Shown here: positions 1-64,000 of the stretch, one piece after another
How positions within the stretch are numbered: the stretch's first letter is position 1
Layout of the letters: each line of letters starts with the position of its first letter
DNA from: a bacterium
GTDB taxonomy: Bacteria; Fidelibacterota; Fidelibacteria; Fidelibacterales; Fidelibacteraceae
Length of the DNA stretch: 64,000 bases
Assembly (NCBI GenBank): GCA_963676395.1
Contig: OY781066.1
Location: forward strand, 1,632,001 to 1,696,000
Direction: 5' to 3'
Made by a program: the position numbers and the translations under genes
Notes under the pieces: model-generated
Database searches by the model: none
The model's input: the letters and a program-made list of their open reading frames with translations, nothing else
What the model was told of the DNA's origin: nothing

Positions 1-54
1 TAGAGCACCGGCCTGTCACGCCGGAAGTTGCGAGTTCGACTCTCGTCAGTCCCG
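1..54 (+). tRNA. tRNA-Asp(GTC), 5' end cut by the window edge
   Basis: Anticodon arm CCGGC-CTGTCAC-GCCGG, T-arm GCGAG-TTCGACT-CTCGT, acceptor 3' strand CAGTCCC plus discriminator G. Confidence 0.92.
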
Positions 55-58
55 CATT

Positions 59-87
59 AAAACCGCCAATGGCGGTTTTTGCTTTTT
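59..87 (+). terminator. Rho-independent terminator after tRNA-Asp
   Basis: AAAACCGCC-AAT-GGCGGTTTTT hairpin followed by a T tract. Confidence 0.85.
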
Positions 88-326
88 CAGAAGAAAAAGC
101 TTGAGGGGGAGCGCTGAGAGGGGGAGAAAGGGGCCTTGTCCCGCGAACCAAACCCCACACTGCATCGTCATCCTGAAACGATGGCCGGAGGACATCGGGG
201 TTCAGGGTCTCTGCGAGCATTCGATTCTTCGTCATATTCAACTACTACAATATTTCCTACATATGAAGATATTTCTTTTATAAGTTGATGGGGCTTCGTA
301 TGTTTGACAAACTAAGGGAGTTGATC

Positions 327-1835
327 ATGTATACGCGTAGAATCGCCATTATCACGACTATTGTATTACTCTTTATTACACATGCCTTTGCATCAATTCT
401 TATCGAGAAGGGCAGTTACGGGGAAATATTCCCTGCCGAAAATGGGAACATGCATATTTTTATTAGAAATGATAATTCTTCCTACATTTTCTATTCTGGA
501 GGTAGAGTTGTTAAAGAAATACCCCTCGGAGTGAGTGATAGTACAATTATATTTGAAACGGCAAGTTCTGATGGAGTCGGTGGTGTTTATGTACTGTATA
601 ACAACACTGCAAATAAAACAATTTATGCTCAACGTTATAATTCTAGTGGAGAAGCGCTTTGGGATGCGCCGGGAAGCATTGTTTATACTTATCATTTTCC
701 AAGAGTCTCCTCATTTTCAGTATTGGGACCGGACAGTAGCTTTGTTGTGGTTTATGATGATTATTTTCCAATTTATGTTACACCTGAAGCATATCTCTGG
801 GCTATTTCACTTGATGGTGATGTCGTTCCTCACCCTGGTGGTAGATTTGAACACAGCTGGAATTTTGAGATGCATAGTGATCCATTTGAAGTTTATGTTA
901 AACAAGCATTAGCTTCCAATATAGTCCCAATCTATGATTTTGAATATGATCCATGGAATCCTGATACTTCAAAATTAGGTGTTTTGGAGTTTGATTGTGA
1001 TGGCAATGGTTATTTATATGCAATGCGAATGCCATTAGAATCACATTTAAAAAGAGAGCTCCAACGATATGATAAACAATCAAACCCCTTGTGGGAAAAC
1101 CCTATTGTGTATTATGTGGAGGAATTATATAAAGCTTCTTCAGATCCTGATTATGAACGTCCTGGGATTATTGCCAATAATGATGGAAGTGTTATAATTT
1201 ATCCAACAAAATATTCAGAAGGTTGGAATTTTACTCGTATTGATTCATCAAAAGAATACGTATATAGTGATTTAAATCTAATTGGAGAGAGTGATCGAGT
1301 TAACACAGCGTTATCTTGTTCAGATGGAACGAATTTATTCTTAATAGAAGAATGGGATACCGGTAATCTGTCTTTAATAAAAGTTTCAATTGATGGAAAC
1401 ATTGAATTCTCTACTATACTTAGAAATGGATTTTGTAGATATGCAAGCATTATTGAGAATAAAGACAGTACTTTTTCAACAATAATGATAACTAGTACTG
1501 ATTCGATATTTGTTGACAAAATTACCCATACCGGAGAGATTCTAGTAGATATAGATGAAATTGACAATCCAACTCAATTCACCCTCTCCCAAAACTATCC
1601 CAACCCCTTCAACCCTACCACAATAATCAGCTATGATCTACCCGAATCTCAAAACATTACCCTTGAGATCTACGACATAAAAGGCCGTTTAGTTGAAACG
1701 CTATTCAGCGGATACAAAGAGGCCGGGCATTGGGACGTCACCTGGGATGCGAGTGATCAAAGTTCAGGTGTATACATCTATCGATTACAGTATGGCGACA
1801 AACACATGTCAAAGAAAATGTTGTTGATCAAGTAA
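327..1835 (+). CDS. Secreted protein with T9SS type-A/FlgD-like C-terminal sorting domain; body possibly beta-propeller-like
   Basis: Signal peptide after ATG 327 (RBS AAGGGAG); C-terminal LSQNYPNPFNPTT...KKMLLIK motif. Confidence 0.85.
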   Translation: MYTRRIAIITTIVLLFITHAFASILIEKGSYGEIFPAENGNMHIFIRNDNSSYIFYSGGRVVKEIPLGVSDSTIIFETASSDGVGGVYVLYNNTANKTIYAQRYNSSGEALWDAPGSIVYTYHFPRVSSFSVLGPDSSFVVVYDDYFPIYVTPEAYLWAISLDGDVVPHPGGRFEHSWNFEMHSDPFEVYVKQALASNIVPIYDFEYDPWNPDTSKLGVLEFDCDGNGYLYAMRMPLESHLKRELQRYDKQSNPLWENPIVYYVEELYKASSDPDYERPGIIANNDGSVIIYPTKYSEGWNFTRIDSSKEYVYSDLNLIGESDRVNTALSCSDGTNLFLIEEWDTGNLSLIKVSIDGNIEFSTILRNGFCRYASIIENKDSTFSTIMITSTDSIFVDKITHTGEILVDIDEIDNPTQFTLSQNYPNPFNPTTIISYDLPESQNITLEIYDIKGRLVETLFSGYKEAGHWDVTWDASDQSSGVYIYRLQYGDKHMSKKMLLIK

Positions 1836-1888
1836 TTTTGACTCGGATCACCAAAAGAGTTCGGTGTGGCACCCGTTCTCTCCGCAGT

Positions 1889-1916
1889 AAAACCGCCATT
1901 GGCGGTTTTTGTTTTT
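1889..1916 (+). terminator. Terminator, near copy of the tRNA-Asp terminator
   Basis: AAAACCGCC-ATT-GGCGGTTTTT. Confidence 0.8.
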
Positions 1917-2099
1917 GTACCCAAAAAACTTGAGGGCGAGGGAGAAAAAAGGAACCGGATTCGTGATCCCAACTCTAAGCAGCCATTGACGAATTTCCGT
2001 TTGATAGTAGAACTAATACTTTTTAGCTTTTGAAAACTTGTGTATCTTTTGATTGCTATTATTGGTTTATGTTTTTGTTAAAGATTGGATAGGGTTGAT

Positions 2100-3449
2100 A
2101 TGATCAAAAATCGAAGAATCATGTTTATTACCATACTATGCATGGCAATAAGTACAACTCTTTGGGGTGAAAGCGAAAAATATGTCGGGATTTTTTACGC
2201 CTGCTGGGCAAATGAGTGTTTAAATACCACATACGGTAATGATGTATACATTATGGGAGAAACGCCTTACAGTCCATCTCCGGCTTGGAATTGGTGGGGG
2301 AAACCCCTGTACGCAGCTATGCATGGTGATCGCTCAATCAAGAATAATTATAAGATGTATTTTGATTCACCCAGTAATCCTAATAATGATTTGATCGATT
2401 GGCATGCCGAATTGCTTGATTCAGCCGGTGTCGATTATATCACACTGGATCTTACTAATGGAACCCAGACCAGGATCGTGAATGGTGCAAAGGCCATATG
2501 CAAGCGCTATCAGGAAAGAATGGCTCAAAACATGTCGACACCGCAGATCGTTTTCTGGGTGCAGGACAGCGTTTGCCTGCATACCGTGGAATCTGAAATA
2601 TTCGATGTGTACGACAATGATATCTTTTTTGAATATTTGGGTAAAAAACTGGTGAATGTCGCCGGTGGCAACGTCCAGCCTGCTATACCCAATGTGGGGA
2701 TCTTCAGTCGATATACCTGCCGCCGGATGTGGGGACTGAACACCTCGGGCAATTTCTGGCAGTTCAAGGTCAATACGGCCACCCCGCCGCCACCCTTCAT
2801 GTATAATGGTATGCCGGAACAAATGTGCGCTCCGGTAGCAACACAGGCAACTTATATGACCACGGATGGTATCAATCCTTATACCGGTGCCGTAGGTCGC
2901 CAGAATGGGGCATACTTCATCAAATATATGGATGCTGCAATTGCGGCCGATGTTAAATTTGTATTCATTCACTCGTGGAACGAGTGGTGTGCCCAGAACT
3001 TCGGTACGCAAAGTACCCCAGTTCTCACGGACCTTTGGAAAGAAGAATACAGCGCCGATATTGAACCGATGGACGGCGGACACGGCTGGCAATATTACAA
3101 TTTGATGTGCAAAAAGATCGCTGAATTTAAAAACGCATCAGTTGATATACATGAAGTATCTCAAATCGTAAATAAATTTCATATTAAACAAAATTACCCC
3201 AACCCCTTCAATCCAAGAACAGCTATCAGCTATGAGCTGTCAGTTATTAGCAATGTGGAGTTAGCAATCTATGATCTTGCAGGACAGAGAATAAAACAAT
3301 GGTCCTATCAAAATCAAGCTGCCGGTACTTACGAGCTCACCTGGAACGGCAAAAACCAGAACGGCAATCCGGTGTCAAGCGGTGTGTATATCTACCGCAT
3401 GGTGGCTGGTGACTTTGCTCAAAGCAAGAAGATGCTTCTGCTGAAATAA
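2100..3449 (+). CDS. Secreted glycoside hydrolase-like protein (GH99/GH71-like TIM barrel) with T9SS/FlgD C-terminal domain
   Basis: VGIFY..W, HAELL..AGVD, SWNEW and S.DIEP motifs; C-terminal QNYPNPFNP...KKMLLLK. Confidence 0.75.
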   Translation: MIKNRRIMFITILCMAISTTLWGESEKYVGIFYACWANECLNTTYGNDVYIMGETPYSPSPAWNWWGKPLYAAMHGDRSIKNNYKMYFDSPSNPNNDLIDWHAELLDSAGVDYITLDLTNGTQTRIVNGAKAICKRYQERMAQNMSTPQIVFWVQDSVCLHTVESEIFDVYDNDIFFEYLGKKLVNVAGGNVQPAIPNVGIFSRYTCRRMWGLNTSGNFWQFKVNTATPPPPFMYNGMPEQMCAPVATQATYMTTDGINPYTGAVGRQNGAYFIKYMDAAIAADVKFVFIHSWNEWCAQNFGTQSTPVLTDLWKEEYSADIEPMDGGHGWQYYNLMCKKIAEFKNASVDIHEVSQIVNKFHIKQNYPNPFNPRTAISYELSVISNVELAIYDLAGQRIKQWSYQNQAAGTYELTWNGKNQNGNPVSSGVYIYRMVAGDFAQSKKMLLLK

Positions 3450-3569
3450 ATCACTTCCACTCAATTATAAACCTGAACGTACAAGGTGTTCTAAAAGACA
3501 TTCGCCTTCTTTTCGCAGCCCATCGGTTGACGGAATGTGTATTATTGGCGAAGAAGGGTCAATTTCGGT

Positions 3570-4010
3570 TTATTTATCAAGATGCCCTATAAGTCTCTTT
3601 AAGAGATCCTTTAGTTGTTCGATTTCTTCAACAGATAATACGTCCGGTATAAGGCCTTTGGAGAGCTTGACGGGTATTTCCGCGGCTTTTTTTTCTAATG
3701 CTCGTCCGGCCTTGCTAAGACGTACGTCCACGCGTCGTTCATCATTTTTGCTGCGTTCCCGGATCAGGAGTCCCTGGGCTTCCATGCGTTTCAGCAGAGG
3801 CGTTACCGTGTTGGTGTTCAGTAATAGTTTTTTAGAGATCGCATTGACGCTCATGCTGACATGTTCCCAAAGTACCATCAGAACAAGATATTGCGGATAG
3901 GTGATGCCCAGTTCGTCCAAATAGGGTTTGTAGCGACGAACAATTAGATGAGAACTGGCGTAAAGTGGAAAGCAGAGTTGATTTTCAAGTTTGAGCTGAT
4001 CGTAAGGCAT
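3570..4010 (-). CDS. ohrR: MarR-family organic hydroperoxide regulator OhrR
   Basis: LENQLCFPLYA and GITYPQYLVLMVLWE motifs; operon with ohr. Confidence 0.88.
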   Translation of the reverse strand: MPYDQLKLENQLCFPLYASSHLIVRRYKPYLDELGITYPQYLVLMVLWEHVSMSVNAISKKLLLNTNTVTPLLKRMEAQGLLIRERSKNDERRVDVRLSKAGRALEKKAAEIPVKLSKGLIPDVLSVEEIEQLKDLLKRLIGHLDK

Positions 4011-4023
4011 GGTATCTCCGCGA

Positions 4024-4497
4024 TTATAGGATTTTATGTTTGATCAAAAACTTCTCGATCTTTTCCGGCTTTGTTATGGGTGAAAAACGTTTAATCACCT
4101 CTCCATTTTTATCGACAAGAAACTTAGTGAAATTCCACTTAATGTCGCCACCTTTTTCTTTTTTCAAGAATTGATAAAGTGGGTGCGTTTCTGATCCGTT
4201 GACATCAATTTTTGCAAACATCGGAAAGGTAACACCGTAGTTTAGCACACAGCCTTCTGCAATGCTTTTCTCGTCGCCGGGTTCCTGGTCGGCGAACTGA
4301 TTACAGGGGAAACCCAAGATAACCAAGCCTTTGCCTTTGTGCTTTTCGTTGAGTGTTTCCAATCCGGCAAATTGCGGTGTAAACCCGCATTTACTGGCCG
4401 TATTGACGATCAACAGGGTTTTACCTTTGTAATCGGCAAGATCAATATCCTTGCCCTGCAGGGTTGTTGCGCCTATATCATAGATTGACTGTTTCAT
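4024..4497 (-). CDS. Glutathione peroxidase (Cys type)
   Basis: [20 protein letters not shown] and [11 protein letters not shown] motifs. Confidence 0.95.
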
Positions 4498-4922
4498 TAT
4501 GCATTCCTTATAAGATTAGTTTCAACGGGGACATTCCCTTCGATTCCTTTTGAATAGGGACAGGTTTGATGAGCCTTTTCGATGAGCTCTAAGGCGGTTG
4601 TTTCCTCCACACCGGGTAATTCCACATCCAGTTTTACCGACAGATTAAAATTGCCTTCACCGCCGAAATCAAAATTGACATGAGCGGTAATGCTGCTTCC
4701 TTTGAGTTCAAGGCCCAACTTCTTTGCCACAAAGCTCAATGCTCCGTCAAAGCAGGCGGCATACCCGGCCGCGAACAACTGCTCGGGATTGGTGTAAAAT
4801 CCACCGCTTCCTCCCATTTTCTTAGGTGTGTGTGTTTCAAGATTCAATACACCGTCGTGGCTTTTTACTTCTCCGTTCCGTCCGCCTCTTGCTGTTACGT
4901 GAGCTGTATATAAAGTCTTCAT
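4497..4922 (-). CDS. ohr: Organic hydroperoxide resistance protein Ohr
   Basis: [18 protein letters not shown] and AHQTCPYSK motifs; start MKTLY at 4922. Confidence 0.95.
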
Positions 4923-4945
4923 GTTAATCCTTTCGTTTGCGATTG

Positions 4946-4996
4946 TATCGTGAACGATATAATAATACAACAAACATATTTATATCGCAAGCGATA
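4946..4996. promoter_or_regulatory. Two palindromes TATCG-N4-CGATA, candidate OhrR operators
   Basis: TATCGTGAACGATA (4946-4959) and TATCGCAAGCGATA (4983-4996) immediately upstream of ohr. Confidence 0.55.
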
Positions 4997-5154
4997 GTTT
5001 AAAAAAATGAAACCAGGAGTCAGAAGATGGAATGCCGAAGAGTGAAGTAGAGAGTAATTTATGGGCTTATGATCTAAAAGTGGTTTGCTTTATACTGGGG
5101 TTTTATTATTTTTATGAAAATATTTTAGAAGGATATGGGGTTATTTATATTGAC

Positions 5155-5928
5155 TTGAGATCAAAATACGGTTCATGGGCACTGGTTGCCGGAGCGTCGG
5201 AAGGATTAGGCGCCGCATATGCGGAAGCCTTGGCGCATTGCGGTTTGAATTTGATCCTGGTCGCCCGACGGGAACAAAAACTCCGGGAATTGGCGGCTTC
5301 TCTCAATAAAAAATATAAAGTAGAGGTTTTGACCCATGCGTTGGATCTGGCGGATATTGCATCTGTGACCGAAGCGCTGGAAAAGGACTCACTTGAGATC
5401 GGTGTGCTTGTTTATAATGCCGCCTATGCGCCGATTGGATCCTTTAGTCAGATTGATCCCGAAAAACTGGAGATGGTGGTCGACGTTAATGTCAAGGGAC
5501 CGTTGCTCTTGAGCAAATACATATCAGCTCAAATGATCAAACGCCAGCGAGGCGCCATCATTTTGATGTCGTCCCTTGCAAGGAACCCAGGGCAGTCCCA
5601 AATTGGCCGCCTACGCTGCCTCAAAGGCCTTTAACGCCATCCTGGCAGAAGGATTGTGGGGCGGGAATTACGATCGCAGGGCATTGATGTTCTGGCCTCT
5701 GTGGCAGGAGCCATCAGAACACCCGGATATGAAGCAGCACAAGGGAAAAGCGCACCTGGAACCTTAGATGCGGACATGGTTGTCAAAAAAACACTGAAAG
5801 CGCTGGGCAAACGGCCGGTGACGGTTCCGGGACTGACAAACAAGATCGCCCATTTTCTGATGGGGCGCTTGCTCCCCCGAAAATATGCTATCGCGATGAT
5901 GAAAAAGAATACGGAGAGTTTATCATGA
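5155..5928 (+). pseudogene. SDR-family oxidoreductase (17-beta-HSD/3-ketoacyl reductase-like) broken by two frameshifts, possibly sequencing errors
   Basis: KYGSWALVAGASEGLG and YNAA in one frame, YAASK catalytic motif in a second frame (5576-5660), C-terminus back in the first frame; start uncertain. Confidence 0.8.
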
Positions 5929-7004
5929 AAACACAGGTAATGGGATTTCTTACACCCTGGGTCATTTATATTGTGATCACTTTATTGCATCTTGTCTTAC
6001 CTGGAAAATGGGTGAATGGCTATGTGAAAGATGAAAATACAGGTGAGGTCCTGAACTATCGACTAAACGGACTTTTAGTACTGATTACAAGTATTTTGAT
6101 TTGGTTTGTACTTGGGTATCTTGGTTGGGTACCATATGACTGGTTGTACACCGTACGTTGGGCGAGTCTGACCGGTGCAATAAGCATCGGTGTGATCTTC
6201 TCTTTGATTATCGTTCTGACCCAACCCTCCACAGGCAAATCGTTATTGGCGGATCTGTTCCTCGGTCGCTTAAAAAACCCCCAGACCCCCAAGGGCCGTA
6301 TCGATGCAAAAATGTGGCTGTACCTGATCGGTGCGGTCATGCTGCAATTGAACGTCTTGAGTTTTACGGCACATCATTACCTGTCTGCCGAATCATTGAA
6401 TCCCGGTGTATTTCTTTGTGCCGGCTTATTAACCTATTTTATTTGGGATTATTTGACATTTGAGAGAGTACATCTTTACACCTATGATTTTATTGCTGAA
6501 CGGGTGGGTCTTAAGTTGGGTTTCGGCTGCCTGACCTTTTATCCCTATTTTTATTCAGTAGCGCTTTGGACTACGGTTGATCTACCGGATTCCGGATTAT
6601 CTACCTGGGTCTATGTAATTTTTGGATTTATTTTTCTCTGTGGCTGGATGCTGGCAAGAGGTGTGAATATGCAAAAATATGTTTTTAAAACACAACCCGA
6701 TAGTAAATTTCTATGGATTGAACCCGGTATTATGACAGATGGAGAAAAAACTATACTGGTGAACGGTTGGTGGGGACTGAGCCGTCATGTTAATTATTTG
6801 GGTGAAGTGCTCATGGGTGTCGGGATTGCGCTGGCCGCGGGTTATCCGGGTGTTTGGTGGGTTTGGTTATACCCGCTGTATTATATCGCGCTACTATTTC
6901 CTCGGCAGCATGCCGACGATAAGATCTGTCATGCGAAATACGGAAAACTCTGGGAAGATTATATGGAAAAAGTACCTAGGCGTATTATTCCATTTATTTA
7001 TTGA
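5925..7004 (+). CDS. ERG4/ERG24-family membrane sterol reductase-like protein
   Basis: Multi-TM; YRLNGL, LYTYDFIAERVG, GWWGLSRHVNYLGE and R...DD..C..KYGKLW motifs. Confidence 0.85.
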   Translation: MKTQVMGFLTPWVIYIVITLLHLVLPGKWVNGYVKDENTGEVLNYRLNGLLVLITSILIWFVLGYLGWVPYDWLYTVRWASLTGAISIGVIFSLIIVLTQPSTGKSLLADLFLGRLKNPQTPKGRIDAKMWLYLIGAVMLQLNVLSFTAHHYLSAESLNPGVFLCAGLLTYFIWDYLTFERVHLYTYDFIAERVGLKLGFGCLTFYPYFYSVALWTTVDLPDSGLSTWVYVIFGFIFLCGWMLARGVNMQKYVFKTQPDSKFLWIEPGIMTDGEKTILVNGWWGLSRHVNYLGEVLMGVGIALAAGYPGVWWVWLYPLYYIALLFPRQHADDKICHAKYGKLWEDYMEKVPRRIIPFIY

Positions 7005-7007
7005 TCG

Positions 7008-7412
7008 CTATTTAAAAATCAGTTTTTTTCTTGCTTCCCATGTGATCAAAGAATCATTTTCATCCAAAGCATATCCTTGCATACCAATGATCGGGGGCAA
7101 TATGGCCTTTGATCGGGTATCTTCATTGACAGAGTACCGGATACCGGGTTCACAGGTTTGGGACATATACCAATGCATAGAACCCGTACGGCCATCTCGG
7201 TAATCTATACCCCAACCGCCAACCTTACAGGTGTCTTCCGTTATATAAAAGTCAAATTCAACATGACACCCGGTCAGCGTATTATGATAAAAAGCATTTT
7301 CAATGACCAATCGTTGAATGCCGTCGGAGATGATTTCATCATTTTCTTCTGGACTGAAGCAGGATGTAAGTAGCATGACCAAAAGGATTAATAAAGTCCA
7401 TGATTTCATCAT
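7008..7412 (-). CDS. Hypothetical lipoprotein
   Basis: Lipobox LLTSC; overlaps the upstream lipoprotein gene by 4 nt. Confidence 0.7.
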   Translation of the reverse strand: MMKSWTLLILLVMLLTSCFSPEENDEIISDGIQRLVIENAFYHNTLTGCHVEFDFYITEDTCKVGGWGIDYRDGRTGSMHWYMSQTCEPGIRYSVNEDTRSKAILPPIIGMQGYALDENDSLITWEARKKLIFK

Positions 7413-8311
7413 TTCACCCCTTTTTCAAAGAGATTTCCTTGTCTTAGCCAGAGCCTATAAGCGCGGGCGTCATTACCTGTATTAAAGTCGTAGAAATAGA
7501 TGTTTCTATATCCATTATTCAAGGTTTCTTTCAGCCAACGATAATCGTCTTCGAAAATTCCAAGCCCCACGCTTTCGATCTTTTCAAGCGATGGTTCAAA
7601 AGGCCATGAGATCACCGATGTAGGAGAATAAACTCTGATCGTATTGTTGCTTGGAGTAGAGATGCTATAGATCGTATCATTCTCAAAATATTGATAATGC
7701 TCGATCTTGCTTACATGATGCCTGACATAATCATAGACCTCGCTACTAACGGTAATGGTGGAATCGCAAAGATCTGATAATACAAACTGATTAGAGTAAG
7801 GCCATCTCACCATTGGATTATTTCGGACCACAGTAACATAACCGGAGTCAATATCCATATCTAGCGTGGCTCGGTAGTTCATAATAGCCTCAACGACATT
7901 TGTAAAACGCCGTTTCCAGCTACCGATCGCATGTTGCATTGCATGTCCGTTGGTTGTTACGGTTAGGGTATCGGCGTTGGATGCATAGGTGATAGAAAAA
8001 TAATAATCGTCCCAGACAGCCGTTGTATGATCGGGAGATAAACCGAGGAAATTATTTTTCATGATGGTTTGATAGATATCAAGCAGGTTTTCCTCATCGA
8101 TTTGGGTCTTATAACTGTAATGTTCATTACGGCAAATGACATCATGATTTTCAAAGATCTCAATTTTGTCACTCATACCCGCAAATCCCCCGTACTTATG
8201 ATATTTAAGGTAGAAAGGTTCGTTAACATCGGGTTGATCCCAAATACAGGATGTTAATAATAGTATCCCGATCATACCTAAAACGATAAGGAGCATTGGA
8301 GTCTTTTTCAT
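7409..8311 (-). CDS. Hypothetical lipoprotein
   Basis: Lipobox LLTSC; 300-aa ORF with RBS GAGG. Confidence 0.75.
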   Translation of the reverse strand: MKKTPMLLIVLGMIGILLLTSCIWDQPDVNEPFYLKYHKYGGFAGMSDKIEIFENHDVICRNEHYSYKTQIDEENLLDIYQTIMKNNFLGLSPDHTTAVWDDYYFSITYASNADTLTVTTNGHAMQHAIGSWKRRFTNVVEAIMNYRATLDMDIDSGYVTVVRNNPMVRWPYSNQFVLSDLCDSTITVSSEVYDYVRHHVSKIEHYQYFENDTIYSISTPSNNTIRVYSPTSVISWPFEPSLEKIESVGLGIFEDDYRWLKETLNNGYRNIYFYDFNTGNDARAYRLWLRQGNLFEKGVK

Positions 8312-8328
8312 ACATACCTCATGAATTA

Positions 8329-9729
8329 TTATTTAATAAAAGTCATTTTACCTATTGAGTAGTTATGATCATACGAGACCATATAAATATATGTTCCCGA
8401 AGGAAGAATCTTGCCGTTCAGGTCGCTTGCGTTCCAGAAAACATCATATGTTCCGGGACCATTCAACATCAATGGTTGTTGATCAACCAGACGTCCTGTG
8501 ATTGAATAGATCTTCAACCAGACGTTTTGATGGATATCTTTATCGACACTTATCGAAATGGTCGTACTGGGGTTGAAAGGATTTGGATAAGCTTTCAATT
8601 GAAATGTATTTGCCATGATCGGAGGATATGATACAATTGCTGTTTTTGAGGCGCGCTTTAGTGCCGTGATCCGGTCATAGGATTCATCGATGCGCTGTTC
8701 GGTGATCATGCCGGAATCGATCGCGGTCTTCACGACTTTGCATATCTGATTGACAATGGATTTTCCGTATTTTTCATTTCCGACATACAAGAGTATATCT
8801 ACTCCTGCGTTTATGGCCGCGTATACCGATTCGGTGAAACCGTAAATATTACGAATAGCTCCCATGTTCATGTCATCGGTAATGATCACACCATTAAAGC
8901 CTAGGCTATCACGTAGTATTCCTTCGAGTGTTGGTTTTGATAATGTTGCCGGGTACATACTGTCAATATTAGCATTAAATAGGTGAGCGGTCATTATCAT
9001 TCCGCTATAAGCCCTATCAATCATGTTGGTATATGGAATAAGTTCTTGTTTGGACCATGTTTTTGTTATGTCTGTAAATCCATCGTGTGAATCCCCCACG
9101 GCAGAGCCATGACCCGGAAAATGTTTTAATGCGCATACGATTTTATCTGCCTTCATTTCATCATAAAACCAATAAATATGATCACTGACGATTTCGGGAT
9201 CTGCAGAGAAACTACGACCGTAATGTCCAATAGCCGGTGAGCTTGGGTTAACATTTACATCGGCAACCGGTGCAAGATTGGTGTTAATACCGGCATTGTA
9301 CAGCCAACCTGCCATCAGAGCTGCTTCCGCCCGGGTGGAATCTTCATTATTGATGGTTCCAAGCGTAATAGCTTTTTCTGTGCGGGCATAGCCGTTGTTT
9401 TCATCCAATCGGGCCACAATACCACCTTCTTCGTCGGTTGCAATGAAGAGGGGCGTGTTTGCTGAGTCTTGCAAAGAAGCGGTCAAGTCGGCGATCTGTG
9501 CCGGGTTGTCTAGATTATAACCCATCAGGATCACGCCGCCAAGATTACGATGCCGGATATCATAGTACAAAGTATCCTCAAACTCCGAACCCGGAATAAA
9601 GCCGGTCATCACCATTTGACCGATTTTATAGCTTAAAGAATCTATGGCAAGAAGTTTGCAGGGGGTTAGAATCAGTGTATGTAGCAGGAAAAATAAAGAT
9701 AGTATACGCTTTATATGTGTTCTTTGCAT
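8329..9729 (-). CDS. GH3 beta-N-acetylhexosaminidase (NagZ-like) with T9SS/FlgD C-terminal domain
   Basis: DEEGG, LKHFPGHG..GDSH and TDDMNMGAI motifs; C-terminal AYPNPFNP. Confidence 0.9.
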   Translation of the reverse strand: MQRTHIKRILSLFFLLHTLILTPCKLLAIDSLSYKIGQMVMTGFIPGSEFEDTLYYDIRHRNLGGVILMGYNLDNPAQIADLTASLQDSANTPLFIATDEEGGIVARLDENNGYARTEKAITLGTINNEDSTRAEAALMAGWLYNAGINTNLAPVADVNVNPSSPAIGHYGRSFSADPEIVSDHIYWFYDEMKADKIVCALKHFPGHGSAVGDSHDGFTDITKTWSKQELIPYTNMIDRAYSGMIMTAHLFNANIDSMYPATLSKPTLEGILRDSLGFNGVIITDDMNMGAIRNIYGFTESVYAAINAGVDILLYVGNEKYGKSIVNQICKVVKTAIDSGMITEQRIDESYDRITALKRASKTAIVSYPPIMANTFQLKAYPNPFNPSTTISISVDKDIHQNVWLKIYSITGRLVDQQPLMLNGPGTYDVFWNASDLNGKILPSGTYIYMVSYDHNYSIGKMTFIK

Positions 9730-9893
9730 TGTCTATTTCCAATAAATTTATAAATAGCAGATGATGTAAATATGGGTAAAAGACAAAGGAATTGCAAAGT
9801 AATAATTTAAAGATTATAACTTAGGGGAATGAAAAACCGAGGATTTCTCCATTTCCTTGTTAGAATATGAAATCGTTTTTTGAGATCTGTTTA

Positions 9894-10073
9894 TTATGCT
9901 TTTTTTTGGAACACCCCGCAACTTCGGGTGCATATTCCGCAGTTGGTACACCTTGCCTGATCTATAACAGGTGCTGAAAATGGTCCATTCTGGGTAATCG
10001 CTCCCACCGGGCAGCGGCTGACGACAGGACAAACATGGTTCTTTGGGCAGTATTCTTCTCTAACTTCAATCAT
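9894..10073 (-). CDS. Small 4Fe-4S ferredoxin-like protein (59 aa, below the ORF-track cutoff)
   Basis: MIEVREEYCPKNHVCPVVSRCPVGAITQNGPFSAPVIDQARCTNCGICTRSCGVFQKKA; CxxCxxCxxxC motif; RBS AAGGA. Confidence 0.85.
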   Translation of the reverse strand: MIEVREEYCPKNHVCPVVSRCPVGAITQNGPFSAPVIDQARCTNCGICTRSCGVFQKKA

Positions 10074-10416
10074 TTTTAAAAATCCTTATAAATTCAATTA
10101 TATCAAAAATTTAGAGCGAATTATACGATGAGAAAATGAAGGAGAAAAGAAAAAAATGTATGCTAAGTAAAATACTTTGTAAACGATTGTAAAATAATGA
10201 GATAAGAGTTTGTTTATTTACGGTTGTTTGAGCTGTTTTTGTAAGAATTACATTTTTTACGATGAATTTTGAACTACAAATGCTTGTACGAATATCTGCT
10301 GCATTGTAGCATTGTTTATCGTTTTTACCTTGAGTATAGTGATTAGTATAAACCTAATCTTAATCTCATCACTCAAATTATTTGTCACTAATCATTAAAT
10401 CATGTATATTTCCTCA

Positions 10417-10971
10417 ATGGATACCTTAAAGGAGATTAAGCTTAAAAGTAAGGCCGTCTTTGACGGCGCTCTCTTACATGTTCGAAAAGATGAGGTGCTT
10501 TTACCTGATGGCAATAGCTCAGTGCGTGAATACATTGTTCACCCAGGGGCTGTCGCATTGATAGCCTATCTTGAAAATGGTCATGTAGTGTTACTAAATC
10601 AGTTTCGTTATCCTTTGCAGAAGGTTTTTATTGAGTTACCTGCGGGGAAGATCGACCCGGGTGAAACTCCCGAGGAAACGGGAATGAGAGAACTTCAGGA
10701 AGAAACCGGATATAAAGCCGGAAGATTAAAACATTTAACAACCATCCATCCCTGTATTGGATATAGTGATGAGGTGATTTACATATATGAAGCCTTTGAC
10801 CTGGAAAAAGGCGAGCAGAATACGGATGATAATGAATTTCTGGAATGCTTCTCTCTCCCATTGGATGAGGCAATTCAAATGGTATTGAAGGGTGAAATTT
10901 CCGATGTCAAAACGATGATCGCGTTGATGAACGCAAAAATGAGAAAGGATGATCATGCCACTCAAATCTAA
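10417..10971 (+). CDS. NUDIX hydrolase (ADP-ribose/ADP-sugar pyrophosphatase, NudF-like)
   Basis: ELPAGKIDPGE...RELQEETG Nudix box. Confidence 0.92.
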   Translation: MDTLKEIKLKSKAVFDGALLHVRKDEVLLPDGNSSVREYIVHPGAVALIAYLENGHVVLLNQFRYPLQKVFIELPAGKIDPGETPEETGMRELQEETGYKAGRLKHLTTIHPCIGYSDEVIYIYEAFDLEKGEQNTDDNEFLECFSLPLDEAIQMVLKGEISDVKTMIALMNAKMRKDDHATQI

Positions 10972-13132
10972 AATGAAAAATATTTTTGATGGATTATATC
11001 ACGATCCCCATGCGGTTCTTGGCATGCATGAAGACGAAAATTTAAATAAGGTCGTGCGGGTATTTCAACCTGACGCAAAAGCAGTATCTATTACTCTTTT
11101 AACCAGCAATAAGACACTGGAAATGGAACCGGGTGAATATGTAGGTTTCTGGACCGTATCTTTTAAGTCTGAATCCTTTGAGAGATATGAAGTTCATGTG
11201 CTTTATGCCGATGAGAATACATTTGATTATATACATCCTTATCAGTTTATGCCTTTGTTAACCGAAGAGGATGCTTTTCTTTTTGGTAAAGGTGATCATC
11301 ATTTTATCTATGAAAAACTTGGTGCACATGTTCGGGAAGTTGATGGGATCAAGGGTGTTTCATTTACGGTTTGGGCGCCATCAGCAAAACGTGTTTCAGT
11401 TGTGGGTGATTTTAATCTTTGGGATGGTCGTAAGCATATGATGCGTGTTTTGGGAGCTTCGGGTATTTGGGAAATATTTATTCCCGGTGTTGATGCCGGT
11501 CATAAATATAAATTTGAGATCTATACACGTGACGGTCAATTGAAACTCAAAGCCGATCCTTATGCAAACTACAGTGAAGTACGTCCCGGTAATGCCTCAA
11601 AGATCTATGACTCAAATTATAAATGGAAAGATAAAAAATATTTGAGTGCCATGCCCAAGCATATGTTGGATAAGCCCATGAGTATTTATGAAGTACACCT
11701 TGCTTCCTGGCAGAAAAAAGAAGGCTGGAAATGGTTGAATTATAAAGAAGCTGCGCCGCTTTTGGTAGATTATGTCAAGAAACATGGTTTTACTCATATT
11801 GAGTTGATGCCAATTATGGAATATCCTTTTGATGGTTCCTGGGGCTATCAGGTGACCGGTTATTATGCTCCGACCTCTCGTTTTGGGTCACCGGATGATC
11901 TGAAATATTTTGTAGACTACTGTCACAAACATGATATTGGTGTTATTCTTGACTGGGTACCTGCGCATTTTCCTAAAGATGATTTCGCTTTGGCACGTTA
12001 TGACGGCACGGCTTTATATGAACATTTTGATCCACGAAGGGGGGAGCATCCTGACTGGGGAACACTTATTTTTAACTTTGGGCGAAATGAAGTGCAGAAC
12101 TTTTTAGTATCCAATGCCCTTTACTGGCTAAAAGAATTTCATGTGGACGGATTAAGGATTGATGCGGTTTCTTCTATGTTGTACCTTGATTATAGTCGTA
12201 ATGATGGTGAATGGTTGCCCAATAAACATGGTGGGAACGAAAATCTTGAAGCCATTGAATTTATGAAAAAGCTTTCAATTATAGTGGGTCAATATTTTCC
12301 TAAGGCAATGTTGATCGCTGAAGAATCTACGGCATGGGGCGGGGTATCACATCCTGTACATTCCGGAGGACTTGGCTTTGATTTTAAGTGGAACATGGGG
12401 TGGATGAATGATTTTTTACGTTATTTGGAGAAAGATCCTATTCATAGGAAGTATCATCATTCTGACATGACCTTCTCTATGTCATATCAATATTCTGAGA
12501 ACTTTATTTTATCTTTATCTCATGATGAAGTGGTACATGGGAAAGGCTCTTTATTAAATAAAATGCCCGGTGACGATTGGCAAAAGTTTGCGAATTATAA
12601 ACTCTTGCTTTCATTTATGTATGCTCATCCCGGCAAGAAATTATTATTTATGGGATCTGAATTGGCTCCTTGGAATGAATGGAATGAAGAGCGTGGACTT
12701 GAATGGGAGCTGGAACAATATGAACCTCATAAAACAGCTTCAAAGTTCATGACAGCCCTGAACAAGATTTATTTGGCTTCACCTGCATTGTGGGAAATGG
12801 ATCAGGATCCTCATGGCTTTGAATGGATAGACGGTGGAAATATCGAACAATCTGTAGCCTCTTTTTTCAGAAGAGGTAAAAAAGCAAAGGATGATATTGT
12901 TGTAGTATGTAACTTCACTCCCGAACCACATTATGATTTCCGATTAGGTGTTCCCGAAGTCGGGGAATATGAAGAAATCTTTAATTCGGATAGTAAGCAT
13001 TACAACGGATCCGGTATCTTTAGAAACAAAAGTGTTTTAAGTGAAAAGATCGAATGGAATGGTCGAAAGCAATCGGTTGTCATTGGGCTTCCTCCGCTAT
13101 CATGCATGATGTTTAAGCGTAAAGAAAAGTAA
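10955..13132 (+). CDS. glgB: 1,4-alpha-glucan branching enzyme
   Basis: DWVPAHF, GLRIDAVSSMLY, IAEEST, WNMGWMND and LSHDEVVHGK motifs. Confidence 0.97.
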   Translation: MPLKSKMKNIFDGLYHDPHAVLGMHEDENLNKVVRVFQPDAKAVSITLLTSNKTLEMEPGEYVGFWTVSFKSESFERYEVHVLYADENTFDYIHPYQFMPLLTEEDAFLFGKGDHHFIYEKLGAHVREVDGIKGVSFTVWAPSAKRVSVVGDFNLWDGRKHMMRVLGASGIWEIFIPGVDAGHKYKFEIYTRDGQLKLKADPYANYSEVRPGNASKIYDSNYKWKDKKYLSAMPKHMLDKPMSIYEVHLASWQKKEGWKWLNYKEAAPLLVDYVKKHGFTHIELMPIMEYPFDGSWGYQVTGYYAPTSRFGSPDDLKYFVDYCHKHDIGVILDWVPAHFPKDDFALARYDGTALYEHFDPRRGEHPDWGTLIFNFGRNEVQNFLVSNALYWLKEFHVDGLRIDAVSSMLYLDYSRNDGEWLPNKHGGNENLEAIEFMKKLSIIVGQYFPKAMLIAEESTAWGGVSHPVHSGGLGFDFKWNMGWMNDFLRYLEKDPIHRKYHHSDMTFSMSYQYSENFILSLSHDEVVHGKGSLLNKMPGDDWQKFANYKLLLSFMYAHPGKKLLFMGSELAPWNEWNEERGLEWELEQYEPHKTASKFMTALNKIYLASPALWEMDQDPHGFEWIDGGNIEQSVASFFRRGKKAKDDIVVVCNFTPEPHYDFRLGVPEVGEYEEIFNSDSKHYNGSGIFRNKSVLSEKIEWNGRKQSVVIGLPPLSCMMFKRKEK

Positions 13133-14223
13133 TGAAAAATAAAACCGTTGTTTACGCTATCATCGATTGGGGTTTGGGTCACGTGACCCGTTCTACACCT
13201 ATTATTAAACGTCTGATAAAAGATAATAATAAAGTTATTCTTGTTTCTTATGGCAAAGCGCTGTCCATGTTAAAACAAGAGTTTTCCGAATGCACCATTC
13301 TTGAAATTAAAGATACGCAGGTTCGATATCCCAAGTTTGGGTTTCTTTTTGTTTTTGCAATGATTTTTCAGGTGCCTAAAATGTTTTTTGGTTGGGCACA
13401 CGAGCGTTCGCAAATCAAGAAGATCGTAAAAGAATATGATGCCGATCTGATAATGACCGAGATGCGTTTGGGATTTTGGCATAAAAGGGTACCATCTGTA
13501 TTGATCACACATCAATTAAGATTTCATTTACCTAAAAGGCTTCGTGCTTTTATGATATTCGGTGAATGGTTCAATCGCATTGTATTTAAGCATTTTGATC
13601 GTGTATTTGTCCCCGACGCTGCCGGTAAACCAAATCTCTCCGGGATCTTGTCACACGATACCGCGATTTCGAGACATAAAAAAGTTCGCCATGTTGGCTG
13701 TCTTTCATCCGTTGTGCCACAGGCATCTATCAAGAATGAAGATATTGATTATATGATCTCTATTTCAGGACCTGAGCCTCAACGCTCTGAGTTTGAAAAG
13801 AGAGTGTGTAAGCAACTGGATCGTTTAAAGGGGAAGGTTGTTGTAACGCTTGGTCGACCGGCTGAAGAAAAAAACATATTACAACAGAGTAAAAATCTTA
13901 CCATTTATGCACATTTAAATCGTAATGAGATGAATGAAATGATGCAACGAGCTAAGCATGTAATTTGTCGATCCGGTTATTCAACCGTAATGGAATTGCT
14001 GGCGCTGGGAAAATCTGCGATGTTTGTGCCGACTCCCGGCCAAACAGAACAGGAGTATCTTGGAAAACTTTATGAAGAGCAGGGATTGTTTACCTGTTGT
14101 TCACAAGAAAAATTAGATCTTGGAAAGCTTAATTTTTATTCTGCAGAAAAATTGAAATCACAAAATATACCGGTTAATCAGCTTGACCGGATCATGGAAG
14201 AATTAGATACATTATGCCCTTAA
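13132..14223 (+). CDS. Glycosyltransferase (GT28/GT1-like, GT-B fold)
   Basis: WGLGHVTR, RSGYSTVME and VPTPGQTEQ motifs. Confidence 0.88.
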   Translation: MKNKTVVYAIIDWGLGHVTRSTPIIKRLIKDNNKVILVSYGKALSMLKQEFSECTILEIKDTQVRYPKFGFLFVFAMIFQVPKMFFGWAHERSQIKKIVKEYDADLIMTEMRLGFWHKRVPSVLITHQLRFHLPKRLRAFMIFGEWFNRIVFKHFDRVFVPDAAGKPNLSGILSHDTAISRHKKVRHVGCLSSVVPQASIKNEDIDYMISISGPEPQRSEFEKRVCKQLDRLKGKVVVTLGRPAEEKNILQQSKNLTIYAHLNRNEMNEMMQRAKHVICRSGYSTVMELLALGKSAMFVPTPGQTEQEYLGKLYEEQGLFTCCSQEKLDLGKLNFYSAEKLKSQNIPVNQLDRIMEELDTLCP

Positions 14224-15371
14224 TTTTAAAAGTACTAAGTATTGTCGCCTTTTCATTTTCAGGGATCTATGTAATCCTTATCATATTTTTTTATTCGGGT
14301 TTCCGAAAGCTAAAAGCTCATGAATTAAAAGCTGATGAGGATCTACCGGACTTAACGGTGATTGTTTGTGCCAAGGATGAAGAAGTACATATTGAAACTA
14401 CGATCAATTCGATCTTAGCTCAAGATTATCCAAAAGAAAAATATACTATCATTGCGGTTAATGATCGATCAAGTGATAGGACAGCCGAAATATTAGATTT
14501 ACTTAAGAGCAAAAACGATAATATGAAAGTGATACACTTGAGTGAATGTCCTCATGGAGTGTCACCCAAAAAGAATGCGATTTCAAGAGCAATAGAATAT
14601 TGTGATAGTGAATTTATAGTGGCGGCAGATGCCGATGTAACACTTAAAAAACAATGGCTTAGATCTTATGGCTCTATGTGCACAAAATCTTTGGGTTGTA
14701 CAACTGCATTATGTGTCTTAAATAAAAAAGTTTATACATCGAAATGGGAAGAAACCTGGCAAAACATGCAAAAGCTGGAAAACCTTTCTTACGGAGTTGT
14801 TAATGCCGGAGCTATGGCTAACGGATTTCCCATTACTGCTTATGGTGGTAATATGATGTACCGTAAAGAGCTTTTTAACGCTGATGATACCTTGAGGGAT
14901 AAGGTTGTAACAGGTGATGATACAATGATCGTTTATGAAGCCCAGAGACAAGGCTACGATATAAAATTTAATATGCATCCACAGGCTGTTGCAGATATGG
15001 TTCCGGAAGATACAATTGCCGATATGATAAACCAACGTATTCGTTGGGCTTCGCATACAATGAAAATGACTTTCCCCGTTGTACTGATGATGTTAGCGAT
15101 CTTTTTCTTTTATCTTTCTACCTTTGTTTTTCCATTTTTAGGCTTTATACACATCAATATGCTGTATTATGGGTTGGGATTATTTGCAATAAAAGCTTGT
15201 TGCGATATGTTTTATATGGCTGTAACTTTAAAGCAATTTGAAATACCGTTCAAGTTTAAACATTTGTTGCTAATGGAAGTGGTTCACGCCCCCTTTATTA
15301 TTTGGGTGGGTCTGCGTGGTACGTTTGGCAAATTTACCTGGAAAGGGTCTACTTACAAAAAAACGCTATAG
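14214..15371 (+). CDS. Membrane GT2 glycosyltransferase
   Basis: N-terminal TM; NDRSSD, DAD, GDD and QRIRW motifs. Confidence 0.9.
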   Translation: MPLILKVLSIVAFSFSGIYVILIIFFYSGFRKLKAHELKADEDLPDLTVIVCAKDEEVHIETTINSILAQDYPKEKYTIIAVNDRSSDRTAEILDLLKSKNDNMKVIHLSECPHGVSPKKNAISRAIEYCDSEFIVAADADVTLKKQWLRSYGSMCTKSLGCTTALCVLNKKVYTSKWEETWQNMQKLENLSYGVVNAGAMANGFPITAYGGNMMYRKELFNADDTLRDKVVTGDDTMIVYEAQRQGYDIKFNMHPQAVADMVPEDTIADMINQRIRWASHTMKMTFPVVLMMLAIFFFYLSTFVFPFLGFIHINMLYYGLGLFAIKACCDMFYMAVTLKQFEIPFKFKHLLLMEVVHAPFIIWVGLRGTFGKFTWKGSTYKKTL

Positions 15372-15377
15372 GATATT

Positions 15378-16274
15378 ATGAATAAAATACTGTCGAACTT
15401 TCTAAAGATCGCGGTAACTGTCTTTTTATTTTGGTGGTTGTCGCGCTCTGTAGATTTTTACGAGCTAGTGGCATATTTCAGATCTATCCCCACATACTTA
15501 GTCCTTTTAATTTATTTATTGGGTCTGATCAATGCGGGAGCACAAGGATTGAGGTTTTTCTACTCTGTCCATCTATTAATGCCTCCTTTTACTAAGAAAC
15601 AAGCCATTGTTTCACTTTTTGCCGGTTTTACTTTAAGAATTATTCTGCCGGGATCTGTGGGGGAAGTTGGAAAGATTTTTCTCTTACCCGGAGATAATAA
15701 ATCGAGGTTGTATACTTTCTTACTGGATGCATTCTATTGTACCGCGACAAATTTATTTTTCTTTGGTATAGCCTGCTTTTTACTTTTTCCCAAGATGTGG
15801 TATATGTTGGGATTCTGCTTTATCTTTATAGTCTTTTTCTGGATATATCGTTTGTTGGTGCACACCACTGATTTTAAAAAGCATATTCCCGATAATGTCC
15901 CTTATTTTAAATTTGGCGTAGCAAATATTACTTTTACAACTTTGACTATGGTTGTATACGTCAGTCAGTACTGGGCCCTATTAAAACAGTATGGCATGGA
16001 TCTTTTTGAGGTGGCAAAATCTTCCATTTTTATTCTTGGAGTCGGTTTTATTCCCTTCTCATTTGCTGGAATGGGATTTAGAGAAAATGGCGCTAAATAT
16101 GTTCTGGAAATGTTCAATGTTCCTTCTGAAGCGGCAGTGGGTGTAGCTTTGTTGATTTTCTCTGCAAATGTATTATTTCCTGCTTTGATCGGCGTGATCA
16201 TGTTGACCTTTGTATCTGATATTAAATTGCATGATATCAAAGAAATGGTTAAACGTAAAGAACGTGAATCGTAA
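15378..16274 (+). CDS. Lysylphosphatidylglycerol synthase TM / flippase-like membrane protein
   Basis: Multi-TM; LPGSVGEVGK and GMGFRE motifs. Confidence 0.8.
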   Translation: MNKILSNFLKIAVTVFLFWWLSRSVDFYELVAYFRSIPTYLVLLIYLLGLINAGAQGLRFFYSVHLLMPPFTKKQAIVSLFAGFTLRIILPGSVGEVGKIFLLPGDNKSRLYTFLLDAFYCTATNLFFFGIACFLLFPKMWYMLGFCFIFIVFFWIYRLLVHTTDFKKHIPDNVPYFKFGVANITFTTLTMVVYVSQYWALLKQYGMDLFEVAKSSIFILGVGFIPFSFAGMGFRENGAKYVLEMFNVPSEAAVGVALLIFSANVLFPALIGVIMLTFVSDIKLHDIKEMVKRKERES

Positions 16275-16293
16275 ATAAAAAATTGTAAGAACT

Positions 16294-16326
16294 AAGGGTT
16301 GAACATATTCAACCCTTTTTCTTTTT
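16294..16326 (+). terminator. Rho-independent terminator
   Basis: AAGGGTTGAA-CATA-TTCAACCCTT followed by a T tract. Confidence 0.8.
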
Positions 16327-16567
16327 ATCTTATATTTTATTATCTTGTGAATACAGGAATCTTGTGTTTGGTTGACTTCGCGAGGTTCGCGATTGGCACA
16401 TAGATCCAGCTTAAAATTATCACTTAATTAATAAAGTATATTTCTGTTATTTTTAAATCTCAATTCCAACGCTTTATACCTTTATTATATGTGTGGACTA
16501 AATACGACAAAGGCTCGAATCGCTTTCACGACTGAGCCTTTGTCACCTTTCAGGAAATAGGTCTATA

Positions 16568-17803
16568 TCAGAAGAAATATGACATAGATAGATTCGAAGT
16601 CTTCGCTTTTTCTGCCTCACCATCATAAAACAGGTGATAGGTCTCAAAGGAAGCGCTGATGCTAAGTCCATTTTTTATAAAGAACGAAGCTCCCCAGGAT
16701 GTGGATGATTTGAATCGATCCTGGATTTCATTAGGTACCAAATTGCTCAACGAGAAGGCGCTCAGGCCTTGATATGTATCGGGTAGATATTGGTATCCAA
16801 AATAGAAATGTAAGGGTAACATGGGCACATGTAGAGCCATACCGATATGGTGAGAGCCAACAGCCGAAAGGTTATTGGTAATTTCTCTGTTGATTTCATC
16901 AACTCGGGTTTGCAATAAACCGTTGTTACCGCTTGAACGAACCTTTAGATCTTGCCAGTTAGTATAGTCATAACTGTAATAAAGATCTACAATTTTTAAG
17001 GTTATGGCGAACCCGGCTCTTAGTATTGCCGGTGAGGTCATGCTATACTCAACATTAGCTGATGAAGCGTCTTGATAAGTTCTTAAAGAATATTCATTTT
17101 CAATGCTAGTTGGAAGATCAATGCTGACACCAAGATTCAAAATTGAGATCGGGTGATACGTTAAACCGATTTTTGCACCGGCCCCAAAATAGGAATTTTC
17201 TTCAATGTAACCATCAGTATTTGCTTTAAAGTCCAGGTCATTGTTTCGTTCACCGCTTAATAAGGAAACTTCGGCTCCAACAAATATATCTTCCTGAACT
17301 TCCATAGCGCCGTTAAAGTGCCAATTGTAGATACCACCCGAACTGCGTTGAAGAATATCATCGTCTTGATAATACAAAGAAAAATCTTTTGTTTTATTTA
17401 CGCCTGCGGCGAAGTTTAAAGCGCCCGTGTAAACGGGAACCGAGATGATATACGATAAGCCGCCTAAGCTGTTTTTGTTTATACCATTATAATTCGTAAA
17501 CAATCCGTTAACTTGCAGACTATTGAATTTCGTCATGCCGAGGTTAGCTGGGTTGACTGTAAATTCAGGGACCATCTGTCCCGAAGCTACAGTTGCGTTT
17601 CCAATAGCAGTGGAAACGGGGCCGCCTTTATCTAAGCTGGAAATTCTTACGGGATAGGTATACCCGGTGGGTGAGCTGAAATGCTGATTGTCCAGATCAT
17701 AAGAATAAAAAGGGGCAAGTACATCCGGTAGTTCTTGAGAAAATGCAAAAACCGACAGAATGCCTAAGATGATAACTGTTGATATTTTATGTTTCATTTT
17801 CAT
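16568..17803 (-). CDS. Outer-membrane beta-barrel protein (OmpP1/FadL-like)
   Basis: Signal peptide, A(I)GNA.VA and NPANLG motifs, C-terminal aromatic YFF. Confidence 0.75.
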   Translation of the reverse strand: MKMKHKISTVIILGILSVFAFSQELPDVLAPFYSYDLDNQHFSSPTGYTYPVRISSLDKGGPVSTAIGNATVASGQMVPEFTVNPANLGMTKFNSLQVNGLFTNYNGINKNSLGGLSYIISVPVYTGALNFAAGVNKTKDFSLYYQDDDILQRSSGGIYNWHFNGAMEVQEDIFVGAEVSLLSGERNNDLDFKANTDGYIEENSYFGAGAKIGLTYHPISILNLGVSIDLPTSIENEYSLRTYQDASSANVEYSMTSPAILRAGFAITLKIVDLYYSYDYTNWQDLKVRSSGNNGLLQTRVDEINREITNNLSAVGSHHIGMALHVPMLPLHFYFGYQYLPDTYQGLSAFSLSNLVPNEIQDRFKSSTSWGASFFIKNGLSISASFETYHLFYDGEAEKAKTSNLSMSYFF

Positions 17804-18591
17804 TATTTACTCTTTTTACTACTTGAAGATGTTGATTGTGACCTATTGTTCTTAGATGAAGTCGAAGTGGTATGTGAACCCTTACTGGGTTTGCTTGAAC
17901 TGGATGAAGAACTGGAAGAGCTTTTAGGTCTGTAGACGGCTGTTGAAGACTTCTTGGTATTAGAAGAGCTACTTGGGCGCTTGTAATTTTCTCCGGATGA
18001 TTTAGTTTCGGTAGATTTATAAGTTCTATTTGAATTTACTGAAGTCTTTCCAACTTTTTCCACTCTAGGGGAATATACCGTTCCTGTTCGTGTTGTTTTG
18101 TTTTCGAGTTTTACTTTTCCGACTCTCTGGGTACCACTGTCCTGGTTATATACCGAGATATAGGGTGCTGAACCTGTGGGGGAGTTTATTAATTCGGTGT
18201 AACCGGGTTTACGAATTCGCTCTTTATTACCCGAAGAACCACCGGTATCTCCACCATGCCAGGTGTAGTCGTGATCATAATAATACCAGTAGTTGTTATA
18301 AGGATTATAATAATAATAATAACCGCCCCAATAATGTGGACGCCAGCGATAATATGAATAATCATAATAGAACGGATCCCAATAGTAGTCGCCCCATAAC
18401 CAACTATACCTTGAATAGTGAGGTATTTGATAGTATTCGGATGTTTCGTAGTAATTGTTTATGATCACCTGTTTCACCGAGTCAGGAACTTCTTCTGCTG
18501 ATTGCATTTGCATGCTCATAGGAGGATAAAGGGTTGTATAACAACCGCTAAGTATGACAGCGACAAGCATGATCAATAATGTTTTTTTCAT
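17803..18591 (-). CDS. Tyr-rich/Ser-rich lipoprotein coupled to the beta-barrel gene
   Basis: Lipobox LSGC; low-complexity Tyr/Trp and Ser/Lys tracts; stop/start overlap with the next gene. Confidence 0.8.
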   Translation of the reverse strand: MKKTLLIMLVAVILSGCYTTLYPPMSMQMQSAEEVPDSVKQVIINNYYETSEYYQIPHYSRYSWLWGDYYWDPFYYDYSYYRWRPHYWGGYYYYYNPYNNYWYYYDHDYTWHGGDTGGSSGNKERIRKPGYTELINSPTGSAPYISVYNQDSGTQRVGKVKLENKTTRTGTVYSPRVEKVGKTSVNSNRTYKSTETKSSGENYKRPSSSSNTKKSSTAVYRPKSSSSSSSSSSKPSKGSHTTSTSSKNNRSQSTSSSSKKSK

Positions 18592-18766
18592 GTTTCACCT
18601 CGTTATAGAATATTAGTGCAACGACTATATATAAAAATAGTTTCCCTATAATTAAGACACAAGGGATAAAATTATGTTAATAATGGCTTAATGGTAAAAA
18701 GGGGGGGCTAAAAACGCTATAATTAATTGATTTATAGTTTATTAAATAAGATTTCTTATTTTTTAA

Positions 18767-19801
18767 GGCTTAATGGTAAAAATGGGGGGCTAAAAACGCT
18801 ATAATTAATTGATTTATAGTTTATTAAATAAGATTTCTTATTTTTTAAATAAAAAGATGGCTAAAAAGATGTCCAAAATGTGGTGGAAATAGCACCAAAA
18901 AGAACGGAAAGAAGAGGGGAAAACAGAGCTATAAATGCAACGATTGTCACCACAGATTCTCCAGCAAATCAAGACCAAGAAAAAAAATATCTCACAGTCT
19001 TTTCGTTGATTATTTTGAAGGCAAGCAAAGCTTACGACAGTTATCAGAAAAGTATCATTTAAGCATTAAAACAATCCGATCAAAATTAGCAGATCATCAA
19101 GTCACTATCCCCGATTACAAACCTTCAGATACAGTGATCATTATGGATAGTAGCTACTTCAGACGAGGCTTTGGTGTCATGGTATTTAAAGATGCGTATA
19201 GTAAAAAGAATCTTGATTGGCGGTACATCAAGACAGAAACAATTGATCTTTACAAACAAGGTATTGGTTTGCTAAAGATGAGAGGATGGATAATAAAAGC
19301 TATCGTCTGTGACGGCAGAAGAGGCTTATTTAAGGCGTTTGCAGAAATCCCTATCCAAATGTGTCACTTCCACCAACAGGCTATCATAAGGCGTTATTTA
19401 ACACTGAATCCACGCACACCGGCCGGCCATGAGCTCAAAGAAATATCATACCAACTCAAAAACATTGATAAAACATCTTGGATCTTCATATTAGATCATT
19501 GGCATAAAAAATGGCAAAATTATTTGAAAGAAAAAACGGTTAATCCAATTACGGGTAAGTGGCATTATACTCACAAAAGATTGAGAAGTGCTTATCGAAG
19601 CCTAAAGACAAACACACCTTATCTTTTTACTTTCCAAGATTACCCTGATTTACATATCCCAAACACAACAAATCTACTGGAAGGTAACTTTACTGAATTA
19701 AAAACAAAGCTAAGAAATCATGCTGGAATTAAGGATGAAATGAAAACTAAATTAACAGACCATTTTTTGGCCAAATAGCCCCCCATTTTTACCATTAAGC
19801 C
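18767..19801 (+). mobile_element. Inner intact 1035-bp IS copy
   Basis: Perfect 26-bp IRs; 8-bp target duplication TTTTTTAA at 18759-18766 and 19802-19809. Confidence 0.92.
18849..19778 (+). CDS. DDE transposase (IS256/MULE-like) with N-terminal Zn-ribbon and HTH; no in-frame ATG/GTG/TTG before the Zn-ribbon
   Basis: Frame open from ATA 18849: CPKCG...YKCNDC, then MDSSYF, VCDG, QMCHFHQ and TTNLLEG. Confidence 0.85.
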   Translation: MKRWLKRCPKCGGNSTKKNGKKRGKQSYKCNDCHHRFSSKSRPRKKISHSLFVDYFEGKQSLRQLSEKYHLSIKTIRSKLADHQVTIPDYKPSDTVIIMDSSYFRRGFGVMVFKDAYSKKNLDWRYIKTETIDLYKQGIGLLKMRGWIIKAIVCDGRRGLFKAFAEIPIQMCHFHQQAIIRRYLTLNPRTPAGHELKEISYQLKNIDKTSWIFILDHWHKKWQNYLKEKTVNPITGKWHYTHKRLRSAYRSLKTNTPYLFTFQDYPDLHIPNTTNLLEGNFTELKTKLRNHAGIKDEMKTKLTDHFLAK

Positions 19802-19809
19802 TTTTTTAA

Positions 19810-20739
19810 ATAAAAAGATGGCTAAAAAGATGTCCAAAATGTGGTGGAAATAGCACCAAAAAGAACGGAAAGAAGAGGGGAAAACAGAGCTATAAATGCA
19901 ACGATTGTCACCACAGATTCTCCAGCAAATCAAGACCAAGAAAAAAAATATCTCACAGTCTTTTCGTTGATTATTTTGAAGGCAAGCAAAGCTTACGACA
20001 GTTATCAGAAAAGTATCATTTAAGCATTAAAACAATCCGATCAAAATTAGCAGATCATCAAGTCACTATCCCCGATTACAAACCTTCAGATACAGTGATC
20101 ATTATGGATAGTAGCTACTTCAGACGAGGCTTTGGTGTCATGGTATTTAAAGATGCGTATAGTAAAAAGAATCTTGATTGGCGGTACATCAAGACAGAAA
20201 CAATTGATCTTTACAAACAAGGTATTGGTTTGCTAAAGATGAGAGGATGGATAATAAAAGCTATCGTCTGTGACGGCAGAAGAGGCTTATTTAAGGCGTT
20301 TGCAGAAATCCCTATCCAAATGTGTCACTTCCACCAACAGGCTATCATAAGGCGTTATTTAACACTGAATCCACGCACACCGGCCGGCCATGAGCTCAAA
20401 GAAATATCATACCAACTCAAAAACATTGATAAAACATCTTGGATCTTCATATTAGATCATTGGCATAAAAAATGGCAAAATTATTTGAAAGAAAAAACGG
20501 TTAATCCAATTACGGGTAAGTGGCATTATACTCACAAAAGATTGAGAAGTGCTTATCGAAGCCTAAAGACAAACACACCTTATCTTTTTACTTTCCAAGA
20601 TTACCCTGATTTACATATCCCAAACACAACAAATCTACTGGAAGGTAACTTTACTGAATTAAAAACAAAGCTAAGAAATCATGCTGGAATTAAGGATGAA
20701 ATGAAAACTAAATTAACAGACCATTTTTTGGCCAAATAG
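19810..20739 (+). CDS. Second, apparently identical transposase copy
   Basis: Sequence repeats 18849-19778 at an offset of 961 nt. Confidence 0.85.
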   Translation: MKRWLKRCPKCGGNSTKKNGKKRGKQSYKCNDCHHRFSSKSRPRKKISHSLFVDYFEGKQSLRQLSEKYHLSIKTIRSKLADHQVTIPDYKPSDTVIIMDSSYFRRGFGVMVFKDAYSKKNLDWRYIKTETIDLYKQGIGLLKMRGWIIKAIVCDGRRGLFKAFAEIPIQMCHFHQQAIIRRYLTLNPRTPAGHELKEISYQLKNIDKTSWIFILDHWHKKWQNYLKEKTVNPITGKWHYTHKRLRSAYRSLKTNTPYLFTFQDYPDLHIPNTTNLLEGNFTELKTKLRNHAGIKDEMKTKLTDHFLAK

Positions 20740-20912
20740 CCCCCCATTTTTACCATTAAGCCTTAATAATAAATATTTTTAATATCGAGTATTTACTTAA
20801 CATCATAAACTCTTTAAAATTGTTATCTAAGTGTTGGAAATAACAAAATCAATGGAATTAAAAAACCCCCGATTTCTCGGGGGTAATATATAAAATATTA
20901 ATTAATTACTAA

Positions 20913-21983
20913 TTAATTACCACCTTCTAATTCACGACCGCGGTTAAACAGTTCCAAACCTTCTTGAACACGACCTTGCTGAGAAAGCGTAACACCCATT
21001 AGTTTTAGGTATTTGGGGTTTTCGGGTTCTCTGTCAAGTAGTTGTTGAAAATAGTATTCTGCAGTGACGAAATCTTCGCGATCAAAGTAAACCTGTCCAA
21101 CCGTTTCGATGGCTTGTAGATCATCGGGATCTAATGCCGTAACAGTTTCGAATTGAACTGTAGCAGATTCGATATCACTCAAGCGAAGATAAGCCAAACC
21201 TAGGTTGAAATATAAATCTTTATTACCGGGGTCAACGGCAATGAGTTGATTATAAATTTCGGCTGATTTTTCAAACATGTCTTGTTCGTAAAGGAACTGT
21301 GCATAAACTTTGCCTATTCCCATGCTTTCGGGTGAAGCGGCAAAGGCTTCTTCAAAAACGACCAAGGCTTCATCTTTGCGATCGTCTTTAGCAAGAATGC
21401 GAGCTTTTTCAGCTTTTAGATCGGCATTTTTAGGAGCTTTTGCAATCGCTTTATCCAGTTCAACAATCGCTTGAACATTGTTTTGGTTAAGTTCGCTGTA
21501 GATTCTTGCTATCTGGATAGCAGCTTTGGGATCTGCGGGTTTCATTTCTGCAGCAAGACCAAAGAATTTTAATGCATCTGCAAGATCCGCATCTCTGTTT
21601 GTCGATTCGTTGCGAATGACTTTATTGTATGAAACAACAGCAGCATTAAACGATCCACCGTAAAGTTGTTCGCGTAACTGTTTCATGTTATCAGGCATGT
21701 ATGATCTGTCGCGTTTTAGTGTCTCATCATAATATTTTTTAGCTTTAGAAATATCCATTAAACCACTGTTTCTGTTGGCATAGATCTCTACAGCTAAAAG
21801 GTATGGGATCTCAGGGTTTTCAGGTTCTACATCCAATGCAGTTAAAAAGTTGTATTCCGCTTTAGCGAAATCTTTTTGTTGTACATAAACTTTAGCTGAT
21901 GTTAATTCCTGTGATTGGCAACCGAAAAAAGTAAAGACAGCAACCAAAATCAGTATGGGGGCTAAAATACGTGAGCGTTTCAT
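20913..21983 (-). CDS. Tetratricopeptide-repeat lipoprotein
   Basis: Lipobox FFGC after MKRSR (RBS AGGAG); repeated TPR-like motifs such as YFNLGLAY. Confidence 0.85.
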   Translation of the reverse strand: MKRSRILAPILILVAVFTFFGCQSQELTSAKVYVQQKDFAKAEYNFLTALDVEPENPEIPYLLAVEIYANRNSGLMDISKAKKYYDETLKRDRSYMPDNMKQLREQLYGGSFNAAVVSYNKVIRNESTNRDADLADALKFFGLAAEMKPADPKAAIQIARIYSELNQNNVQAIVELDKAIAKAPKNADLKAEKARILAKDDRKDEALVVFEEAFAASPESMGIGKVYAQFLYEQDMFEKSAEIYNQLIAVDPGNKDLYFNLGLAYLRLSDIESATVQFETVTALDPDDLQAIETVGQVYFDREDFVTAEYYFQQLLDREPENPKYLKLMGVTLSQQGRVQEGLELFNRGRELEGGN

Positions 21984-22137
21984 TCTATAACTCCTAATAG
22001 ATTTCATTTTAACGGTGAAATATATAATAAAAGTCATATTAATAAAAGGGAAAAGAATGAATTTGAGGGGCAAAATACTCAATAGCCTCGGGTTTAAACC
22101 CAAGGCTATTCACAATGTTATTTTTTAAGAATTATAT

Positions 22138-23565
22138 TTAAAAGAAGAGGTCTCTTTCTCCGTTCTTGATCCGCTCAAGTCTAACACGTGTTTCTTTTGC
22201 TGTAATGGGATCATCCATTTTTTGAATATTATCTTCTATAATTTTCCAACCCATGGTTGCCGTTTTTTCCGGAGCATAGTCTTCGAGATATTCAGCAAGC
22301 GTTAGGATTGCATTGGGTGTGCAATATCGTTTAATAAAACCCGGTACAGAGAATTCCATAAAGTGTTCGCCGGTTCGACCGACACGATAGCAACCGGTAC
22401 AGAACGAGGGGAGATAACCTTGTTCAAGCAATTCTTCAATGATCTCATTTAAAGAGCGGGAATCATTGATCTCAAATTGTTCACGATTTAGATTCTGAGA
22501 TTCTTTTTGTTTTTCGGCATAAGAACCCAGTTCCAATTTTGTACCGCCATCTATTTGTGAAACACCAAATGTTAATGCTTCTTGTCTGATCGAGACAGGT
22601 TCCCTTGCGGTAAGGATCATGCCGGTATAGGGTACGGCCAAACGCAAGATCGCGATCAAGCGTGTAAAATCTTCGTCACTGACTTCATATTCTTTTTTAA
22701 CCTCAGTTCCTGCCGCTGCTTTAATTCTTGGAAAAGAAATAGTATGGGGACCTATGTTGTATACCGCTTCAAAGTGATTGGTGTGTCGTAATAATGCCAA
22801 CACTTCATATTTCCAATTGTATAGTCCGAACAAGGCGCCGATCCCAAGGTCGTCTATGCCTCCTTCCATGGCTCTGTCAAGTGATGTCAAACGCCATTCA
22901 AAGTCACTCTTTGGACCGGAAGGATGGTAGAATTTATATGTTTCGGGATGGTAGGTTTCTTGAAAAACCTGATAAGTGCCGATACCGGCTTCTTTTACGG
23001 TTTTAAAACCTTCAATGTCAAGAGGGGCAGCGTTAATGTTGACACGTCGAATCTCACCTTTGCCTTTTTTAACTTGATAAACGGTTTTTACCGTATCGGC
23101 AATAAAATTAGCATCGTAATCAGGATGTTCACCATAAACAAGAATAAGCCTTTTTTGACCATTCTCTTCTAGAGCCTCAACTTCTTGAACCATTTCATCT
23201 TTTGAAAGTGTTGTACGAAGTTGTTGGGTGTTTGAAATGCGAAAACCACAATACTTGCAATTGTTTATGCATTTATTACCTACATATAAGGGGGCAAATA
23301 GAACAATTCTGTTACCATAAATATTTTCTTTGAGCTTGCGGGCACCTTCTTTGATCTCTTTGATCAACTTAGGGTCATCAGCATTTAAAAGATCAGCAGT
23401 TTCCTGCAATGAGAGTCTTTCTTTGTTGATAGATTTTGCGATGATCTCTCGAACTCGATCTGCCGAGGGTATAGGGCGATCGAGAAATTCTTGTATTTCT
23501 TCGGGGTCAATGAATGGCTTCATTGCTTCGTCGGGAAGTCGGTAAGTTTGGGGCTTAAATTTCAT
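22138..23565 (-). CDS. hydG: [FeFe]-hydrogenase H-cluster radical SAM maturase HydG
   Basis: FAPLYVGNKCINNCKYCGF, FQETYH, PSFCTGCYR and GERDLFF motifs. Confidence 0.96.
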   Translation of the reverse strand: MKFKPQTYRLPDEAMKPFIDPEEIQEFLDRPIPSADRVREIIAKSINKERLSLQETADLLNADDPKLIKEIKEGARKLKENIYGNRIVLFAPLYVGNKCINNCKYCGFRISNTQQLRTTLSKDEMVQEVEALEENGQKRLILVYGEHPDYDANFIADTVKTVYQVKKGKGEIRRVNINAAPLDIEGFKTVKEAGIGTYQVFQETYHPETYKFYHPSGPKSDFEWRLTSLDRAMEGGIDDLGIGALFGLYNWKYEVLALLRHTNHFEAVYNIGPHTISFPRIKAAAGTEVKKEYEVSDEDFTRLIAILRLAVPYTGMILTAREPVSIRQEALTFGVSQIDGGTKLELGSYAEKQKESQNLNREQFEINDSRSLNEIIEELLEQGYLPSFCTGCYRVGRTGEHFMEFSVPGFIKRYCTPNAILTLAEYLEDYAPEKTATMGWKIIEDNIQKMDDPITAKETRVRLERIKNGERDLFF

Positions 23566-23811
23566 GTTTCTCCTAATTTAAAACGAACACGGATTTTACA
23601 CATTCAAGATGTGAAAGTCCACCAAAATCAATAGAATGTTAGACAGGATGACGGGATTTACCGGATAGGGTTTTTAGATGGTATAAGCAGGATAGATATC
23701 ATTGAATAAGTTTTAAAAAACGTGATTTGGGTCACACTTTGATTTTGAGGATTTATATATGAAAATTGATTAGATTTATTTGTTAACATCAAAATATTAT
23801 CATCAGTGGCG

Positions 23812-23907
23812 ATGAATCTTGATGTAGGTTTACTGATCAATTTTGGTGAAAAGAAAGTTGAGATACGACGCAAACTTAAGGATCTGGACAAAAATAAATC
23901 TACTTAA
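23812..23907 (+). pseudogene. C-terminal remnant of a GxxExxY protein gene
   Basis: MNLDVGLLINFGEKKVEIRRK resembles the GxxExxY C-terminus; flanked by CAGGAT/ATCCTG-type short repeats in inverted arrangement. Confidence 0.6.
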
Positions 23908-23978
23908 TCCAGTTATCTTGTCTAGGGCAAATCAAGTCAATCTTGTTATCCTATCTAGAGAAAAAATCTCATCATAAA

Positions 23979-24015
23979 GAAAAACCCCTCGCGATTTGGA
24001 TCGAGGGGTTTTTTC
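23979..24015 (-). terminator. Terminator of the hydrogenase operon
   Basis: AAAAACCCCTCG...CGAGGGGTTTTT. Confidence 0.8.
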
Positions 24016-24038
24016 TTGATTATAAATAAAGAATTATT

Positions 24039-24452
24039 TTATTTATTTTTTGCTTCAAGAGCGGGGATGACCTTTTCTTCAATGTATTGAAGAAGATCAC
24101 GGGGAGCAATGGGTTTATCAAGGTAATCATCCGCATTGATCCAGCTTTTTTCTTCTTTGGTCTTGGTGGAGAAACGGTAACCTGTTTCGTGACCGGTTGA
24201 AGTAAAGATTACAACCCAGCGATCGTCACGTTCGGGCTGGCGGCCCATCCAGTGAGTTAGCACAAAACCACTGTCGAAGTGTTCCATGACAAGGTCACAG
24301 AAAATGATACCGGGATCGAAACTTTCAAACAGTTCTTTGGCTTCGGTTGTATTGTAAGCAGCTTTTACATCATACCCGTTCTGCTGGAGATAGGGTTGAT
24401 ACATGTCGATCAAATCGGGATCGTCGTCAATTAATAAGATTTTTTTATTCAT
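24039..24452 (-). CDS. Single-domain response regulator (receiver)
   Basis: ILLIDDD, FCDLVME and YLDKP motifs. Confidence 0.9.
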   Translation of the reverse strand: MNKKILLIDDDPDLIDMYQPYLQQNGYDVKAAYNTTEAKELFESFDPGIIFCDLVMEHFDSGFVLTHWMGRQPERDDRWVVIFTSTGHETGYRFSTKTKEEKSWINADDYLDKPIAPRDLLQYIEEKVIPALEAKNK

Positions 24453-24470
24453 CGTATCATCCTTTCGGGT

Positions 24471-26186
24471 TTATATGGATTCGCGTTTGAAATAATGTGT
24501 GTGAAGAAGTTCATGTGCTTTATGTGCGCCCGGTTTTCCAAGGAATGTTTCATAAAGTTTTTGAACCGATTCATTGTGATGTGAGCAACGTTTTGGCAAA
24601 GAACGGTCAACTTCGTAAATAGCTTCCATTCTTTTTTTCATTTTCTCAGGACTCTGAGGAAGTGGCTGACCACCACCGTTGATACAACCACCGGGGCAAG
24701 CCATGACTTCGATAAAGTGATAGTCTGATTTACCGTTTTTAACTTCTTCAAGGAATTTATCAATATTGCGTAGACCTGAAACGGCAGCGATCTTTAGTGT
24801 AGCGTTTCCGACTTTGATAGATGATTCTTTAACACCTTCAAGTCCACGAACGGCTGTAAAGTCAATGCGCTCCATATCTTTACCTGTGATCATGTGATGA
24901 GCGGTACGAAGTGCAGCTTCCATCACACCACCTGATGCACCAAAGATAGCACCGGCACCGGTTGATTCACCCAAAGGATCATCAAAGTTTTCTTCCGGCA
25001 TGCGTGTAAAGTCGATACCTGCAATTTTCATCATGCGACCAAATTCGCGGGTAGACAGAACGACATCAACATCGGGCGCTTTATGTGTGACTGAAAGTTC
25101 AGGGCGACCGGCTTCAAACTTCTTGGCAGTACAGGGCATAATTGAAAGAACAAAGATCTTTTCGGGATCGATACCAACTTTTTGAGCATAGTATGATTTG
25201 ATCAATGCGCCCTGCATACCTTGAGGTGATTTACAGGTAGAGATATTCTCAAATACTTCAGGATAGAAGTGTTCAACATATTTAACCCAACCGGGTGAAC
25301 AAGAAGTAAAGAGAGGAAGTTTACCGCCATTTTGTATGCGTTCGATCAATTCATTCGCTTCTTCCCAAATGGTCAAGTCAGCGGCAAAGTTTGTATCGAA
25401 AACTTCATCTACACCCATTCTGCGAAGAGCAGCAGGGATCTTACCGGTTGAAATAGTGCCCGGTGCCATACCGAATTCTTCTCCGATAGCAACACGAACG
25501 GCGGGAGCGACCTGAGCAACAACATGTGTTTCAGGATCATTAATAGCTTCCCATGCTTGTTTTAGATATGATTTTTCACGAAGCGCACCAACGGGGCATG
25601 CTGTGATACATTGACCACAATATACGCAAGCGGTGGTATTCAATGAGCGATCCATAGCCGGAGCTACATTTGAGTAGAAACCGCGATCAACAAAATCAAT
25701 AGCACCAACGTTTTGGACTTCGTGGCACATGCGCACGCAGCGTCCACAGAGAATGCATTTATCGGGATCACGTTCAACGGCTGGAGAGGCAAGATCAAGT
25801 TTTCCGCTTCTTTTTTCACCAACGTAGCGGTAGGAACGTACACCGTATTCAGCTGCAAGGTCTTGCAAGTCACAGTTACCGTTACGTACACAAACCAAAC
25901 AATCTTGAGGATGGTTAGCGATCAATAATTCGATGATCGATTTACGTGCACGGCGAACTTTTTTAGAATTTGTAAGTACTTCCATACCTTCGTGAACAGG
26001 GTAAGCACATGAGGGAACCATGTGTCCGTTACCAAGCTCAACGATACATACACGGCAAGCGCCTGTAGGAGTGAGGTCGGCAATGTAACAGAGTGTAGGG
26101 ATCTTAATACCCTCACGATTTGCCACCTGAAGGATGGTTTCGCCCGGGTTTGCCCAATATGAATTATTATTTATTGTAATGTTCAT
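24471..26186 (-). CDS. hydA: Multimeric [FeFe]-hydrogenase catalytic subunit (group A3, HydA/HndD)
   Basis: N-terminal Fe-S domains; H-cluster motifs TSCSPGW, MPCTAKKFE and EVMACPGGCINGGG. Confidence 0.95.
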   Translation of the reverse strand: MNITINNNSYWANPGETILQVANREGIKIPTLCYIADLTPTGACRVCIVELGNGHMVPSCAYPVHEGMEVLTNSKKVRRARKSIIELLIANHPQDCLVCVRNGNCDLQDLAAEYGVRSYRYVGEKRSGKLDLASPAVERDPDKCILCGRCVRMCHEVQNVGAIDFVDRGFYSNVAPAMDRSLNTTACVYCGQCITACPVGALREKSYLKQAWEAINDPETHVVAQVAPAVRVAIGEEFGMAPGTISTGKIPAALRRMGVDEVFDTNFAADLTIWEEANELIERIQNGGKLPLFTSCSPGWVKYVEHFYPEVFENISTCKSPQGMQGALIKSYYAQKVGIDPEKIFVLSIMPCTAKKFEAGRPELSVTHKAPDVDVVLSTREFGRMMKIAGIDFTRMPEENFDDPLGESTGAGAIFGASGGVMEAALRTAHHMITGKDMERIDFTAVRGLEGVKESSIKVGNATLKIAAVSGLRNIDKFLEEVKNGKSDYHFIEVMACPGGCINGGGQPLPQSPEKMKKRMEAIYEVDRSLPKRCSHHNESVQKLYETFLGKPGAHKAHELLHTHYFKRESI

Positions 26187-26204
26187 GTTTTCCTCTTTCC
26201 TTTC

Positions 26205-28184
26205 TTATTCCGCTTTAATAGCGTCGAAACGACAGTTGAGTTCACATTGGCCACAATGTGTACAGGCATCCTGATCGATGAAGTGAACACCTTTGCGTTC
26301 ACCGCTGATACAATTTACCGGACATTTTTGTGCACAGAGTGTACAACCGATACATTTTTCTTCATCAATCGTATAAGTAAGCATCTGACGGCAAGCCTTA
26401 GCCGGGCAAGTACGATCGTAAAGGTGAGCTTCATATTCATCACGGAAATAGCGAAGAGTAGAGATCACTGGATTCGCTGCTGTTTGGCCAAGTCCGCAAA
26501 GAGACGTGTCTTTGATCACATCAGCAAGACGCTCAAGGTAAAGCATACCTTGGAAACGCATGAGTGAATCGATCTCAGTTTCTTCTTCGCGGTATGACTT
26601 GGTGATTCTTTCAAGTATTTCAAGAAGTCTTTTAGTACCTTCACGACAAGGAATACATTTACCACATGATTCTGAGGTAATGAATTGCATGAAGTATTTT
26701 GCGAGGTCAACCATACAAGTTGATTCGTCCATCACAACCAAGCCACCGGAGCCCATCATGGCGCCGATCTCTTTCAATGATTCGTAATCAATTTCTGTAT
26801 CAAGGAATTGTTCAGGAAGAGCCCCGCCAGAAGGACCGCCAATCTGAACGGCTTTAAAATTTTTGCCATCGGGAATACCACCACCGCAACCGAAAATGAT
26901 ATCGCGGATAGTTGTACCCATAGGAACTTCAACCAAACCGGTATTCACAACTTTTCCGGAGAGAGCGAAAACCTTTGTGCCTTTTGAAGATTCGGTTCCG
27001 ACACCTGCGTACCAATCAGCACCTTTGCAAAAGATGACAGGGACGTTTGAGAAAGTTTCAACATTGTTGATGATCGTCGGTTTTCCGAAAAGTCCGGAAA
27101 CAGCAGGGAAAGGTGGGCGAGGTCTTGGCATGCCTCGTTTACCTTCGATAGAGTGGATAAGAGCGGTTTCTTCACCACAAACAAAAGCGCCGGCACCTTT
27201 TTTTATCTTTAGTTCAAAAGTAAAGCCACTGTTAAGAATGTTTTTACCAAGAAGGCCATAAGCTGTTGCATCTGCAATCGTTTTTTCTAAACGTTCGATA
27301 GCGAGCGGATATTCTGCACGGCAGTAAACATAACCTTTTGAAGCGCCAATGGCGTATGCGGCAATGATCATACCTTCAACAAGACGATGAGGGTCACCTT
27401 CAAGAACGGCACGGTCCATAAATGCACCGGGATCGCCTTCGTCAGCATTACAGATAAGATATTTTTGTTCTTTATCTTGGTTGTAGGCAAATTCCCATTT
27501 TTTACCTGTTAGGAATCCACCGCCCCCGCGACCGCGGAGACCTGATTTTTTAGTATCTTCGATAACATCGAAGGGAGATTTATCTTTCAGTACGCTTGAA
27601 AGTGCTTCGTATCCACCACGTGCTAGATATTGGTCAATGTTTTCAGGATCGATAACTCCGCAATTATCAAGAACGACTTTTTCCTGGATCTTAAAGAAAG
27701 GAATGTCTTTAAGCATTGGGATGTCGGCCCAGATAGAATCATCGGAGTGAGGATATTTACCAAGAGCTTTTTGAATAACCGGCTCTTTGTTCACAATGGT
27801 GCGTTCGATAATGGTATCAACATTTTCAGGTGTTACGCGTTTGTAAGAGATGCGAGGAAAACCGGGGACTTTAACATCCACGATCACTTCTTCGGCACAG
27901 AAACCAACGCAACCGACCTGAGTTAATACGGCATCAATTTCATATTTTTTTAATTCCTGTACGAACATGTCATAAACGGCCTGTGCGCCATTGGCAAGGC
28001 CGCAAGTACCCATACCTACCATGATAACGGGTTTCTCTGCGTTCTCTAAAGAGATCTTTGCTTTTAATTCTGTGATGCTTTCAGGTGTAATACCTTCTTT
28101 GCTTGCATCGTATTTACCACCGATCAATTCAACGAAATTTTCGGCGGGTACTTTTGTCGATAAAATGTCTTTAAATGTATTCAT
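26205..28184 (-). CDS. hydB: Hydrogenase NADH/FMN-binding subunit (HydB/HndC, NuoF-like) with N-terminal thioredoxin-like 2Fe-2S and C-terminal 2x4Fe-4S domains
   Basis: GLRGRGGGGF, NADEGDPGAFMDR, GEETAL, GGPSGG and ESCGKCIPCREG motifs. Confidence 0.93.
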   Translation of the reverse strand: MNTFKDILSTKVPAENFVELIGGKYDASKEGITPESITELKAKISLENAEKPVIMVGMGTCGLANGAQAVYDMFVQELKKYEIDAVLTQVGCVGFCAEEVIVDVKVPGFPRISYKRVTPENVDTIIERTIVNKEPVIQKALGKYPHSDDSIWADIPMLKDIPFFKIQEKVVLDNCGVIDPENIDQYLARGGYEALSSVLKDKSPFDVIEDTKKSGLRGRGGGGFLTGKKWEFAYNQDKEQKYLICNADEGDPGAFMDRAVLEGDPHRLVEGMIIAAYAIGASKGYVYCRAEYPLAIERLEKTIADATAYGLLGKNILNSGFTFELKIKKGAGAFVCGEETALIHSIEGKRGMPRPRPPFPAVSGLFGKPTIINNVETFSNVPVIFCKGADWYAGVGTESSKGTKVFALSGKVVNTGLVEVPMGTTIRDIIFGCGGGIPDGKNFKAVQIGGPSGGALPEQFLDTEIDYESLKEIGAMMGSGGLVVMDESTCMVDLAKYFMQFITSESCGKCIPCREGTKRLLEILERITKSYREEETEIDSLMRFQGMLYLERLADVIKDTSLCGLGQTAANPVISTLRYFRDEYEAHLYDRTCPAKACRQMLTYTIDEEKCIGCTLCAQKCPVNCISGERKGVHFIDQDACTHCGQCELNCRFDAIKAE

Positions 28185-28195
28185 CTTTTACCTGC

Positions 28196-28651
28196 CTAGT
28201 CTTTCTTTTGATATTCTTTGATGAGCTTGTGAACGGACTTTGATGTCAATCCGCCATAATACTTATCATCGATCACAATAACCGGAGCGATAGAACACGC
28301 ACCGATACATGCAACGGTTTCAATTGTGAATTTCAAATCTTTGGTTGTTTCACCGGCTTCGATACCCAATTCGCTTTCCAGGATATTCAAGATATCCAAA
28401 GAGCCTTTCACGTGACAAGCCGTACCACGACATACGCGGATAACATGCTTGCCGAGAGGAGTAAGGCGGAACTGGTTGTAGAAGGTTGCAACACCGTAAA
28501 CACGGCTGGTAGGTACACCCAAATGACGAGCGACCCGGACAATGTCATCTTCCGGCAAATAGCCGTGAATACCTTGAACATCCTGTAACATGGCGATCAT
28601 GTTTTCGGGCATGTTCTTGGGGTATTTTTTGTAGATCTCTTCTGACTTCAT
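28196..28651 (-). CDS. hydC: Hydrogenase 2Fe-2S subunit (HydC/HndA, NuoE-like)
   Basis: GVATFY, VCRGTACHVKG and CIGACSIAP motifs. Confidence 0.93.
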   Translation of the reverse strand: MKSEEIYKKYPKNMPENMIAMLQDVQGIHGYLPEDDIVRVARHLGVPTSRVYGVATFYNQFRLTPLGKHVIRVCRGTACHVKGSLDILNILESELGIEAGETTKDLKFTIETVACIGACSIAPVIVIDDKYYGGLTSKSVHKLIKEYQKKD

Positions 28652-29157
28652 TTAACTCCCTTTAATGTGGTAATTTTACCCTTTTCCAGTCGATTATAAT
28701 TAATAGAGTTCCAGAAAACAAGTAAAATCGAAAATAAATATACTTTTTTTCACATAAAGGAATTTGTCTAAAAATGTGCCTTGAATCGCACTTCATAAAT
28801 TTACATAAAATACCTGACACCATATTTTTATTTTAATATAGTGAAATAGGGGAGAGCAAAATAAGTATTGCGTTTCTAGAGAACCAATATGATAGTAAAA
28901 ATCATAATAGTAAATCGGGTCATCATTACAATATTTTCGAGCTGATATTTGGAAGTATCAAGTCGGTGTTGCGAATAAATAATATCCCATTTTAATGGCA
29001 TTCGCGATTTCATGCGCAAGAAAACAATGCTTGAATTGGAGATTAAAAAATGATGTAAATAATAATCCATTAAAATAAGGCAAATGGAAGTGTTATCCTT
29101 GATTATTGCAATCAATTTCATTATTCTACTAAGTTATTACAAAACTAGGAGAAAACT

Positions 29158-29493
29158 ATGCTTTCTATCATGTTACAGGCAGCAAATGCTGCTGCTGAAG
29201 GAGCTCCCGCCGGTGGTGGCTTGATGAGTTTCTTACCTTTTATTCTGATTATCGTTGTTCTTTGGTTCCTGATGATCATGCCTCAACGCAAGCGTCAGAA
29301 AGAAACTCAAAAAATGTTGAATGAATTACAACCAAAAGAAAAAGTTGTCACTATTGGCGGTATTCTTGGTACAGTTGTTAAAGTTAAAAGCGATTCTGTT
29401 GTATTGAAAATCGGAAAAGAAACCGAATTGGAAGTTCGTAAGAATGCTATTGCTTCAAAAATAGCTGATGAGAAAAAAGAAGAAAAGAAATAA
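29158..29493 (+). CDS. yajC: Preprotein translocase subunit YajC
   Basis: TM followed by PQRKRQK; VVTIGGILG motif. Confidence 0.95.
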   Translation: MLSIMLQAANAAAEGAPAGGGLMSFLPFILIIVVLWFLMIMPQRKRQKETQKMLNELQPKEKVVTIGGILGTVVKVKSDSVVLKIGKETELEVRKNAIASKIADEKKEEKK

Positions 29494-29503
29494 GATTGTA
29501 ATA

Positions 29504-29538
29504 AGAAGCCCGTTCTCACCGGACGGGCTTTTTTCTTT
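29504..29538 (+). terminator. Rho-independent terminator
   Basis: AAGCCCGT...ACGGGCTT followed by a T tract. Confidence 0.75.
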
Positions 29539-29540
29539 GG

Positions 29541-30062
29541 GTGAATAAAATGATCATGGATATTAAAACATATGGTGATCCAGTCCTTCGCGGTAAAGTT
29601 GAGCCACTTGAATCCCCACTTTCGGCACTACCTTTTATAAAGGATATGATCGAAACAATGTATGATGACGATGGTATTGGTTTATCTGCCAATCAAGTTG
29701 GTTTACGCATGCGTTTTTTTGTCATTGGAATGAATGCATTTGAAGACGGTCGTGGTGATTCGGTGTTTATAAATCCCGAGATCATTGAATTTTCAGAAGA
29801 AGAAAGCGGTTACGAAGAAGGTTGCCTCTCGGTTCCCGGAATTCGTGATACTGTGTTTCGTCCTCATACCATCAAGGTTAAGTATCTTGATGAACGAGGG
29901 ATTGAACATGAAGAAGAGCTGACCGATCTGGCAGCTCGCGTGTTTCAGCATGAATATGATCATTTGGACGGTGTTTTTTTTGTTGAACGTTTGTCTTCAG
30001 TCAGATTGGCGCGGCATAAACGGAAGCTGAAAGCCATTTTGGAAAAGCATCAGGATAAATAA
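29541..30062 (+). CDS. def: Peptide deformylase
   Basis: GIGLSANQVG, EGCLSVP and QHEYDHLDG motifs. Confidence 0.97.
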   Translation: MNKMIMDIKTYGDPVLRGKVEPLESPLSALPFIKDMIETMYDDDGIGLSANQVGLRMRFFVIGMNAFEDGRGDSVFINPEIIEFSEEESGYEEGCLSVPGIRDTVFRPHTIKVKYLDERGIEHEEELTDLAARVFQHEYDHLDGVFFVERLSSVRLARHKRKLKAILEKHQDK

Positions 30063-30214
30063 AACAATCAGATAAAGAATAAATATTTCCGGTTAATAGT
30101 ACATTTTAACATAGAAGCTTTGCCAATGATGAATGATGAATTATTTGGTTCTGCTCTATATTCTTTTTACTTTAATCTTTGATCATGAAAACAGGTTATC
30201 ATATAGGATAAAGA

Positions 30215-31129
30215 ATGAAAATAGTATTTATGGGCACTCCCGAATTTGCGGTTCCGTCTTTAGAAAAATTGTATGCATCCGAACATGAAGTTTGTACCGT
30301 TGTGACTGTTCCGGATAAGCCAAAGGGCAGGGGACAAACAATGTCGATGTCTGATGTTAAGAAAAAGGCACTTGAGTTCGGATTACCGGTATTGCAGCCG
30401 ACTAAATTAAAAGATCCTGAATTTGTTGATGCTCTCAAACAATACAATGCCGATATATTTATTGTTGTAGCTTTCCGTATCCTCCCACCGGCTGTCTATG
30501 AACTTCCGCAATTTGGAGCGGTTAATGCTCATGCATCGCTTTTGCCCAAATACCGCGGAGCGGCTCCCATACATTGGGCGGTATATCATGGAGAAAAAGA
30601 GACCGGAGTTACGGTGTTTCAAATAGATAAAAAAGTTGATACCGGTCAAATAATCCTGCAACGTAAAACGCCTATCGGAGAAAATGAAACGACAGGTGAG
30701 CTTTATGACAGACTAATGTATATTGCTGCGGACTCACTTCTTGAAGCGGTTGATCAGTTGGAAAATGATCGTGTTGAATATATTCAACAGAATGATTCGC
30801 TGGCTACTCCGGCACCCAAAGTCCATCCTGATACGGGTAAGCTTGATTTTAGCAAGAATGGTAAAGCGCTTTGCCAAGCGGTACGCGCTTTTAATCCATG
30901 GCCGGGTGCTTACACTTTTATTAATGATCAACGTGTTAAAATATACACAGCTGATTTTGAGTTACATTCCAATACAGAACCCGGAAAGATCGAAGTATTA
31001 TCTAAAAAACAATTCGCTATTCATTGTGCTGACGGATATTTCCTGCCAAAAGAATTGCAATCTCCCGGACGAAAGAGAATGGGAGTTGTGGATTGGATGA
31101 ATGGTAACGAGCTTTATTCTAAAGATTAA
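30215..31129 (+). CDS. fmt: Methionyl-tRNA formyltransferase
   Basis: FMGTPEFA and HASLLPKYRGAAPI motifs. Confidence 0.97.
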   Translation: MKIVFMGTPEFAVPSLEKLYASEHEVCTVVTVPDKPKGRGQTMSMSDVKKKALEFGLPVLQPTKLKDPEFVDALKQYNADIFIVVAFRILPPAVYELPQFGAVNAHASLLPKYRGAAPIHWAVYHGEKETGVTVFQIDKKVDTGQIILQRKTPIGENETTGELYDRLMYIAADSLLEAVDQLENDRVEYIQQNDSLATPAPKVHPDTGKLDFSKNGKALCQAVRAFNPWPGAYTFINDQRVKIYTADFELHSNTEPGKIEVLSKKQFAIHCADGYFLPKELQSPGRKRMGVVDWMNGNELYSKD

Positions 31130-31338
31130 ATATAAATTGAAAAGATAATATTAGAGGTGGACCTATTAATCCACCTTTTTTGCTTATTATTTAAAAAGAC
31201 TGGCTTGAGCCGGATTTGTAAATCAGAGAAACATTATTTGCGATCTAGGGGCCTGCCTGCTTATTAATATATTTATTGACTGATCATCGTTTTGAAAAGA
31301 CGCAGGAAGTTATGTTTCAATAAGTCCCCTGGATTATT

Positions 31339-32319
31339 TTAAAAAAGTCCTTCTAAAAATTCTTCGACCGTTACATTTAAAAAATAATTTTCTAAACCGA
31401 GCTCATTGAGTTTTGTTCTAAGGATATCTTTTTCGTGTGGAAGCCCCTTTAGAATATTTTCAAGTTCAGTTATATCTTTTATATTGAAGAAATCACCAAA
31501 GATCTTTGCTTTCTCGATTTTACCGCTGACGACCTGTAGGTCAATCTCAATATGTCCGCCTCCGGTTTTTATCCCTTTTTGGAAGTTGTATTGAGGAGAT
31601 GTGCCAAAATTCCAATCCCAGGTACCGTATTTTTCATCAACCAGTTTTTGAATAGCCGTGTTGTCTTCACTCGTCAACTCATAGAAAGTGGTGTCTTCGT
31701 ACATTGAACTGACATGCTTTATGATACGTTCTTCAAATTCTTGCAAGCTAATCGCTGTGGGAAGATGCTCTGAAATATTTGTTACTCTGGCTCTTACGGA
31801 TTTTACGGCTTTATCTTGAAATTTTAAGGGATTCACTTTTAAGGCTGAAGATAGGTCCGGCAGTTTTGAGCTGAAGAGAAGTGTACCGTGTTGTAAGATT
31901 TTATCTTTATAGAAATGTTTGGCGTTTCCTGAGAATTTCTTGCCTGAAATGGTTAGATCATTGCGGCCTTCAAATATGGCATTGACTCCCAGTTTTCTTA
32001 AAACATCAAGAATGGGTTGTGTATACTTACTAAAGTCGACTGTCTTACCGTTTTCTTCTTTCTTGATAAAGGAAAAATTTAAATTACCGGGGTCGTGGAA
32101 AACCGCACCACCTCCTGATAAGCGGCGTACTACGGTAATATTGTTTTCTTTTACATAATCCAGGTTAATCTCGGCCAATGAGTTTTGATGTTTACCTACA
32201 ATAATACTGGGAGCATTGATGTAGAGGTAAAAGCAATCCTGGGACTTATGCTTAAGTAGGTATTCTTCCGTAGCAATATTAAATGCCGGATTATGGGTTT
32301 TAGAGCGTATACATAACAT
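31339..32319 (-). CDS. lplA: Lipoate-protein ligase A
   Basis: RRLSGGGAVFHD, KFSGNA and HGTLL motifs. Confidence 0.95.
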   Translation of the reverse strand: MLCIRSKTHNPAFNIATEEYLLKHKSQDCFYLYINAPSIIVGKHQNSLAEINLDYVKENNITVVRRLSGGGAVFHDPGNLNFSFIKKEENGKTVDFSKYTQPILDVLRKLGVNAIFEGRNDLTISGKKFSGNAKHFYKDKILQHGTLLFSSKLPDLSSALKVNPLKFQDKAVKSVRARVTNISEHLPTAISLQEFEERIIKHVSSMYEDTTFYELTSEDNTAIQKLVDEKYGTWDWNFGTSPQYNFQKGIKTGGGHIEIDLQVVSGKIEKAKIFGDFFNIKDITELENILKGLPHEKDILRTKLNELGLENYFLNVTVEEFLEGLF

Positions 32320-32397
32320 GAGTATCTCCTGTTAAACTACAGAAGTATAGCGAATAATATTGATCCATCGCTATTTATTATCAACTATTACTGTATT

Positions 32398-34521
32398 TTA
32401 ACTTTTGTATGGTAAGGTTAACCAGAACGTTACACCTTCATCCTTTTTAGAATTAACTCCGATTTTTCCACCGTGAGCTTCAATAGCCATTTTGCAGAAA
32501 GTAAGGCCAATGCCTGAGGAATAACTATGTTCACTGTGCCCCGTATAAATTTGACTATAAATATTAAAAATGGATTCCAATTTGTCTTTCGGGATATACT
32601 CACCTGTATTGTATATCTTAATTCTGCAAACATTTCTTCCTTTATCCTTTATCAAATCAGCTGTGACTTGAATGAGGCCATTTTCATTTTTATATTTTGT
32701 GGCATTGGAAATGATATTGGTTAAAACGCGGATGATCAATTTTTCATCCACTTTGATTATAAGGTTTTTGGGCACTTTGTTTTCAAATTTAATATTGTTT
32801 AAATTAATTTGGAATTCATTTTGTTTGTATGCCTCTTTTACCAGTTCATCTAAAGGAGCTTCCTTTAAGTTGATCTCAAGACGGGTTTCTTCATATTTGT
32901 TAACATCAAGAATGTTTTGTATCAGATTTTGCATTTCTTTACCTGAATGGTAAATGAGTTCTCTGGTGTTTTCATTGATCTCAGGTAATTGCATAAATCC
33001 GATAATATTGCTTAAAGGATTTTTAAGATCATGTACCATCATTTTGGTGATTTCTTTTTTGAATCGATCCAGATCAATAAGTTTTTTATTTGCCTGATTC
33101 AATACATCCGCTTGATTTTGGATCATATTGTTTTGTAGTGTGACTTCACTGTTAATTTTTTGAAGTTCCTGTGTGCGCTTTTCAACTATTTCTTCAAGTT
33201 CATCATTATGCTTTTCAAGTTTGTTGCTGAGCTTTTCTACCTGAATATGCGCCAGAGATGAATTTTTTGAAATAATAAATGCCTGTACGAATAATAAACT
33301 GATCAGCCCGAAGGGTAAAAGATATGTTGATTGGATGATCTCAAGATAAAAAAGTATATCGTTGAGCATAGTAAATAGCAATAAAAAAGATCCTGCGAAC
33401 AGTAAACCTGAATTTGGTATTTTTTGAATAAGCGCGCGGAGGATCAGTATGAAAATCCCAACGATCATATAAACGGCTACTACCAGGATGGCATAAGAGG
33501 CATAAGTAAAGATTCTTGCGGGAAAAAGCAGGATGATAAGACATAATATAGCTGCCATACCTTGCACGCTTTTCTGAAACCAGTTTGGAATATTATCTGG
33601 TATCATGTTTTTAAGAAATGCCATCAAATAAATTCCAAATAAGGGTATTGAAATATATTCAATGCGAACGGCTAGTTCCCATGGCATGGATGTTGCAAAG
33701 TTGATCATTAATTTTTCACCGGTGGTACTCATGCGGAATAGAACAAATATGGCCATCATACTGAAGTACGCAGAAGATTTATCTGATCGGCGATAATGAT
33801 ATAAGGTCAGATGATAAAGAATAAGAAGCGTTATAATGCCAATCATTAAAAATTCAATACCGATTCTTATGTTTTTTATTTTACTCAGCGAGCTACCTTG
33901 AGCAAATAGAATAGGTTCGGTTGCACCACCGTTTCTATGATGGAAGTTTGATATTTGCAGTATGACTTCAATGCGATTGTTTTCGGCAAAAAAGATAAAA
34001 TCTTTTCTTTGCCAGGATGGTTTCATTTCTTTCTTACTTTTGCCCACTTCACCGGCTCCGCCAAAGAATTTTCCGTTGATCCACATTGCAAAAGCTGTTT
34101 CAAATTCTTTGATTTTAAAACCATAAATATCCGGTTTGTTAACATCTATGAAAAATCGATAGGTTCCATATCCCATAGGGCCGACTTTTTTACCGTCAAC
34201 TTCTAGACCATTCCATTCAAGGGGGATGTGTTGATACACTGGCTTTGGAAGTTTTTCTGGATTCTTGAAATCTTCGGGTGTAAGTAATTGGTTCCAGTAG
34301 AATTCAACATCACCCTCCAACGTAGAATATTTCTGGACTGAAAAATCTATATTACTGTAATCAAAAACACCCTTATGTCCTTTGATGTGAATATCATTTT
34401 TATTCGGGTGAAGCTGGAGCGTATAATTAACTGAATTAATGATTATACTAAGAAGAACTAAACCAATTACTAATAAAGTATGGTTTTGTTTAAGCCATTT
34501 AAGGAATTGATTATCTTGCAT
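32398..34521 (-). CDS. Sensor histidine kinase with 7TM-DISM-like input region
   Basis: Extracytoplasmic domain, ~7 TM helices, HDLKNPL H-box, NATKY and GIGLTFCK motifs. Confidence 0.9.
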   Translation of the reverse strand: MQDNQFLKWLKQNHTLLVIGLVLLSIIINSVNYTLQLHPNKNDIHIKGHKGVFDYSNIDFSVQKYSTLEGDVEFYWNQLLTPEDFKNPEKLPKPVYQHIPLEWNGLEVDGKKVGPMGYGTYRFFIDVNKPDIYGFKIKEFETAFAMWINGKFFGGAGEVGKSKKEMKPSWQRKDFIFFAENNRIEVILQISNFHHRNGGATEPILFAQGSSLSKIKNIRIGIEFLMIGIITLLILYHLTLYHYRRSDKSSAYFSMMAIFVLFRMSTTGEKLMINFATSMPWELAVRIEYISIPLFGIYLMAFLKNMIPDNIPNWFQKSVQGMAAILCLIILLFPARIFTYASYAILVVAVYMIVGIFILILRALIQKIPNSGLLFAGSFLLLFTMLNDILFYLEIIQSTYLLPFGLISLLFVQAFIISKNSSLAHIQVEKLSNKLEKHNDELEEIVEKRTQELQKINSEVTLQNNMIQNQADVLNQANKKLIDLDRFKKEITKMMVHDLKNPLSNIIGFMQLPEINENTRELIYHSGKEMQNLIQNILDVNKYEETRLEINLKEAPLDELVKEAYKQNEFQINLNNIKFENKVPKNLIIKVDEKLIIRVLTNIISNATKYKNENGLIQVTADLIKDKGRNVCRIKIYNTGEYIPKDKLESIFNIYSQIYTGHSEHSYSSGIGLTFCKMAIEAHGGKIGVNSKKDEGVTFWLTLPYKS

Positions 34522-34689
34522 TTAAATTAACTCTCTCATTCAATTCATTGCTACTTATCTCTCAATATAATAAGCTACTATGTATTGAGTTTATATGCAA
34601 TGGTAATCTGTAATTGAGAACCGCTTATCAATAACCATTTATCGGTGCTTCGTAGATATAGCTTGAAAATCTATTGATTATACTGTTTT

Positions 34690-35223
34690 TCAATTTTTAA
34701 TTCTACTGCTACTTGGCCTGGAACCGAACCACCAGGTGATAGCTGTTGTCAATAAGAACATGATCTGCGCAATGGTTTCACGGTACATGATAACCACTTC
34801 GGGAGCTGACAGGCTGTTTTCAATACCACCGGCAAAATGATGAAGGTTTATGGCGATAATGGTTCCGATCACCAGTAAGTATAGCGTGATGGTTGGACGC
34901 ATTAACCCACGAATTGCATCCACGATTTTAATCTTGCTGTTTTTGCTTTGTGTTTTTACGCTTTCTTTGAAAGCTTTGAGCTCTTCGAGATCTTTATCAA
35001 TAGTACCCTGAGTTTTGATACCTTCGATCTTTTTTTCTGCCAGCTCAAGTTCATGCCGGTACTTTAATTCGGTTTCGGCTTTTTTTAGTTCGGCCATTTT
35101 GAATTCATATTCTGATTTAATCTTGTGGTTTTTTCGCTCTTCACGCTTGGTTAGCCAGGAACCCAATAGTCCTATAACTGCACCAAAAGCTGATGAAGAC
35201 AATACTTGCATTAAAACGCCCAT
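34690..35223 (-). CDS. Membrane protein resembling 3-TM phage/GTA holin-like proteins
   Basis: N-terminal amphipathic segment, coiled coil, RP-TM and WWFGSR C-terminal motif. Confidence 0.55.
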   Translation of the reverse strand: MGVLMQVLSSSAFGAVIGLLGSWLTKREERKNHKIKSEYEFKMAELKKAETELKYRHELELAEKKIEGIKTQGTIDKDLEELKAFKESVKTQSKNSKIKIVDAIRGLMRPTITLYLLVIGTIIAINLHHFAGGIENSLSAPEVVIMYRETIAQIMFLLTTAITWWFGSRPSSSRIKN

Positions 35224-35455
35224 GCTTACCTCTTGAGAAATATTTAATTAAATAATATAATGCTGATATTATAAAAGTAAATAATATATGAGATATATGC
35301 AAGAAATTTTTCGTGAGCATTAAGAGGTGCTAATAAAGTTTTGTTCCGAGATGTAGAAATCCATCGAGATAAAGATTTCCTATATAAGCGGGAAAAATAT
35401 ATAAAATAAAAAACCCTGGAAGTTCCAGGGTTCTTTAATGCCTTAAAGTGATTGT

Positions 35456-35887
35456 TTATTTAACAATTTCTTTAATAACGCTGGCGTTTATGATATTGTC
35501 AGCGATTGGGCAGCGTTTGGTAATTTTTTCAAGATAGGCTTCTTTTTCTGCATCTGTCATGTCTGCATCAATTTTAACAAAAGCGCGAATTTCAACAAAT
35601 CCTGCACGACCTTCTTCAGTTTTTCCAAGAAGGAAATCTTTATCAATGTCACCTTCAACATCAACTTCGATACCATTTACGGCGAGTCTTTCCTGGTTGG
35701 CGATAATACGTCCAATTGCACAAATACATCCAGGAAGTGAAGATAAGAAAATTTCCATGGGGTTAGGGCCTAAGCCTTCACCGCCCATTGCTACAGGTTG
35801 GTCAATGATGAATTCATGTGAACAGTTTACAACGGTTTTAAATCCTTTGCCAATTTTGGCGCCAAGTTTCATGGTAGTTACTGCCAT
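35456..35887 (-). CDS. OsmC-family protein
   Basis: IDQP..GG...GPNPME..L.SL.GC and RCPIADN motifs. Confidence 0.9.
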   Translation of the reverse strand: MAVTTMKLGAKIGKGFKTVVNCSHEFIIDQPVAMGGEGLGPNPMEIFLSSLPGCICAIGRIIANQERLAVNGIEVDVEGDIDKDFLLGKTEEGRAGFVEIRAFVKIDADMTDAEKEAYLEKITKRCPIADNIINASVIKEIVK

Positions 35888-36282
35888 TTTTTTCCCTTTA
35901 TTTTAGGTTGTTTATTGAAAAGAACGTGAATTATATGATAAAAATCACATAAATCAAAATGATATATAATAAATATTTAGTTAAGACAGAGCAATTCTCA
36001 ATTGAGTCGTAATTTGTTTGTTTTATTTTAAGAATATACTCAAATAAAGGATCCATTGCTGTTTGTTATATTAAGGATTTTGGGATTTTATATTTCGAAA
36101 AAGATAGTCAAAATATCAAAAAATAAGCATTGATATTCGGTTCACTCAAAATATAGCTTAGTGTAAATAGTTAAGAAATTTGACTCAAATCATTGATATG
36201 GGAAAATTCTAGGGTCAACACAAACAAATACCCCGGAAGCGAGCAATGTATCGAGATACATTCCGGTACATGTAGGCATTTG

Positions 36283-36990
36283 TTAGATCAGTTTTTCACC
36301 GACCAATCCCACAACGAAACCCAGTATTGCGCCTAACGAGCTTAGATAATTTTTTTCTAATTTGCTTTCGGGGATAATATCCTGAATGAGTAAATATAGG
36401 ATACCACCAGCTGCAAATGTCATTAAGTATGAGGTCATGATGGGGTGATCACGAAGGAAAAAATGACCAATTAAGGCACCGGCGATCCCGGTAAAACTCA
36501 AGAAAAAGAAAATGATCAGGGTTTGTTTTGATGAAAATCCACTTTGAACCAGGTCTCTAAATGCATTAAATGCTTCGGGTAAATTCTGCAACCCAATAAA
36601 TATGGCCAGTAATGTCGCCATCTCATGATCCACGGCAAAAACAGAGCCTAGTGCAATGGATTCCGGAACAAAATCCATCATCATTGCCAGGAGCGTTGCG
36701 GTTTGTCCGCCCTTTTTTGATAGCTTTTGATCCAGAATCATAAATAAAATAGCACCTGTAAGAAAGGTGATGCATAAAGGTAGCCAGTTTAAAGTGCTTA
36801 AGCCTTTTGGTATTAATACAAGTGCCAATGCCGAAAGAATGATACCACCACCAAAAGACATAAAGGTATGTGTGATCTCATATTTTACCGGACTTTCTTG
36901 AATGTGATGATTGAAACTTCTTGCTAAAATACCGCCAATAAAGACAGTTATTCCTGCAAAACCCGAAAAAATAATTAATTCTGTTAACAT
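36283..36990 (-). CDS. ZIP-family divalent metal transporter
   Basis: Multi-TM; MDFVPESIALG and LQNLPEAF motifs. Confidence 0.88.
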   Translation of the reverse strand: MLTELIIFSGFAGITVFIGGILARSFNHHIQESPVKYEITHTFMSFGGGIILSALALVLIPKGLSTLNWLPLCITFLTGAILFMILDQKLSKKGGQTATLLAMMMDFVPESIALGSVFAVDHEMATLLAIFIGLQNLPEAFNAFRDLVQSGFSSKQTLIIFFFLSFTGIAGALIGHFFLRDHPIMTSYLMTFAAGGILYLLIQDIIPESKLEKNYLSSLGAILGFVVGLVGEKLI

Positions 36991-37011
36991 TATTTGTTTC
37001 CTATCAATGTT

Positions 37012-37293
37012 TTAACTACCGGCAAATGGTGTGCCTAAGATACCCAGCGCAAGTTCCATCCAGATCAAAATGAAGATCACAATGACCCCAATGATGACCG
37101 GGATGCGCCATTGGCTACTCTTTAATTTTATCGTCAGGAATTGCAGTAGCATCCCGAGCCCGAAGAGCATGAGGCCACCTATCATAAGATCAGCGATGCT
37201 CCAGCCTTCGCCCTCGCCGAATTGCGAGGCGATGTAGGGAATGAGCATGAGACCGTAAGAGCCGAGCAGTGTGAAAAAGGTTTTTTTCATCAT
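37012..37293 (-). CDS. Small 3-TM hypothetical membrane protein
   Basis: LIP.IA.QF...W..D and W.ELA.G..GTPFAGS pattern typical of a Bacteroidota membrane family. Confidence 0.75.
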   Translation of the reverse strand: MMKKTFFTLLGSYGLMLIPYIASQFGEGEGWSIADLMIGGLMLFGLGMLLQFLTIKLKSSQWRIPVIIGVIVIFILIWMELALGILGTPFAGS

Positions 37294-37355
37294 GAGAAAA
37301 ATTAGGGGATTTTAAAGGGGTTTACAATATAAAATAGCCTGACATGTTGAACGAA

Positions 37356-37780
37356 GGGACTCCGCAAGGAGAATATATCGCTTGTCCCGCTTATCAATAC
37401 GACTTCATGAGTTTAATAGGGACTCCGTAAGGAGTGCAAGAAGAATATATCGCTTGTCCCGCTTATCAATACGACTTCATGAGTTCAAAAGGGACTCCGC
37501 AAGTAGTGCAAGAAGAATATATCGCTTGTCCCGTTCATCAATACGACTTCATGAGTTCAAAAGGGACTCCGCTAGGAGTCCAAGAAGAATATACCGCTTG
37601 TCCAGCTCATCAATACAATCTCATGAGTTCACCAGAGACTTCGCAAGGAGTGCCAGAAGAATATATCGCTTGTCCCGCTTATCAATACGACTTCATGAGC
37701 TTAAAAGGGACTCCGTAAGGAGTCCAAGAAGAATATACCGCCTTATCACCCATACAAACGACCCCGTAGGGGTCGAAGAA
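37356..37780. repeat. Tandem array of ~6 REP-like 72-bp units, each with a GGACTCC-GNAA-GGAGT hairpin, ending in CGACCCC-GTA-GGGGTCG
   Basis: Unit starts at 37356 (shortened), 37419, 37491, 37563, 37635 and 37707. Confidence 0.92.
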
Positions 37781-38217
37781 TTAATGTATATATTTCTCCT
37801 CAAACTCAACATTAAATTCTCTTAATAATCGTTTCGTCTCCTCAAAAGGATTTTCCTTTTTATGATGTTCCTCCTGATTTTTAATATATTTAATCAAATC
37901 GGGTATCGCCTCAGGAGTATATGTAAAAGCACCATAGCCTTCATTCCATCCTCTAAAATATGGAAAAATTTTCTTTTCAAGAATAAATGAAGCACTGGAA
38001 AGCTTGATGTCTTTTACTAAAGAGGAAAGAGAAAGAGTTGGGTGAAGCGAAATTAGAATATGGATATGATTGTTGTATCCACCCACTCTATAAACAAAGC
38101 ATTTTTTGTTCATTAGGGTTTTTGAGATATACTCGAAAAGACGTTCCCTGTTATTTTTGCTTATGCTGTTTTCCCAATTTTTGGTTTGGAATACGATTTA
38201 CGGGTATAGGTTTTCAT
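37781..38217 (-). pseudogene. tnpA: IS200/REP-associated Y1 HUH transposase with a frameshifting deletion near the 5' end
   Basis: MKTYTR then out-of-frame IVFQTKN...; HIH (HUH), W.EGYGAFT and YIKNQEEHH motifs. Confidence 0.85.
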
Positions 38218-38229
38218 TTTCGTCCCTTA

Positions 38230-38300
38230 TTCTTCGACCCCTACGGGGTCGGGGTTTTACTTTGTAACGTATATATTCTTCTTGCACTCCTTGCGGAGTC
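38230..38300 (-). repeat. Inverted copy of the two-hairpin REP module upstream of tnpA
   Basis: TTCTTCGACCCCTACGGGGTCG...TTCTTGCACTCCTTGCGGAGTC. Confidence 0.88.
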
Positions 38301-38434
38301 GTGAATATAAGCAGTTTTTTTTATCAAAATCGTTGTTATTCAAAAAACTGTGATGAACATCACGGAAAAGTAGAAATTTAATTTCCGAATGGATTAAAAA
38401 TGGAGATTCCATAGAAGCCTAAGAAGAACAAATT

Positions 38435-38560
38435 GCTTGTCCCGTTCATCAATACGACTTCATGAGTTCAAAAGGGACTCCGCAAGGAGTCCAAGAAGAA
38501 TATACCGCCTTATCACCCATACAAACGACCCCGTAGGGGTCGAAGAATTATTGGATATAT
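38435..38560 (+). repeat. Direct-repeat copy of the last 72-bp unit plus terminal hairpin
   Basis: Matches ~37668-37793 at an offset of 767 nt. Confidence 0.88.
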
Positions 38561-38608
38561 TTTACTTCAACTTTAACCGTCATCTCAGTTTTTAATTTTA
38601 CCACGGGA

Positions 38609-38773
38609 TCAGACCTTCCCCGACTTGTTGTCTAAAGCGACCCAAAAACAGCTGCTGTTCTTTAGAATGCGATAGTGTGTTTCCGGAAGCGGCGGATTCG
38701 ACCAACCGACAAAAAAACCTGTCAACTGCTCGTTGTTGATCTTTGTGATATCATTGATGTATTCCAGTGCCAT
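38609..38773 (-). pseudogene. 5' fragment (54 codons) of a GNAT-family acetyltransferase
   Basis: MALEYINDITKINNEQLTGFFVGWSNPPLPETHYRILKNS...GKV*; GFFVGW.NPP..ETH is the N-terminus of a GNAT family; the C-terminal half is absent. Confidence 0.65.
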
Positions 38774-38809
38774 TTTTATCTCTGTAATCTAATTGTTCTG
38801 CACCGTGAT

Positions 38810-40636
38810 TTAGCGCGGTGACAATAAAACCAGTCCCCATTTCTCTTTAACCGTTACCGCATCGTTAAAGGTTATGTCGGAAATCAGATCCTTACATTTT
38901 TTCATCTCAAGAGTGGATATGTCAAATTCATATTCATCATCCCCGTTATTGATCACAACAAAGATTGTCTCGTTCTTGTATTTGCGTCCAAAGATCAGGA
39001 CACCCTTGTCATCGTCGGTCAGCACGGTTTTGTACGAACCTATTTGCAGGGCTTTGTGCTCATTGCGAATAGCGATCAGTTTTTTATAATGATCGAGCAG
39101 ATCGTGGTTGACCGCCACCTTGTCCGGGGTGTGTTGGCTGCCATCGGGATTGCTAACTTCGTCGTCGTAATCAATATTGTCCCAGATCATAGGCTTGCGG
39201 CAGTCCGGGTCGTTGCCGCCCCACATGCCGGCCTCGTCGCCGTAGTAGATCATGGGCGCGCCCACATAGGTCATTTGCATGATGACGAACAATTTCTGCA
39301 GCGCAATGTCCTCCGCCTGTGGTTTTCGTGGAGAATAATCTGGATTATCGATGGGCTTGGACGCTCCGAAATAGTGACCCCAATCACGAAAATTACCAAT
39401 GCCGTTCTTGCGGTTTACAATATGCGAGCCAATGCGGTTGGCATCGTGCGAACCGAAGAGGTTCATCGAGACCTCCGCCACGCCCGCAGGATAGAGGTTC
39501 TGCGGTTCCTGCAGTTTTTTATCATACTCGCTGGCCATGATGCGGTTCTTGCCTTCATTGAAAAAGAATTCTGCGGAAGCGAAAGCGAAGTTGTAGTTCA
39601 TCTCCCCGTCGAATTCGTCACCCTGCATGTAGGGCTGCACTTGTTCCGGTGGGGCGATGATCTCGGCGGTCAAATAGGCCTCCGGATTGATAGACCGCAC
39701 TAGCTTGCGCCAATCTTTCCAGAAGGGATGCGCAATGCAGTAGGCCACATCCAGACGCCAACCGTCGATGCCGTGCCGTGTGCCCATGTCGCCGGGATTC
39801 ATCCAACGCCGGGTGGCGTTAAAAATGTAATCCTTCGGACCTGCGACGATGCCGTTCTCATCTTCGCGCAGTTCGGGCAGGGACTTCACGCCGAACCAGC
39901 CTTCATAATCGAAGCTCGTTCCTTTTTCCTTGTTGTTCCAGGATTTGATGATAAACCAGTCCTTATAGGGCGAGTTCTGCTGCTTCTCGATCACGTCCTG
40001 AAAGGCGAAGCTGTGCATGCCCATGTGATTGAAAACCCCGTCGAAAATGATCTTCATGCCGCGTTGGTGCACCTCATTGATCAATTTGAGCGCGAGTTTG
40101 TCGGCTTGGGTCCATATCCATGTAGAAGGATCCAAAGGATTTTCTTCGGCCATCAGTTGGCGATCACCCTCGGGGTCGGGACCAAAATTCGGGTCGATAT
40201 GATGATAGCTTTCGCCGTCGTATTTATGTAGGGAGGGAGACACGAAGACCGGATTCAGGTAAATGGCCGTAATGCCCAGATCCTGAAGATAGTCGAGTTT
40301 ATCAATGACACCCTGTAGGTCCCCGCCGTAGCGACGGCGCAGCAGGTGCTTCCACAGTTCCGGCTCGTCGTTAGTTTTTTCATAGTCCTGTAGTACATAC
40401 CAGTCAGATCCCCAGGGATGGATGTGCCATTCCTTAGGTGCATCCTGCGGGTCCGCGCCGAGAATATCTTTGACGGTCGGGTCATTGGACGGATCCCCGT
40501 TGTGGAAACGCTCCGGAAAAATTTGGTACCAAACGACGGATTTGGCCCATTGTGGGACGAATTCTTTGTTTTGCATGCTGCACCCTACATGAAGTAATGA
40601 GATGATTATTAAGGCAAGATAAACGGATTTTTTCAT
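38810..40636 (-). CDS. GH13 alpha-amylase family (neopullulanase/cyclomaltodextrinase-like) lipoprotein
   Basis: Lipobox HVGC; WYQIFPERF, DGVFNH, GWRLDVA, GSHD and YYGDEAG motifs. Confidence 0.93.
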   Translation of the reverse strand: MKKSVYLALIIISLLHVGCSMQNKEFVPQWAKSVVWYQIFPERFHNGDPSNDPTVKDILGADPQDAPKEWHIHPWGSDWYVLQDYEKTNDEPELWKHLLRRRYGGDLQGVIDKLDYLQDLGITAIYLNPVFVSPSLHKYDGESYHHIDPNFGPDPEGDRQLMAEENPLDPSTWIWTQADKLALKLINEVHQRGMKIIFDGVFNHMGMHSFAFQDVIEKQQNSPYKDWFIIKSWNNKEKGTSFDYEGWFGVKSLPELREDENGIVAGPKDYIFNATRRWMNPGDMGTRHGIDGWRLDVAYCIAHPFWKDWRKLVRSINPEAYLTAEIIAPPEQVQPYMQGDEFDGEMNYNFAFASAEFFFNEGKNRIMASEYDKKLQEPQNLYPAGVAEVSMNLFGSHDANRIGSHIVNRKNGIGNFRDWGHYFGASKPIDNPDYSPRKPQAEDIALQKLFVIMQMTYVGAPMIYYGDEAGMWGGNDPDCRKPMIWDNIDYDDEVSNPDGSQHTPDKVAVNHDLLDHYKKLIAIRNEHKALQIGSYKTVLTDDDKGVLIFGRKYKNETIFVVINNGDDEYEFDISTLEMKKCKDLISDITFNDAVTVKEKWGLVLLSPR

Positions 40637-40881
40637 GATTTGATTCTTCCATTGTGTGATCTTTAAAAGAAAAGTAAGGAAATATGCTGATGAATGCAAT
40701 ATATATGGATGGATTGACGGGGAAATGAACACTGATGTTCACTCGCAGATTTTAGATCGATCAAATATTGACCCAGAAGTGTATGTCTAGGGAGTTGGAA
40801 TTTTGAGGAATAATTTGATCGCTTCCAATCAATTTTAGAGGTCTAGAAACCTGCCATTTTTTCTTGATTTAAGATTTTTTA

Positions 40882-41376
40882 CTAAGCGTTATCTATATTT
40901 TCAGGCAGTTCTAAGGCTGACACTCTTTTAAAGGATTTTGTAAGCAAATTATAGTATAATACGCCATAAATAATAGTAAAAATAACATCTAATCCTATAT
41001 ATGCGGGATTTGAGGCATCGAAGTCGGTCAACATCGATTCGCTTGCTGAAAGGACGATTATAACAAGAATCGCGAGTATACCCAAAAAGATCAAACCAAG
41101 TCTAAAACTGTAGACCCATGAGAGCGCAAAGTAGCGTTTAAAGAAATCTTTTTTATCACCTGAGGAATTTGCTTTAAAAATGGATTGCGACCCCCAAATG
41201 GTAATGATCAAATTGGCCCAAAACGGAAGGGAGATTATAAAATTCTCAGTATTGCTGGTATAAGTGGCGATGGTTAATACTATCATGTTTGCGAGAAAGT
41301 ATTTAAATCCTGCTTCATCGGTTAATTTTCCCTCAATAATACTTTTTTCCAATTCCTTAATGTTAAGCCAGAACAT
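40882..41376 (-). CDS. Hypothetical 4-TM membrane protein
   Basis: 164-aa ORF with hydrophobic helices. Confidence 0.75.
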   Translation of the reverse strand: MFWLNIKELEKSIIEGKLTDEAGFKYFLANMIVLTIATYTSNTENFIISLPFWANLIITIWGSQSIFKANSSGDKKDFFKRYFALSWVYSFRLGLIFLGILAILVIIVLSASESMLTDFDASNPAYIGLDVIFTIIYGVLYYNLLTKSFKRVSALELPENIDNA

Positions 41377-41721
41377 AGAAACCCTTTGCTGTTTGTTATT
41401 ATTGTTAGTTGTCTCTTAAATACATAATAATATAGTGAAATTAGTACTGGTATAATACCCAAAATTAGTACAGGGGAGTAGTATTTTTAGGTAGAAGAAA
41501 AATAGGGAAGATGATATTGAAAAACAAGAAACGAGGGTGCGATGGGAGGAGGATATGCCTTCGTTAAAACTACCAACCTTGAGCTTCATCAAGGCATCGC
41601 GGCGGACAAGGAAGAGGAGATCGGGAGAGAAAAACGATGAACGATAAATACGAAGAAGCTCCGTAGGAGCGACATATCTGTAGAAGAAATTTCTTCATTG
41701 ATCATTGAATTGATTTTTTTT

Positions 41722-42180
41722 CTAGACCTCGATCTCGATATCAAGCTGTCGGCCTTCTTTAGCGGCTTTTTTATCCATTTCACCGCCGATGGCAAGACCG
41801 ATGGCCATGCCAATGGGTAAACCGACACCGAGAAAGGCCATGTTCCCCATAGCTGTTCCAAACAGCGCTCCAAAGGGAATACCAAAGGTCATACCCAGCA
41901 CCATCCACTTGTTGCGGTAGCTATTCTTGGTGACCAGCTTCAGTTCTTTTTCAAGCAGTTCCAGAAGCTTATTTTGTTTCCTGATAAGTTGTTTTTTCAA
42001 CTCCTTGTCAGCGTTCTTGATAGCATTCAGTGTCTCGATATCGGCATTGATATAGTGAACGATATGATCGGGGAGCTGTTTTTTCCTTAATTCTTCCACA
42101 AGCTTTCCAAATAAAGTGTAAGCTTTGCTGAGATGCTTATTCTCGATCTCTTTCCGCTGCTTTAATTCAATGATCATCAT
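41722..42180 (-). CDS. Hypothetical membrane protein with Gly-zipper C-terminal hairpin
   Basis: YRNKWMVLGMTFG.P.G and GLPIGMAIG...MDKKAAKEGRQLD pattern. Confidence 0.8.
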   Translation of the reverse strand: MMIIELKQRKEIENKHLSKAYTLFGKLVEELRKKQLPDHIVHYINADIETLNAIKNADKELKKQLIRKQNKLLELLEKELKLVTKNSYRNKWMVLGMTFGIPFGALFGTAMGNMAFLGVGLPIGMAIGLAIGGEMDKKAAKEGRQLDIEIEV

Positions 42181-42378
42181 GTATTCCTTCCGATAGGGTG
42201 ATCTCTTTACTTATTTACGATATTTTCGCTTTGCTTTTCTTGATCGAAATTTAGGGAAAATAATTTGAATGGCAATGTGTTATTTGGGGCCCGGAAAAAA
42301 CGATCAACTATTAATCGAAGAATCAACGAAGCTTTCTTGACCCACGAAGCTTTAGCGTAGTTGCAAGCGAAGGAGAAC

Positions 42379-42462
42379 GATAAAGGATGAATGATAAAGG
42401 ATGAATGATAAAAGATGAATGATAAAAGATGAATGATAAAAGATGAATGATAAAAGATGAAC
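42379..42462 (+). repeat. Six tandem 14-bp units GATAAA(G/A)GATGAAT
   Basis: Directly visible; units at 42379, 42393, 42407, 42421, 42435 and 42449. Confidence 0.95.
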
Positions 42463-42477
42463 GATTAATACGAAGAA

Positions 42478-42590
42478 GCTCCAGAGGAGCGACATCTTTT
42501 CTTTATTAAGGTAAAAAGATGCCACTCCTACGGAGTTTAAAATTATTTGGATACATAATTCTCTACAAAGATGTCATCCCTACGGGATTT
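42478..42590. repeat. Cluster of REP-like hairpins in both orientations
   Basis: GCTCC-AGA-GGAGC-GACATCT; AGATGCC-ACTCC-TAC-GGAGT; AGATGTC-ATCCC-TAC-GGGAT. Confidence 0.75.
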
Positions 42591-42640
42591 AGCATCCGAT
42601 CAATCGATGAAGCTCCGACGGTTTTGTAAATATTTAACTG

Positions 42641-43243
42641 TCAATTGTTAACCGCTTTTCCTACAACCTGTGTATACACCACCTTCTCATGCTCACTCAA
42701 CCCCATGAGCTTGTGCAGTCCCTCGCGATCGACCAATCCCAGCACTGCGGTGCAAAGCTTCGCGGCCGTACAATAGAGGTAGACATTCTGGCTCATAAAA
42801 GCCGCATCGGCCGCGCTGGTGTACCACTTGCGCTGTTCGTCCGAATAGACCGGGTTAGTCATCTTGCGGTAATCGCTGACGTAGATCAGTCCCACAGGCG
42901 CCGACTGCATCATCTTCTGCGTGCCGATATGCGGACGCAGGTCCTGATCCAGCACCCCGACCAATTGATGCGCCGTTTCATCGTAGCGGTACAGACCCTC
43001 GGGCAACGCGACATAAACGCTGATCTCCTGGGAATTACAGGAGGACGGCGCCGCGCGCTTGCTCTTGGCACGTTTGGTCGCCTCGCAGGTGATCCCGCAG
43101 GCCGCCCACATAAGATTGCTCAGATCCTGCTCACCGACCGCCTCAGCGGCAAAACGGCGCTTGGTTCGGCGTTCTTTGATCGCCTTCATTAAGGGGAAGG
43201 AGAGGTTTGTTTGGGGCGGGGGAAGGGGGATGATGTTTTTCAT
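42641..43243 (-). CDS. Nitroreductase family protein (SagB/ThcOx-like)
   Basis: I.LP.P...LMKAI..RRT.R, LSNLMWAA.G, KRAAPS and SQNVYL motifs. Confidence 0.9.
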   Translation of the reverse strand: MKNIIPLPPPQTNLSFPLMKAIKERRTKRRFAAEAVGEQDLSNLMWAACGITCEATKRAKSKRAAPSSCNSQEISVYVALPEGLYRYDETAHQLVGVLDQDLRPHIGTQKMMQSAPVGLIYVSDYRKMTNPVYSDEQRKWYTSAADAAFMSQNVYLYCTAAKLCTAVLGLVDREGLHKLMGLSEHEKVVYTQVVGKAVNN

Positions 43244-43517
43244 AGTTGAATTGATTCCTTGTCTAGTTTCACAATCTTAATTATTAATTCTTAAATTGTC
43301 AATCGTCCTTTTTCAATTGTCAATTGATTATAAGGGGTTTAAAATGATGAGGCAAAGGAAGATTTAAATTGTATGGAGAAGATGTTCGGGGGAGGTCTGT
43401 TACCAAAGAACTTTTATAGCTCAACTCGGGATAAATATTCTACAGTGCAACCTACATGAAGTAATTAGATTAAGACAAATGAGAGATGCATTATTGGTTG
43501 CTATTTCAATATATTTT

Positions 43518-45899
43518 TCAATTCAAAGATGATTCAACTCCAATACTGGATAAAAGAGCTTCATATTGATCAATATCTTTTTCTTTAATCTTTTTTAAAA
43601 TAAAAGAAGCAGTTTTTTTCATTTCAGGTATATCTATTGGTTTCATACTTCTTTCAAATAAGCCCTCCAAATGAGAAAATTCATTATTAATACGTTCAGT
43701 CATGCTAGAAGCTTGATGATTATCACCGAAAAATCTTGATAATTTATCATCTTGTTTCTTTGCGTTTGGATATTTATAGAAAAGAAAAGCTTCTAAGAAT
43801 TTACGTGCATTATTCCCAAAATTGTAATACAGGCTATGTTGTTCTACATCTTCGGCATTTGCATTAGCACACAAATAAATTTGATGAAACAAATAATTAA
43901 ATTCTGTAACATAGTTTTTTAAATACTTTGGCATAGGTTCAAGGTTACTAATTTCATTTTCTCTTGAGATTATGAAATAACCTCTTTGTGTACAATCTGA
44001 TGCTCCTGGAAGTCTTTTTAAATATTTTAAAAAATCAAGATTATGTGTAGATATAAATAGTTGTTCATAATTTTCTTTTGAAACGATTTCTGAATTAATA
44101 AGGCTATAAATAAAAAATATATGATTACTATCTAAACTAGAAATTGGATCATCTATCCAAATTATTGGTTTGATCCCCATAGTATCAATATCTTCAAGTT
44201 TAGCCATAAAATAACAAAATGCTATCAGATTACATTCACCTTCGCTCAAGTGATAAGCTTTTTTTCCATCTCTTATAACTTCAAATTTAATTTTTTTATC
44301 ACCAATTTGATTCTCTTCTTCTAAAGCTTGAAGTGAAAGATAGTTATGACCAAAGAAATTATTTAGATAATCATTGACCTTTAAAGCCCCATTTTCTTCA
44401 TCTTTTAGTAATCTTTCTTTATCATTTATAAGAACAATTAGGTTTTTAATTTTTTCTTCAACTTCCTCTTTTTTCTTATTTTCAGCTTCTAAATTACTTC
44501 TCAACCTATCAATTTTACTAATTTCATTCTCATACTGAATGGTTTTAAGAAAATCAAATACTTCTTTTAATCTAAGTAATATTTTAGATTTATCTTGTTC
44601 AGTTTTGAGTTTATTACTATAAGAGTTTGCTGCTAATCTCATTTTTTCAAAAATATCCCAACACCATTTAAGACGAATACTATAATCAAATATTTCACTA
44701 AAAACTCCTTCATTAAGTACATCATCTTTTCTCTTATTTAGCTGTATTATTAAGTCATCTAACTCTTTAATTATTTTATCAACAATTTGAGATTTTAATT
44801 TTATTAATCGATTAATGTCCGAATGATAGCTTGAGTAAAAGTTATCTTTATCAATAGGGAGTGTAGTTTTAAGATTAGCTATTGTATTATTAATTTCATT
44901 AATTAATTTTTCAATTTCATTTTCTAATTTTTCCGATTCTTCATCAAAATGACTATCTAATTCATTCCACCTTGTTTGTGAGATAATATTTCCACAGAAT
45001 GAACATTTATTTGAAATATTTTTGTGTAGTTGCCTACCTTCTTTAACCCAACGATTCATTATTGAATCTTTTACTAATTGTTCAATCTTATTTGAATTAC
45101 TTATTGGTTTTGTAATTAGTATTTTTGCTTTTTCGGACAATAAGTTTATGCTAAAATCTGGACGAGAAACAGCTCTAATATCTTCTTTTTTTCTTTCTTT
45201 CAATAATTCTTCAATTGAAATAACTTCTTCATCTTTTATAACAGAATATGAAGGATCGAGCACTTTTTTAATATCTAATTGAAGTTTGTTGATATTATAA
45301 TTTTGATCTCCGAACTTATGTGATTTATATTTTATTCCGTCAGGATTATTGATGGCTTTGTTCTTTAATTTTCGGTTTAGCTGTTCATATTCAGTTTCAT
45401 AAATATTTTTTGCATTTATAAAATTATTAAGTGAATTTTTTAAATCAAGATATAATCCTGATTCCTCATCAATCTTATTTTCACCTAATTCCTGTTTAAG
45501 TTTTTTAATTCCAACTTCTATATCAACGTTATCTCCAAGAATTGCAAAGGGAGAAATACTATCTTCGGAATTGCTCAAAAAACGAAGTTTTTCTTTTATA
45601 AAATCTTCATTAAAAACTCTAATATTTTTTCCATGATTTGTTAAATCATGATGTGTAACATTTACATTATCATTAAAACATAATTCAAATTCTGGATTGA
45701 CATATTTATCTGATATCTTACCTGTTTCTAGTGCACGTACAATTCTGGTAAGTGTGGTTTTGCCAGAGTAATTTCTTCCGTAAATAATATTTATGTTTTT
45801 AAAATTCTCAATTCTACCTGCTGAATCAACAACTGAGTTGTTCCAAACAAAATTTTGAAACACGGCAAGATTATTAATTGATTTTAATTTTGTTATCAC
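43518..45899 (-). CDS. rloC: RloC-like ABC/SMC-type ATPase with zinc hook and C-terminal HEPN anticodon-nuclease domain
   Basis: Walker A GRNYSGKT, Q-loop VFNEDF, CSFC hook, LSEGE signature, IDDPISSLD, STHN and C-terminal RKFLE...RINNEFSH. Confidence 0.8.
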   Translation of the reverse strand: MITKLKSINNLAVFQNFVWNNSVVDSAGRIENFKNINIIYGRNYSGKTTLTRIVRALETGKISDKYVNPEFELCFNDNVNVTHHDLTNHGKNIRVFNEDFIKEKLRFLSNSEDSISPFAILGDNVDIEVGIKKLKQELGENKIDEESGLYLDLKNSLNNFINAKNIYETEYEQLNRKLKNKAINNPDGIKYKSHKFGDQNYNINKLQLDIKKVLDPSYSVIKDEEVISIEELLKERKKEDIRAVSRPDFSINLLSEKAKILITKPISNSNKIEQLVKDSIMNRWVKEGRQLHKNISNKCSFCGNIISQTRWNELDSHFDEESEKLENEIEKLINEINNTIANLKTTLPIDKDNFYSSYHSDINRLIKLKSQIVDKIIKELDDLIIQLNKRKDDVLNEGVFSEIFDYSIRLKWCWDIFEKMRLAANSYSNKLKTEQDKSKILLRLKEVFDFLKTIQYENEISKIDRLRSNLEAENKKKEEVEEKIKNLIVLINDKERLLKDEENGALKVNDYLNNFFGHNYLSLQALEEENQIGDKKIKFEVIRDGKKAYHLSEGECNLIAFCYFMAKLEDIDTMGIKPIIWIDDPISSLDSNHIFFIYSLINSEIVSKENYEQLFISTHNLDFLKYLKRLPGASDCTQRGYFIISRENEISNLEPMPKYLKNYVTEFNYLFHQIYLCANANAEDVEQHSLYYNFGNNARKFLEAFLFYKYPNAKKQDDKLSRFFGDNHQASSMTERINNEFSHLEGLFERSMKPIDIPEMKKTASFILKKIKEKDIDQYEALLSSIGVESSLN

Positions 45900-45927
45900 A
45901 AAAACCTCTTAAAATATTTGGACTAAT

Positions 45928-46950
45928 TTATTTAACATAAATATCTGCTCTTCTATTTATGCCAATAGATTCTTCCTCACCTTTTATTGTGTTAATTGGA
46001 TTATTTTCACCATATCCAAAGATATTTATTCGTTGCTTATTGATGTTGTTTTTGGTTAAGTAATTTGACACAGACTTGGCACGTTTAATTGAGAGAGAAT
46101 CATTATATATACTGTTTCCCAAATAGTCCGTATGTCCAATAATCCATATTTTTTCCTTAGGAAATTTGTTTAAGTATAAAACAAGGTTATTCAATTTGTT
46201 TTTTGAAAATTCAGTTAAATTGTAATCATTATATCTGAAATATATACTTGTAATTGGATTATTACTTTCGTTAATGTAGTTACAATTAGATTCAATAAAT
46301 AATTTATCATTAACTAAATCAATTTTTTGCGGTTTATTATCGACTAATTTTATATAATCAACTATAACTGGCAAAATATTACCCAAAGCAATAATAATTG
46401 TCATAATAATCGTAAATTTTTGATTTCTAATAATTTTTAGTTGTTGTTTTTCTTCCTCTAATTCTTTTTTTAGTTGTTCAGTAGTTTTATAGCCGTTTTT
46501 AACATAGCTATGAAGCATTTCAGTTGGTTTGAATTTTTTTCTATTGAGTAAATGAAGTGATATTTTAAGATCTCTATCTTTAATTGGATGTTCAATATAA
46601 TCTAAATCGACTATCCTATTACCTATGTGATCAAAATTAATATCATCATACAATATTAAATAGCTATTATTTGACAAATAGTCTATCAAGCTTACAATCA
46701 GTATAAGTTTTTCTGTTATATCTTTTAGTAAAGACGCTATTCCTATTGGGCCATAATTACTTGAAAGCTTTTCAAAATACTTATTTTCAATTTTTAATAG
46801 GCAATCTTTTTTCGGTGTAAATTGAATATATACATGTGGTAGGAATACATCTTCAAGAATATTTTCAAGAACATTTAGTGAACCTTTTTTATTATCTATT
46901 TCAATAATATTTTCAATTATTTCTTTTTCGAAGCTTGAAAATTCTCTCAT
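45928..46950 (-). CDS. Unknown N-terminal domain + single TM + OmpA-like peptidoglycan-binding domain
   Basis: TM FTIIMTIIIALGNILPVIV; IGHTD..G...YN..LS..RA and NRRADI motifs. Confidence 0.85.
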   Translation of the reverse strand: MREFSSFEKEIIENIIEIDNKKGSLNVLENILEDVFLPHVYIQFTPKKDCLLKIENKYFEKLSSNYGPIGIASLLKDITEKLILIVSLIDYLSNNSYLILYDDINFDHIGNRIVDLDYIEHPIKDRDLKISLHLLNRKKFKPTEMLHSYVKNGYKTTEQLKKELEEEKQQLKIIRNQKFTIIMTIIIALGNILPVIVDYIKLVDNKPQKIDLVNDKLFIESNCNYINESNNPITSIYFRYNDYNLTEFSKNKLNNLVLYLNKFPKEKIWIIGHTDYLGNSIYNDSLSIKRAKSVSNYLTKNNINKQRINIFGYGENNPINTIKGEEESIGINRRADIYVK

Positions 46951-46972
46951 TTTTAAAACCTTACTTAATTAA

Positions 46973-47521
46973 TTATTTTTTAAAAAAACTTCTCAAATTA
47001 AATCCAATTCCACAAAAGCTCGGTTCCAAAATAACACCATTGAGTAATTTTGCACCAAAGCCTTTTCTCATTTCCTTATTAATATTAAAATTTTGTAAAA
47101 TTTTCTTATCTTTTATATCAGAAAATATATTTGAAATCAGGGAAATTACATCTTGTTCTGAATTGCAATGTTTTTTAATTGGGATTAATATAATTTTCGA
47201 TTCTATGCTATCGATTTGATTTATATATTTATCTTTGAATGTATGTGGATTATCTCTTGTTATCAATATTGCAGGGAGGATATCTTTTCCTTTTTCTCCA
47301 TTAATATGATGCCAAGACATAATCTCATTATCAACATGACTTCCTACTGTACCTGTAATAAAAACAGAATTAGTTTTAGAGGCTTCATTTGAAATTTTAT
47401 TGAAGTTTTCCCAAATAATATTTGATAATGGTCCTTTCCAGCCATAATCAAGTAAATACAAATAATAGTCTCGGGTTACATTTTGTGGAATTTCATTTAA
47501 ACTGTGAATCATCAATCCCAT
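46973..47521 (-). CDS. Hypothetical protein, first gene of the AT-rich three-gene block
   Basis: 182-aa ORF with RBS GGAG; 22 nt from the next gene. Confidence 0.8.
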   Translation of the reverse strand: MGLMIHSLNEIPQNVTRDYYLYLLDYGWKGPLSNIIWENFNKISNEASKTNSVFITGTVGSHVDNEIMSWHHINGEKGKDILPAILITRDNPHTFKDKYINQIDSIESKIILIPIKKHCNSEQDVISLISNIFSDIKDKKILQNFNINKEMRKGFGAKLLNGVILEPSFCGIGFNLRSFFKK

Positions 47522-47892
47522 ATTTTCTCCAATTAATAGTTTTATCGATTAACAATAACCATTTGCTATATTCTAAAATTATTTCATTTATGTAATAAAT
47601 CATCAATTACAATTTTCTCTATTTGTTTTTAGTTTCTTTCATGTAAACTATTGTAAATATGTGAAATTAACAAATAGTTTTTCTCATAATAGCCTGAAGG
47701 AAAGGGGAATCTGAGAAATCATCACATGTAGCCTCCCTATAGCTTTGGTAAAGGTGTGGTTAATACTGAACTATTCCAGTAGTACACGGCTTTTCGAAAA
47801 TTTAATACTCATACGGCTCAAGAAGAACGAGAGTATGAGGGTACGAGTGCAGGAGAGTGAGAGAGTACGATGAATAAAGATTTAGAATTTAT

Positions 47893-48020
47893 TTCTTCAA
47901 CCCCTCCGGGGTTGTGATTTGAGTGGTACCCCGGCTATACTGTTCTTGAACCCTTTCAGGGTTCTTAATGATCTTATGATATAATAACTTTCGATATATA
48001 ATCCCGACGGGGTTGAATAA
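47893..48020. repeat. Diverged REP module with the same two-hairpin architecture as the tnpA ends
   Basis: Minus strand: GAACCCT-GAA-AGGGTTC AAGAA N28 CAACCCC-GGA-GGGGTTG AAGAA. Confidence 0.75.
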
Positions 48021-48112
48021 GTTGAATACGTTAACTTGCACAGAGGTTCTGAACCCGTCAGCGAATAGCTGCCGTTTCAAGATGACTATGTTGTGTGATA
48101 TTCCCGGAAAAA

Positions 48113-48961
48113 CTACATATGCAAATTCAAAAACTCTTTCACCGCAGGAAACTGGTTAATGATCACATGTCCGGTATCTTCTAAAAGCCTGATATCCGCA
48201 TGGGAGACGAGATTTCTCAATCGTTCAGCGCTGGCTTGCGAATTCAAGATGACATCATGATCTCCGCCGAAATACTGCAGAGGTGCTGACAGTTTCATCA
48301 GCATGTCATCGCTGAAGATCGGTATCGCCTCCATGAGCGGATTGAAATGTTTGGACATGACAGCCTGGAAGTCCAGCACTTCAACCGGAACTTCCGTATT
48401 GTGATAAAGAGCTTTGTTTAGACGCTTTTGTCCGGCTTTGCCCAGCATCATGTAGACGATCGCTTTAAAGATAAAGCTTATTTTGGCAGGCACGATCCCC
48501 GAGCTGGTGAGCAAGGATAGTGCGGTGATCCGTTGCGGGTTTTTTAGCGCAAAGTTTAGACTATACCAACTGCCCAGGCTCATGCCCAGAAATGAGGCTT
48601 TTGCGATATCCAGTTCATCCAGCAGTGACGCAAGCCACTCGCCGGGTGCATCGGAATTCAGAGGCAGTCGTTTTGCTTCACTTAAGCCCGGTTCACCCGG
48701 GATATCAACACAGTAGACACAGAAACGATCGATAAAATCACCCACATTGCCAAACCAGCTGGCGGAGTTGGATGTGGATCCATGAAGCATAATAAGTGCC
48801 GGTTTGGATGTATCGCCAAATCTCAATACGTGGGTTTTTGCGTGCTTTGTTTCAATAAATAACTGTTCAAATGAGGGACCGTTATATTCAGCCAGTGTTT
48901 TCTTGTACAGCGATTCGATGATCTTTTTGCCTTCTTCGCTTTTATAAATGCTTGTGTTCAT
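48113..48961 (-). CDS. Alpha/beta-fold hydrolase
   Basis: LHG, VDIPGEPGLS, GMSLG nucleophile elbow and TGH motifs. Confidence 0.92.
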   Translation of the reverse strand: MNTSIYKSEEGKKIIESLYKKTLAEYNGPSFEQLFIETKHAKTHVLRFGDTSKPALIMLHGSTSNSASWFGNVGDFIDRFCVYCVDIPGEPGLSEAKRLPLNSDAPGEWLASLLDELDIAKASFLGMSLGSWYSLNFALKNPQRITALSLLTSSGIVPAKISFIFKAIVYMMLGKAGQKRLNKALYHNTEVPVEVLDFQAVMSKHFNPLMEAIPIFSDDMLMKLSAPLQYFGGDHDVILNSQASAERLRNLVSHADIRLLEDTGHVIINQFPAVKEFLNLHM

Positions 48962-48962
48962 G

Positions 48963-49418
48963 TCATTGTCCTTTTGTCCGGTTCAGTTCGTCGAAAATAG
49001 TCAGTATCTTGCTGATAAAACCCGGATCGCCATAGAAAGTATATTTAGCTTTTTGGATTTCGGGGTAATAAATGAAATCATAACGCGTCCCACCGCTCTG
49101 TCCTTTGTCGCTGTTCAGCATGGCCATGAGTGAATTTGACAGCCGCGATGCTTTTTCGGAATCCTGATCTTTGATCTCAACGACAACGGAAGCATTGATC
49201 TGTTCTTTGCTTGACGCGTTGCCGGACGTTATGGACGGCAGCTGGTCGTTGGATAACTCGGCATGACAATAGTTTTTAAGCTCCTCTTCGCTTACCATCC
49301 AGGAGCGGCCGATCTTTTTTGCCTTGATCTTGCCCTCTTTGATAAAGCGGATAATGGTCTTCGGGTGAAGTTTTAAAATGCCCGACAGGTCTGAGACCGA
49401 GTAAAGTTTAAGTTCCAT
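48963..49418 (-). CDS. Excisionase/MerR-like HTH (HTH_17) domain protein
   Basis: LYSVSDLSGILKLHPKTIIRFIKEGKIKAKKIGRSW; abuts the hydrolase gene. Confidence 0.85.
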   Translation of the reverse strand: MELKLYSVSDLSGILKLHPKTIIRFIKEGKIKAKKIGRSWMVSEEELKNYCHAELSNDQLPSITSGNASSKEQINASVVVEIKDQDSEKASRLSNSLMAMLNSDKGQSGGTRYDFIYYPEIQKAKYTFYGDPGFISKILTIFDELNRTKGQ

Positions 49419-49584
49419 ATACATCCTTTTCGTTTTCAATTCGAGCAGAATATAGTGCGGCGAATTTGAAACAACAAGAATAAAAAGTAATAATAAGAAG
49501 TAAAGGGGAATAATAGGGAGTAATTATGCTAAAATAACATGGAAAAGGGGATAAATGGGGGTGTGAGGGTGCGAGGGAACGAGA

Positions 49585-49653
49585 GTAGGGAGCGGTCGTG
49601 ACCGTTCCTGAAAGAGATTGTTTGGAAGCGGAATAGTCGCGACTGTTCCCTAC
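49585..49653. repeat. GTAG-type REP inverted pair (REPIN-like)
   Basis: GTAGGGAGCGGTCGTGACCGTTCC ... GGAATAGTCGCGACTGTTCCCTAC. Confidence 0.7.
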
Positions 49654-49821
49654 GGTTGATCAGGCAATGACAGAATTCTTACACAGATCATGAATTCGTT
49701 AATTGGCGGACCTCCGGACATCGTTTCAGGAGGACTAAACAAAAAGGGATTTTCTTAATTAAATAAAAAAACTCCCCGAAGCATGATCCGGGGAGTACCT
49801 GTTTTATCTGTTAAATTTTTA

Positions 49822-50034
49822 TTAACTTTTAACTTCGACCGCTTTGGGGTCGGGACCGTATTTGTTTTCCTTCGCTTCACCCTCGGTTACATTCAGGACA
49901 AAGATCCATATGCTTCCTATAACCGGAATCAGTTCGAGGAGTAACATCCAACCACTTTTACCAATGTCATGAAGCCGTCTGACAGCAAGGGCTAAAAATG
50001 GAATGATCATAATGATTAGATATTTGTTATCCAT
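49822..50034 (-). pseudogene. DUF805-family membrane protein, N-terminally truncated
   Basis: LAVRRLHDIGKSGW and NKYGPDPK motifs; only 70 aa, lacks the usual N-terminal GRA.R.EYW half. Confidence 0.7.
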
Positions 50035-50047
50035 ATTTACCTCTCAA

Positions 50048-50596
50048 TTATTTACCTTCCCAGCAAGGAGAAACAGTGACATATTCATTTAGTTGAGCCC
50101 ATCTGACAAAGTCATAGGTCTTGAATGAATCAACCCAACACTCTTCCTCACCCTCCGGGACATGGAAATATATGGTGCAGCCAAGACTGCTATCTTCGAG
50201 TGACTGCCGTAATTTATATTGCTCCATATTTTCAAGCCATAGCTGTTGATGAAGCGTATCTTTTATAGTCACCAATGCCGGAAAAACCGTGATAACCTGT
50301 GTATAATGACTAAGATAACCACTGGTGTTGATAACGTAAGGTTTTGCGTTAAGGCTACTTATTACATATTGCAAACTATCAGACCCTAATGCTGATCTAA
50401 AAGTTAATCCATGAATATTTTCCACGTCGTGATCAAATAAATTGATAAAATCAAATACCCGGTTGATGGGATAATCACCTCTGATCCCGACAAGTACATC
50501 CGTCGGGACATATTCGGGTTCGTCGTGATCGATCGGATCAACACATGCGCCTAGCATTAAAAGAGAAATTGCCATGAAGAATTTTAAGAATTTCAT
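50048..50596 (-). CDS. Hypothetical lipoprotein
   Basis: Lipobox LGAC; 182-aa ORF. Confidence 0.75.
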   Translation of the reverse strand: MKFLKFFMAISLLMLGACVDPIDHDEPEYVPTDVLVGIRGDYPINRVFDFINLFDHDVENIHGLTFRSALGSDSLQYVISSLNAKPYVINTSGYLSHYTQVITVFPALVTIKDTLHQQLWLENMEQYKLRQSLEDSSLGCTIYFHVPEGEEECWVDSFKTYDFVRWAQLNEYVTVSPCWEGK

Positions 50597-50731
50597 GTAA
50601 AGCCTTTTATTATTTTAATTTATAAAAAGTATTGTAAATATGTTAGAATGACAAGTGGTATTTCTTGCAATATGCTGAGAATTAGAGAAATCTGCGCAAT
50701 CTGTGGGTAGTGTCGTTTCAATTACTCTAAA

Positions 50732-50845
50732 TCATGAATAGATCTCTCCCACAGGCGCCGTGCGCTTGATCCGGCGTTTTTTTATTGCTTTCATTAGCGG
50801 AAATAGTAAATCAGTCTGAGGAGAGGGAAGTTTGATCATTTCCAT
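50732..50845 (-). pseudogene. Nitroreductase 5' fragment, copy 2, internally deleted
   Basis: MEMIKLPSPQTDLLFPLMKAIKKRRIKRTAP resembles the N-terminus of 42641-43243. Confidence 0.8.
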
Positions 50846-50983
50846 TATATGTGAATTTCTTGCTTTAGAAGCCAAAAATGGTTGGTAATAATGTTTTTCT
50901 CAACCCATCAACGAACAGAAAGAGAGGCGATCCTTTCGTCATTTCAAAAAGAATATTTTGTGTTTGTCCTTCTTTTTAAAAGA

Positions 50984-51943
50984 TCATGATGAAAATAATT
51001 GTTTATAATGCTTTCTGACAGTGTTTTGATATTTCTGCTTCCCGAGGTCTGATAAAAATGATTTGTCGATAAATTTTAACATCTCTTCTTCTTTTTCCCG
51101 ACTTTGTTCTATGATCGTATCTAAGATATTATCTTTAATATTCCAGCGTTTTCCCAATTCAATGAAATGCTTTATGGAGTATTCATAAGGTGTTGTTAAT
51201 AAATGATCCTTTGTTCGTTCCATTTCTTTAAAAAGGTTCATGGCTATTTGGGTGTCATCAATATGAAGTTTTGTGTTCATTAGATCATAAGAAGGGGAAA
51301 GGATCATATCGCCGTTTTGTGATTCAAGAAGTGAAATATTTTTCAAGTGGACATCACCATTTCCGGTCAAAAAATTGAAGATCAGTATTTTTATAAATTT
51401 AATTTTATCAAGTGGATTCAGGTTATGACCAACGTCTTCATACGTTGCGGAATTATACTTGTTAATTCCAGAATTGCTGATACTTAGTATAGACGTAAAA
51501 TCCTCCTGGCGCAACGGGTCGCCATTATTATCTCGGTCAAATCTGCGGGTTAGATACACCGGCTCGCCATCGGCAAAATACATGAAAGCACATTTTGCAG
51601 TATCAATATTGAATATTTGGTCAGCCATTTGCATCGTCAAGTGTTCATTGGCGGGAGAATCTAAATACAGATCCCATCTTGAATCGAGGAAAGGTTTAAC
51701 GATATACATCGATTCCAAATCAATATTCGGCATAAGTAATTTATTTTTATTTCTTCCTATAAACCCTTTTGCCTGAACGCCGGAAAGGCTAAATCCAGTC
51801 GGTCGGCCGATGTTTCGTTTTCTAATATCATTCCAATTAAAATCAAGCGTCACCGGAACTTTTGATCTGTCAAAAAGCTTGCTTTCACATGCTGAACAAA
51901 AGCCATCTACATTGTTTTTTAAACATCCATGACAATATGACAT
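50984..51943 (-). CDS. HipA-family kinase toxin (HipT-like)
   Basis: SLSGVQAK, PANEHLTM, YLTRRFDR, GNGDVHLKNISL and SPSYDL motifs. Confidence 0.92.
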   Translation of the reverse strand: MSYCHGCLKNNVDGFCSACESKLFDRSKVPVTLDFNWNDIRKRNIGRPTGFSLSGVQAKGFIGRNKNKLLMPNIDLESMYIVKPFLDSRWDLYLDSPANEHLTMQMADQIFNIDTAKCAFMYFADGEPVYLTRRFDRDNNGDPLRQEDFTSILSISNSGINKYNSATYEDVGHNLNPLDKIKFIKILIFNFLTGNGDVHLKNISLLESQNGDMILSPSYDLMNTKLHIDDTQIAMNLFKEMERTKDHLLTTPYEYSIKHFIELGKRWNIKDNILDTIIEQSREKEEEMLKFIDKSFLSDLGKQKYQNTVRKHYKQLFSS

Positions 51944-52266
51944 TAGTTTTCATCTTTCTTTATTGTAATTGCCCCTATTGTATCATGACCACACGTATTA
52001 ATCAATAAATTCCAATCATCATGAATATCAATTCCCAAGGCTTTACATTGCATTTGCCTGTTATAGCCCTCTGAAAGCATTGATTGAAAAAAAGGAAAAA
52101 GCTGTTTAGCATGATATGTTTTTTGAGATTTTGGTAAATTGATTGAAATAGGATAAAGTTCATTATTTCTTATAAAATCATCATCGTATTCAAAGTGATA
52201 ACCAGTTTCATCCCGCCATAATAAGCCGGCAAGATACTTGTCTTTATAAATGACTTTGGCTCTCAT
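51943..52266 (-). CDS. HipA N-terminal (Couple_hipA / HipS-like) protein
   Basis: AGLL....GYHFEY, ISINLP, LFPFFQSMLSEG and DTIGAITI motifs. Confidence 0.9.
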   Translation of the reverse strand: MRAKVIYKDKYLAGLLWRDETGYHFEYDDDFIRNNELYPISINLPKSQKTYHAKQLFPFFQSMLSEGYNRQMQCKALGIDIHDDWNLLINTCGHDTIGAITIKKDEN

Positions 52267-52471
52267 TATGCTTTCTTAACTCCAATTTGATCTCCAGATC
52301 CAGGTAATAGAATATTTCGTTAAGCGTTTCAAAAGAAGGATTTGCCTTCCCATTTTCGATAAGGGATAATGTTACAACCGTCAATCCGGTATAAGCGGCA
52401 AGTTCTTTTTGTGAGATGGATAAGACCTTCCGCCTTTCTCTAATCTTCTTTCCTAATTCTCGTTTGTTCAT
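52244..52471 (-). CDS. XRE-family HTH antitoxin/regulator (HipB-like)
   Basis: IRERRK.L.ISQKELA...IENGKANPS. Confidence 0.92.
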   Translation of the reverse strand: MNKRELGKKIRERRKVLSISQKELAAYTGLTVVTLSLIENGKANPSFETLNEIFYYLDLEIKLELRKHNESQSHL

Positions 52472-52477
52472 TGTGCC

Positions 52478-52684
52478 AGTTAAATTATAATTAAACTATT
52501 ATTACGAATATAATTGTTTGGGTGCTCTATGTCAATAATATTTAATTATAATTAAAATATTATATCAAACAACACTGTTTTGGTCTAAATGTTAATAATA
52601 TTAAAATATAATTAAACTATTATCGTAATAATGATGTTTGCCTGTAATATTGTGTGGAATATTAAAATATAATTAAAGTATTAT
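52478..52684. promoter_or_regulatory. Four near-palindromic operator-like sites with 60-61 bp period
   Basis: Cores A(T/A)TATAATTAAA centred at ~52488, 52549, 52609 and 52670. Confidence 0.7.
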
Positions 52685-52722
52685 AACATATTATATTCCC
52701 CATCCCAGGAATGCACGCACCG

Positions 52723-52904
52723 GCTCTTGGCGCGCTCGGTGGCCTCGTAAGTAATGCCGCAGGCCGCCCAGAGCAGATTACTTAGATCCTGCTCGCCGAC
52801 CGCCTCAGCGGCAAAACGTCGTTTTGTCCGGCGTTGGTTGATCGCTTGCATGAGGGGGAAGGTGAGGTTGGTTTGGGGCGGGGCAGAGACATAATATTTT
52901 TTAT
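52723..52904 (-). pseudogene. Nitroreductase 5' fragment, copy 3 (~60 codons, start lost, frameshifted)
   Basis: High nucleotide similarity to ~43060-43243, e.g. AGATCCTGCTC.CCGACCGCCTCAGCGGCAAAACG. Confidence 0.88.
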
Positions 52905-52986
52905 GAATGAGTTCCTTATTTTGTTACAAGAAAGAGAAGGGGTTTAAAATTGATGGTTGGAGAGTTAGGAGTCAGAGAAGTGATAT

Positions 52987-55900
52987 TTATTCCTCTCTTA
53001 TAAACTTCAATTCTGGTAAAACTATTCTAAACTCTTTATCCAATTTATCTTTATGCCAAAATATAATATAATTAACAAGAGCTTCTGAAAGCTTATAACC
53101 TTTGTTTTTGTAATCCTCGATTTTCTTTTTAAAGCTTCTTGAAAATTTTAGCACGCAATTTCCATCTTTATCTGAACAGCCATCATCATTAACTATAAGT
53201 TCATCACCACCTTTAAGCGTGGAAATATATTTCTGTCTTTTAATAAAATAATCTAACCAAATGTCTTTATGTGATAAATGTAATAGCAGAAGATTTGATG
53301 TTTCGTATGGGGTATCATCATACTTGCGTTCAATATTATTACAAGAATAATTGTCTAAATAATTCCCATTTAAATGAATGGTTAGATTTTCTTTTGCTCT
53401 AGTCATTGCGACATATAATTCTCTTTTGATAGCGTCAGTACGTGGAGAAATATTTCTTAGCATCAAAAACACATTATCAAATTCTTTACCCTTTGCTTTA
53501 TGGTTTGTTGAAACTAATATTGTTTCTCTAATGGTACTAATAAAATCCTCAAGCTTTGATTCTTTTACAAAGACCTCAAAATCGGATTTGAATTTCTTTT
53601 CCGGATTACTAAGTTCAAATGCTTTAATCAGATGAATACATATTTCAATTTTTGAGCTTTCTTTATAGTTATTCCATAGTTTTCTCTTAGCTGATTTCCA
53701 GTCCTCTGGGGATATCGTGTATTTGTCTTCCGAGAAATTAAGTTGATTAATAAAATATCTTACTTCAAGTATGTTGTGTAAACTAAACCAATCGTTGCTT
53801 TGGATTAATTTTGCTTTTATTCCTTTATTAAGTAATAGTCCCGTTATTTGTAAGGCTTCGGAATTCTCATGAGTTAATATGCACGTGCTCCCATTTAGGT
53901 CAGAGTTAAGTATGTCCATAATTACCGGTTTCGATAGATTTGGACTGGAATATTTTATTATCTTAAGTTTCCCGTTTTCACTTGAGTGAGGAATGATCGG
54001 ATTTGTTTTAAGTCGTTTTTGGATTCCCGTAGCAAACTGATTGGTAAATTCAACAAGGTTGGCCCTACTGCGATAATTTTCTATTAGCTCAATCTTTTTA
54101 GCATTTTGTTCAACAATGAATCTTTCAAGATATTCAGAACTAGCTCCCCTAAATTCATAAATATTTTGATCATCATCGCCAACAGCAATAACTCTCATTC
54201 CTTCATTTTTATCCATTAATATTTTAATTAACTCAAATTCATGCTTGTCCATGTCTTGGGCTTCATCAATTACCAAAACGGTTTTTGTAATTCGGTTTGA
54301 TTCAATATCTCCAGATCTGATTTTCTCAATCGTGTTTTTTATTATTGTTTCTGATTTCTCGATTGAACCGACCTTTCCTAGTAGATCAAAACAATATGAA
54401 TGAAAGGTTTTTATTTCAATATATGCTGCAGCATTTCCTATTAAAGTAAATAATCGTTTCTTGAACTCTGAGGCTGCTGCTCGTGAAAAAGTTACCATCA
54501 ATAATTGTTCGTGTTTAACATCTTCCATTAATAATAATGAAGCAAGCTTATGTACCAAAACTCTGGTTTTACCACTTCCGGGACCGGCTGTTACAGCAAT
54601 ATATGGAGAACTATTATCATTGATAATGCTGAGTTGTCTAGGGGATAACTCACCGAATAGTTGGCTGAATTTTTCAGGGGTGATATTTTGCTTTATTTCA
54701 TTTTGTCTGCTGCCCTTAAAATATTTATTTAGAAATGAAGAATAATTAAGTTGAAAATAATCTTCGACAAATTGTAGTGCCGATTTGTAATCCTGAATCA
54801 TTTTTTTTGCATATTCACCTACAATATGAATTTGCTGAACTCTCTGCTCATAGAATTGATTTAGTTTTTTATAATCTTCTGCCTTATATCTAACTTTATT
54901 GTCTTTTTCAAGTCGTTCAATTGTGAGTTTATTATATATGACTAAAAATCCACCTTCAATTTTTATAGCATCAATTCTTGAAAGATAGAAGAGGGCATCT
55001 TCAACATCCGAAATCGAAATTTGGAGTTTAAAAAGAGAGTTACTATTCTCATATTGTTGCTTTAATTCATGAACGGAAAACTCAACGTATAGGTATTCTT
55101 TGTTAGCATCCGATCTAGAAAGGTTTTGACTGCTTTTCCCATATAGATAATCGGTTATAAAGCGAGCTAAATCATGTCTTCTTTTTAATCTATTTCTTAA
55201 TTCATGTACCGGATAATTTGATACAACAGAAAGGTGGTTATTAGAAGTGTTACTTTGCTTTCTCTTAAGCCAGTTCTTAATCACCCAAAAGTTTATGATC
55301 GTTTTTAGCTTGTTAGGTGAAATATCTGTGCAGCCATTTTCTTCTGCCAATTCATTTAGCTCTTTAATGTGGAAAGATTTTTCCTCTTCATCAAATTGAG
55401 TTAATAAGAATTTCTCTATTTTGCTAATTGAATTAACAATTCTAAGTGATCGGTTTTTATTTTCTCCTTGCTTAATAAAAGCTGTCAAATCTTTTGTATC
55501 TGCTAATATTTTTTCTTCTCGTAATAAATTTATTGCATTGATCACATCTTCTTTTACAATGCCTAAATGGTCTGATATGTAGTCTACTCTCGATTCTGCC
55601 ACTTCGTCAGTAGCTTGTTTTCTGCTTTTACTGGAAAATAGTTTTTTTATAATTCTGACAGCATCTTGTCTTTGTTTGGTGTTGAACTTTTCCGACACAT
55701 TAATTTTGTCAATAGCCTCTTGAGCATTTTTTGTTAGAATACTATTAGCAAATATTCTAGGTGTATTTTGTCCGCGTTTTAGGTAACCTGACTCTTCTAA
55801 GGCTGAAATTGCAGTTGTCACTCTTGTCTCGATCTCAACGACATTATCATCCCATCCGGCTTTCCTTGCAATTTCCAGGGCTGAATTTGAAACACTTGAC

Positions 55901-57789
55901 CTGAATTTAGTTATTTCCTTAATAGCAACCCATATCTGCTGGATCTCCTTAATATTTAACTTAGTCTGGTTAAGTAATATGAAGTGCTTGCTAAGATCTT
56001 CCTCATTAAAAAGTACATAACAATCAGCTGATATTTTTTCATCCCTTCCAGCTCTGCCAGCTTCTTGGACATAGTTTTCAAGAGAATCAGATAATTCGTA
56101 ATGAATCACCATACCGACATCTTTTTTATCTACTCCCATACCAAATGCTGAAGTAGCAACCATGATATCAACATCGCCTCTAATAAATGCATCCTGATTT
56201 TCTGATTTCTCCTGCTTATCCATTTTACCATGATAGGGTTTTGCAGAATATCCATCCTTAGAAAGTTTTTCAGCAATTTGATAAGCTCTTTTAGTACGAG
56301 AAACATAAATAATGGTTGGACAGTTTTTCCCGTCAATGAGATTGCGTAGACTCTCATACTTATCTACTTCCGTAGCCTTAGGGATTACCTTGTAATGTAG
56401 ATTAGTACGGGAGGCATTTGAGCTAAAGATTTCTAGTTCTAAGTCTAATTTATCTTTAAAATAATCCTTAATATCTTGAATAACATTTTGCTTGGCAGTT
56501 GCTGTAAAACAAGAAACCGGAATCGGGTTTTTAAGTTTTTTCTTTTCTTGTAATGATTTTATGAAATCACCTATGTATAGATAATCAACTCTAAAATCTT
56601 GACCCCAAGCAGAAAAACAATGTGCCTCATCAATAATGAAACGTACAACATTTCTACCAAGTAATAAGCGCTCGATTGATCTTGATCTTAAAGATTCTGG
56701 TGAAATATAGAGAAGAGATGTTGTGCCATTTTCGACTCTTTCAAAAGATTTTCCTCTTTCGATGGGATCCAGCAAACCGTTTATTGTAACTGCTTCGGTG
56801 ATATTTGCTTTTTCTAAATTATCTACCTGATCTTTCATCAAAGATTGCAATGGAGATATGACAACAGTTAAGCCTTTAACATATTCACCACTCATTAACG
56901 CAGGGACTTGAAAGGCTAAAGATTTTCCACCGCCGGTTGGAAATACCGCAATTAAAGATTTATTTTTTATCGCTGCCTCAACGGCTTCTTTTTGTAGTTC
57001 TTTGCCGCCAAAACTTCTGTATGAAGAATATCCGAAGTAATTTTTTAATGCCATATCTGCATTAAGAAAACTGTTGCAATATCGGCATCCCCTCATGCAG
57101 GGATTATTTCTTAATAAATACATTATCCGTTCAATATCAGGATAATTCTTGATCACCCAGGGAGGTGTAATAGAGTATCGGCTATCAGTATTTATTAAGG
57201 CTAGAGAATAAGCTAATTCAACAGGATATTCTTTTATTGTTTTTCTTAATTGGAAATTTTGACAAATTTTATCAAAGAATTTATTCGTTATTAGATTTTC
57301 AATATTTCGGTTACCAGGAAAATATTCTACAACATCAAAGAAAGCTGAAAATTCCATTTTATCCTTGAGTAATGTATAATATATTTGTTTTAAGTCGTTG
57401 TCAAGTTTGTGAAATGCTTCGACCTCATCGCGGAAGAGAGCTCTTGCTTTTATAGCATCATTCAGAGGATTGTTTAGTTCTTCTGTTTGTAGTTTGTCGT
57501 CTTTTAAAAGTGCATGATATGGCTTTTTAGGAAATAGTAGTGGAGATAAAAATAAAGTATCAATGGCTTTTATTTTGGATACATTTATATCTGTTGCTTT
57601 TGCAATAAATTTCAAGTCATGATTAATGATGTTGTGCCCACAAATAAATTCATTTTGGTTAATAAATGCAAGAAGTACTGACATGGATTTAGAGTGGAAT
57701 TTCATTCCATCATTAGATACTCCACCTATATCAAGTATTTGTTGGCTTTTGGCTTCTACTTCGGTATCTATGAAGGCAATTTTTTTCAT
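52987..57789 (-). CDS. Large fusion protein: DEDD-like exonuclease domain + RecQ-family helicase + UvrD-like helicase
   Basis: IDTE/GHNI..HD; FPTGGGKS, DEAHC, ATSAFGMGVD, QEAGRAGRD; AGPGSGKT, DEAQD, VGDDDQNIY.FRGA, ENYRS, KGKEFD, YVAMTRA. Confidence 0.92.
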   Translation of the reverse strand: MKKIAFIDTEVEAKSQQILDIGGVSNDGMKFHSKSMSVLLAFINQNEFICGHNIINHDLKFIAKATDINVSKIKAIDTLFLSPLLFPKKPYHALLKDDKLQTEELNNPLNDAIKARALFRDEVEAFHKLDNDLKQIYYTLLKDKMEFSAFFDVVEYFPGNRNIENLITNKFFDKICQNFQLRKTIKEYPVELAYSLALINTDSRYSITPPWVIKNYPDIERIMYLLRNNPCMRGCRYCNSFLNADMALKNYFGYSSYRSFGGKELQKEAVEAAIKNKSLIAVFPTGGGKSLAFQVPALMSGEYVKGLTVVISPLQSLMKDQVDNLEKANITEAVTINGLLDPIERGKSFERVENGTTSLLYISPESLRSRSIERLLLGRNVVRFIIDEAHCFSAWGQDFRVDYLYIGDFIKSLQEKKKLKNPIPVSCFTATAKQNVIQDIKDYFKDKLDLELEIFSSNASRTNLHYKVIPKATEVDKYESLRNLIDGKNCPTIIYVSRTKRAYQIAEKLSKDGYSAKPYHGKMDKQEKSENQDAFIRGDVDIMVATSAFGMGVDKKDVGMVIHYELSDSLENYVQEAGRAGRDEKISADCYVLFNEEDLSKHFILLNQTKLNIKEIQQIWVAIKEITKFRSSVSNSALEIARKAGWDDNVVEIETRVTTAISALEESGYLKRGQNTPRIFANSILTKNAQEAIDKINVSEKFNTKQRQDAVRIIKKLFSSKSRKQATDEVAESRVDYISDHLGIVKEDVINAINLLREEKILADTKDLTAFIKQGENKNRSLRIVNSISKIEKFLLTQFDEEEKSFHIKELNELAEENGCTDISPNKLKTIINFWVIKNWLKRKQSNTSNNHLSVVSNYPVHELRNRLKRRHDLARFITDYLYGKSSQNLSRSDANKEYLYVEFSVHELKQQYENSNSLFKLQISISDVEDALFYLSRIDAIKIEGGFLVIYNKLTIERLEKDNKVRYKAEDYKKLNQFYEQRVQQIHIVGEYAKKMIQDYKSALQFVEDYFQLNYSSFLNKYFKGSRQNEIKQNITPEKFSQLFGELSPRQLSIINDNSSPYIAVTAGPGSGKTRVLVHKLASLLLMEDVKHEQLLMVTFSRAAASEFKKRLFTLIGNAAAYIEIKTFHSYCFDLLGKVGSIEKSETIIKNTIEKIRSGDIESNRITKTVLVIDEAQDMDKHEFELIKILMDKNEGMRVIAVGDDDQNIYEFRGASSEYLERFIVEQNAKKIELIENYRSRANLVEFTNQFATGIQKRLKTNPIIPHSSENGKLKIIKYSSPNLSKPVIMDILNSDLNGSTCILTHENSEALQITGLLLNKGIKAKLIQSNDWFSLHNILEVRYFINQLNFSEDKYTISPEDWKSAKRKLWNNYKESSKIEICIHLIKAFELSNPEKKFKSDFEVFVKESKLEDFISTIRETILVSTNHKAKGKEFDNVFLMLRNISPRTDAIKRELYVAMTRAKENLTIHLNGNYLDNYSCNNIERKYDDTPYETSNLLLLHLSHKDIWLDYFIKRQKYISTLKGGDELIVNDDGCSDKDGNCVLKFSRSFKKKIEDYKNKGYKLSEALVNYIIFWHKDKLDKEFRIVLPELKFIREE

Positions 57790-58082
57790 TAATTATTCGA
57801 TTCTTTTTATAAATATTCGATTTGCCTAGTGTGTGACTAAATATGTGTTTGTACTTTAGATTACCACTTCCCTTATAATTGTTATATAAATTACTGTAAA
57901 TATGTATTAACCGCAATTGATTATTTGCGCTTGAAAGAAGAGTATAGATTTAACTTAAATGGCTATCATTATATTAGTGAGTAGTGTTTAATGAGTTAGA
58001 ATTATTTTTAATATTTTTCATTAGAGTATGAAAGTTCATCGGTATTCGGTAATTGCCAAGAAATACTTGCCTGGCATTCGTG

Positions 58083-58583
58083 TTAAGATTTAATATGACG
58101 CTTTAATTTTTTAATGGCCCACTCATAATGCGAGCTGGTACTGGAAATACAGTAGGCGCCCAAGGAGGTGGATCCGGTCCATGAAAAGTGTTTTTTTACG
58201 AATAATTCTTCATCACTGAAAGAATCGATAAGCGCTATCACATCGGCATGACTTTGTGTGAGCTTTTTGATAGATTCATCCAAAGGTGTATGCTGATGTT
58301 TTTTCCATATTTCCACATTCATATCGGGATAGGTTTTCCAATTGTAAGGCTCAGGCAAGAAAGGTGAAACTGTCCCGCTTGTATTGTTTTTTACCCACTT
58401 GATCTGCAACAGGTGCCATTCGTAAAGATGAATAAGCACATCGCGCAGATTGCGATCTCTATCTTCAAAAGCAAAGCTTGCATTTTGCAATTCGGGACCC
58501 ATTGCATCGATGAGAGCAAAGAGCTTGTTAAAATTGTTTTCGGCGGCTGTGAGTAGTTCGGATTTGGATTTTGGGCGGGGCAT
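58083..58583 (-). CDS. ClbS/DfsB-family four-helix-bundle protein (DUF1706-like)
   Basis: MPRPKSK.ELL, RDVLIHLYEWH and SSHYEWA.KKLK motifs. Confidence 0.85.
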   Translation of the reverse strand: MPRPKSKSELLTAAENNFNKLFALIDAMGPELQNASFAFEDRDRNLRDVLIHLYEWHLLQIKWVKNNTSGTVSPFLPEPYNWKTYPDMNVEIWKKHQHTPLDESIKKLTQSHADVIALIDSFSDEELFVKKHFSWTGSTSLGAYCISSTSSHYEWAIKKLKRHIKS

Positions 58584-59076
58584 TGGATTACCTCAGTGTT
58601 TATTGTGATTTGTATGGCAATTTTACAATAAATTCAGTGAAAAAACCAAAGATTAAGTTTTTTAAGAGGGTTAACAGTTAACACGAATAAGGGACTTTAC
58701 TACTTCATTTTTTCTTTCTGTTTAAAAAGATATCTGGGTGTTCGAAATTAAAGCTTAATTAAGAATTAACCCACCTCCGGGGAAGGCTATGGCGGGCGGG
58801 GAACAATCGAACATTTGATTTAGCGTTGACGATTGCGCATTTCAATATTTCATTTTCATGAGTAGGTCTCTCCGCTACTTCGCCTTTCGGCGGATCCGGC
58901 CGAGATGACAGTCTGCTTCTCATTTCCTTTGATTTTTGTTGATTTTCTTCCTATGTTGATTTGAATATCAAATGTAAAATTGAATATTGAACAAGGATTA
59001 ACGATATTCGCTATTGGAAGTTGTCTTTCGACTTCATATATGGGTGTTCCTTGTTCGTATATAAAAAGAGAAGTCA

Positions 59077-60381
59077 ATGAATAAAATATCATCACGCAGA
59101 TTTGCCCACAAAATACTTTTAAAATGGTTTACCTCCGATCTCTATCTGGAGCATCTCATCGATTTTTCCGATGTGGATATGACCGCCCAAGATCGTCGCT
59201 TTGCCGAAGCGCTTATCCATCAGGTGATCATGCATCAGCGTATGCTCAGCTTTGTGTTGGGGAAATTCGTGGATAAAAAGCCTAAGAAGCCGGTGTGGGT
59301 TTTGCTGATGATGGGTACCTGTGAAATTCTATATATGGGCGTAAAAGATCATGCGGCGATCAACGAAACGGTCAAACTTGCCGCTAAAATAGATCAACGA
59401 AGCAAGGGCTTTGTGAATGCTGTGCTGAGAAAAGTAACGGACTACCGAAATGCCGACTGGGAAGGGGATCGCGTGGATCCACGAATTCAGGCGGGCATAC
59501 GCTTTAATTTACCCGATTGGCTGATCAAGCGCTGGAGTGTTCAATTTGGTTCAGAGACCATGGATCTGCTGGGTTCGCTCAATGAACGACCACGTAAAAT
59601 GGCGCGTATTGTAAAGACCAAAGAGAGGGTAAAAATTCTGGCTAGACTGGAAGAACTCGGCGTGCTGGAAGAAACGAGCACGTATCACAAAGATTTTGTT
59701 TTTATCCATTCTTGGCAACCACTTTTACATGATCCATTGTTCACCGAAGGCAAGATCATTGCCCAGGATGTCTCGGCGATTTTTCCAACACTCATGATCA
59801 CGCAAGATAATCCCGAATCCATCGCAGATGTCTGCTGCGCACCGGGTGGCAAGCTATCCGCCTTGGCTCAGTATACTTCGTATAAAACAATCCTACGTGG
59901 TTATGATCATAATCCACAGCGCCTGGAAGATACACAGGCGACCCTTGATCGTTTGGGTATGAAAAATGTTACGCTTAAGGCACGTGATGTGGCAACGGAA
60001 GAAATTCCGCTATTTTCACATATTCTTGTCGATGCGCCTTGCTCAGGATTTGGTGTGATCCGTAAACGCACCGACCTGCGCTGGCGACGAAAAGAAGAAG
60101 AAATGCCCGGTTTATTTAAAATTCAGCAAGACATTCTTAACAATATGAGTCAGTATGTCAAACCAGGTGGCTTATTGGTGTATTCAACTTGTACCTTCGA
60201 TAACGAAGAAAACCGCGGAACGATCAAAGAATTTTTAAGCAAACATACCGATTTTTCTATAGAACCGGCCAGTCCTAAGATTTCCCCCGAATCCCTTATC
60301 GGATGGAAGGGAGCGATCGAAAGTTTCCCGCATCAGCATTATTGTGAAGGATCGTTTGCAATTGCTTTGAGAAAACGTTAA
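59077..60381 (+). CDS. rsmB: 16S rRNA m5C methyltransferase RsmB/Sun with NusB-like N-terminus
   Basis: HAAINETV, FVNAVLR, DVCCAPGGK, VDAPCSGFG and YSTCT motifs. Confidence 0.9.
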   Translation: MNKISSRRFAHKILLKWFTSDLYLEHLIDFSDVDMTAQDRRFAEALIHQVIMHQRMLSFVLGKFVDKKPKKPVWVLLMMGTCEILYMGVKDHAAINETVKLAAKIDQRSKGFVNAVLRKVTDYRNADWEGDRVDPRIQAGIRFNLPDWLIKRWSVQFGSETMDLLGSLNERPRKMARIVKTKERVKILARLEELGVLEETSTYHKDFVFIHSWQPLLHDPLFTEGKIIAQDVSAIFPTLMITQDNPESIADVCCAPGGKLSALAQYTSYKTILRGYDHNPQRLEDTQATLDRLGMKNVTLKARDVATEEIPLFSHILVDAPCSGFGVIRKRTDLRWRRKEEEMPGLFKIQQDILNNMSQYVKPGGLLVYSTCTFDNEENRGTIKEFLSKHTDFSIEPASPKISPESLIGWKGAIESFPHQHYCEGSFAIALRKR

Positions 60382-60450
60382 ATTTCTTGCCACTTTGCGG
60401 ATTTCTTGGAAGATGTTAAATCCGCCTAATTAAGAATCCGAGGCAAAAGA

Positions 60451-63400
60451 ATGCAAGGAGCGGCAAAGCTTAAAGAACTGGCAAAAACACGAGTTTTAAT
60501 TTTAGATGGTGCCATGGGAACCGCCATACAACAGCGCGGACTGACGGCTGACGATTTTATTTATCCCGGTACTTCTACAAGGTTGCAGGGGTGTAACGAC
60601 CTGCTGACCTTGTCTCGCCCCGATGTGATCAAAGATATTCATTGCGATTATATTAAAGCCAATGCCGATATTATTGAAACCAATACTTTTGGCGCCAATG
60701 CCTTTTCATTAAAAGATTACGGTTTGGCCGATAAGGCCTACGAAATGAATGTTGCAGCAGCCAGACTAGCTAGAGAAGCTGCCGATTCCGTTGATCGTGA
60801 TATATTTGTTGCCGGCGATATCGGTCCCACCGGTCGCTCGGCTTCTTTTTCGCCTTCAGTCGATGATCCTGCATATCGCGAATCTAATTTTGCGGAGTTC
60901 CGTGAGATGTATCGCGAGCAGGTAAGTGGATTGATAGACGGTGGTGTGGATTTGCTTATTGTTGAGACCATTTTTGATACCTTGATCGCCAAGGCCGCAC
61001 TTACTGCCATTATGGATGAATTCGAAGCGCGCCAGATCGAGCTGCCTATCATGGTGTCGGCGACCTTTAGCGATAAATCGCGTCGTACTTTATCCGGACA
61101 GGAGTTGGAAGCTTTTATTACTTCCATGTCCAATTTTCCCATTTTTACTCTGGGTGTAAATTGCTCTACCGGCGCTGCTGAAATGGTACCGTTGATCAAG
61201 GATTTGGCTGACCTGTCGCCTTTTGGTACCTCGGCTCATCCCAATGCGGGTTTCCCCGATAGTGATGGAAATTATATTCAAACACCCGATGAGATTGCCG
61301 CTCAGCTGGAGCCGGTGCTGGATGCGGGTCTGCTGAATATTATTGGGGGTTGCTGTGGGACACGCCCCGAGCATATTGCCGCCATTGCCAAAATTTCTAA
61401 AGACAAGCCGCCTTTCAAGAAAGTAGCTTGCGAACCCGTGCTGAAGCTCAGTGGTTGGGAGACCTTGCGTATTCCCCGCGAGCATATGTTTATCACGGTC
61501 GGTGAGCGCGCCAATGTAGCCGGTTCCCGAAAATTCGCTCGTCTGATCAAAGAAGAAAAATTCGAAGAAGCCATTTTCGCCACGCGTAAGCAGATCGAAG
61601 AAGGGGCTCAAATTATTGATATTTGTATGGATGATGCGCTCATTGATGCACCCAAAGCCATGATCACATTTTTACGACTCATTGCCGCCGATCCCATAAC
61701 TGCGCGAGTCCCTGTGATGATCGATTCTTCCAACTGGGAGGTCATCGAAGCGGCACTGCCTGAAATTCAGGGTCGTAGTATTGTGAATTCTATTTCCCTC
61801 AAAGAGGGTGAAGAAGAGTTTCTGCGTCGTGCCAATTTTATTCACAATATGGGTGCCACCGCTATGGTCATGCTTTTTGATGAGAAAGGGCAGGCAGATA
61901 CCTTTGAACGAAAGATTGCTGTGGCCGAACGTGCGATGACCTTATTGGCGGAAAAAACAGCGATCACTCAGGAAAGCATTATTATTGATCCAAATATCCT
62001 TACTATTGCTACCGGTATTGACGAGCACGATACTTATGCTCGTGATTATATTCGCGCTATTGTCTGGATCAAAGAGCACTATCCCGATGCAAAGACTTCC
62101 GGTGGTTTGAGTAACCTCTCCTTTTCTTTCCGTGGTAATAATCCCTTGCGAAAAGCTATGCATGCTATTTTTCTGGAATTGGCGGTGGAGGCCGGACTGG
62201 ATATGGCCATCGTGAATCCCGCTGCCGAGATGTCTACCACTCTTATTCCCAAGTATGCAACAAGCATTATTCGCGAAGCGTTGTTGCTGGAAAAGGGTGA
62301 TGGTTCCAAAGCACGACAAGATCTCATTGAACTCGCTATGAGTGGCTCGCTCAAAGAAGAAGCCGGGAGCAAGAAGCCTGAATTGGAAAGTCAAAAGTGG
62401 CGAAAGTTCGATGTGATGGAGCGTTTATCCGAAGCATTGGTTCGCGGTGATGATGCCTATCTCGAAGCTGATCTTCAAGAAGCCGGGTTTGAGCATGCCA
62501 TGAAACTTATCGAAGGTCCGCTTATGGGTGGCATGGGTAAATTGGGTGAACTCTTCGGTGAAGGAAAGGTCTTTCTTCCGCAAGTGGTACGCTCTGCACG
62601 TATTATGAAAAAAGCCGTGGATATATTAAAGCCTTACCTAAGTGGATTGGATGATGATGTTGCCAATGCCCGAGGTACAGTTGTGATGGCTACCGTAAAA
62701 GGTGACGTGCACGATATCGGAAAGAATATTGTTTCACTGGTACTGCAATGTAATCATTTTAATGTTATTGATCTGGGCGTCATGGTTCCGCCCGAAAATA
62801 TATTTGCCGCTGCAGTTGAGCACAAGGCTGATATGGTCGGTTTGTCCGGACTTATCACACCCTCGTTGCAGGAAATGGGTGAGGTTTGTCGTCAATTCAA
62901 CGAAGCCGATTTGGATATCCCCATTATGATCGGAGGTGCCACTACCTCCGAAGCGCATACTGCCACGCGACTTGCCCCCTTGTATCCGGGACGAGTGATC
63001 TATACGTCAGATGCATCGGATTCCGTAAAAGTGGCCTTACAATTGGCAGGCAAGAATGCGAAAGCTTACAAGGAAAGAGTACAGAAAGAGTATTATTCCT
63101 TAGAAAGCAAAAGCGAAAAACCGGGTGGAAAACAGAAACCGGAATTACTTTCTCTCAAAGAGGCCCGTGCCAAAAAATATCGGAAAGCCAAGACTTCCTG
63201 CGTTTCGGCATTCTTGGGAAAAAAGGTATTAAAAGAACTGCCGCTGGATGAATTGATCTCGCGTATCAACTGGAAAATGTTTGCATTGGCCTGGCAATTA
63301 AAACCAAATAGCGATGAAGCTATCAGAGTGAAACGCGATGCTGAAGAGCTGCTTGCATTACCCGAAGTACGCAAGATGTATCAGGAGTCGATTTCGGCCG

Positions 63401-64000
63401 TGCTGGGATTTTTTAAAGTTAAAGCTCATGGAGATGATCTGCAGGTGCTTGATGAAAACGGCCAAGAACTGACACGTTTTTACTTTCTGCGGCAGCAGGA
63501 AGCAAAGTATAAAAAGCAAACACTATCGCTCAGTGATTATACCTATCAAGAAGGTGATACCATTGGCATATTTGTTGCAACGGCCGGTGCCAAAGTTGCG
63601 GAACTCAGCGATGTATATCGCAAAGAAGGTGATGAATATCATGCGTTGATGATCAACTTTTTGGGTGACCGTTTTGCTGAAGCAACAAGTGAATTTCTGC
63701 AAGATCAGGTGGAAACAGTGTGGTGGAAACAGGATGAACATAGAATTATTCGCCCTTCAAACGGATACCCGTCGGCACCCGATCATAGTGAAAAATTGCA
63801 AATATTCAAGTTGCTTGATGCCGAAAAAGAGCTGGGTGTTACTCTTACCGAAAGTTATAATATGAAACCTTTGTCTTCAGTTTGCGGTTATTATTTTGCC
63901 GATGCCGATCCCCATTATTTTACGCTTGGCACACTCTCTCGCGTGCAGCTTGAAGATTATGCAAAGCGTAAGGGCATGGATGTTGAGACCATATTGAAAT
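60451..64000 (+). CDS. metH: B12-dependent methionine synthase, 3' end beyond the window (absent from the ORF track)
   Basis: MQGAAK...ILDGAMGT, IETNTF, GGCCGT, GERANVAGS, FLPQVVRSA, KGDVHDIGKN and PSNGYPS.PDH motifs. Confidence 0.96.
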   Translation, partial: MQGAAKLKELAKTRVLILDGAMGTAIQQRGLTADDFIYPGTSTRLQGCNDLLTLSRPDVIKDIHCDYIKANADIIETNTFGANAFSLKDYGLADKAYEMNVAAARLAREAADSVDRDIFVAGDIGPTGRSASFSPSVDDPAYRESNFAEFREMYREQVSGLIDGGVDLLIVETIFDTLIAKAALTAIMDEFEARQIELPIMVSATFSDKSRRTLSGQELEAFITSMSNFPIFTLGVNCSTGAAEMVPLIKDLADLSPFGTSAHPNAGFPDSDGNYIQTPDEIAAQLEPVLDAGLLNIIGGCCGTRPEHIAAIAKISKDKPPFKKVACEPVLKLSGWETLRIPREHMFITVGERANVAGSRKFARLIKEEKFEEAIFATRKQIEEGAQIIDICMDDALIDAPKAMITFLRLIAADPITARVPVMIDSSNWEVIEAALPEIQGRSIVNSISLKEGEEEFLRRANFIHNMGATAMVMLFDEKGQADTFERKIAVAERAMTLLAEKTAITQESIIIDPNILTIATGIDEHDTYARDYIRAIVWIKEHYPDAKTSGGLSNLSFSFRGNNPLRKAMHAIFLELAVEAGLDMAIVNPAAEMSTTLIPKYATSIIREALLLEKGDGSKARQDLIELAMSGSLKEEAGSKKPELESQKWRKFDVMERLSEALVRGDDAYLEADLQEAGFEHAMKLIEGPLMGGMGKLGELFGEGKVFLPQVVRSARIMKKAVDILKPYLSGLDDDVANARGTVVMATVKGDVHDIGKNIVSLVLQCNHFNVIDLGVMVPPENIFAAAVEHKADMVGLSGLITPSLQEMGEVCRQFNEADLDIPIMIGGATTSEAHTATRLAPLYPGRVIYTSDASDSVKVALQLAGKNAKAYKERVQKEYYSLESKSEKPGGKQKPELLSLKEARAKKYRKAKTSCVSAFLGKKVLKELPLDELISRINWKMFALAWQLKPNSDEAIRVKRDAEELLALPEVRKMYQESISAVLGFFKVKAHGDDLQVLDENGQELTRFYFLRQQEAKYKKQTLSLSDYTYQEGDTIGIFVATAGAKVAELSDVYRKEGDEYHALMINFLGDRFAEATSEFLQDQVETVWWKQDEHRIIRPSNGYPSAPDHSEKLQIFKLLDAEKELGVTLTESYNMKPLSSVCGYYFADADPHYFTLGTLSRVQLEDYAKRKGMDVETILK

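Follow-up and report, generated by a model that had tools for sequence, protein, structure and literature searches.

How did 27.9 kb of mixed, foreign-looking genes, with phage-defence genes numerous among them, come to lie between fmt and rsmB in this 2.34-Mb bacterial genome (GCA_963676395.1, contig OY781066.1; G000 below)? The window, that is, the whole stretch of DNA that was analysed, comprises the 64,000 nt at 1,632,001-1,696,000 of the forward strand, and coordinates are those of the window unless given as genome positions. A sequence-only reading had described the interval as a co-oriented, repeat-delimited, cassette-like array with no integrase, in which REP/Y1-transposase activity or repeat-mediated recombination might drive gene accretion. 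The comparisons reported here bear out the hotspot and argue against the transposase as its driver.

The fmt-rsmB interval in related genomes

On the left, the island is flanked by fmt (30215..31129, plus strand; Pfam Formyl_trans_N/C), with def upstream of it (29541-30062), and on the right by rsmB (59077..60381, plus strand; Pfam Methyltr_RsmB-F and NusB). Among the 31 relatives searched for both genes, fmt was found in 28 (E<=1e-30) and rsmB in all 31. Both genes lie intact on one contig in 20 related genomes. Measured from match to match, the gap is 20-250 nt in 16 of these (G010, G014, G016 and G019-G031; the rsmB of G020 is only partial), and 2,248 nt in G003, 4,857 in G032, 11,049 in G002 and 27,950 in G000. 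In this sample, which is of phylum-level breadth, the two core genes are normally adjacent. The large gaps (2.2-28 kb) belong to the closest relatives of G000, and their cargo varies: lplA, an ODP-family protein, OsmC and hyp154 in G032; lplA, hyp86, RAYT, GH13, glyoxalase, MFS and a nitroreductase (NTR) in G006; an NTR stub, HipBST, ORF6N, AlaDH, CMD, GNAT/TacA, an MjaI-type restriction-modification pair and YhcG in G002; glyoxalase and hydrolase in G011; and a PDZ protease, MscL and CMD in G009. Although the fmt tree places G002 and G011 close together (clade support 97/92), their fmt-adjacent genes are unlike. Across the subclade to which G000 belongs, gene sets in the gap differ but have a few modules in common, the order of which is conserved.

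At the right boundary (58838..59067) are one copy of a genome-wide palindromic element, GTCATCTCGRCCG...GGAGAGA (58838-58926; blastn to genome positions 754958-755050 and 12865-12951, and motif scan), and a hairpin of ~70 nt, GAACAAGGA...TCCTTGTTC (about 58980-59067), both conserved beside rsmB in G017. None of the five PF00589 matches of the genome (710529, 713258, 1394417, 2003875 and 2013371) falls in the island, which confirms the reported absence of an integrase, and a tRNA search of the 64-kb window gave no complete gene, its sole match, at 1-54, being cut at the 5′ end. On balance, and with some reserve, we regard the interval as a hotspot of gene turnover in the chromosome, a flexible island without an integrase of its own.

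Base composition and the fmt-proximal cargo

The abrupt switching of GC content between neighbours that had been noticed earlier is real, since per-gene values in the island run from 24.5% to 56.7% against a mean of 38.6% (sd 4.2) for the genes of the genome. The intact nitroreductase (56.7%) stands at the 99.8th percentile, GH13 has 49.7%, the hydrolase 46.1% and the RecQ-UvrD helicase 32.4%, and the PDC-S06/OmpA/hyp182a block (24.5-27.0%) lies at or below the 1st percentile.

Next to fmt lies lplA, a lipoate-protein ligase gene (31339..32319; TIGR00545, 422.7 bits). It is an accessory gene in the genus, being present in only 3 of 22 genomes (G000, G006 and G032) and fmt-adjacent in each. It is followed by a 7TMR-DISM histidine kinase (32398-34521; Pfam) and a 177-aa hypothetical gene (34690-35223), which are specific to G000, neither being present in the interval of G006 or of G032, then by an OsmC-like protein (35456..35887; Pfam OsmC; 78% identical in the G032 interval), a ZIP transporter (36283-36990; Pfam Zip) and the 93-aa hypothetical gene hyp93 (37012-37293), whose G006 counterpart, 71% identical, adjoins lplA. 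Farther on are a GH13 alpha-amylase-family enzyme (38810..40732; Pfam), whose G006 counterpart is 84% identical and has 51% GC, and a 164-aa hypothetical gene (40882..41376), an ORF for which no family was found.

Identity among the relatives is 69-74% for fmt, against 77-79% for lplA and 72-80% for the HipBST module, and with relatives only ~70% identical, recent exchange is not visible by this comparison. By these values, the divergence of the shared modules is about that of core genes, so that old vertical inheritance with differential loss would fit them as well as accretion does. It could accordingly be argued that the subclade ancestor had a large island, that the differences are mainly lineage-specific deletions and that "accretion" is overstated. 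Modules common to G006, G032, G002 and G017 keep their order and strand at core-like divergence, the REP2 junction downstream of NTR and the rsmB-side palindromic element are conserved across species, and the fmt tree gives no order for G000, G006 and G032, so that a single origin of lplA is possible. Nevertheless, we consider a mostly vertical history unlikely: the blocks found only in G000 are extreme in GC (24.5-27% and 56.7%), lplA is confined to three genomes of the genus, lplA and HipBST occur in all four combinations of presence and absence, which calls for extra gains, losses or exchange, and run X1 contains one module at ~95% identity in other flanks.

Strand of the island genes

As had been claimed, all genes with Pfam or homology support, lplA (31339-32319) and the DUF1706/ClbS-like gene (58083-58583) being the outermost, are on the minus strand; the tally between fmt and rsmB is 23 of 23 genes or fragments, plus two nitroreductase stubs, and this strand applies to every island gene or fragment described here. 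The plus-strand ORFs of the interval lie inside minus-strand genes or over the REP array, and the one at 37382-37825 matched no Pfam family. Such co-orientation is unexceptional in this genome, in which neighbouring genes have the same strand with p = 0.80: among 363 same-strand runs, that of the island stands 9th by span and 12th by gene count. The strand is not accounted for by replichore bias, since by GC skew the leading strand at the island is the plus strand and the island genes are therefore on the lagging strand. The 150 kb on each side of the island are themselves minus-rich, however (plus-strand genes, 108 of 265). In seven relatives, some 33 of the 41 ORFs of at least 70 aa point towards fmt, as do all 23 genes of G000. 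Recombination at the flanks alone does not predict an orientation bias, and this counts against the hotspot reading that we favour. The bias might serve as insulation, in that island transcription would never enter rsmB and fmt read-through would be antisense to the cargo.

REP hairpins and the RAYT pseudogene

The REP1 array (37354..37780) consists of about 5.2-6 copies of a 72-nt unit, each with a GGGACTCCGYAAGGAGT hairpin (TRF: period 72, 5.2 copies, 87% matches), and ends in the REP1b hairpin CGACCCCGTAGGGGTCG (37759-37775), 5 nt beyond the stop codon of a RAYT-type Y1 HUH transposase pseudogene (37781..38224; PF01797, 67.9 bits). In translation, the gene retains its HIH motif and the tyrosine of the C-terminal YIKNQ. 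Relative to the orthologue in G006, which is intact (147 aa) and in the same position (hyp93-RAYT-GH13), the gene has a 5′ frameshift and one in-frame TAA, after which 138 codons are open, so that its description as decayed was correct. REP1b and REP1a recur in inverted orientation at 38229-38300, with a direct duplicate (86%) of 37655-37829 farther on, at 38422-38596, and G006 shares this layout around the RAYT. All eight REP1a and all three REP1b copies in the genome (at most 2 mismatches) are within 37354-38550, and all four exact RACCCCGNNGGGGTYGAA (REP1b) hairpins are in the island; with REP1a, REP1b and the UE element described below confined to or concentrated in the island, repeats are denser here than in the genome at large. 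The stems covary, 84 of 87 hairpins matched in the genus keeping a Watson-Crick first/last pair, G..C or A..T. Judged from these sequences, the Y1 gene is a REP-associated (RAYT-type) resident with its own co-evolved flanking hairpins, broken in G000. A further cluster of two to three REP1b-like hairpins of an AACCCC...GGGGTT subtype, in alternating orientation (47885..48030; nhmmer E=6.7e-8, 8.2e-4 and a weak 0.42; exact pattern at 47896-47913), overlaps a 63-codon ORF (47889-48080).

Another family, REP2, brackets the 152-aa hypothetical gene hyp152 (41722..42180), the G032 counterpart of which is 53% identical. The left arm of this 47-nt direct repeat (D7, 89%) is the hairpin GCTCCGTAGGAGC with its flank (41629..41685), 91% identical to G006 L010 7577-7630; G006 has one REP2 copy and no hyp152 between GH13 and NTR. 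On the other side, about 6.5 copies of a 14-nt tandem repeat precede three REP2 hairpins (42478-42490, 42524-42536 and 42576-42588; TRF and regex scan), and this junction (42356..42620) is conserved with G006 L010 7564-7785. The search for an intact transposase in trans that had been proposed found the cognate RAYT of REP2 at genome position 200267-200611, amid 15 REP2 hairpins.

Junctions and breakpoints

Hairpins, direct repeats and truncated genes had been reported at the junctions from ~37300 onward, and indeed a repeat family or gene stub is present at 9 of the 12 junctions of at least 70 nt from 37.3 kb onward and at none of the 5 before it. REPs account for 5 of the 17, all beyond 37.3 kb, and no one repeat is present at every junction, which makes the label "cassette-like" a loose one. 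Among the truncated ends, the two nitroreductase 5′ stubs and the C-terminal half of a DUF805 gene stand, whereas the supposed GNAT 5′ stub, a 54-codon ORF (38612..38773), has no Pfam match, no paralogue in the genome and no longer homologue. The suggestion that gains and losses break at the hairpins did not hold: 6 of 12 synteny-block edges (against G006, G032 and G002) are within 200 nt of a repeat, and as 9 of the 17 junctions bear repeats, this is no enrichment over chance. Repeat-mediated recombination finds partial support, in that two cases do fit it, the REP2-bracketed hyp152 and HipBST between its NTR stubs.

These counts also bear on the proposal that single-strand cleavage and joining by Y1/RAYT at REP hairpins mobilised or captured neighbouring genes, a mechanism that would yield a fixed lagging-strand orientation. 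The lagging strand does carry all island genes, two of the three REP families that meet there occur elsewhere only at their own RAYT locus, an intact RAYT flanked by REP2 is available in trans, REP2 copies lie on both sides of hyp152, and the end of the module found in run X1 adjoins the REP cluster at 47885-48030. We nonetheless find such a driver rather improbable. The REPs are at too few junctions and the edges are not repeat-enriched; the island RAYT is broken and has kept its position since the G006 split; the 4 exact REP1b hairpins in G000, against 27 in G002, are scant trace of activity; and the role described for RAYTs is the replication of REP/REPIN elements, gene capture by them not being found in the abstracts and passages covered. 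The RAYT/REP units would instead be passengers decorating some junctions.

The rsmB-proximal half

The rsmB-proximal half of the island is defence-rich. Past the intact nitroreductase (42641..43243; Pfam Nitroreductase), an AT-rich three-gene block (43518..47521; PADLOC PDC-S06, 991 bits) encodes an AAA_13 ATPase (43518-45899), an OmpA/MotB-like protein with a weak ZorB-like match (45928-46950) and a 182-aa protein (hyp182a; 46973-47521). Next come an alpha/beta hydrolase (48113-48961; Pfam and NCBIfam) and an HTH_17 excisionase-family DNA-binding protein (48963-49439; TIGR01764, 28.2 bits, just below the 28.8 cut-off). Run X1 includes a 1547-nt contig that matches 48041-49458 at ~95% identity (66 differences) and diverges at the 48003-48041 end, and we count this match in other flanks as support for a recent transfer of the hydrolase/HTH_17 module. 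It is followed by the DUF805 fragment (49822-50034; Pfam DUF805, profile 54-111 of 111) and a 182-aa protein with an N-terminus that reads as lipoprotein-like in translation (50048-50596).

The HipBST-type toxin-antitoxin module (50984..52471) comprises HipB (52244-52471; Pfam HTH_3), a HipA N-terminal piece (51943-52266; Pfam Couple_hipA) and a HipA kinase piece (50984-51943; Pfam HipA_C), and is equally split and fmt-adjacent in G002 and G017. Upstream of hipB, 61-nt AT-rich repeats (52480..52690; about 2.4-4 copies; D5/D6, TRF), conserved with G017, are probably operators. NTR 5′ stub A (52720..52881; tblastn aa 9-62, 85%), part of the 168-nt direct repeat D3 (83%), and stub B (50744-50842; tblastn aa 3-38, 61%), joined to an incomplete copy of the genome-wide palindromic element (50713-50749; motif scan), are diverged, in direct orientation, and bracket HipBST and the 7.5 kb that lead up to the intact NTR. 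The equivalent of stub B adjoins hipT in G002, and such stubs recur at three distinct break points across G000, G002 and G017. Beyond them are a 1600-aa RecQ-like and UvrD-like double helicase (52987..57789; Pfam DEAD/Helicase_C and UvrD), with DpdF-, PsyrT- and GajB-like PADLOC matches, and the DUF1706 (DinB-like/ClbS-like) gene (58083..58583; Pfam DUF1706, 189.9 bits).

Cargo of this kind raises the possibility that the distal half (43.5-58.6 kb) arrived whole, as one or more decayed integrative elements or defence islands that later lost their integrase. The excisionase-family gene, the PDC-S06, helicase and HipBST cargo, the multi-gene blocks uniform in deviant GC, and the ORF6N domain and restriction-modification pair at the same site in G002 would all suit such an origin. 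We hold it to be quite unlikely, however, because integrase remnants, tRNAs and flanking att-like direct repeats are all lacking, D17, the longest repeat between the two boundaries (34 nt, 74%), is at chance level, and the GC values of the blocks are so unlike one another that they indicate several arrivals rather than one.

The upstream element UE (~90 nt) has its only three genome copies in the island, on the minus strand and in direct orientation ahead of three unrelated modules: UE1 (47630..47714; nhmmer E=1e-19), UE2 (50611..50696; E=3.2e-16) and UE3 (57873..57946; E=3.2e-10). Outside G000, one copy was found in the rsmB-side island of G017, where L004 5226-5359 is 70% identical to UE2 over 135 nt. 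A search of genome contigs gave one match, taken as G017 C94 (15,067 nt), and of 19 pattern matches in metagenomes none extended past the searched core. A new cassette system, integrase-free or served in trans by, for example, the recombinase of an rAID-like array ~900 kb away, with UE and/or the nitroreductase 5′ region as recombination sites, could draw on these placements, on the three break points of the stubs and on an orientation bias that spans species, but is highly improbable given that UE is at three junctions only and was not found beyond the lineage, its invariant core has promoter spacing (TTG, 20 nt, TAnnTTT), no repeat is common to the island and the rAID-like region (705-750 kb), and the PF00589 search found no recombinase adjacent to the island.

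A probable host-driven gene-exchange hotspot

In the hotspot reading, DNA would enter and leave mainly through host recombination acting on the conserved flanks, def-fmt and rsmB, with the direct repeats inside the island (the REP2 copies, the nitroreductase 5′ stubs and UE) as further substrates. Gene stubs would be the residue of illegitimate joins and deletions. The arrangement of stub, cargo and intact gene in direct orientation is what would be expected if a circle with a 5′ gene piece had inserted by a single crossover (Campbell-type). On this reading, the fmt-rsmB island is an ordinary gene-exchange hotspot that also houses a domesticated transposase, now broken, and the small hairpin repeats belonging to it.

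Gene content of the fmt-rsmB interval

The genome under study (G000) consists of one contig of 2,335,625 nt with 38.1% GC, of which the window covers positions 1,632,001-1,696,000 and in which the island lies between core genes on the plus strand, with def (29541-30062) and fmt (30215-31129) on the left and rsmB (59077-60381), which begins 27,947 nt after fmt, on the right. All 23 island genes that have Pfam or homology support are on the minus strand, as the sequence-only reading had stated for every credible gene from lplA to the ClbS-like gene. From the fmt side, these minus-strand genes encode lplA, a 7TMR-DISM histidine kinase, hyp177 (hypothetical proteins are named by their length in aa), OsmC, a ZIP transporter, hyp93, a Y1_Tnp protein, GH13, hyp164, hyp152, a nitroreductase (NTR), an AAA_13 ATPase with an OmpA-like and a 182-aa protein, an alpha/beta hydrolase with an HTH_17 protein, a DUF805 fragment, hyp182b, a split HipA with HipB, a 1600-aa RecQ-UvrD fusion, and DUF1706. 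The GC content of single genes ranges from 24.5% (OmpA-like) to 56.7% (NTR), while genes across the genome have a mean of 38.6% (sd 4.2). These extremes are found in adjoining blocks, and the abrupt switching between neighbours that had been noticed earlier was thus confirmed.

Several of these genes are candidates for defence functions. The AAA_13 protein was identified as PDC-S06 by PADLOC with 991 bits. It belongs to a three-gene block of 24.5-27% GC (43518-47521), together with the 182-aa protein and an OmpA/MotB-like protein, and this block may be a multi-gene version of the defence candidate that PADLOC files under one model name. The RecQ-UvrD fusion helicase matches DpdF-, PsyrT- and GajB-type PADLOC models; it is encoded at 52987-57789 as one 1600-aa protein that joins a RecQ-like (DpdF/PsyrT-like) to a UvrD-like (GajB-like) helicase, and about 240 of its N-terminal residues are without a domain assignment. 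At 50984-52471 the HipA homologue is divided into two genes, one for a 107-aa N-terminal domain and one for a 319-aa kinase, and is preceded by HipB, an arrangement that we take to resemble the tripartite HipBST type. The identical split is present in two relatives, G002 and G017.

Variation of the interval among related genomes

We compared the interval in 34 genomes (G000 and its relatives G001-G033). The gap between fmt and rsmB, measured from match to match, is 20-250 nt in 16 of them (G010, G014, G016 and G019-G031), where G020 was counted as adjacent with a partial rsmB only. The same gap is 27,950 nt in G000, 11,049 nt in G002, 4,857 nt in G032 and 2,248 nt in G003, and the two genes are on separate contigs in G004, G006, G015 and G017. 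In the other genomes fmt or rsmB was not found, as in G012, where rsmB was found and fmt was not, or lay at a contig end; G005 was excluded from the adjacency count because its fmt contains stops and its rsmB is in pieces. The rsmB of G031 (locus L017) matches in five pieces, and the broken genes in these two genomes are probably assembly errors. Where fmt and rsmB are separated, fmt is at least 67% identical to that of G000, and in the adjacent cases within the genus it is at most 64% identical.

The cargo differs among these relatives, in agreement with the earlier proposal of a gene-accretion hotspot at this site. G032 carries lplA, an ODP-family protein, OsmC and hyp154, and G003 an ODP-family protein; G006 has lplA, hyp86, a RAYT (REP-associated Y1 HUH transposase-type gene), GH13, a glyoxalase, an MFS protein, REP2 hairpins and NTR; G011 has a glyoxalase and a hydrolase, and G009 a PDZ protease, MscL and CMD. 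The G002 interval contains an NTR stub, HipBST, ORF6N, AlaDH, CMD, GNAT/TacA, an MjaI-type endonuclease with its methylase, and a truncated YhcG. Of 22 genus genomes, only three were found to have lplA, always in the fmt-rsmB slot.

Repeats and gene fragments at the junctions

Nine of the 17 junctions of at least 70 nt carry a repeat element or stub, all nine of them after 37.3 kb. The repeats are of several distinct kinds, with no single family recurring at every junction. The REP1 unit of 72 nt, which carries the hairpin GGGACTCCGYAAGGAGT, is present in about 5-6 copies at 37354-37741, and the REP1b hairpin CGACCCCGTAGGGGTCG lies 5 nt past the Y1 stop codon; both hairpins recur inverted just upstream of this gene (38229-38300), and again in direct orientation at 38422-38596. 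A satellite cluster at 47885-48030 holds two or three REP1b-like hairpins of an AACCCC...GGGGTT subtype. A search of the whole genome for REP1 motifs with at most two mismatches found no copies outside 37354-38550, and high-copy dispersal of REP1 through the genome was not seen beyond that region and the satellite cluster, so that repeats are denser here than genome-wide, as had been expected. REP2 hairpins (GCTCCNNNGGAGC or GTCCCNNNGGGAC, with a 5-bp stem and the flank CTACAAAGATATCG) number four within the island, near 41.6 and 42.5 kb, and 15 around an intact Y1 gene elsewhere (genome positions 200,267-200,611), which together make up all copies found in the genome.

Further elements include a palindromic family (GTCATCTCGACCGA/GTCATYTCGACCGR...GGAGAGATC) with a full copy at 58838-58926, a partial copy at 50713-50749 and tens of copies dispersed through the genome (for example at 805492, 1100834, 1117589, 1849031-1849392 and 2223291-2226039), a tandem array with a 14-nt period (42375-42465), and repeats of 61 nt that lie upstream of hipB. 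Upstream of rsmB, at 58980-59067, there is a hairpin of about 70 nt, (A)TTGAATATTGAACAAGGATTAACGAT...GTTCCTTGTTCG, which matched no Rfam family at gathering score. It has one further copy in G000 (12865-12951 of the contig) and also occurs upstream of fmt in G002 and G003, with sites in loci from relatives at L001 1177-1208 and 1709-1738 and L002 3527-3570. Other repeats were observed in relatives, namely a tandem duplication of about 120 nt before rsmB in G032 (L015 14200-14700) and TCAACTG/TCAATTG heptamer runs at several G006 junctions (L010 2214-2272, 6257-6287 and 7873-7936).

The truncated gene ends reported at the junctions were substantiated in part: two 5' pieces of NTR were detected by tblastn, stub A at 52720-52881 (85%) and stub B at 50744-50842 (61%), and what is left of DUF805 is the domain's C-terminal half, but a proposed GNAT 5' stub was not confirmed, as no Pfam match, genome paralogue or longer homologue was found for it. 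In a Pfam scan of 127 stop-to-stop frames from the junctions, the sole relevant match was a weak one to stub A (E = 0.019). The two stubs bracket HipBST in direct orientation, with 7.5 kb of further cargo between stub B and the intact NTR. In G002 an NTR stub adjoins hipT; in G017 the sequence at hipT is no more than a short part of the region upstream of NTR, and the contig carries an NTR 5' stub at its far end. This contig-end stub and the one in G002 break at a common point near codon 26, and their continuation is identical.

An upstream element (UE) of about 90 nt is found at 47630-47714, 50611-50696 and 57873-57946. A profile search gave no other copies in G000, and the element occurs once more in the rsmB-side island of G017. 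The proteins encoded after the UE copies are unrelated, with 23-26% identity in forced alignment. We rejected the UE as a widespread cassette site: a scan of genome contigs returned one match, apparently G017's own copy, and none of 19 pattern matches from a metagenome scan extended past the searched core with nhmmer, which marks them as chance matches. The invariant core (TTG, 20 nt, TAnnTTT) has promoter-like spacing. Genome-wide, in 708 regions, the pattern TTTG-N18-22-TAnnTTT was found upstream of genes 44 times in sense, 22 times in antisense and 8 times within genes; since a sigma-70-like pattern is enriched as well (18 sense, 4 antisense and 0 intragenic), these counts do not single out a Bacteroidota-type promoter.

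A RAYT-type gene resident in the island

The island Y1 gene matches PF01797 with 67.9 bits and contains an HIH motif and YIKNQ; with the NCBIfam IS200 model it reaches 49.6 bits, under the 55-bit cut-off. It is flanked by REP pairs at 37759-37781 and 38229-38251 (100% complementary) and at 37709-37737 and 38272-38300 (93% complementary). G006 has the same hyp93-Y1-GH13 neighbourhood directly after fmt-lplA, with an intact Y1 gene of 147 aa. In the alignment of that protein with PDB chain 2fyx_A, Y114 falls on the stretch YIENQ, whose tyrosine we assume to be the catalytic one, and the structure matches to IS200/IS605 TnpA are weak (E = 0.006-0.1). Comparison with this orthologue confirmed that the G000 gene is decayed, as had been suspected: its 5' reading frame is lost, with an in-frame TAA at the position of G006 Q10 and an ATG in another frame, and the HUH motif and C-terminal tyrosine are kept.

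The layout around the two genes also matches, with a hairpin at the Y1 stop, inverted copies upstream and a duplicate in direct orientation, which in G006 is 151 nt long at 92%. Stem changes between the two genomes are paired (CGACCCC/GGGGTCG in G000 versus CAACCCC/GGGGTTG in G006). The pattern RACCCCGNNGGGGTYGAA has 87 matches in 15 of 22 genus genomes and none for the reversed control, and among the matches listed the Watson-Crick outer pair is kept in 84 of 87. G002, which has several close Y1 paralogues, holds 27 copies, versus 4 in G000, all of them in the island. In relatives, close homologues of the island gene have at least three other sets of neighbouring genes. Judged from motif, hairpins and synteny, the island Y1 gene is thus a RAYT-type candidate, resident at the same position in G000 and G006.

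The search for an intact tnpA in trans, suggested by the earlier reading, identified a second REP/RAYT unit at genome 199400-201000, with an intact Y1 gene at 200267-200611 (open frame 192 aa) whose 15 REP2 hairpins are inverted on its two sides. Two other Y1_Tnp matches were observed, one at genome 1828194-1828619 (83.3 bits), flanked on each side by weak hairpins of REP1b-like form (1827889-1827921 and 1828689-1828724), and one at 1871407-1871649 that is a partial profile match.

Gene orientation and replication

By GC skew, replication starts near 1.18 Mb and ends near 0.02 Mb, which makes plus the leading strand at the window and places the genes of the island on the lagging strand. The dnaA gene (genome 972396-972878) is about 200 kb off the cumulative GC-skew minimum at ~1.18 Mb, which leaves the direction of replication here unchanged. 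On the GC skew we rejected replichore bias as the cause of the co-orientation, with two caveats, this offset of dnaA and the richness of the surrounding 300 kb in minus-strand genes (of the 265 genes lying up to 150 kb away on either side, only 108 are on the plus strand). Once a spurious ORF lying over the REP array is discounted, the island ranks 9th by span among 363 same-strand runs and 2nd among 180 lagging-strand runs; adjacent genes genome-wide are on the same strand with a probability of 0.80. The co-orientation is not very unusual in this genome.

In the seven relatives with cargo, which are kin and not independent, about 33 of 41 ORFs of at least 70 aa point towards fmt: counted towards and with fmt, 9 and 4 in G002, 7 and 4 in G017, 7 and 0 in G006, 4 and 0 in G032, 1 and 0 in G003, 2 and 0 in G011, and 3 and 0 in G009. 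Two G006 ORFs (one over a REP cluster, one antisense to the NTR end) and small unsupported ORFs in G032 were left out. This bias may come from insulating rsmB and the foreign genes against read-through.

How the interval may have diversified

The island is a hotspot of horizontal gene transfer that contains a low-copy REP/RAYT unit, both of kinds already known, and the hotspot reading was right; no new class of mobile system emerges from it. In the best reading of these data, the hotspot would diversify as the host itself recombines DNA at the conserved flanks and between direct repeats inside the island, and the published hotspot picture fits this reading (Oliveira et al. 2017, PMC5635113). 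The RAYT/REP units seem to be residents, decorating some of the junctions.

Recombination between repeats, as put forward earlier, is favoured by individual modules but not by the block edges as a set. The hyp152 gene lies between 47-nt REP2 direct repeats (89%), and G006 has one copy there and no hyp152; NTR stubs bracket HipBST. A contig of 1547 nt from metagenome run X1, which holds only a small share of the stretch, matches the hydrolase and HTH_17 genes (48041-49458) with 66 differences (~95% identity) and diverges at 48003-48041, next to the REP cluster at 47885-48030, which hints that this pair travels as a unit. Run X2 holds the island stretch with 0 differences, and its three joints, with shorter sides of 21-23 nt in AT-rich DNA, were treated as spurious. 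The stubs could have been left behind by deletions and illegitimate joins; if a circle that carried the 5' part of a gene were integrated by a single crossover, the expected result would be a stub, cargo and an intact gene in direct orientation.

It is unlikely, in our estimate, that today's content reflects differential loss from an old island. The fmt tree, with 7 of 12 inner branches open and an unresolved backbone, does not separate vertical from horizontal sharing; it places cargo turnover inside the well-supported G002/G011/G015/G017 clade.

Gene capture driven by the RAYT, akin to the REP/Y1 activity once suggested as the driver, is improbable. Blocks shared with G006, G032 and G002 have edges at 31123, 32320, 35456, 35903, 37033, 40649, 41722, 42180, 42439, 50756, 52571 and 59086, and six of these 12 (41722, 42180, 42439, 50756, 52571 and 59086) have a repeat or stub no more than 200 nt away; because 9 of 17 junctions carry repeats, this is the chance level, and the predicted concentration of breakpoints at hairpins did not appear in this small test.

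An origin in decayed integrative elements has a similarly small chance of being correct. None of the five PF00589 matches in the genome falls within 1,663,130-1,691,076 and no island ORF matched PF00589, which agrees with the earlier statement that the array has no integrase. ARAGORN found no tRNA in the window, Rfam found only a 5'-cut tRNA at 1-54, and the longest repeat between the two boundaries is only 34 nt at 74%. A tRNA- or integrase-borne genomic island was rejected on the lack of an integrase, a complete tRNA in the window and att-like direct repeats at the flanks.

It would be quite surprising if the island were an orientation-locked capture array without a resident integrase, its modules threaded in at short sites that can be used again (the UE, the NTR 5' region and REP hairpins) by an enzyme that acts in trans. 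This enzyme, of the single-strand HUH/RAYT type or of another kind, would use the template of the lagging strand, and such an array, if true, would account for a strand bias that is nearly complete in several species and for the recurrent 5' stubs. Least credible of all is a new trans-served cassette system; the island has no repeats in common with the genome's rAID-like region (705-750 kb).

The interval is a clear example, from a little-studied lineage, of a small 2.3-Mb genome gathering foreign and defence genes in one integrase-free slot, flanked by two translation-related housekeeping genes. The analysis also documents low-copy REP/RAYT units outside proteobacteria, offers an intact and broken orthologous RAYT pair (G006 and G000) that suits tests of RAYT function, provides concrete candidates for repeat-mediated module exchange (the REP2 brackets, the nitroreductase stubs and the UE), and points to candidate defence genes.

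Comparison with known systems

Sedentary chromosomal integrons resemble the island in their long co-oriented arrays of unrelated genes, their defence, toxin-antitoxin and small-protein flavour and their many repeat-bearing junctions. However, the island has no IntI and no attI, no single attC-like repeat is shared by all its junctions, several of its modules are multi-gene and stand behind their own UE with its promoter-like spacing, and the array is placed between housekeeping genes. The rAID-1 recombinase-associated arrays share with it a defence-type array, truncated gene pieces and intergenic repeats, but the island has no adjacent recombinase. With no island recombinase and no repeats shared with the rAID-like region, an integron or rAID-like reading was rejected.

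REP/RAYT systems are described as a rayt gene between REPs in inverted orientation (Nunvar et al. 2010, PMC2817692; Bertels and Rainey 2011, PMC3116915). The island unit differs in having 4-11 local REP copies in G000, versus more than 100 dispersed for classical REPs, in that the G000 gene is a pseudogene and in that the host is not a proteobacterium. It is alike in its IS200/IS605-related Y1 HUH gene with inverted REP hairpins at both ends, its adjoining BIME-like tandem array, the single copy of its RAYT subtype, the gene position kept in G000 and G006, and the co-varying hairpin stems.

For hotspots of horizontal transfer without recognisable mobile elements, diversification through homologous recombination at the flanks has been proposed (Oliveira et al. 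2017, PMC5635113). The island is unlike these hotspots in being compared among species about 70% identical rather than among strains, and in its almost wholly co-oriented cargo, REP/RAYT units and repeated stubs. It is like them in being a variable interval between core genes, with fast turnover of accessory and defence genes and no integrase.
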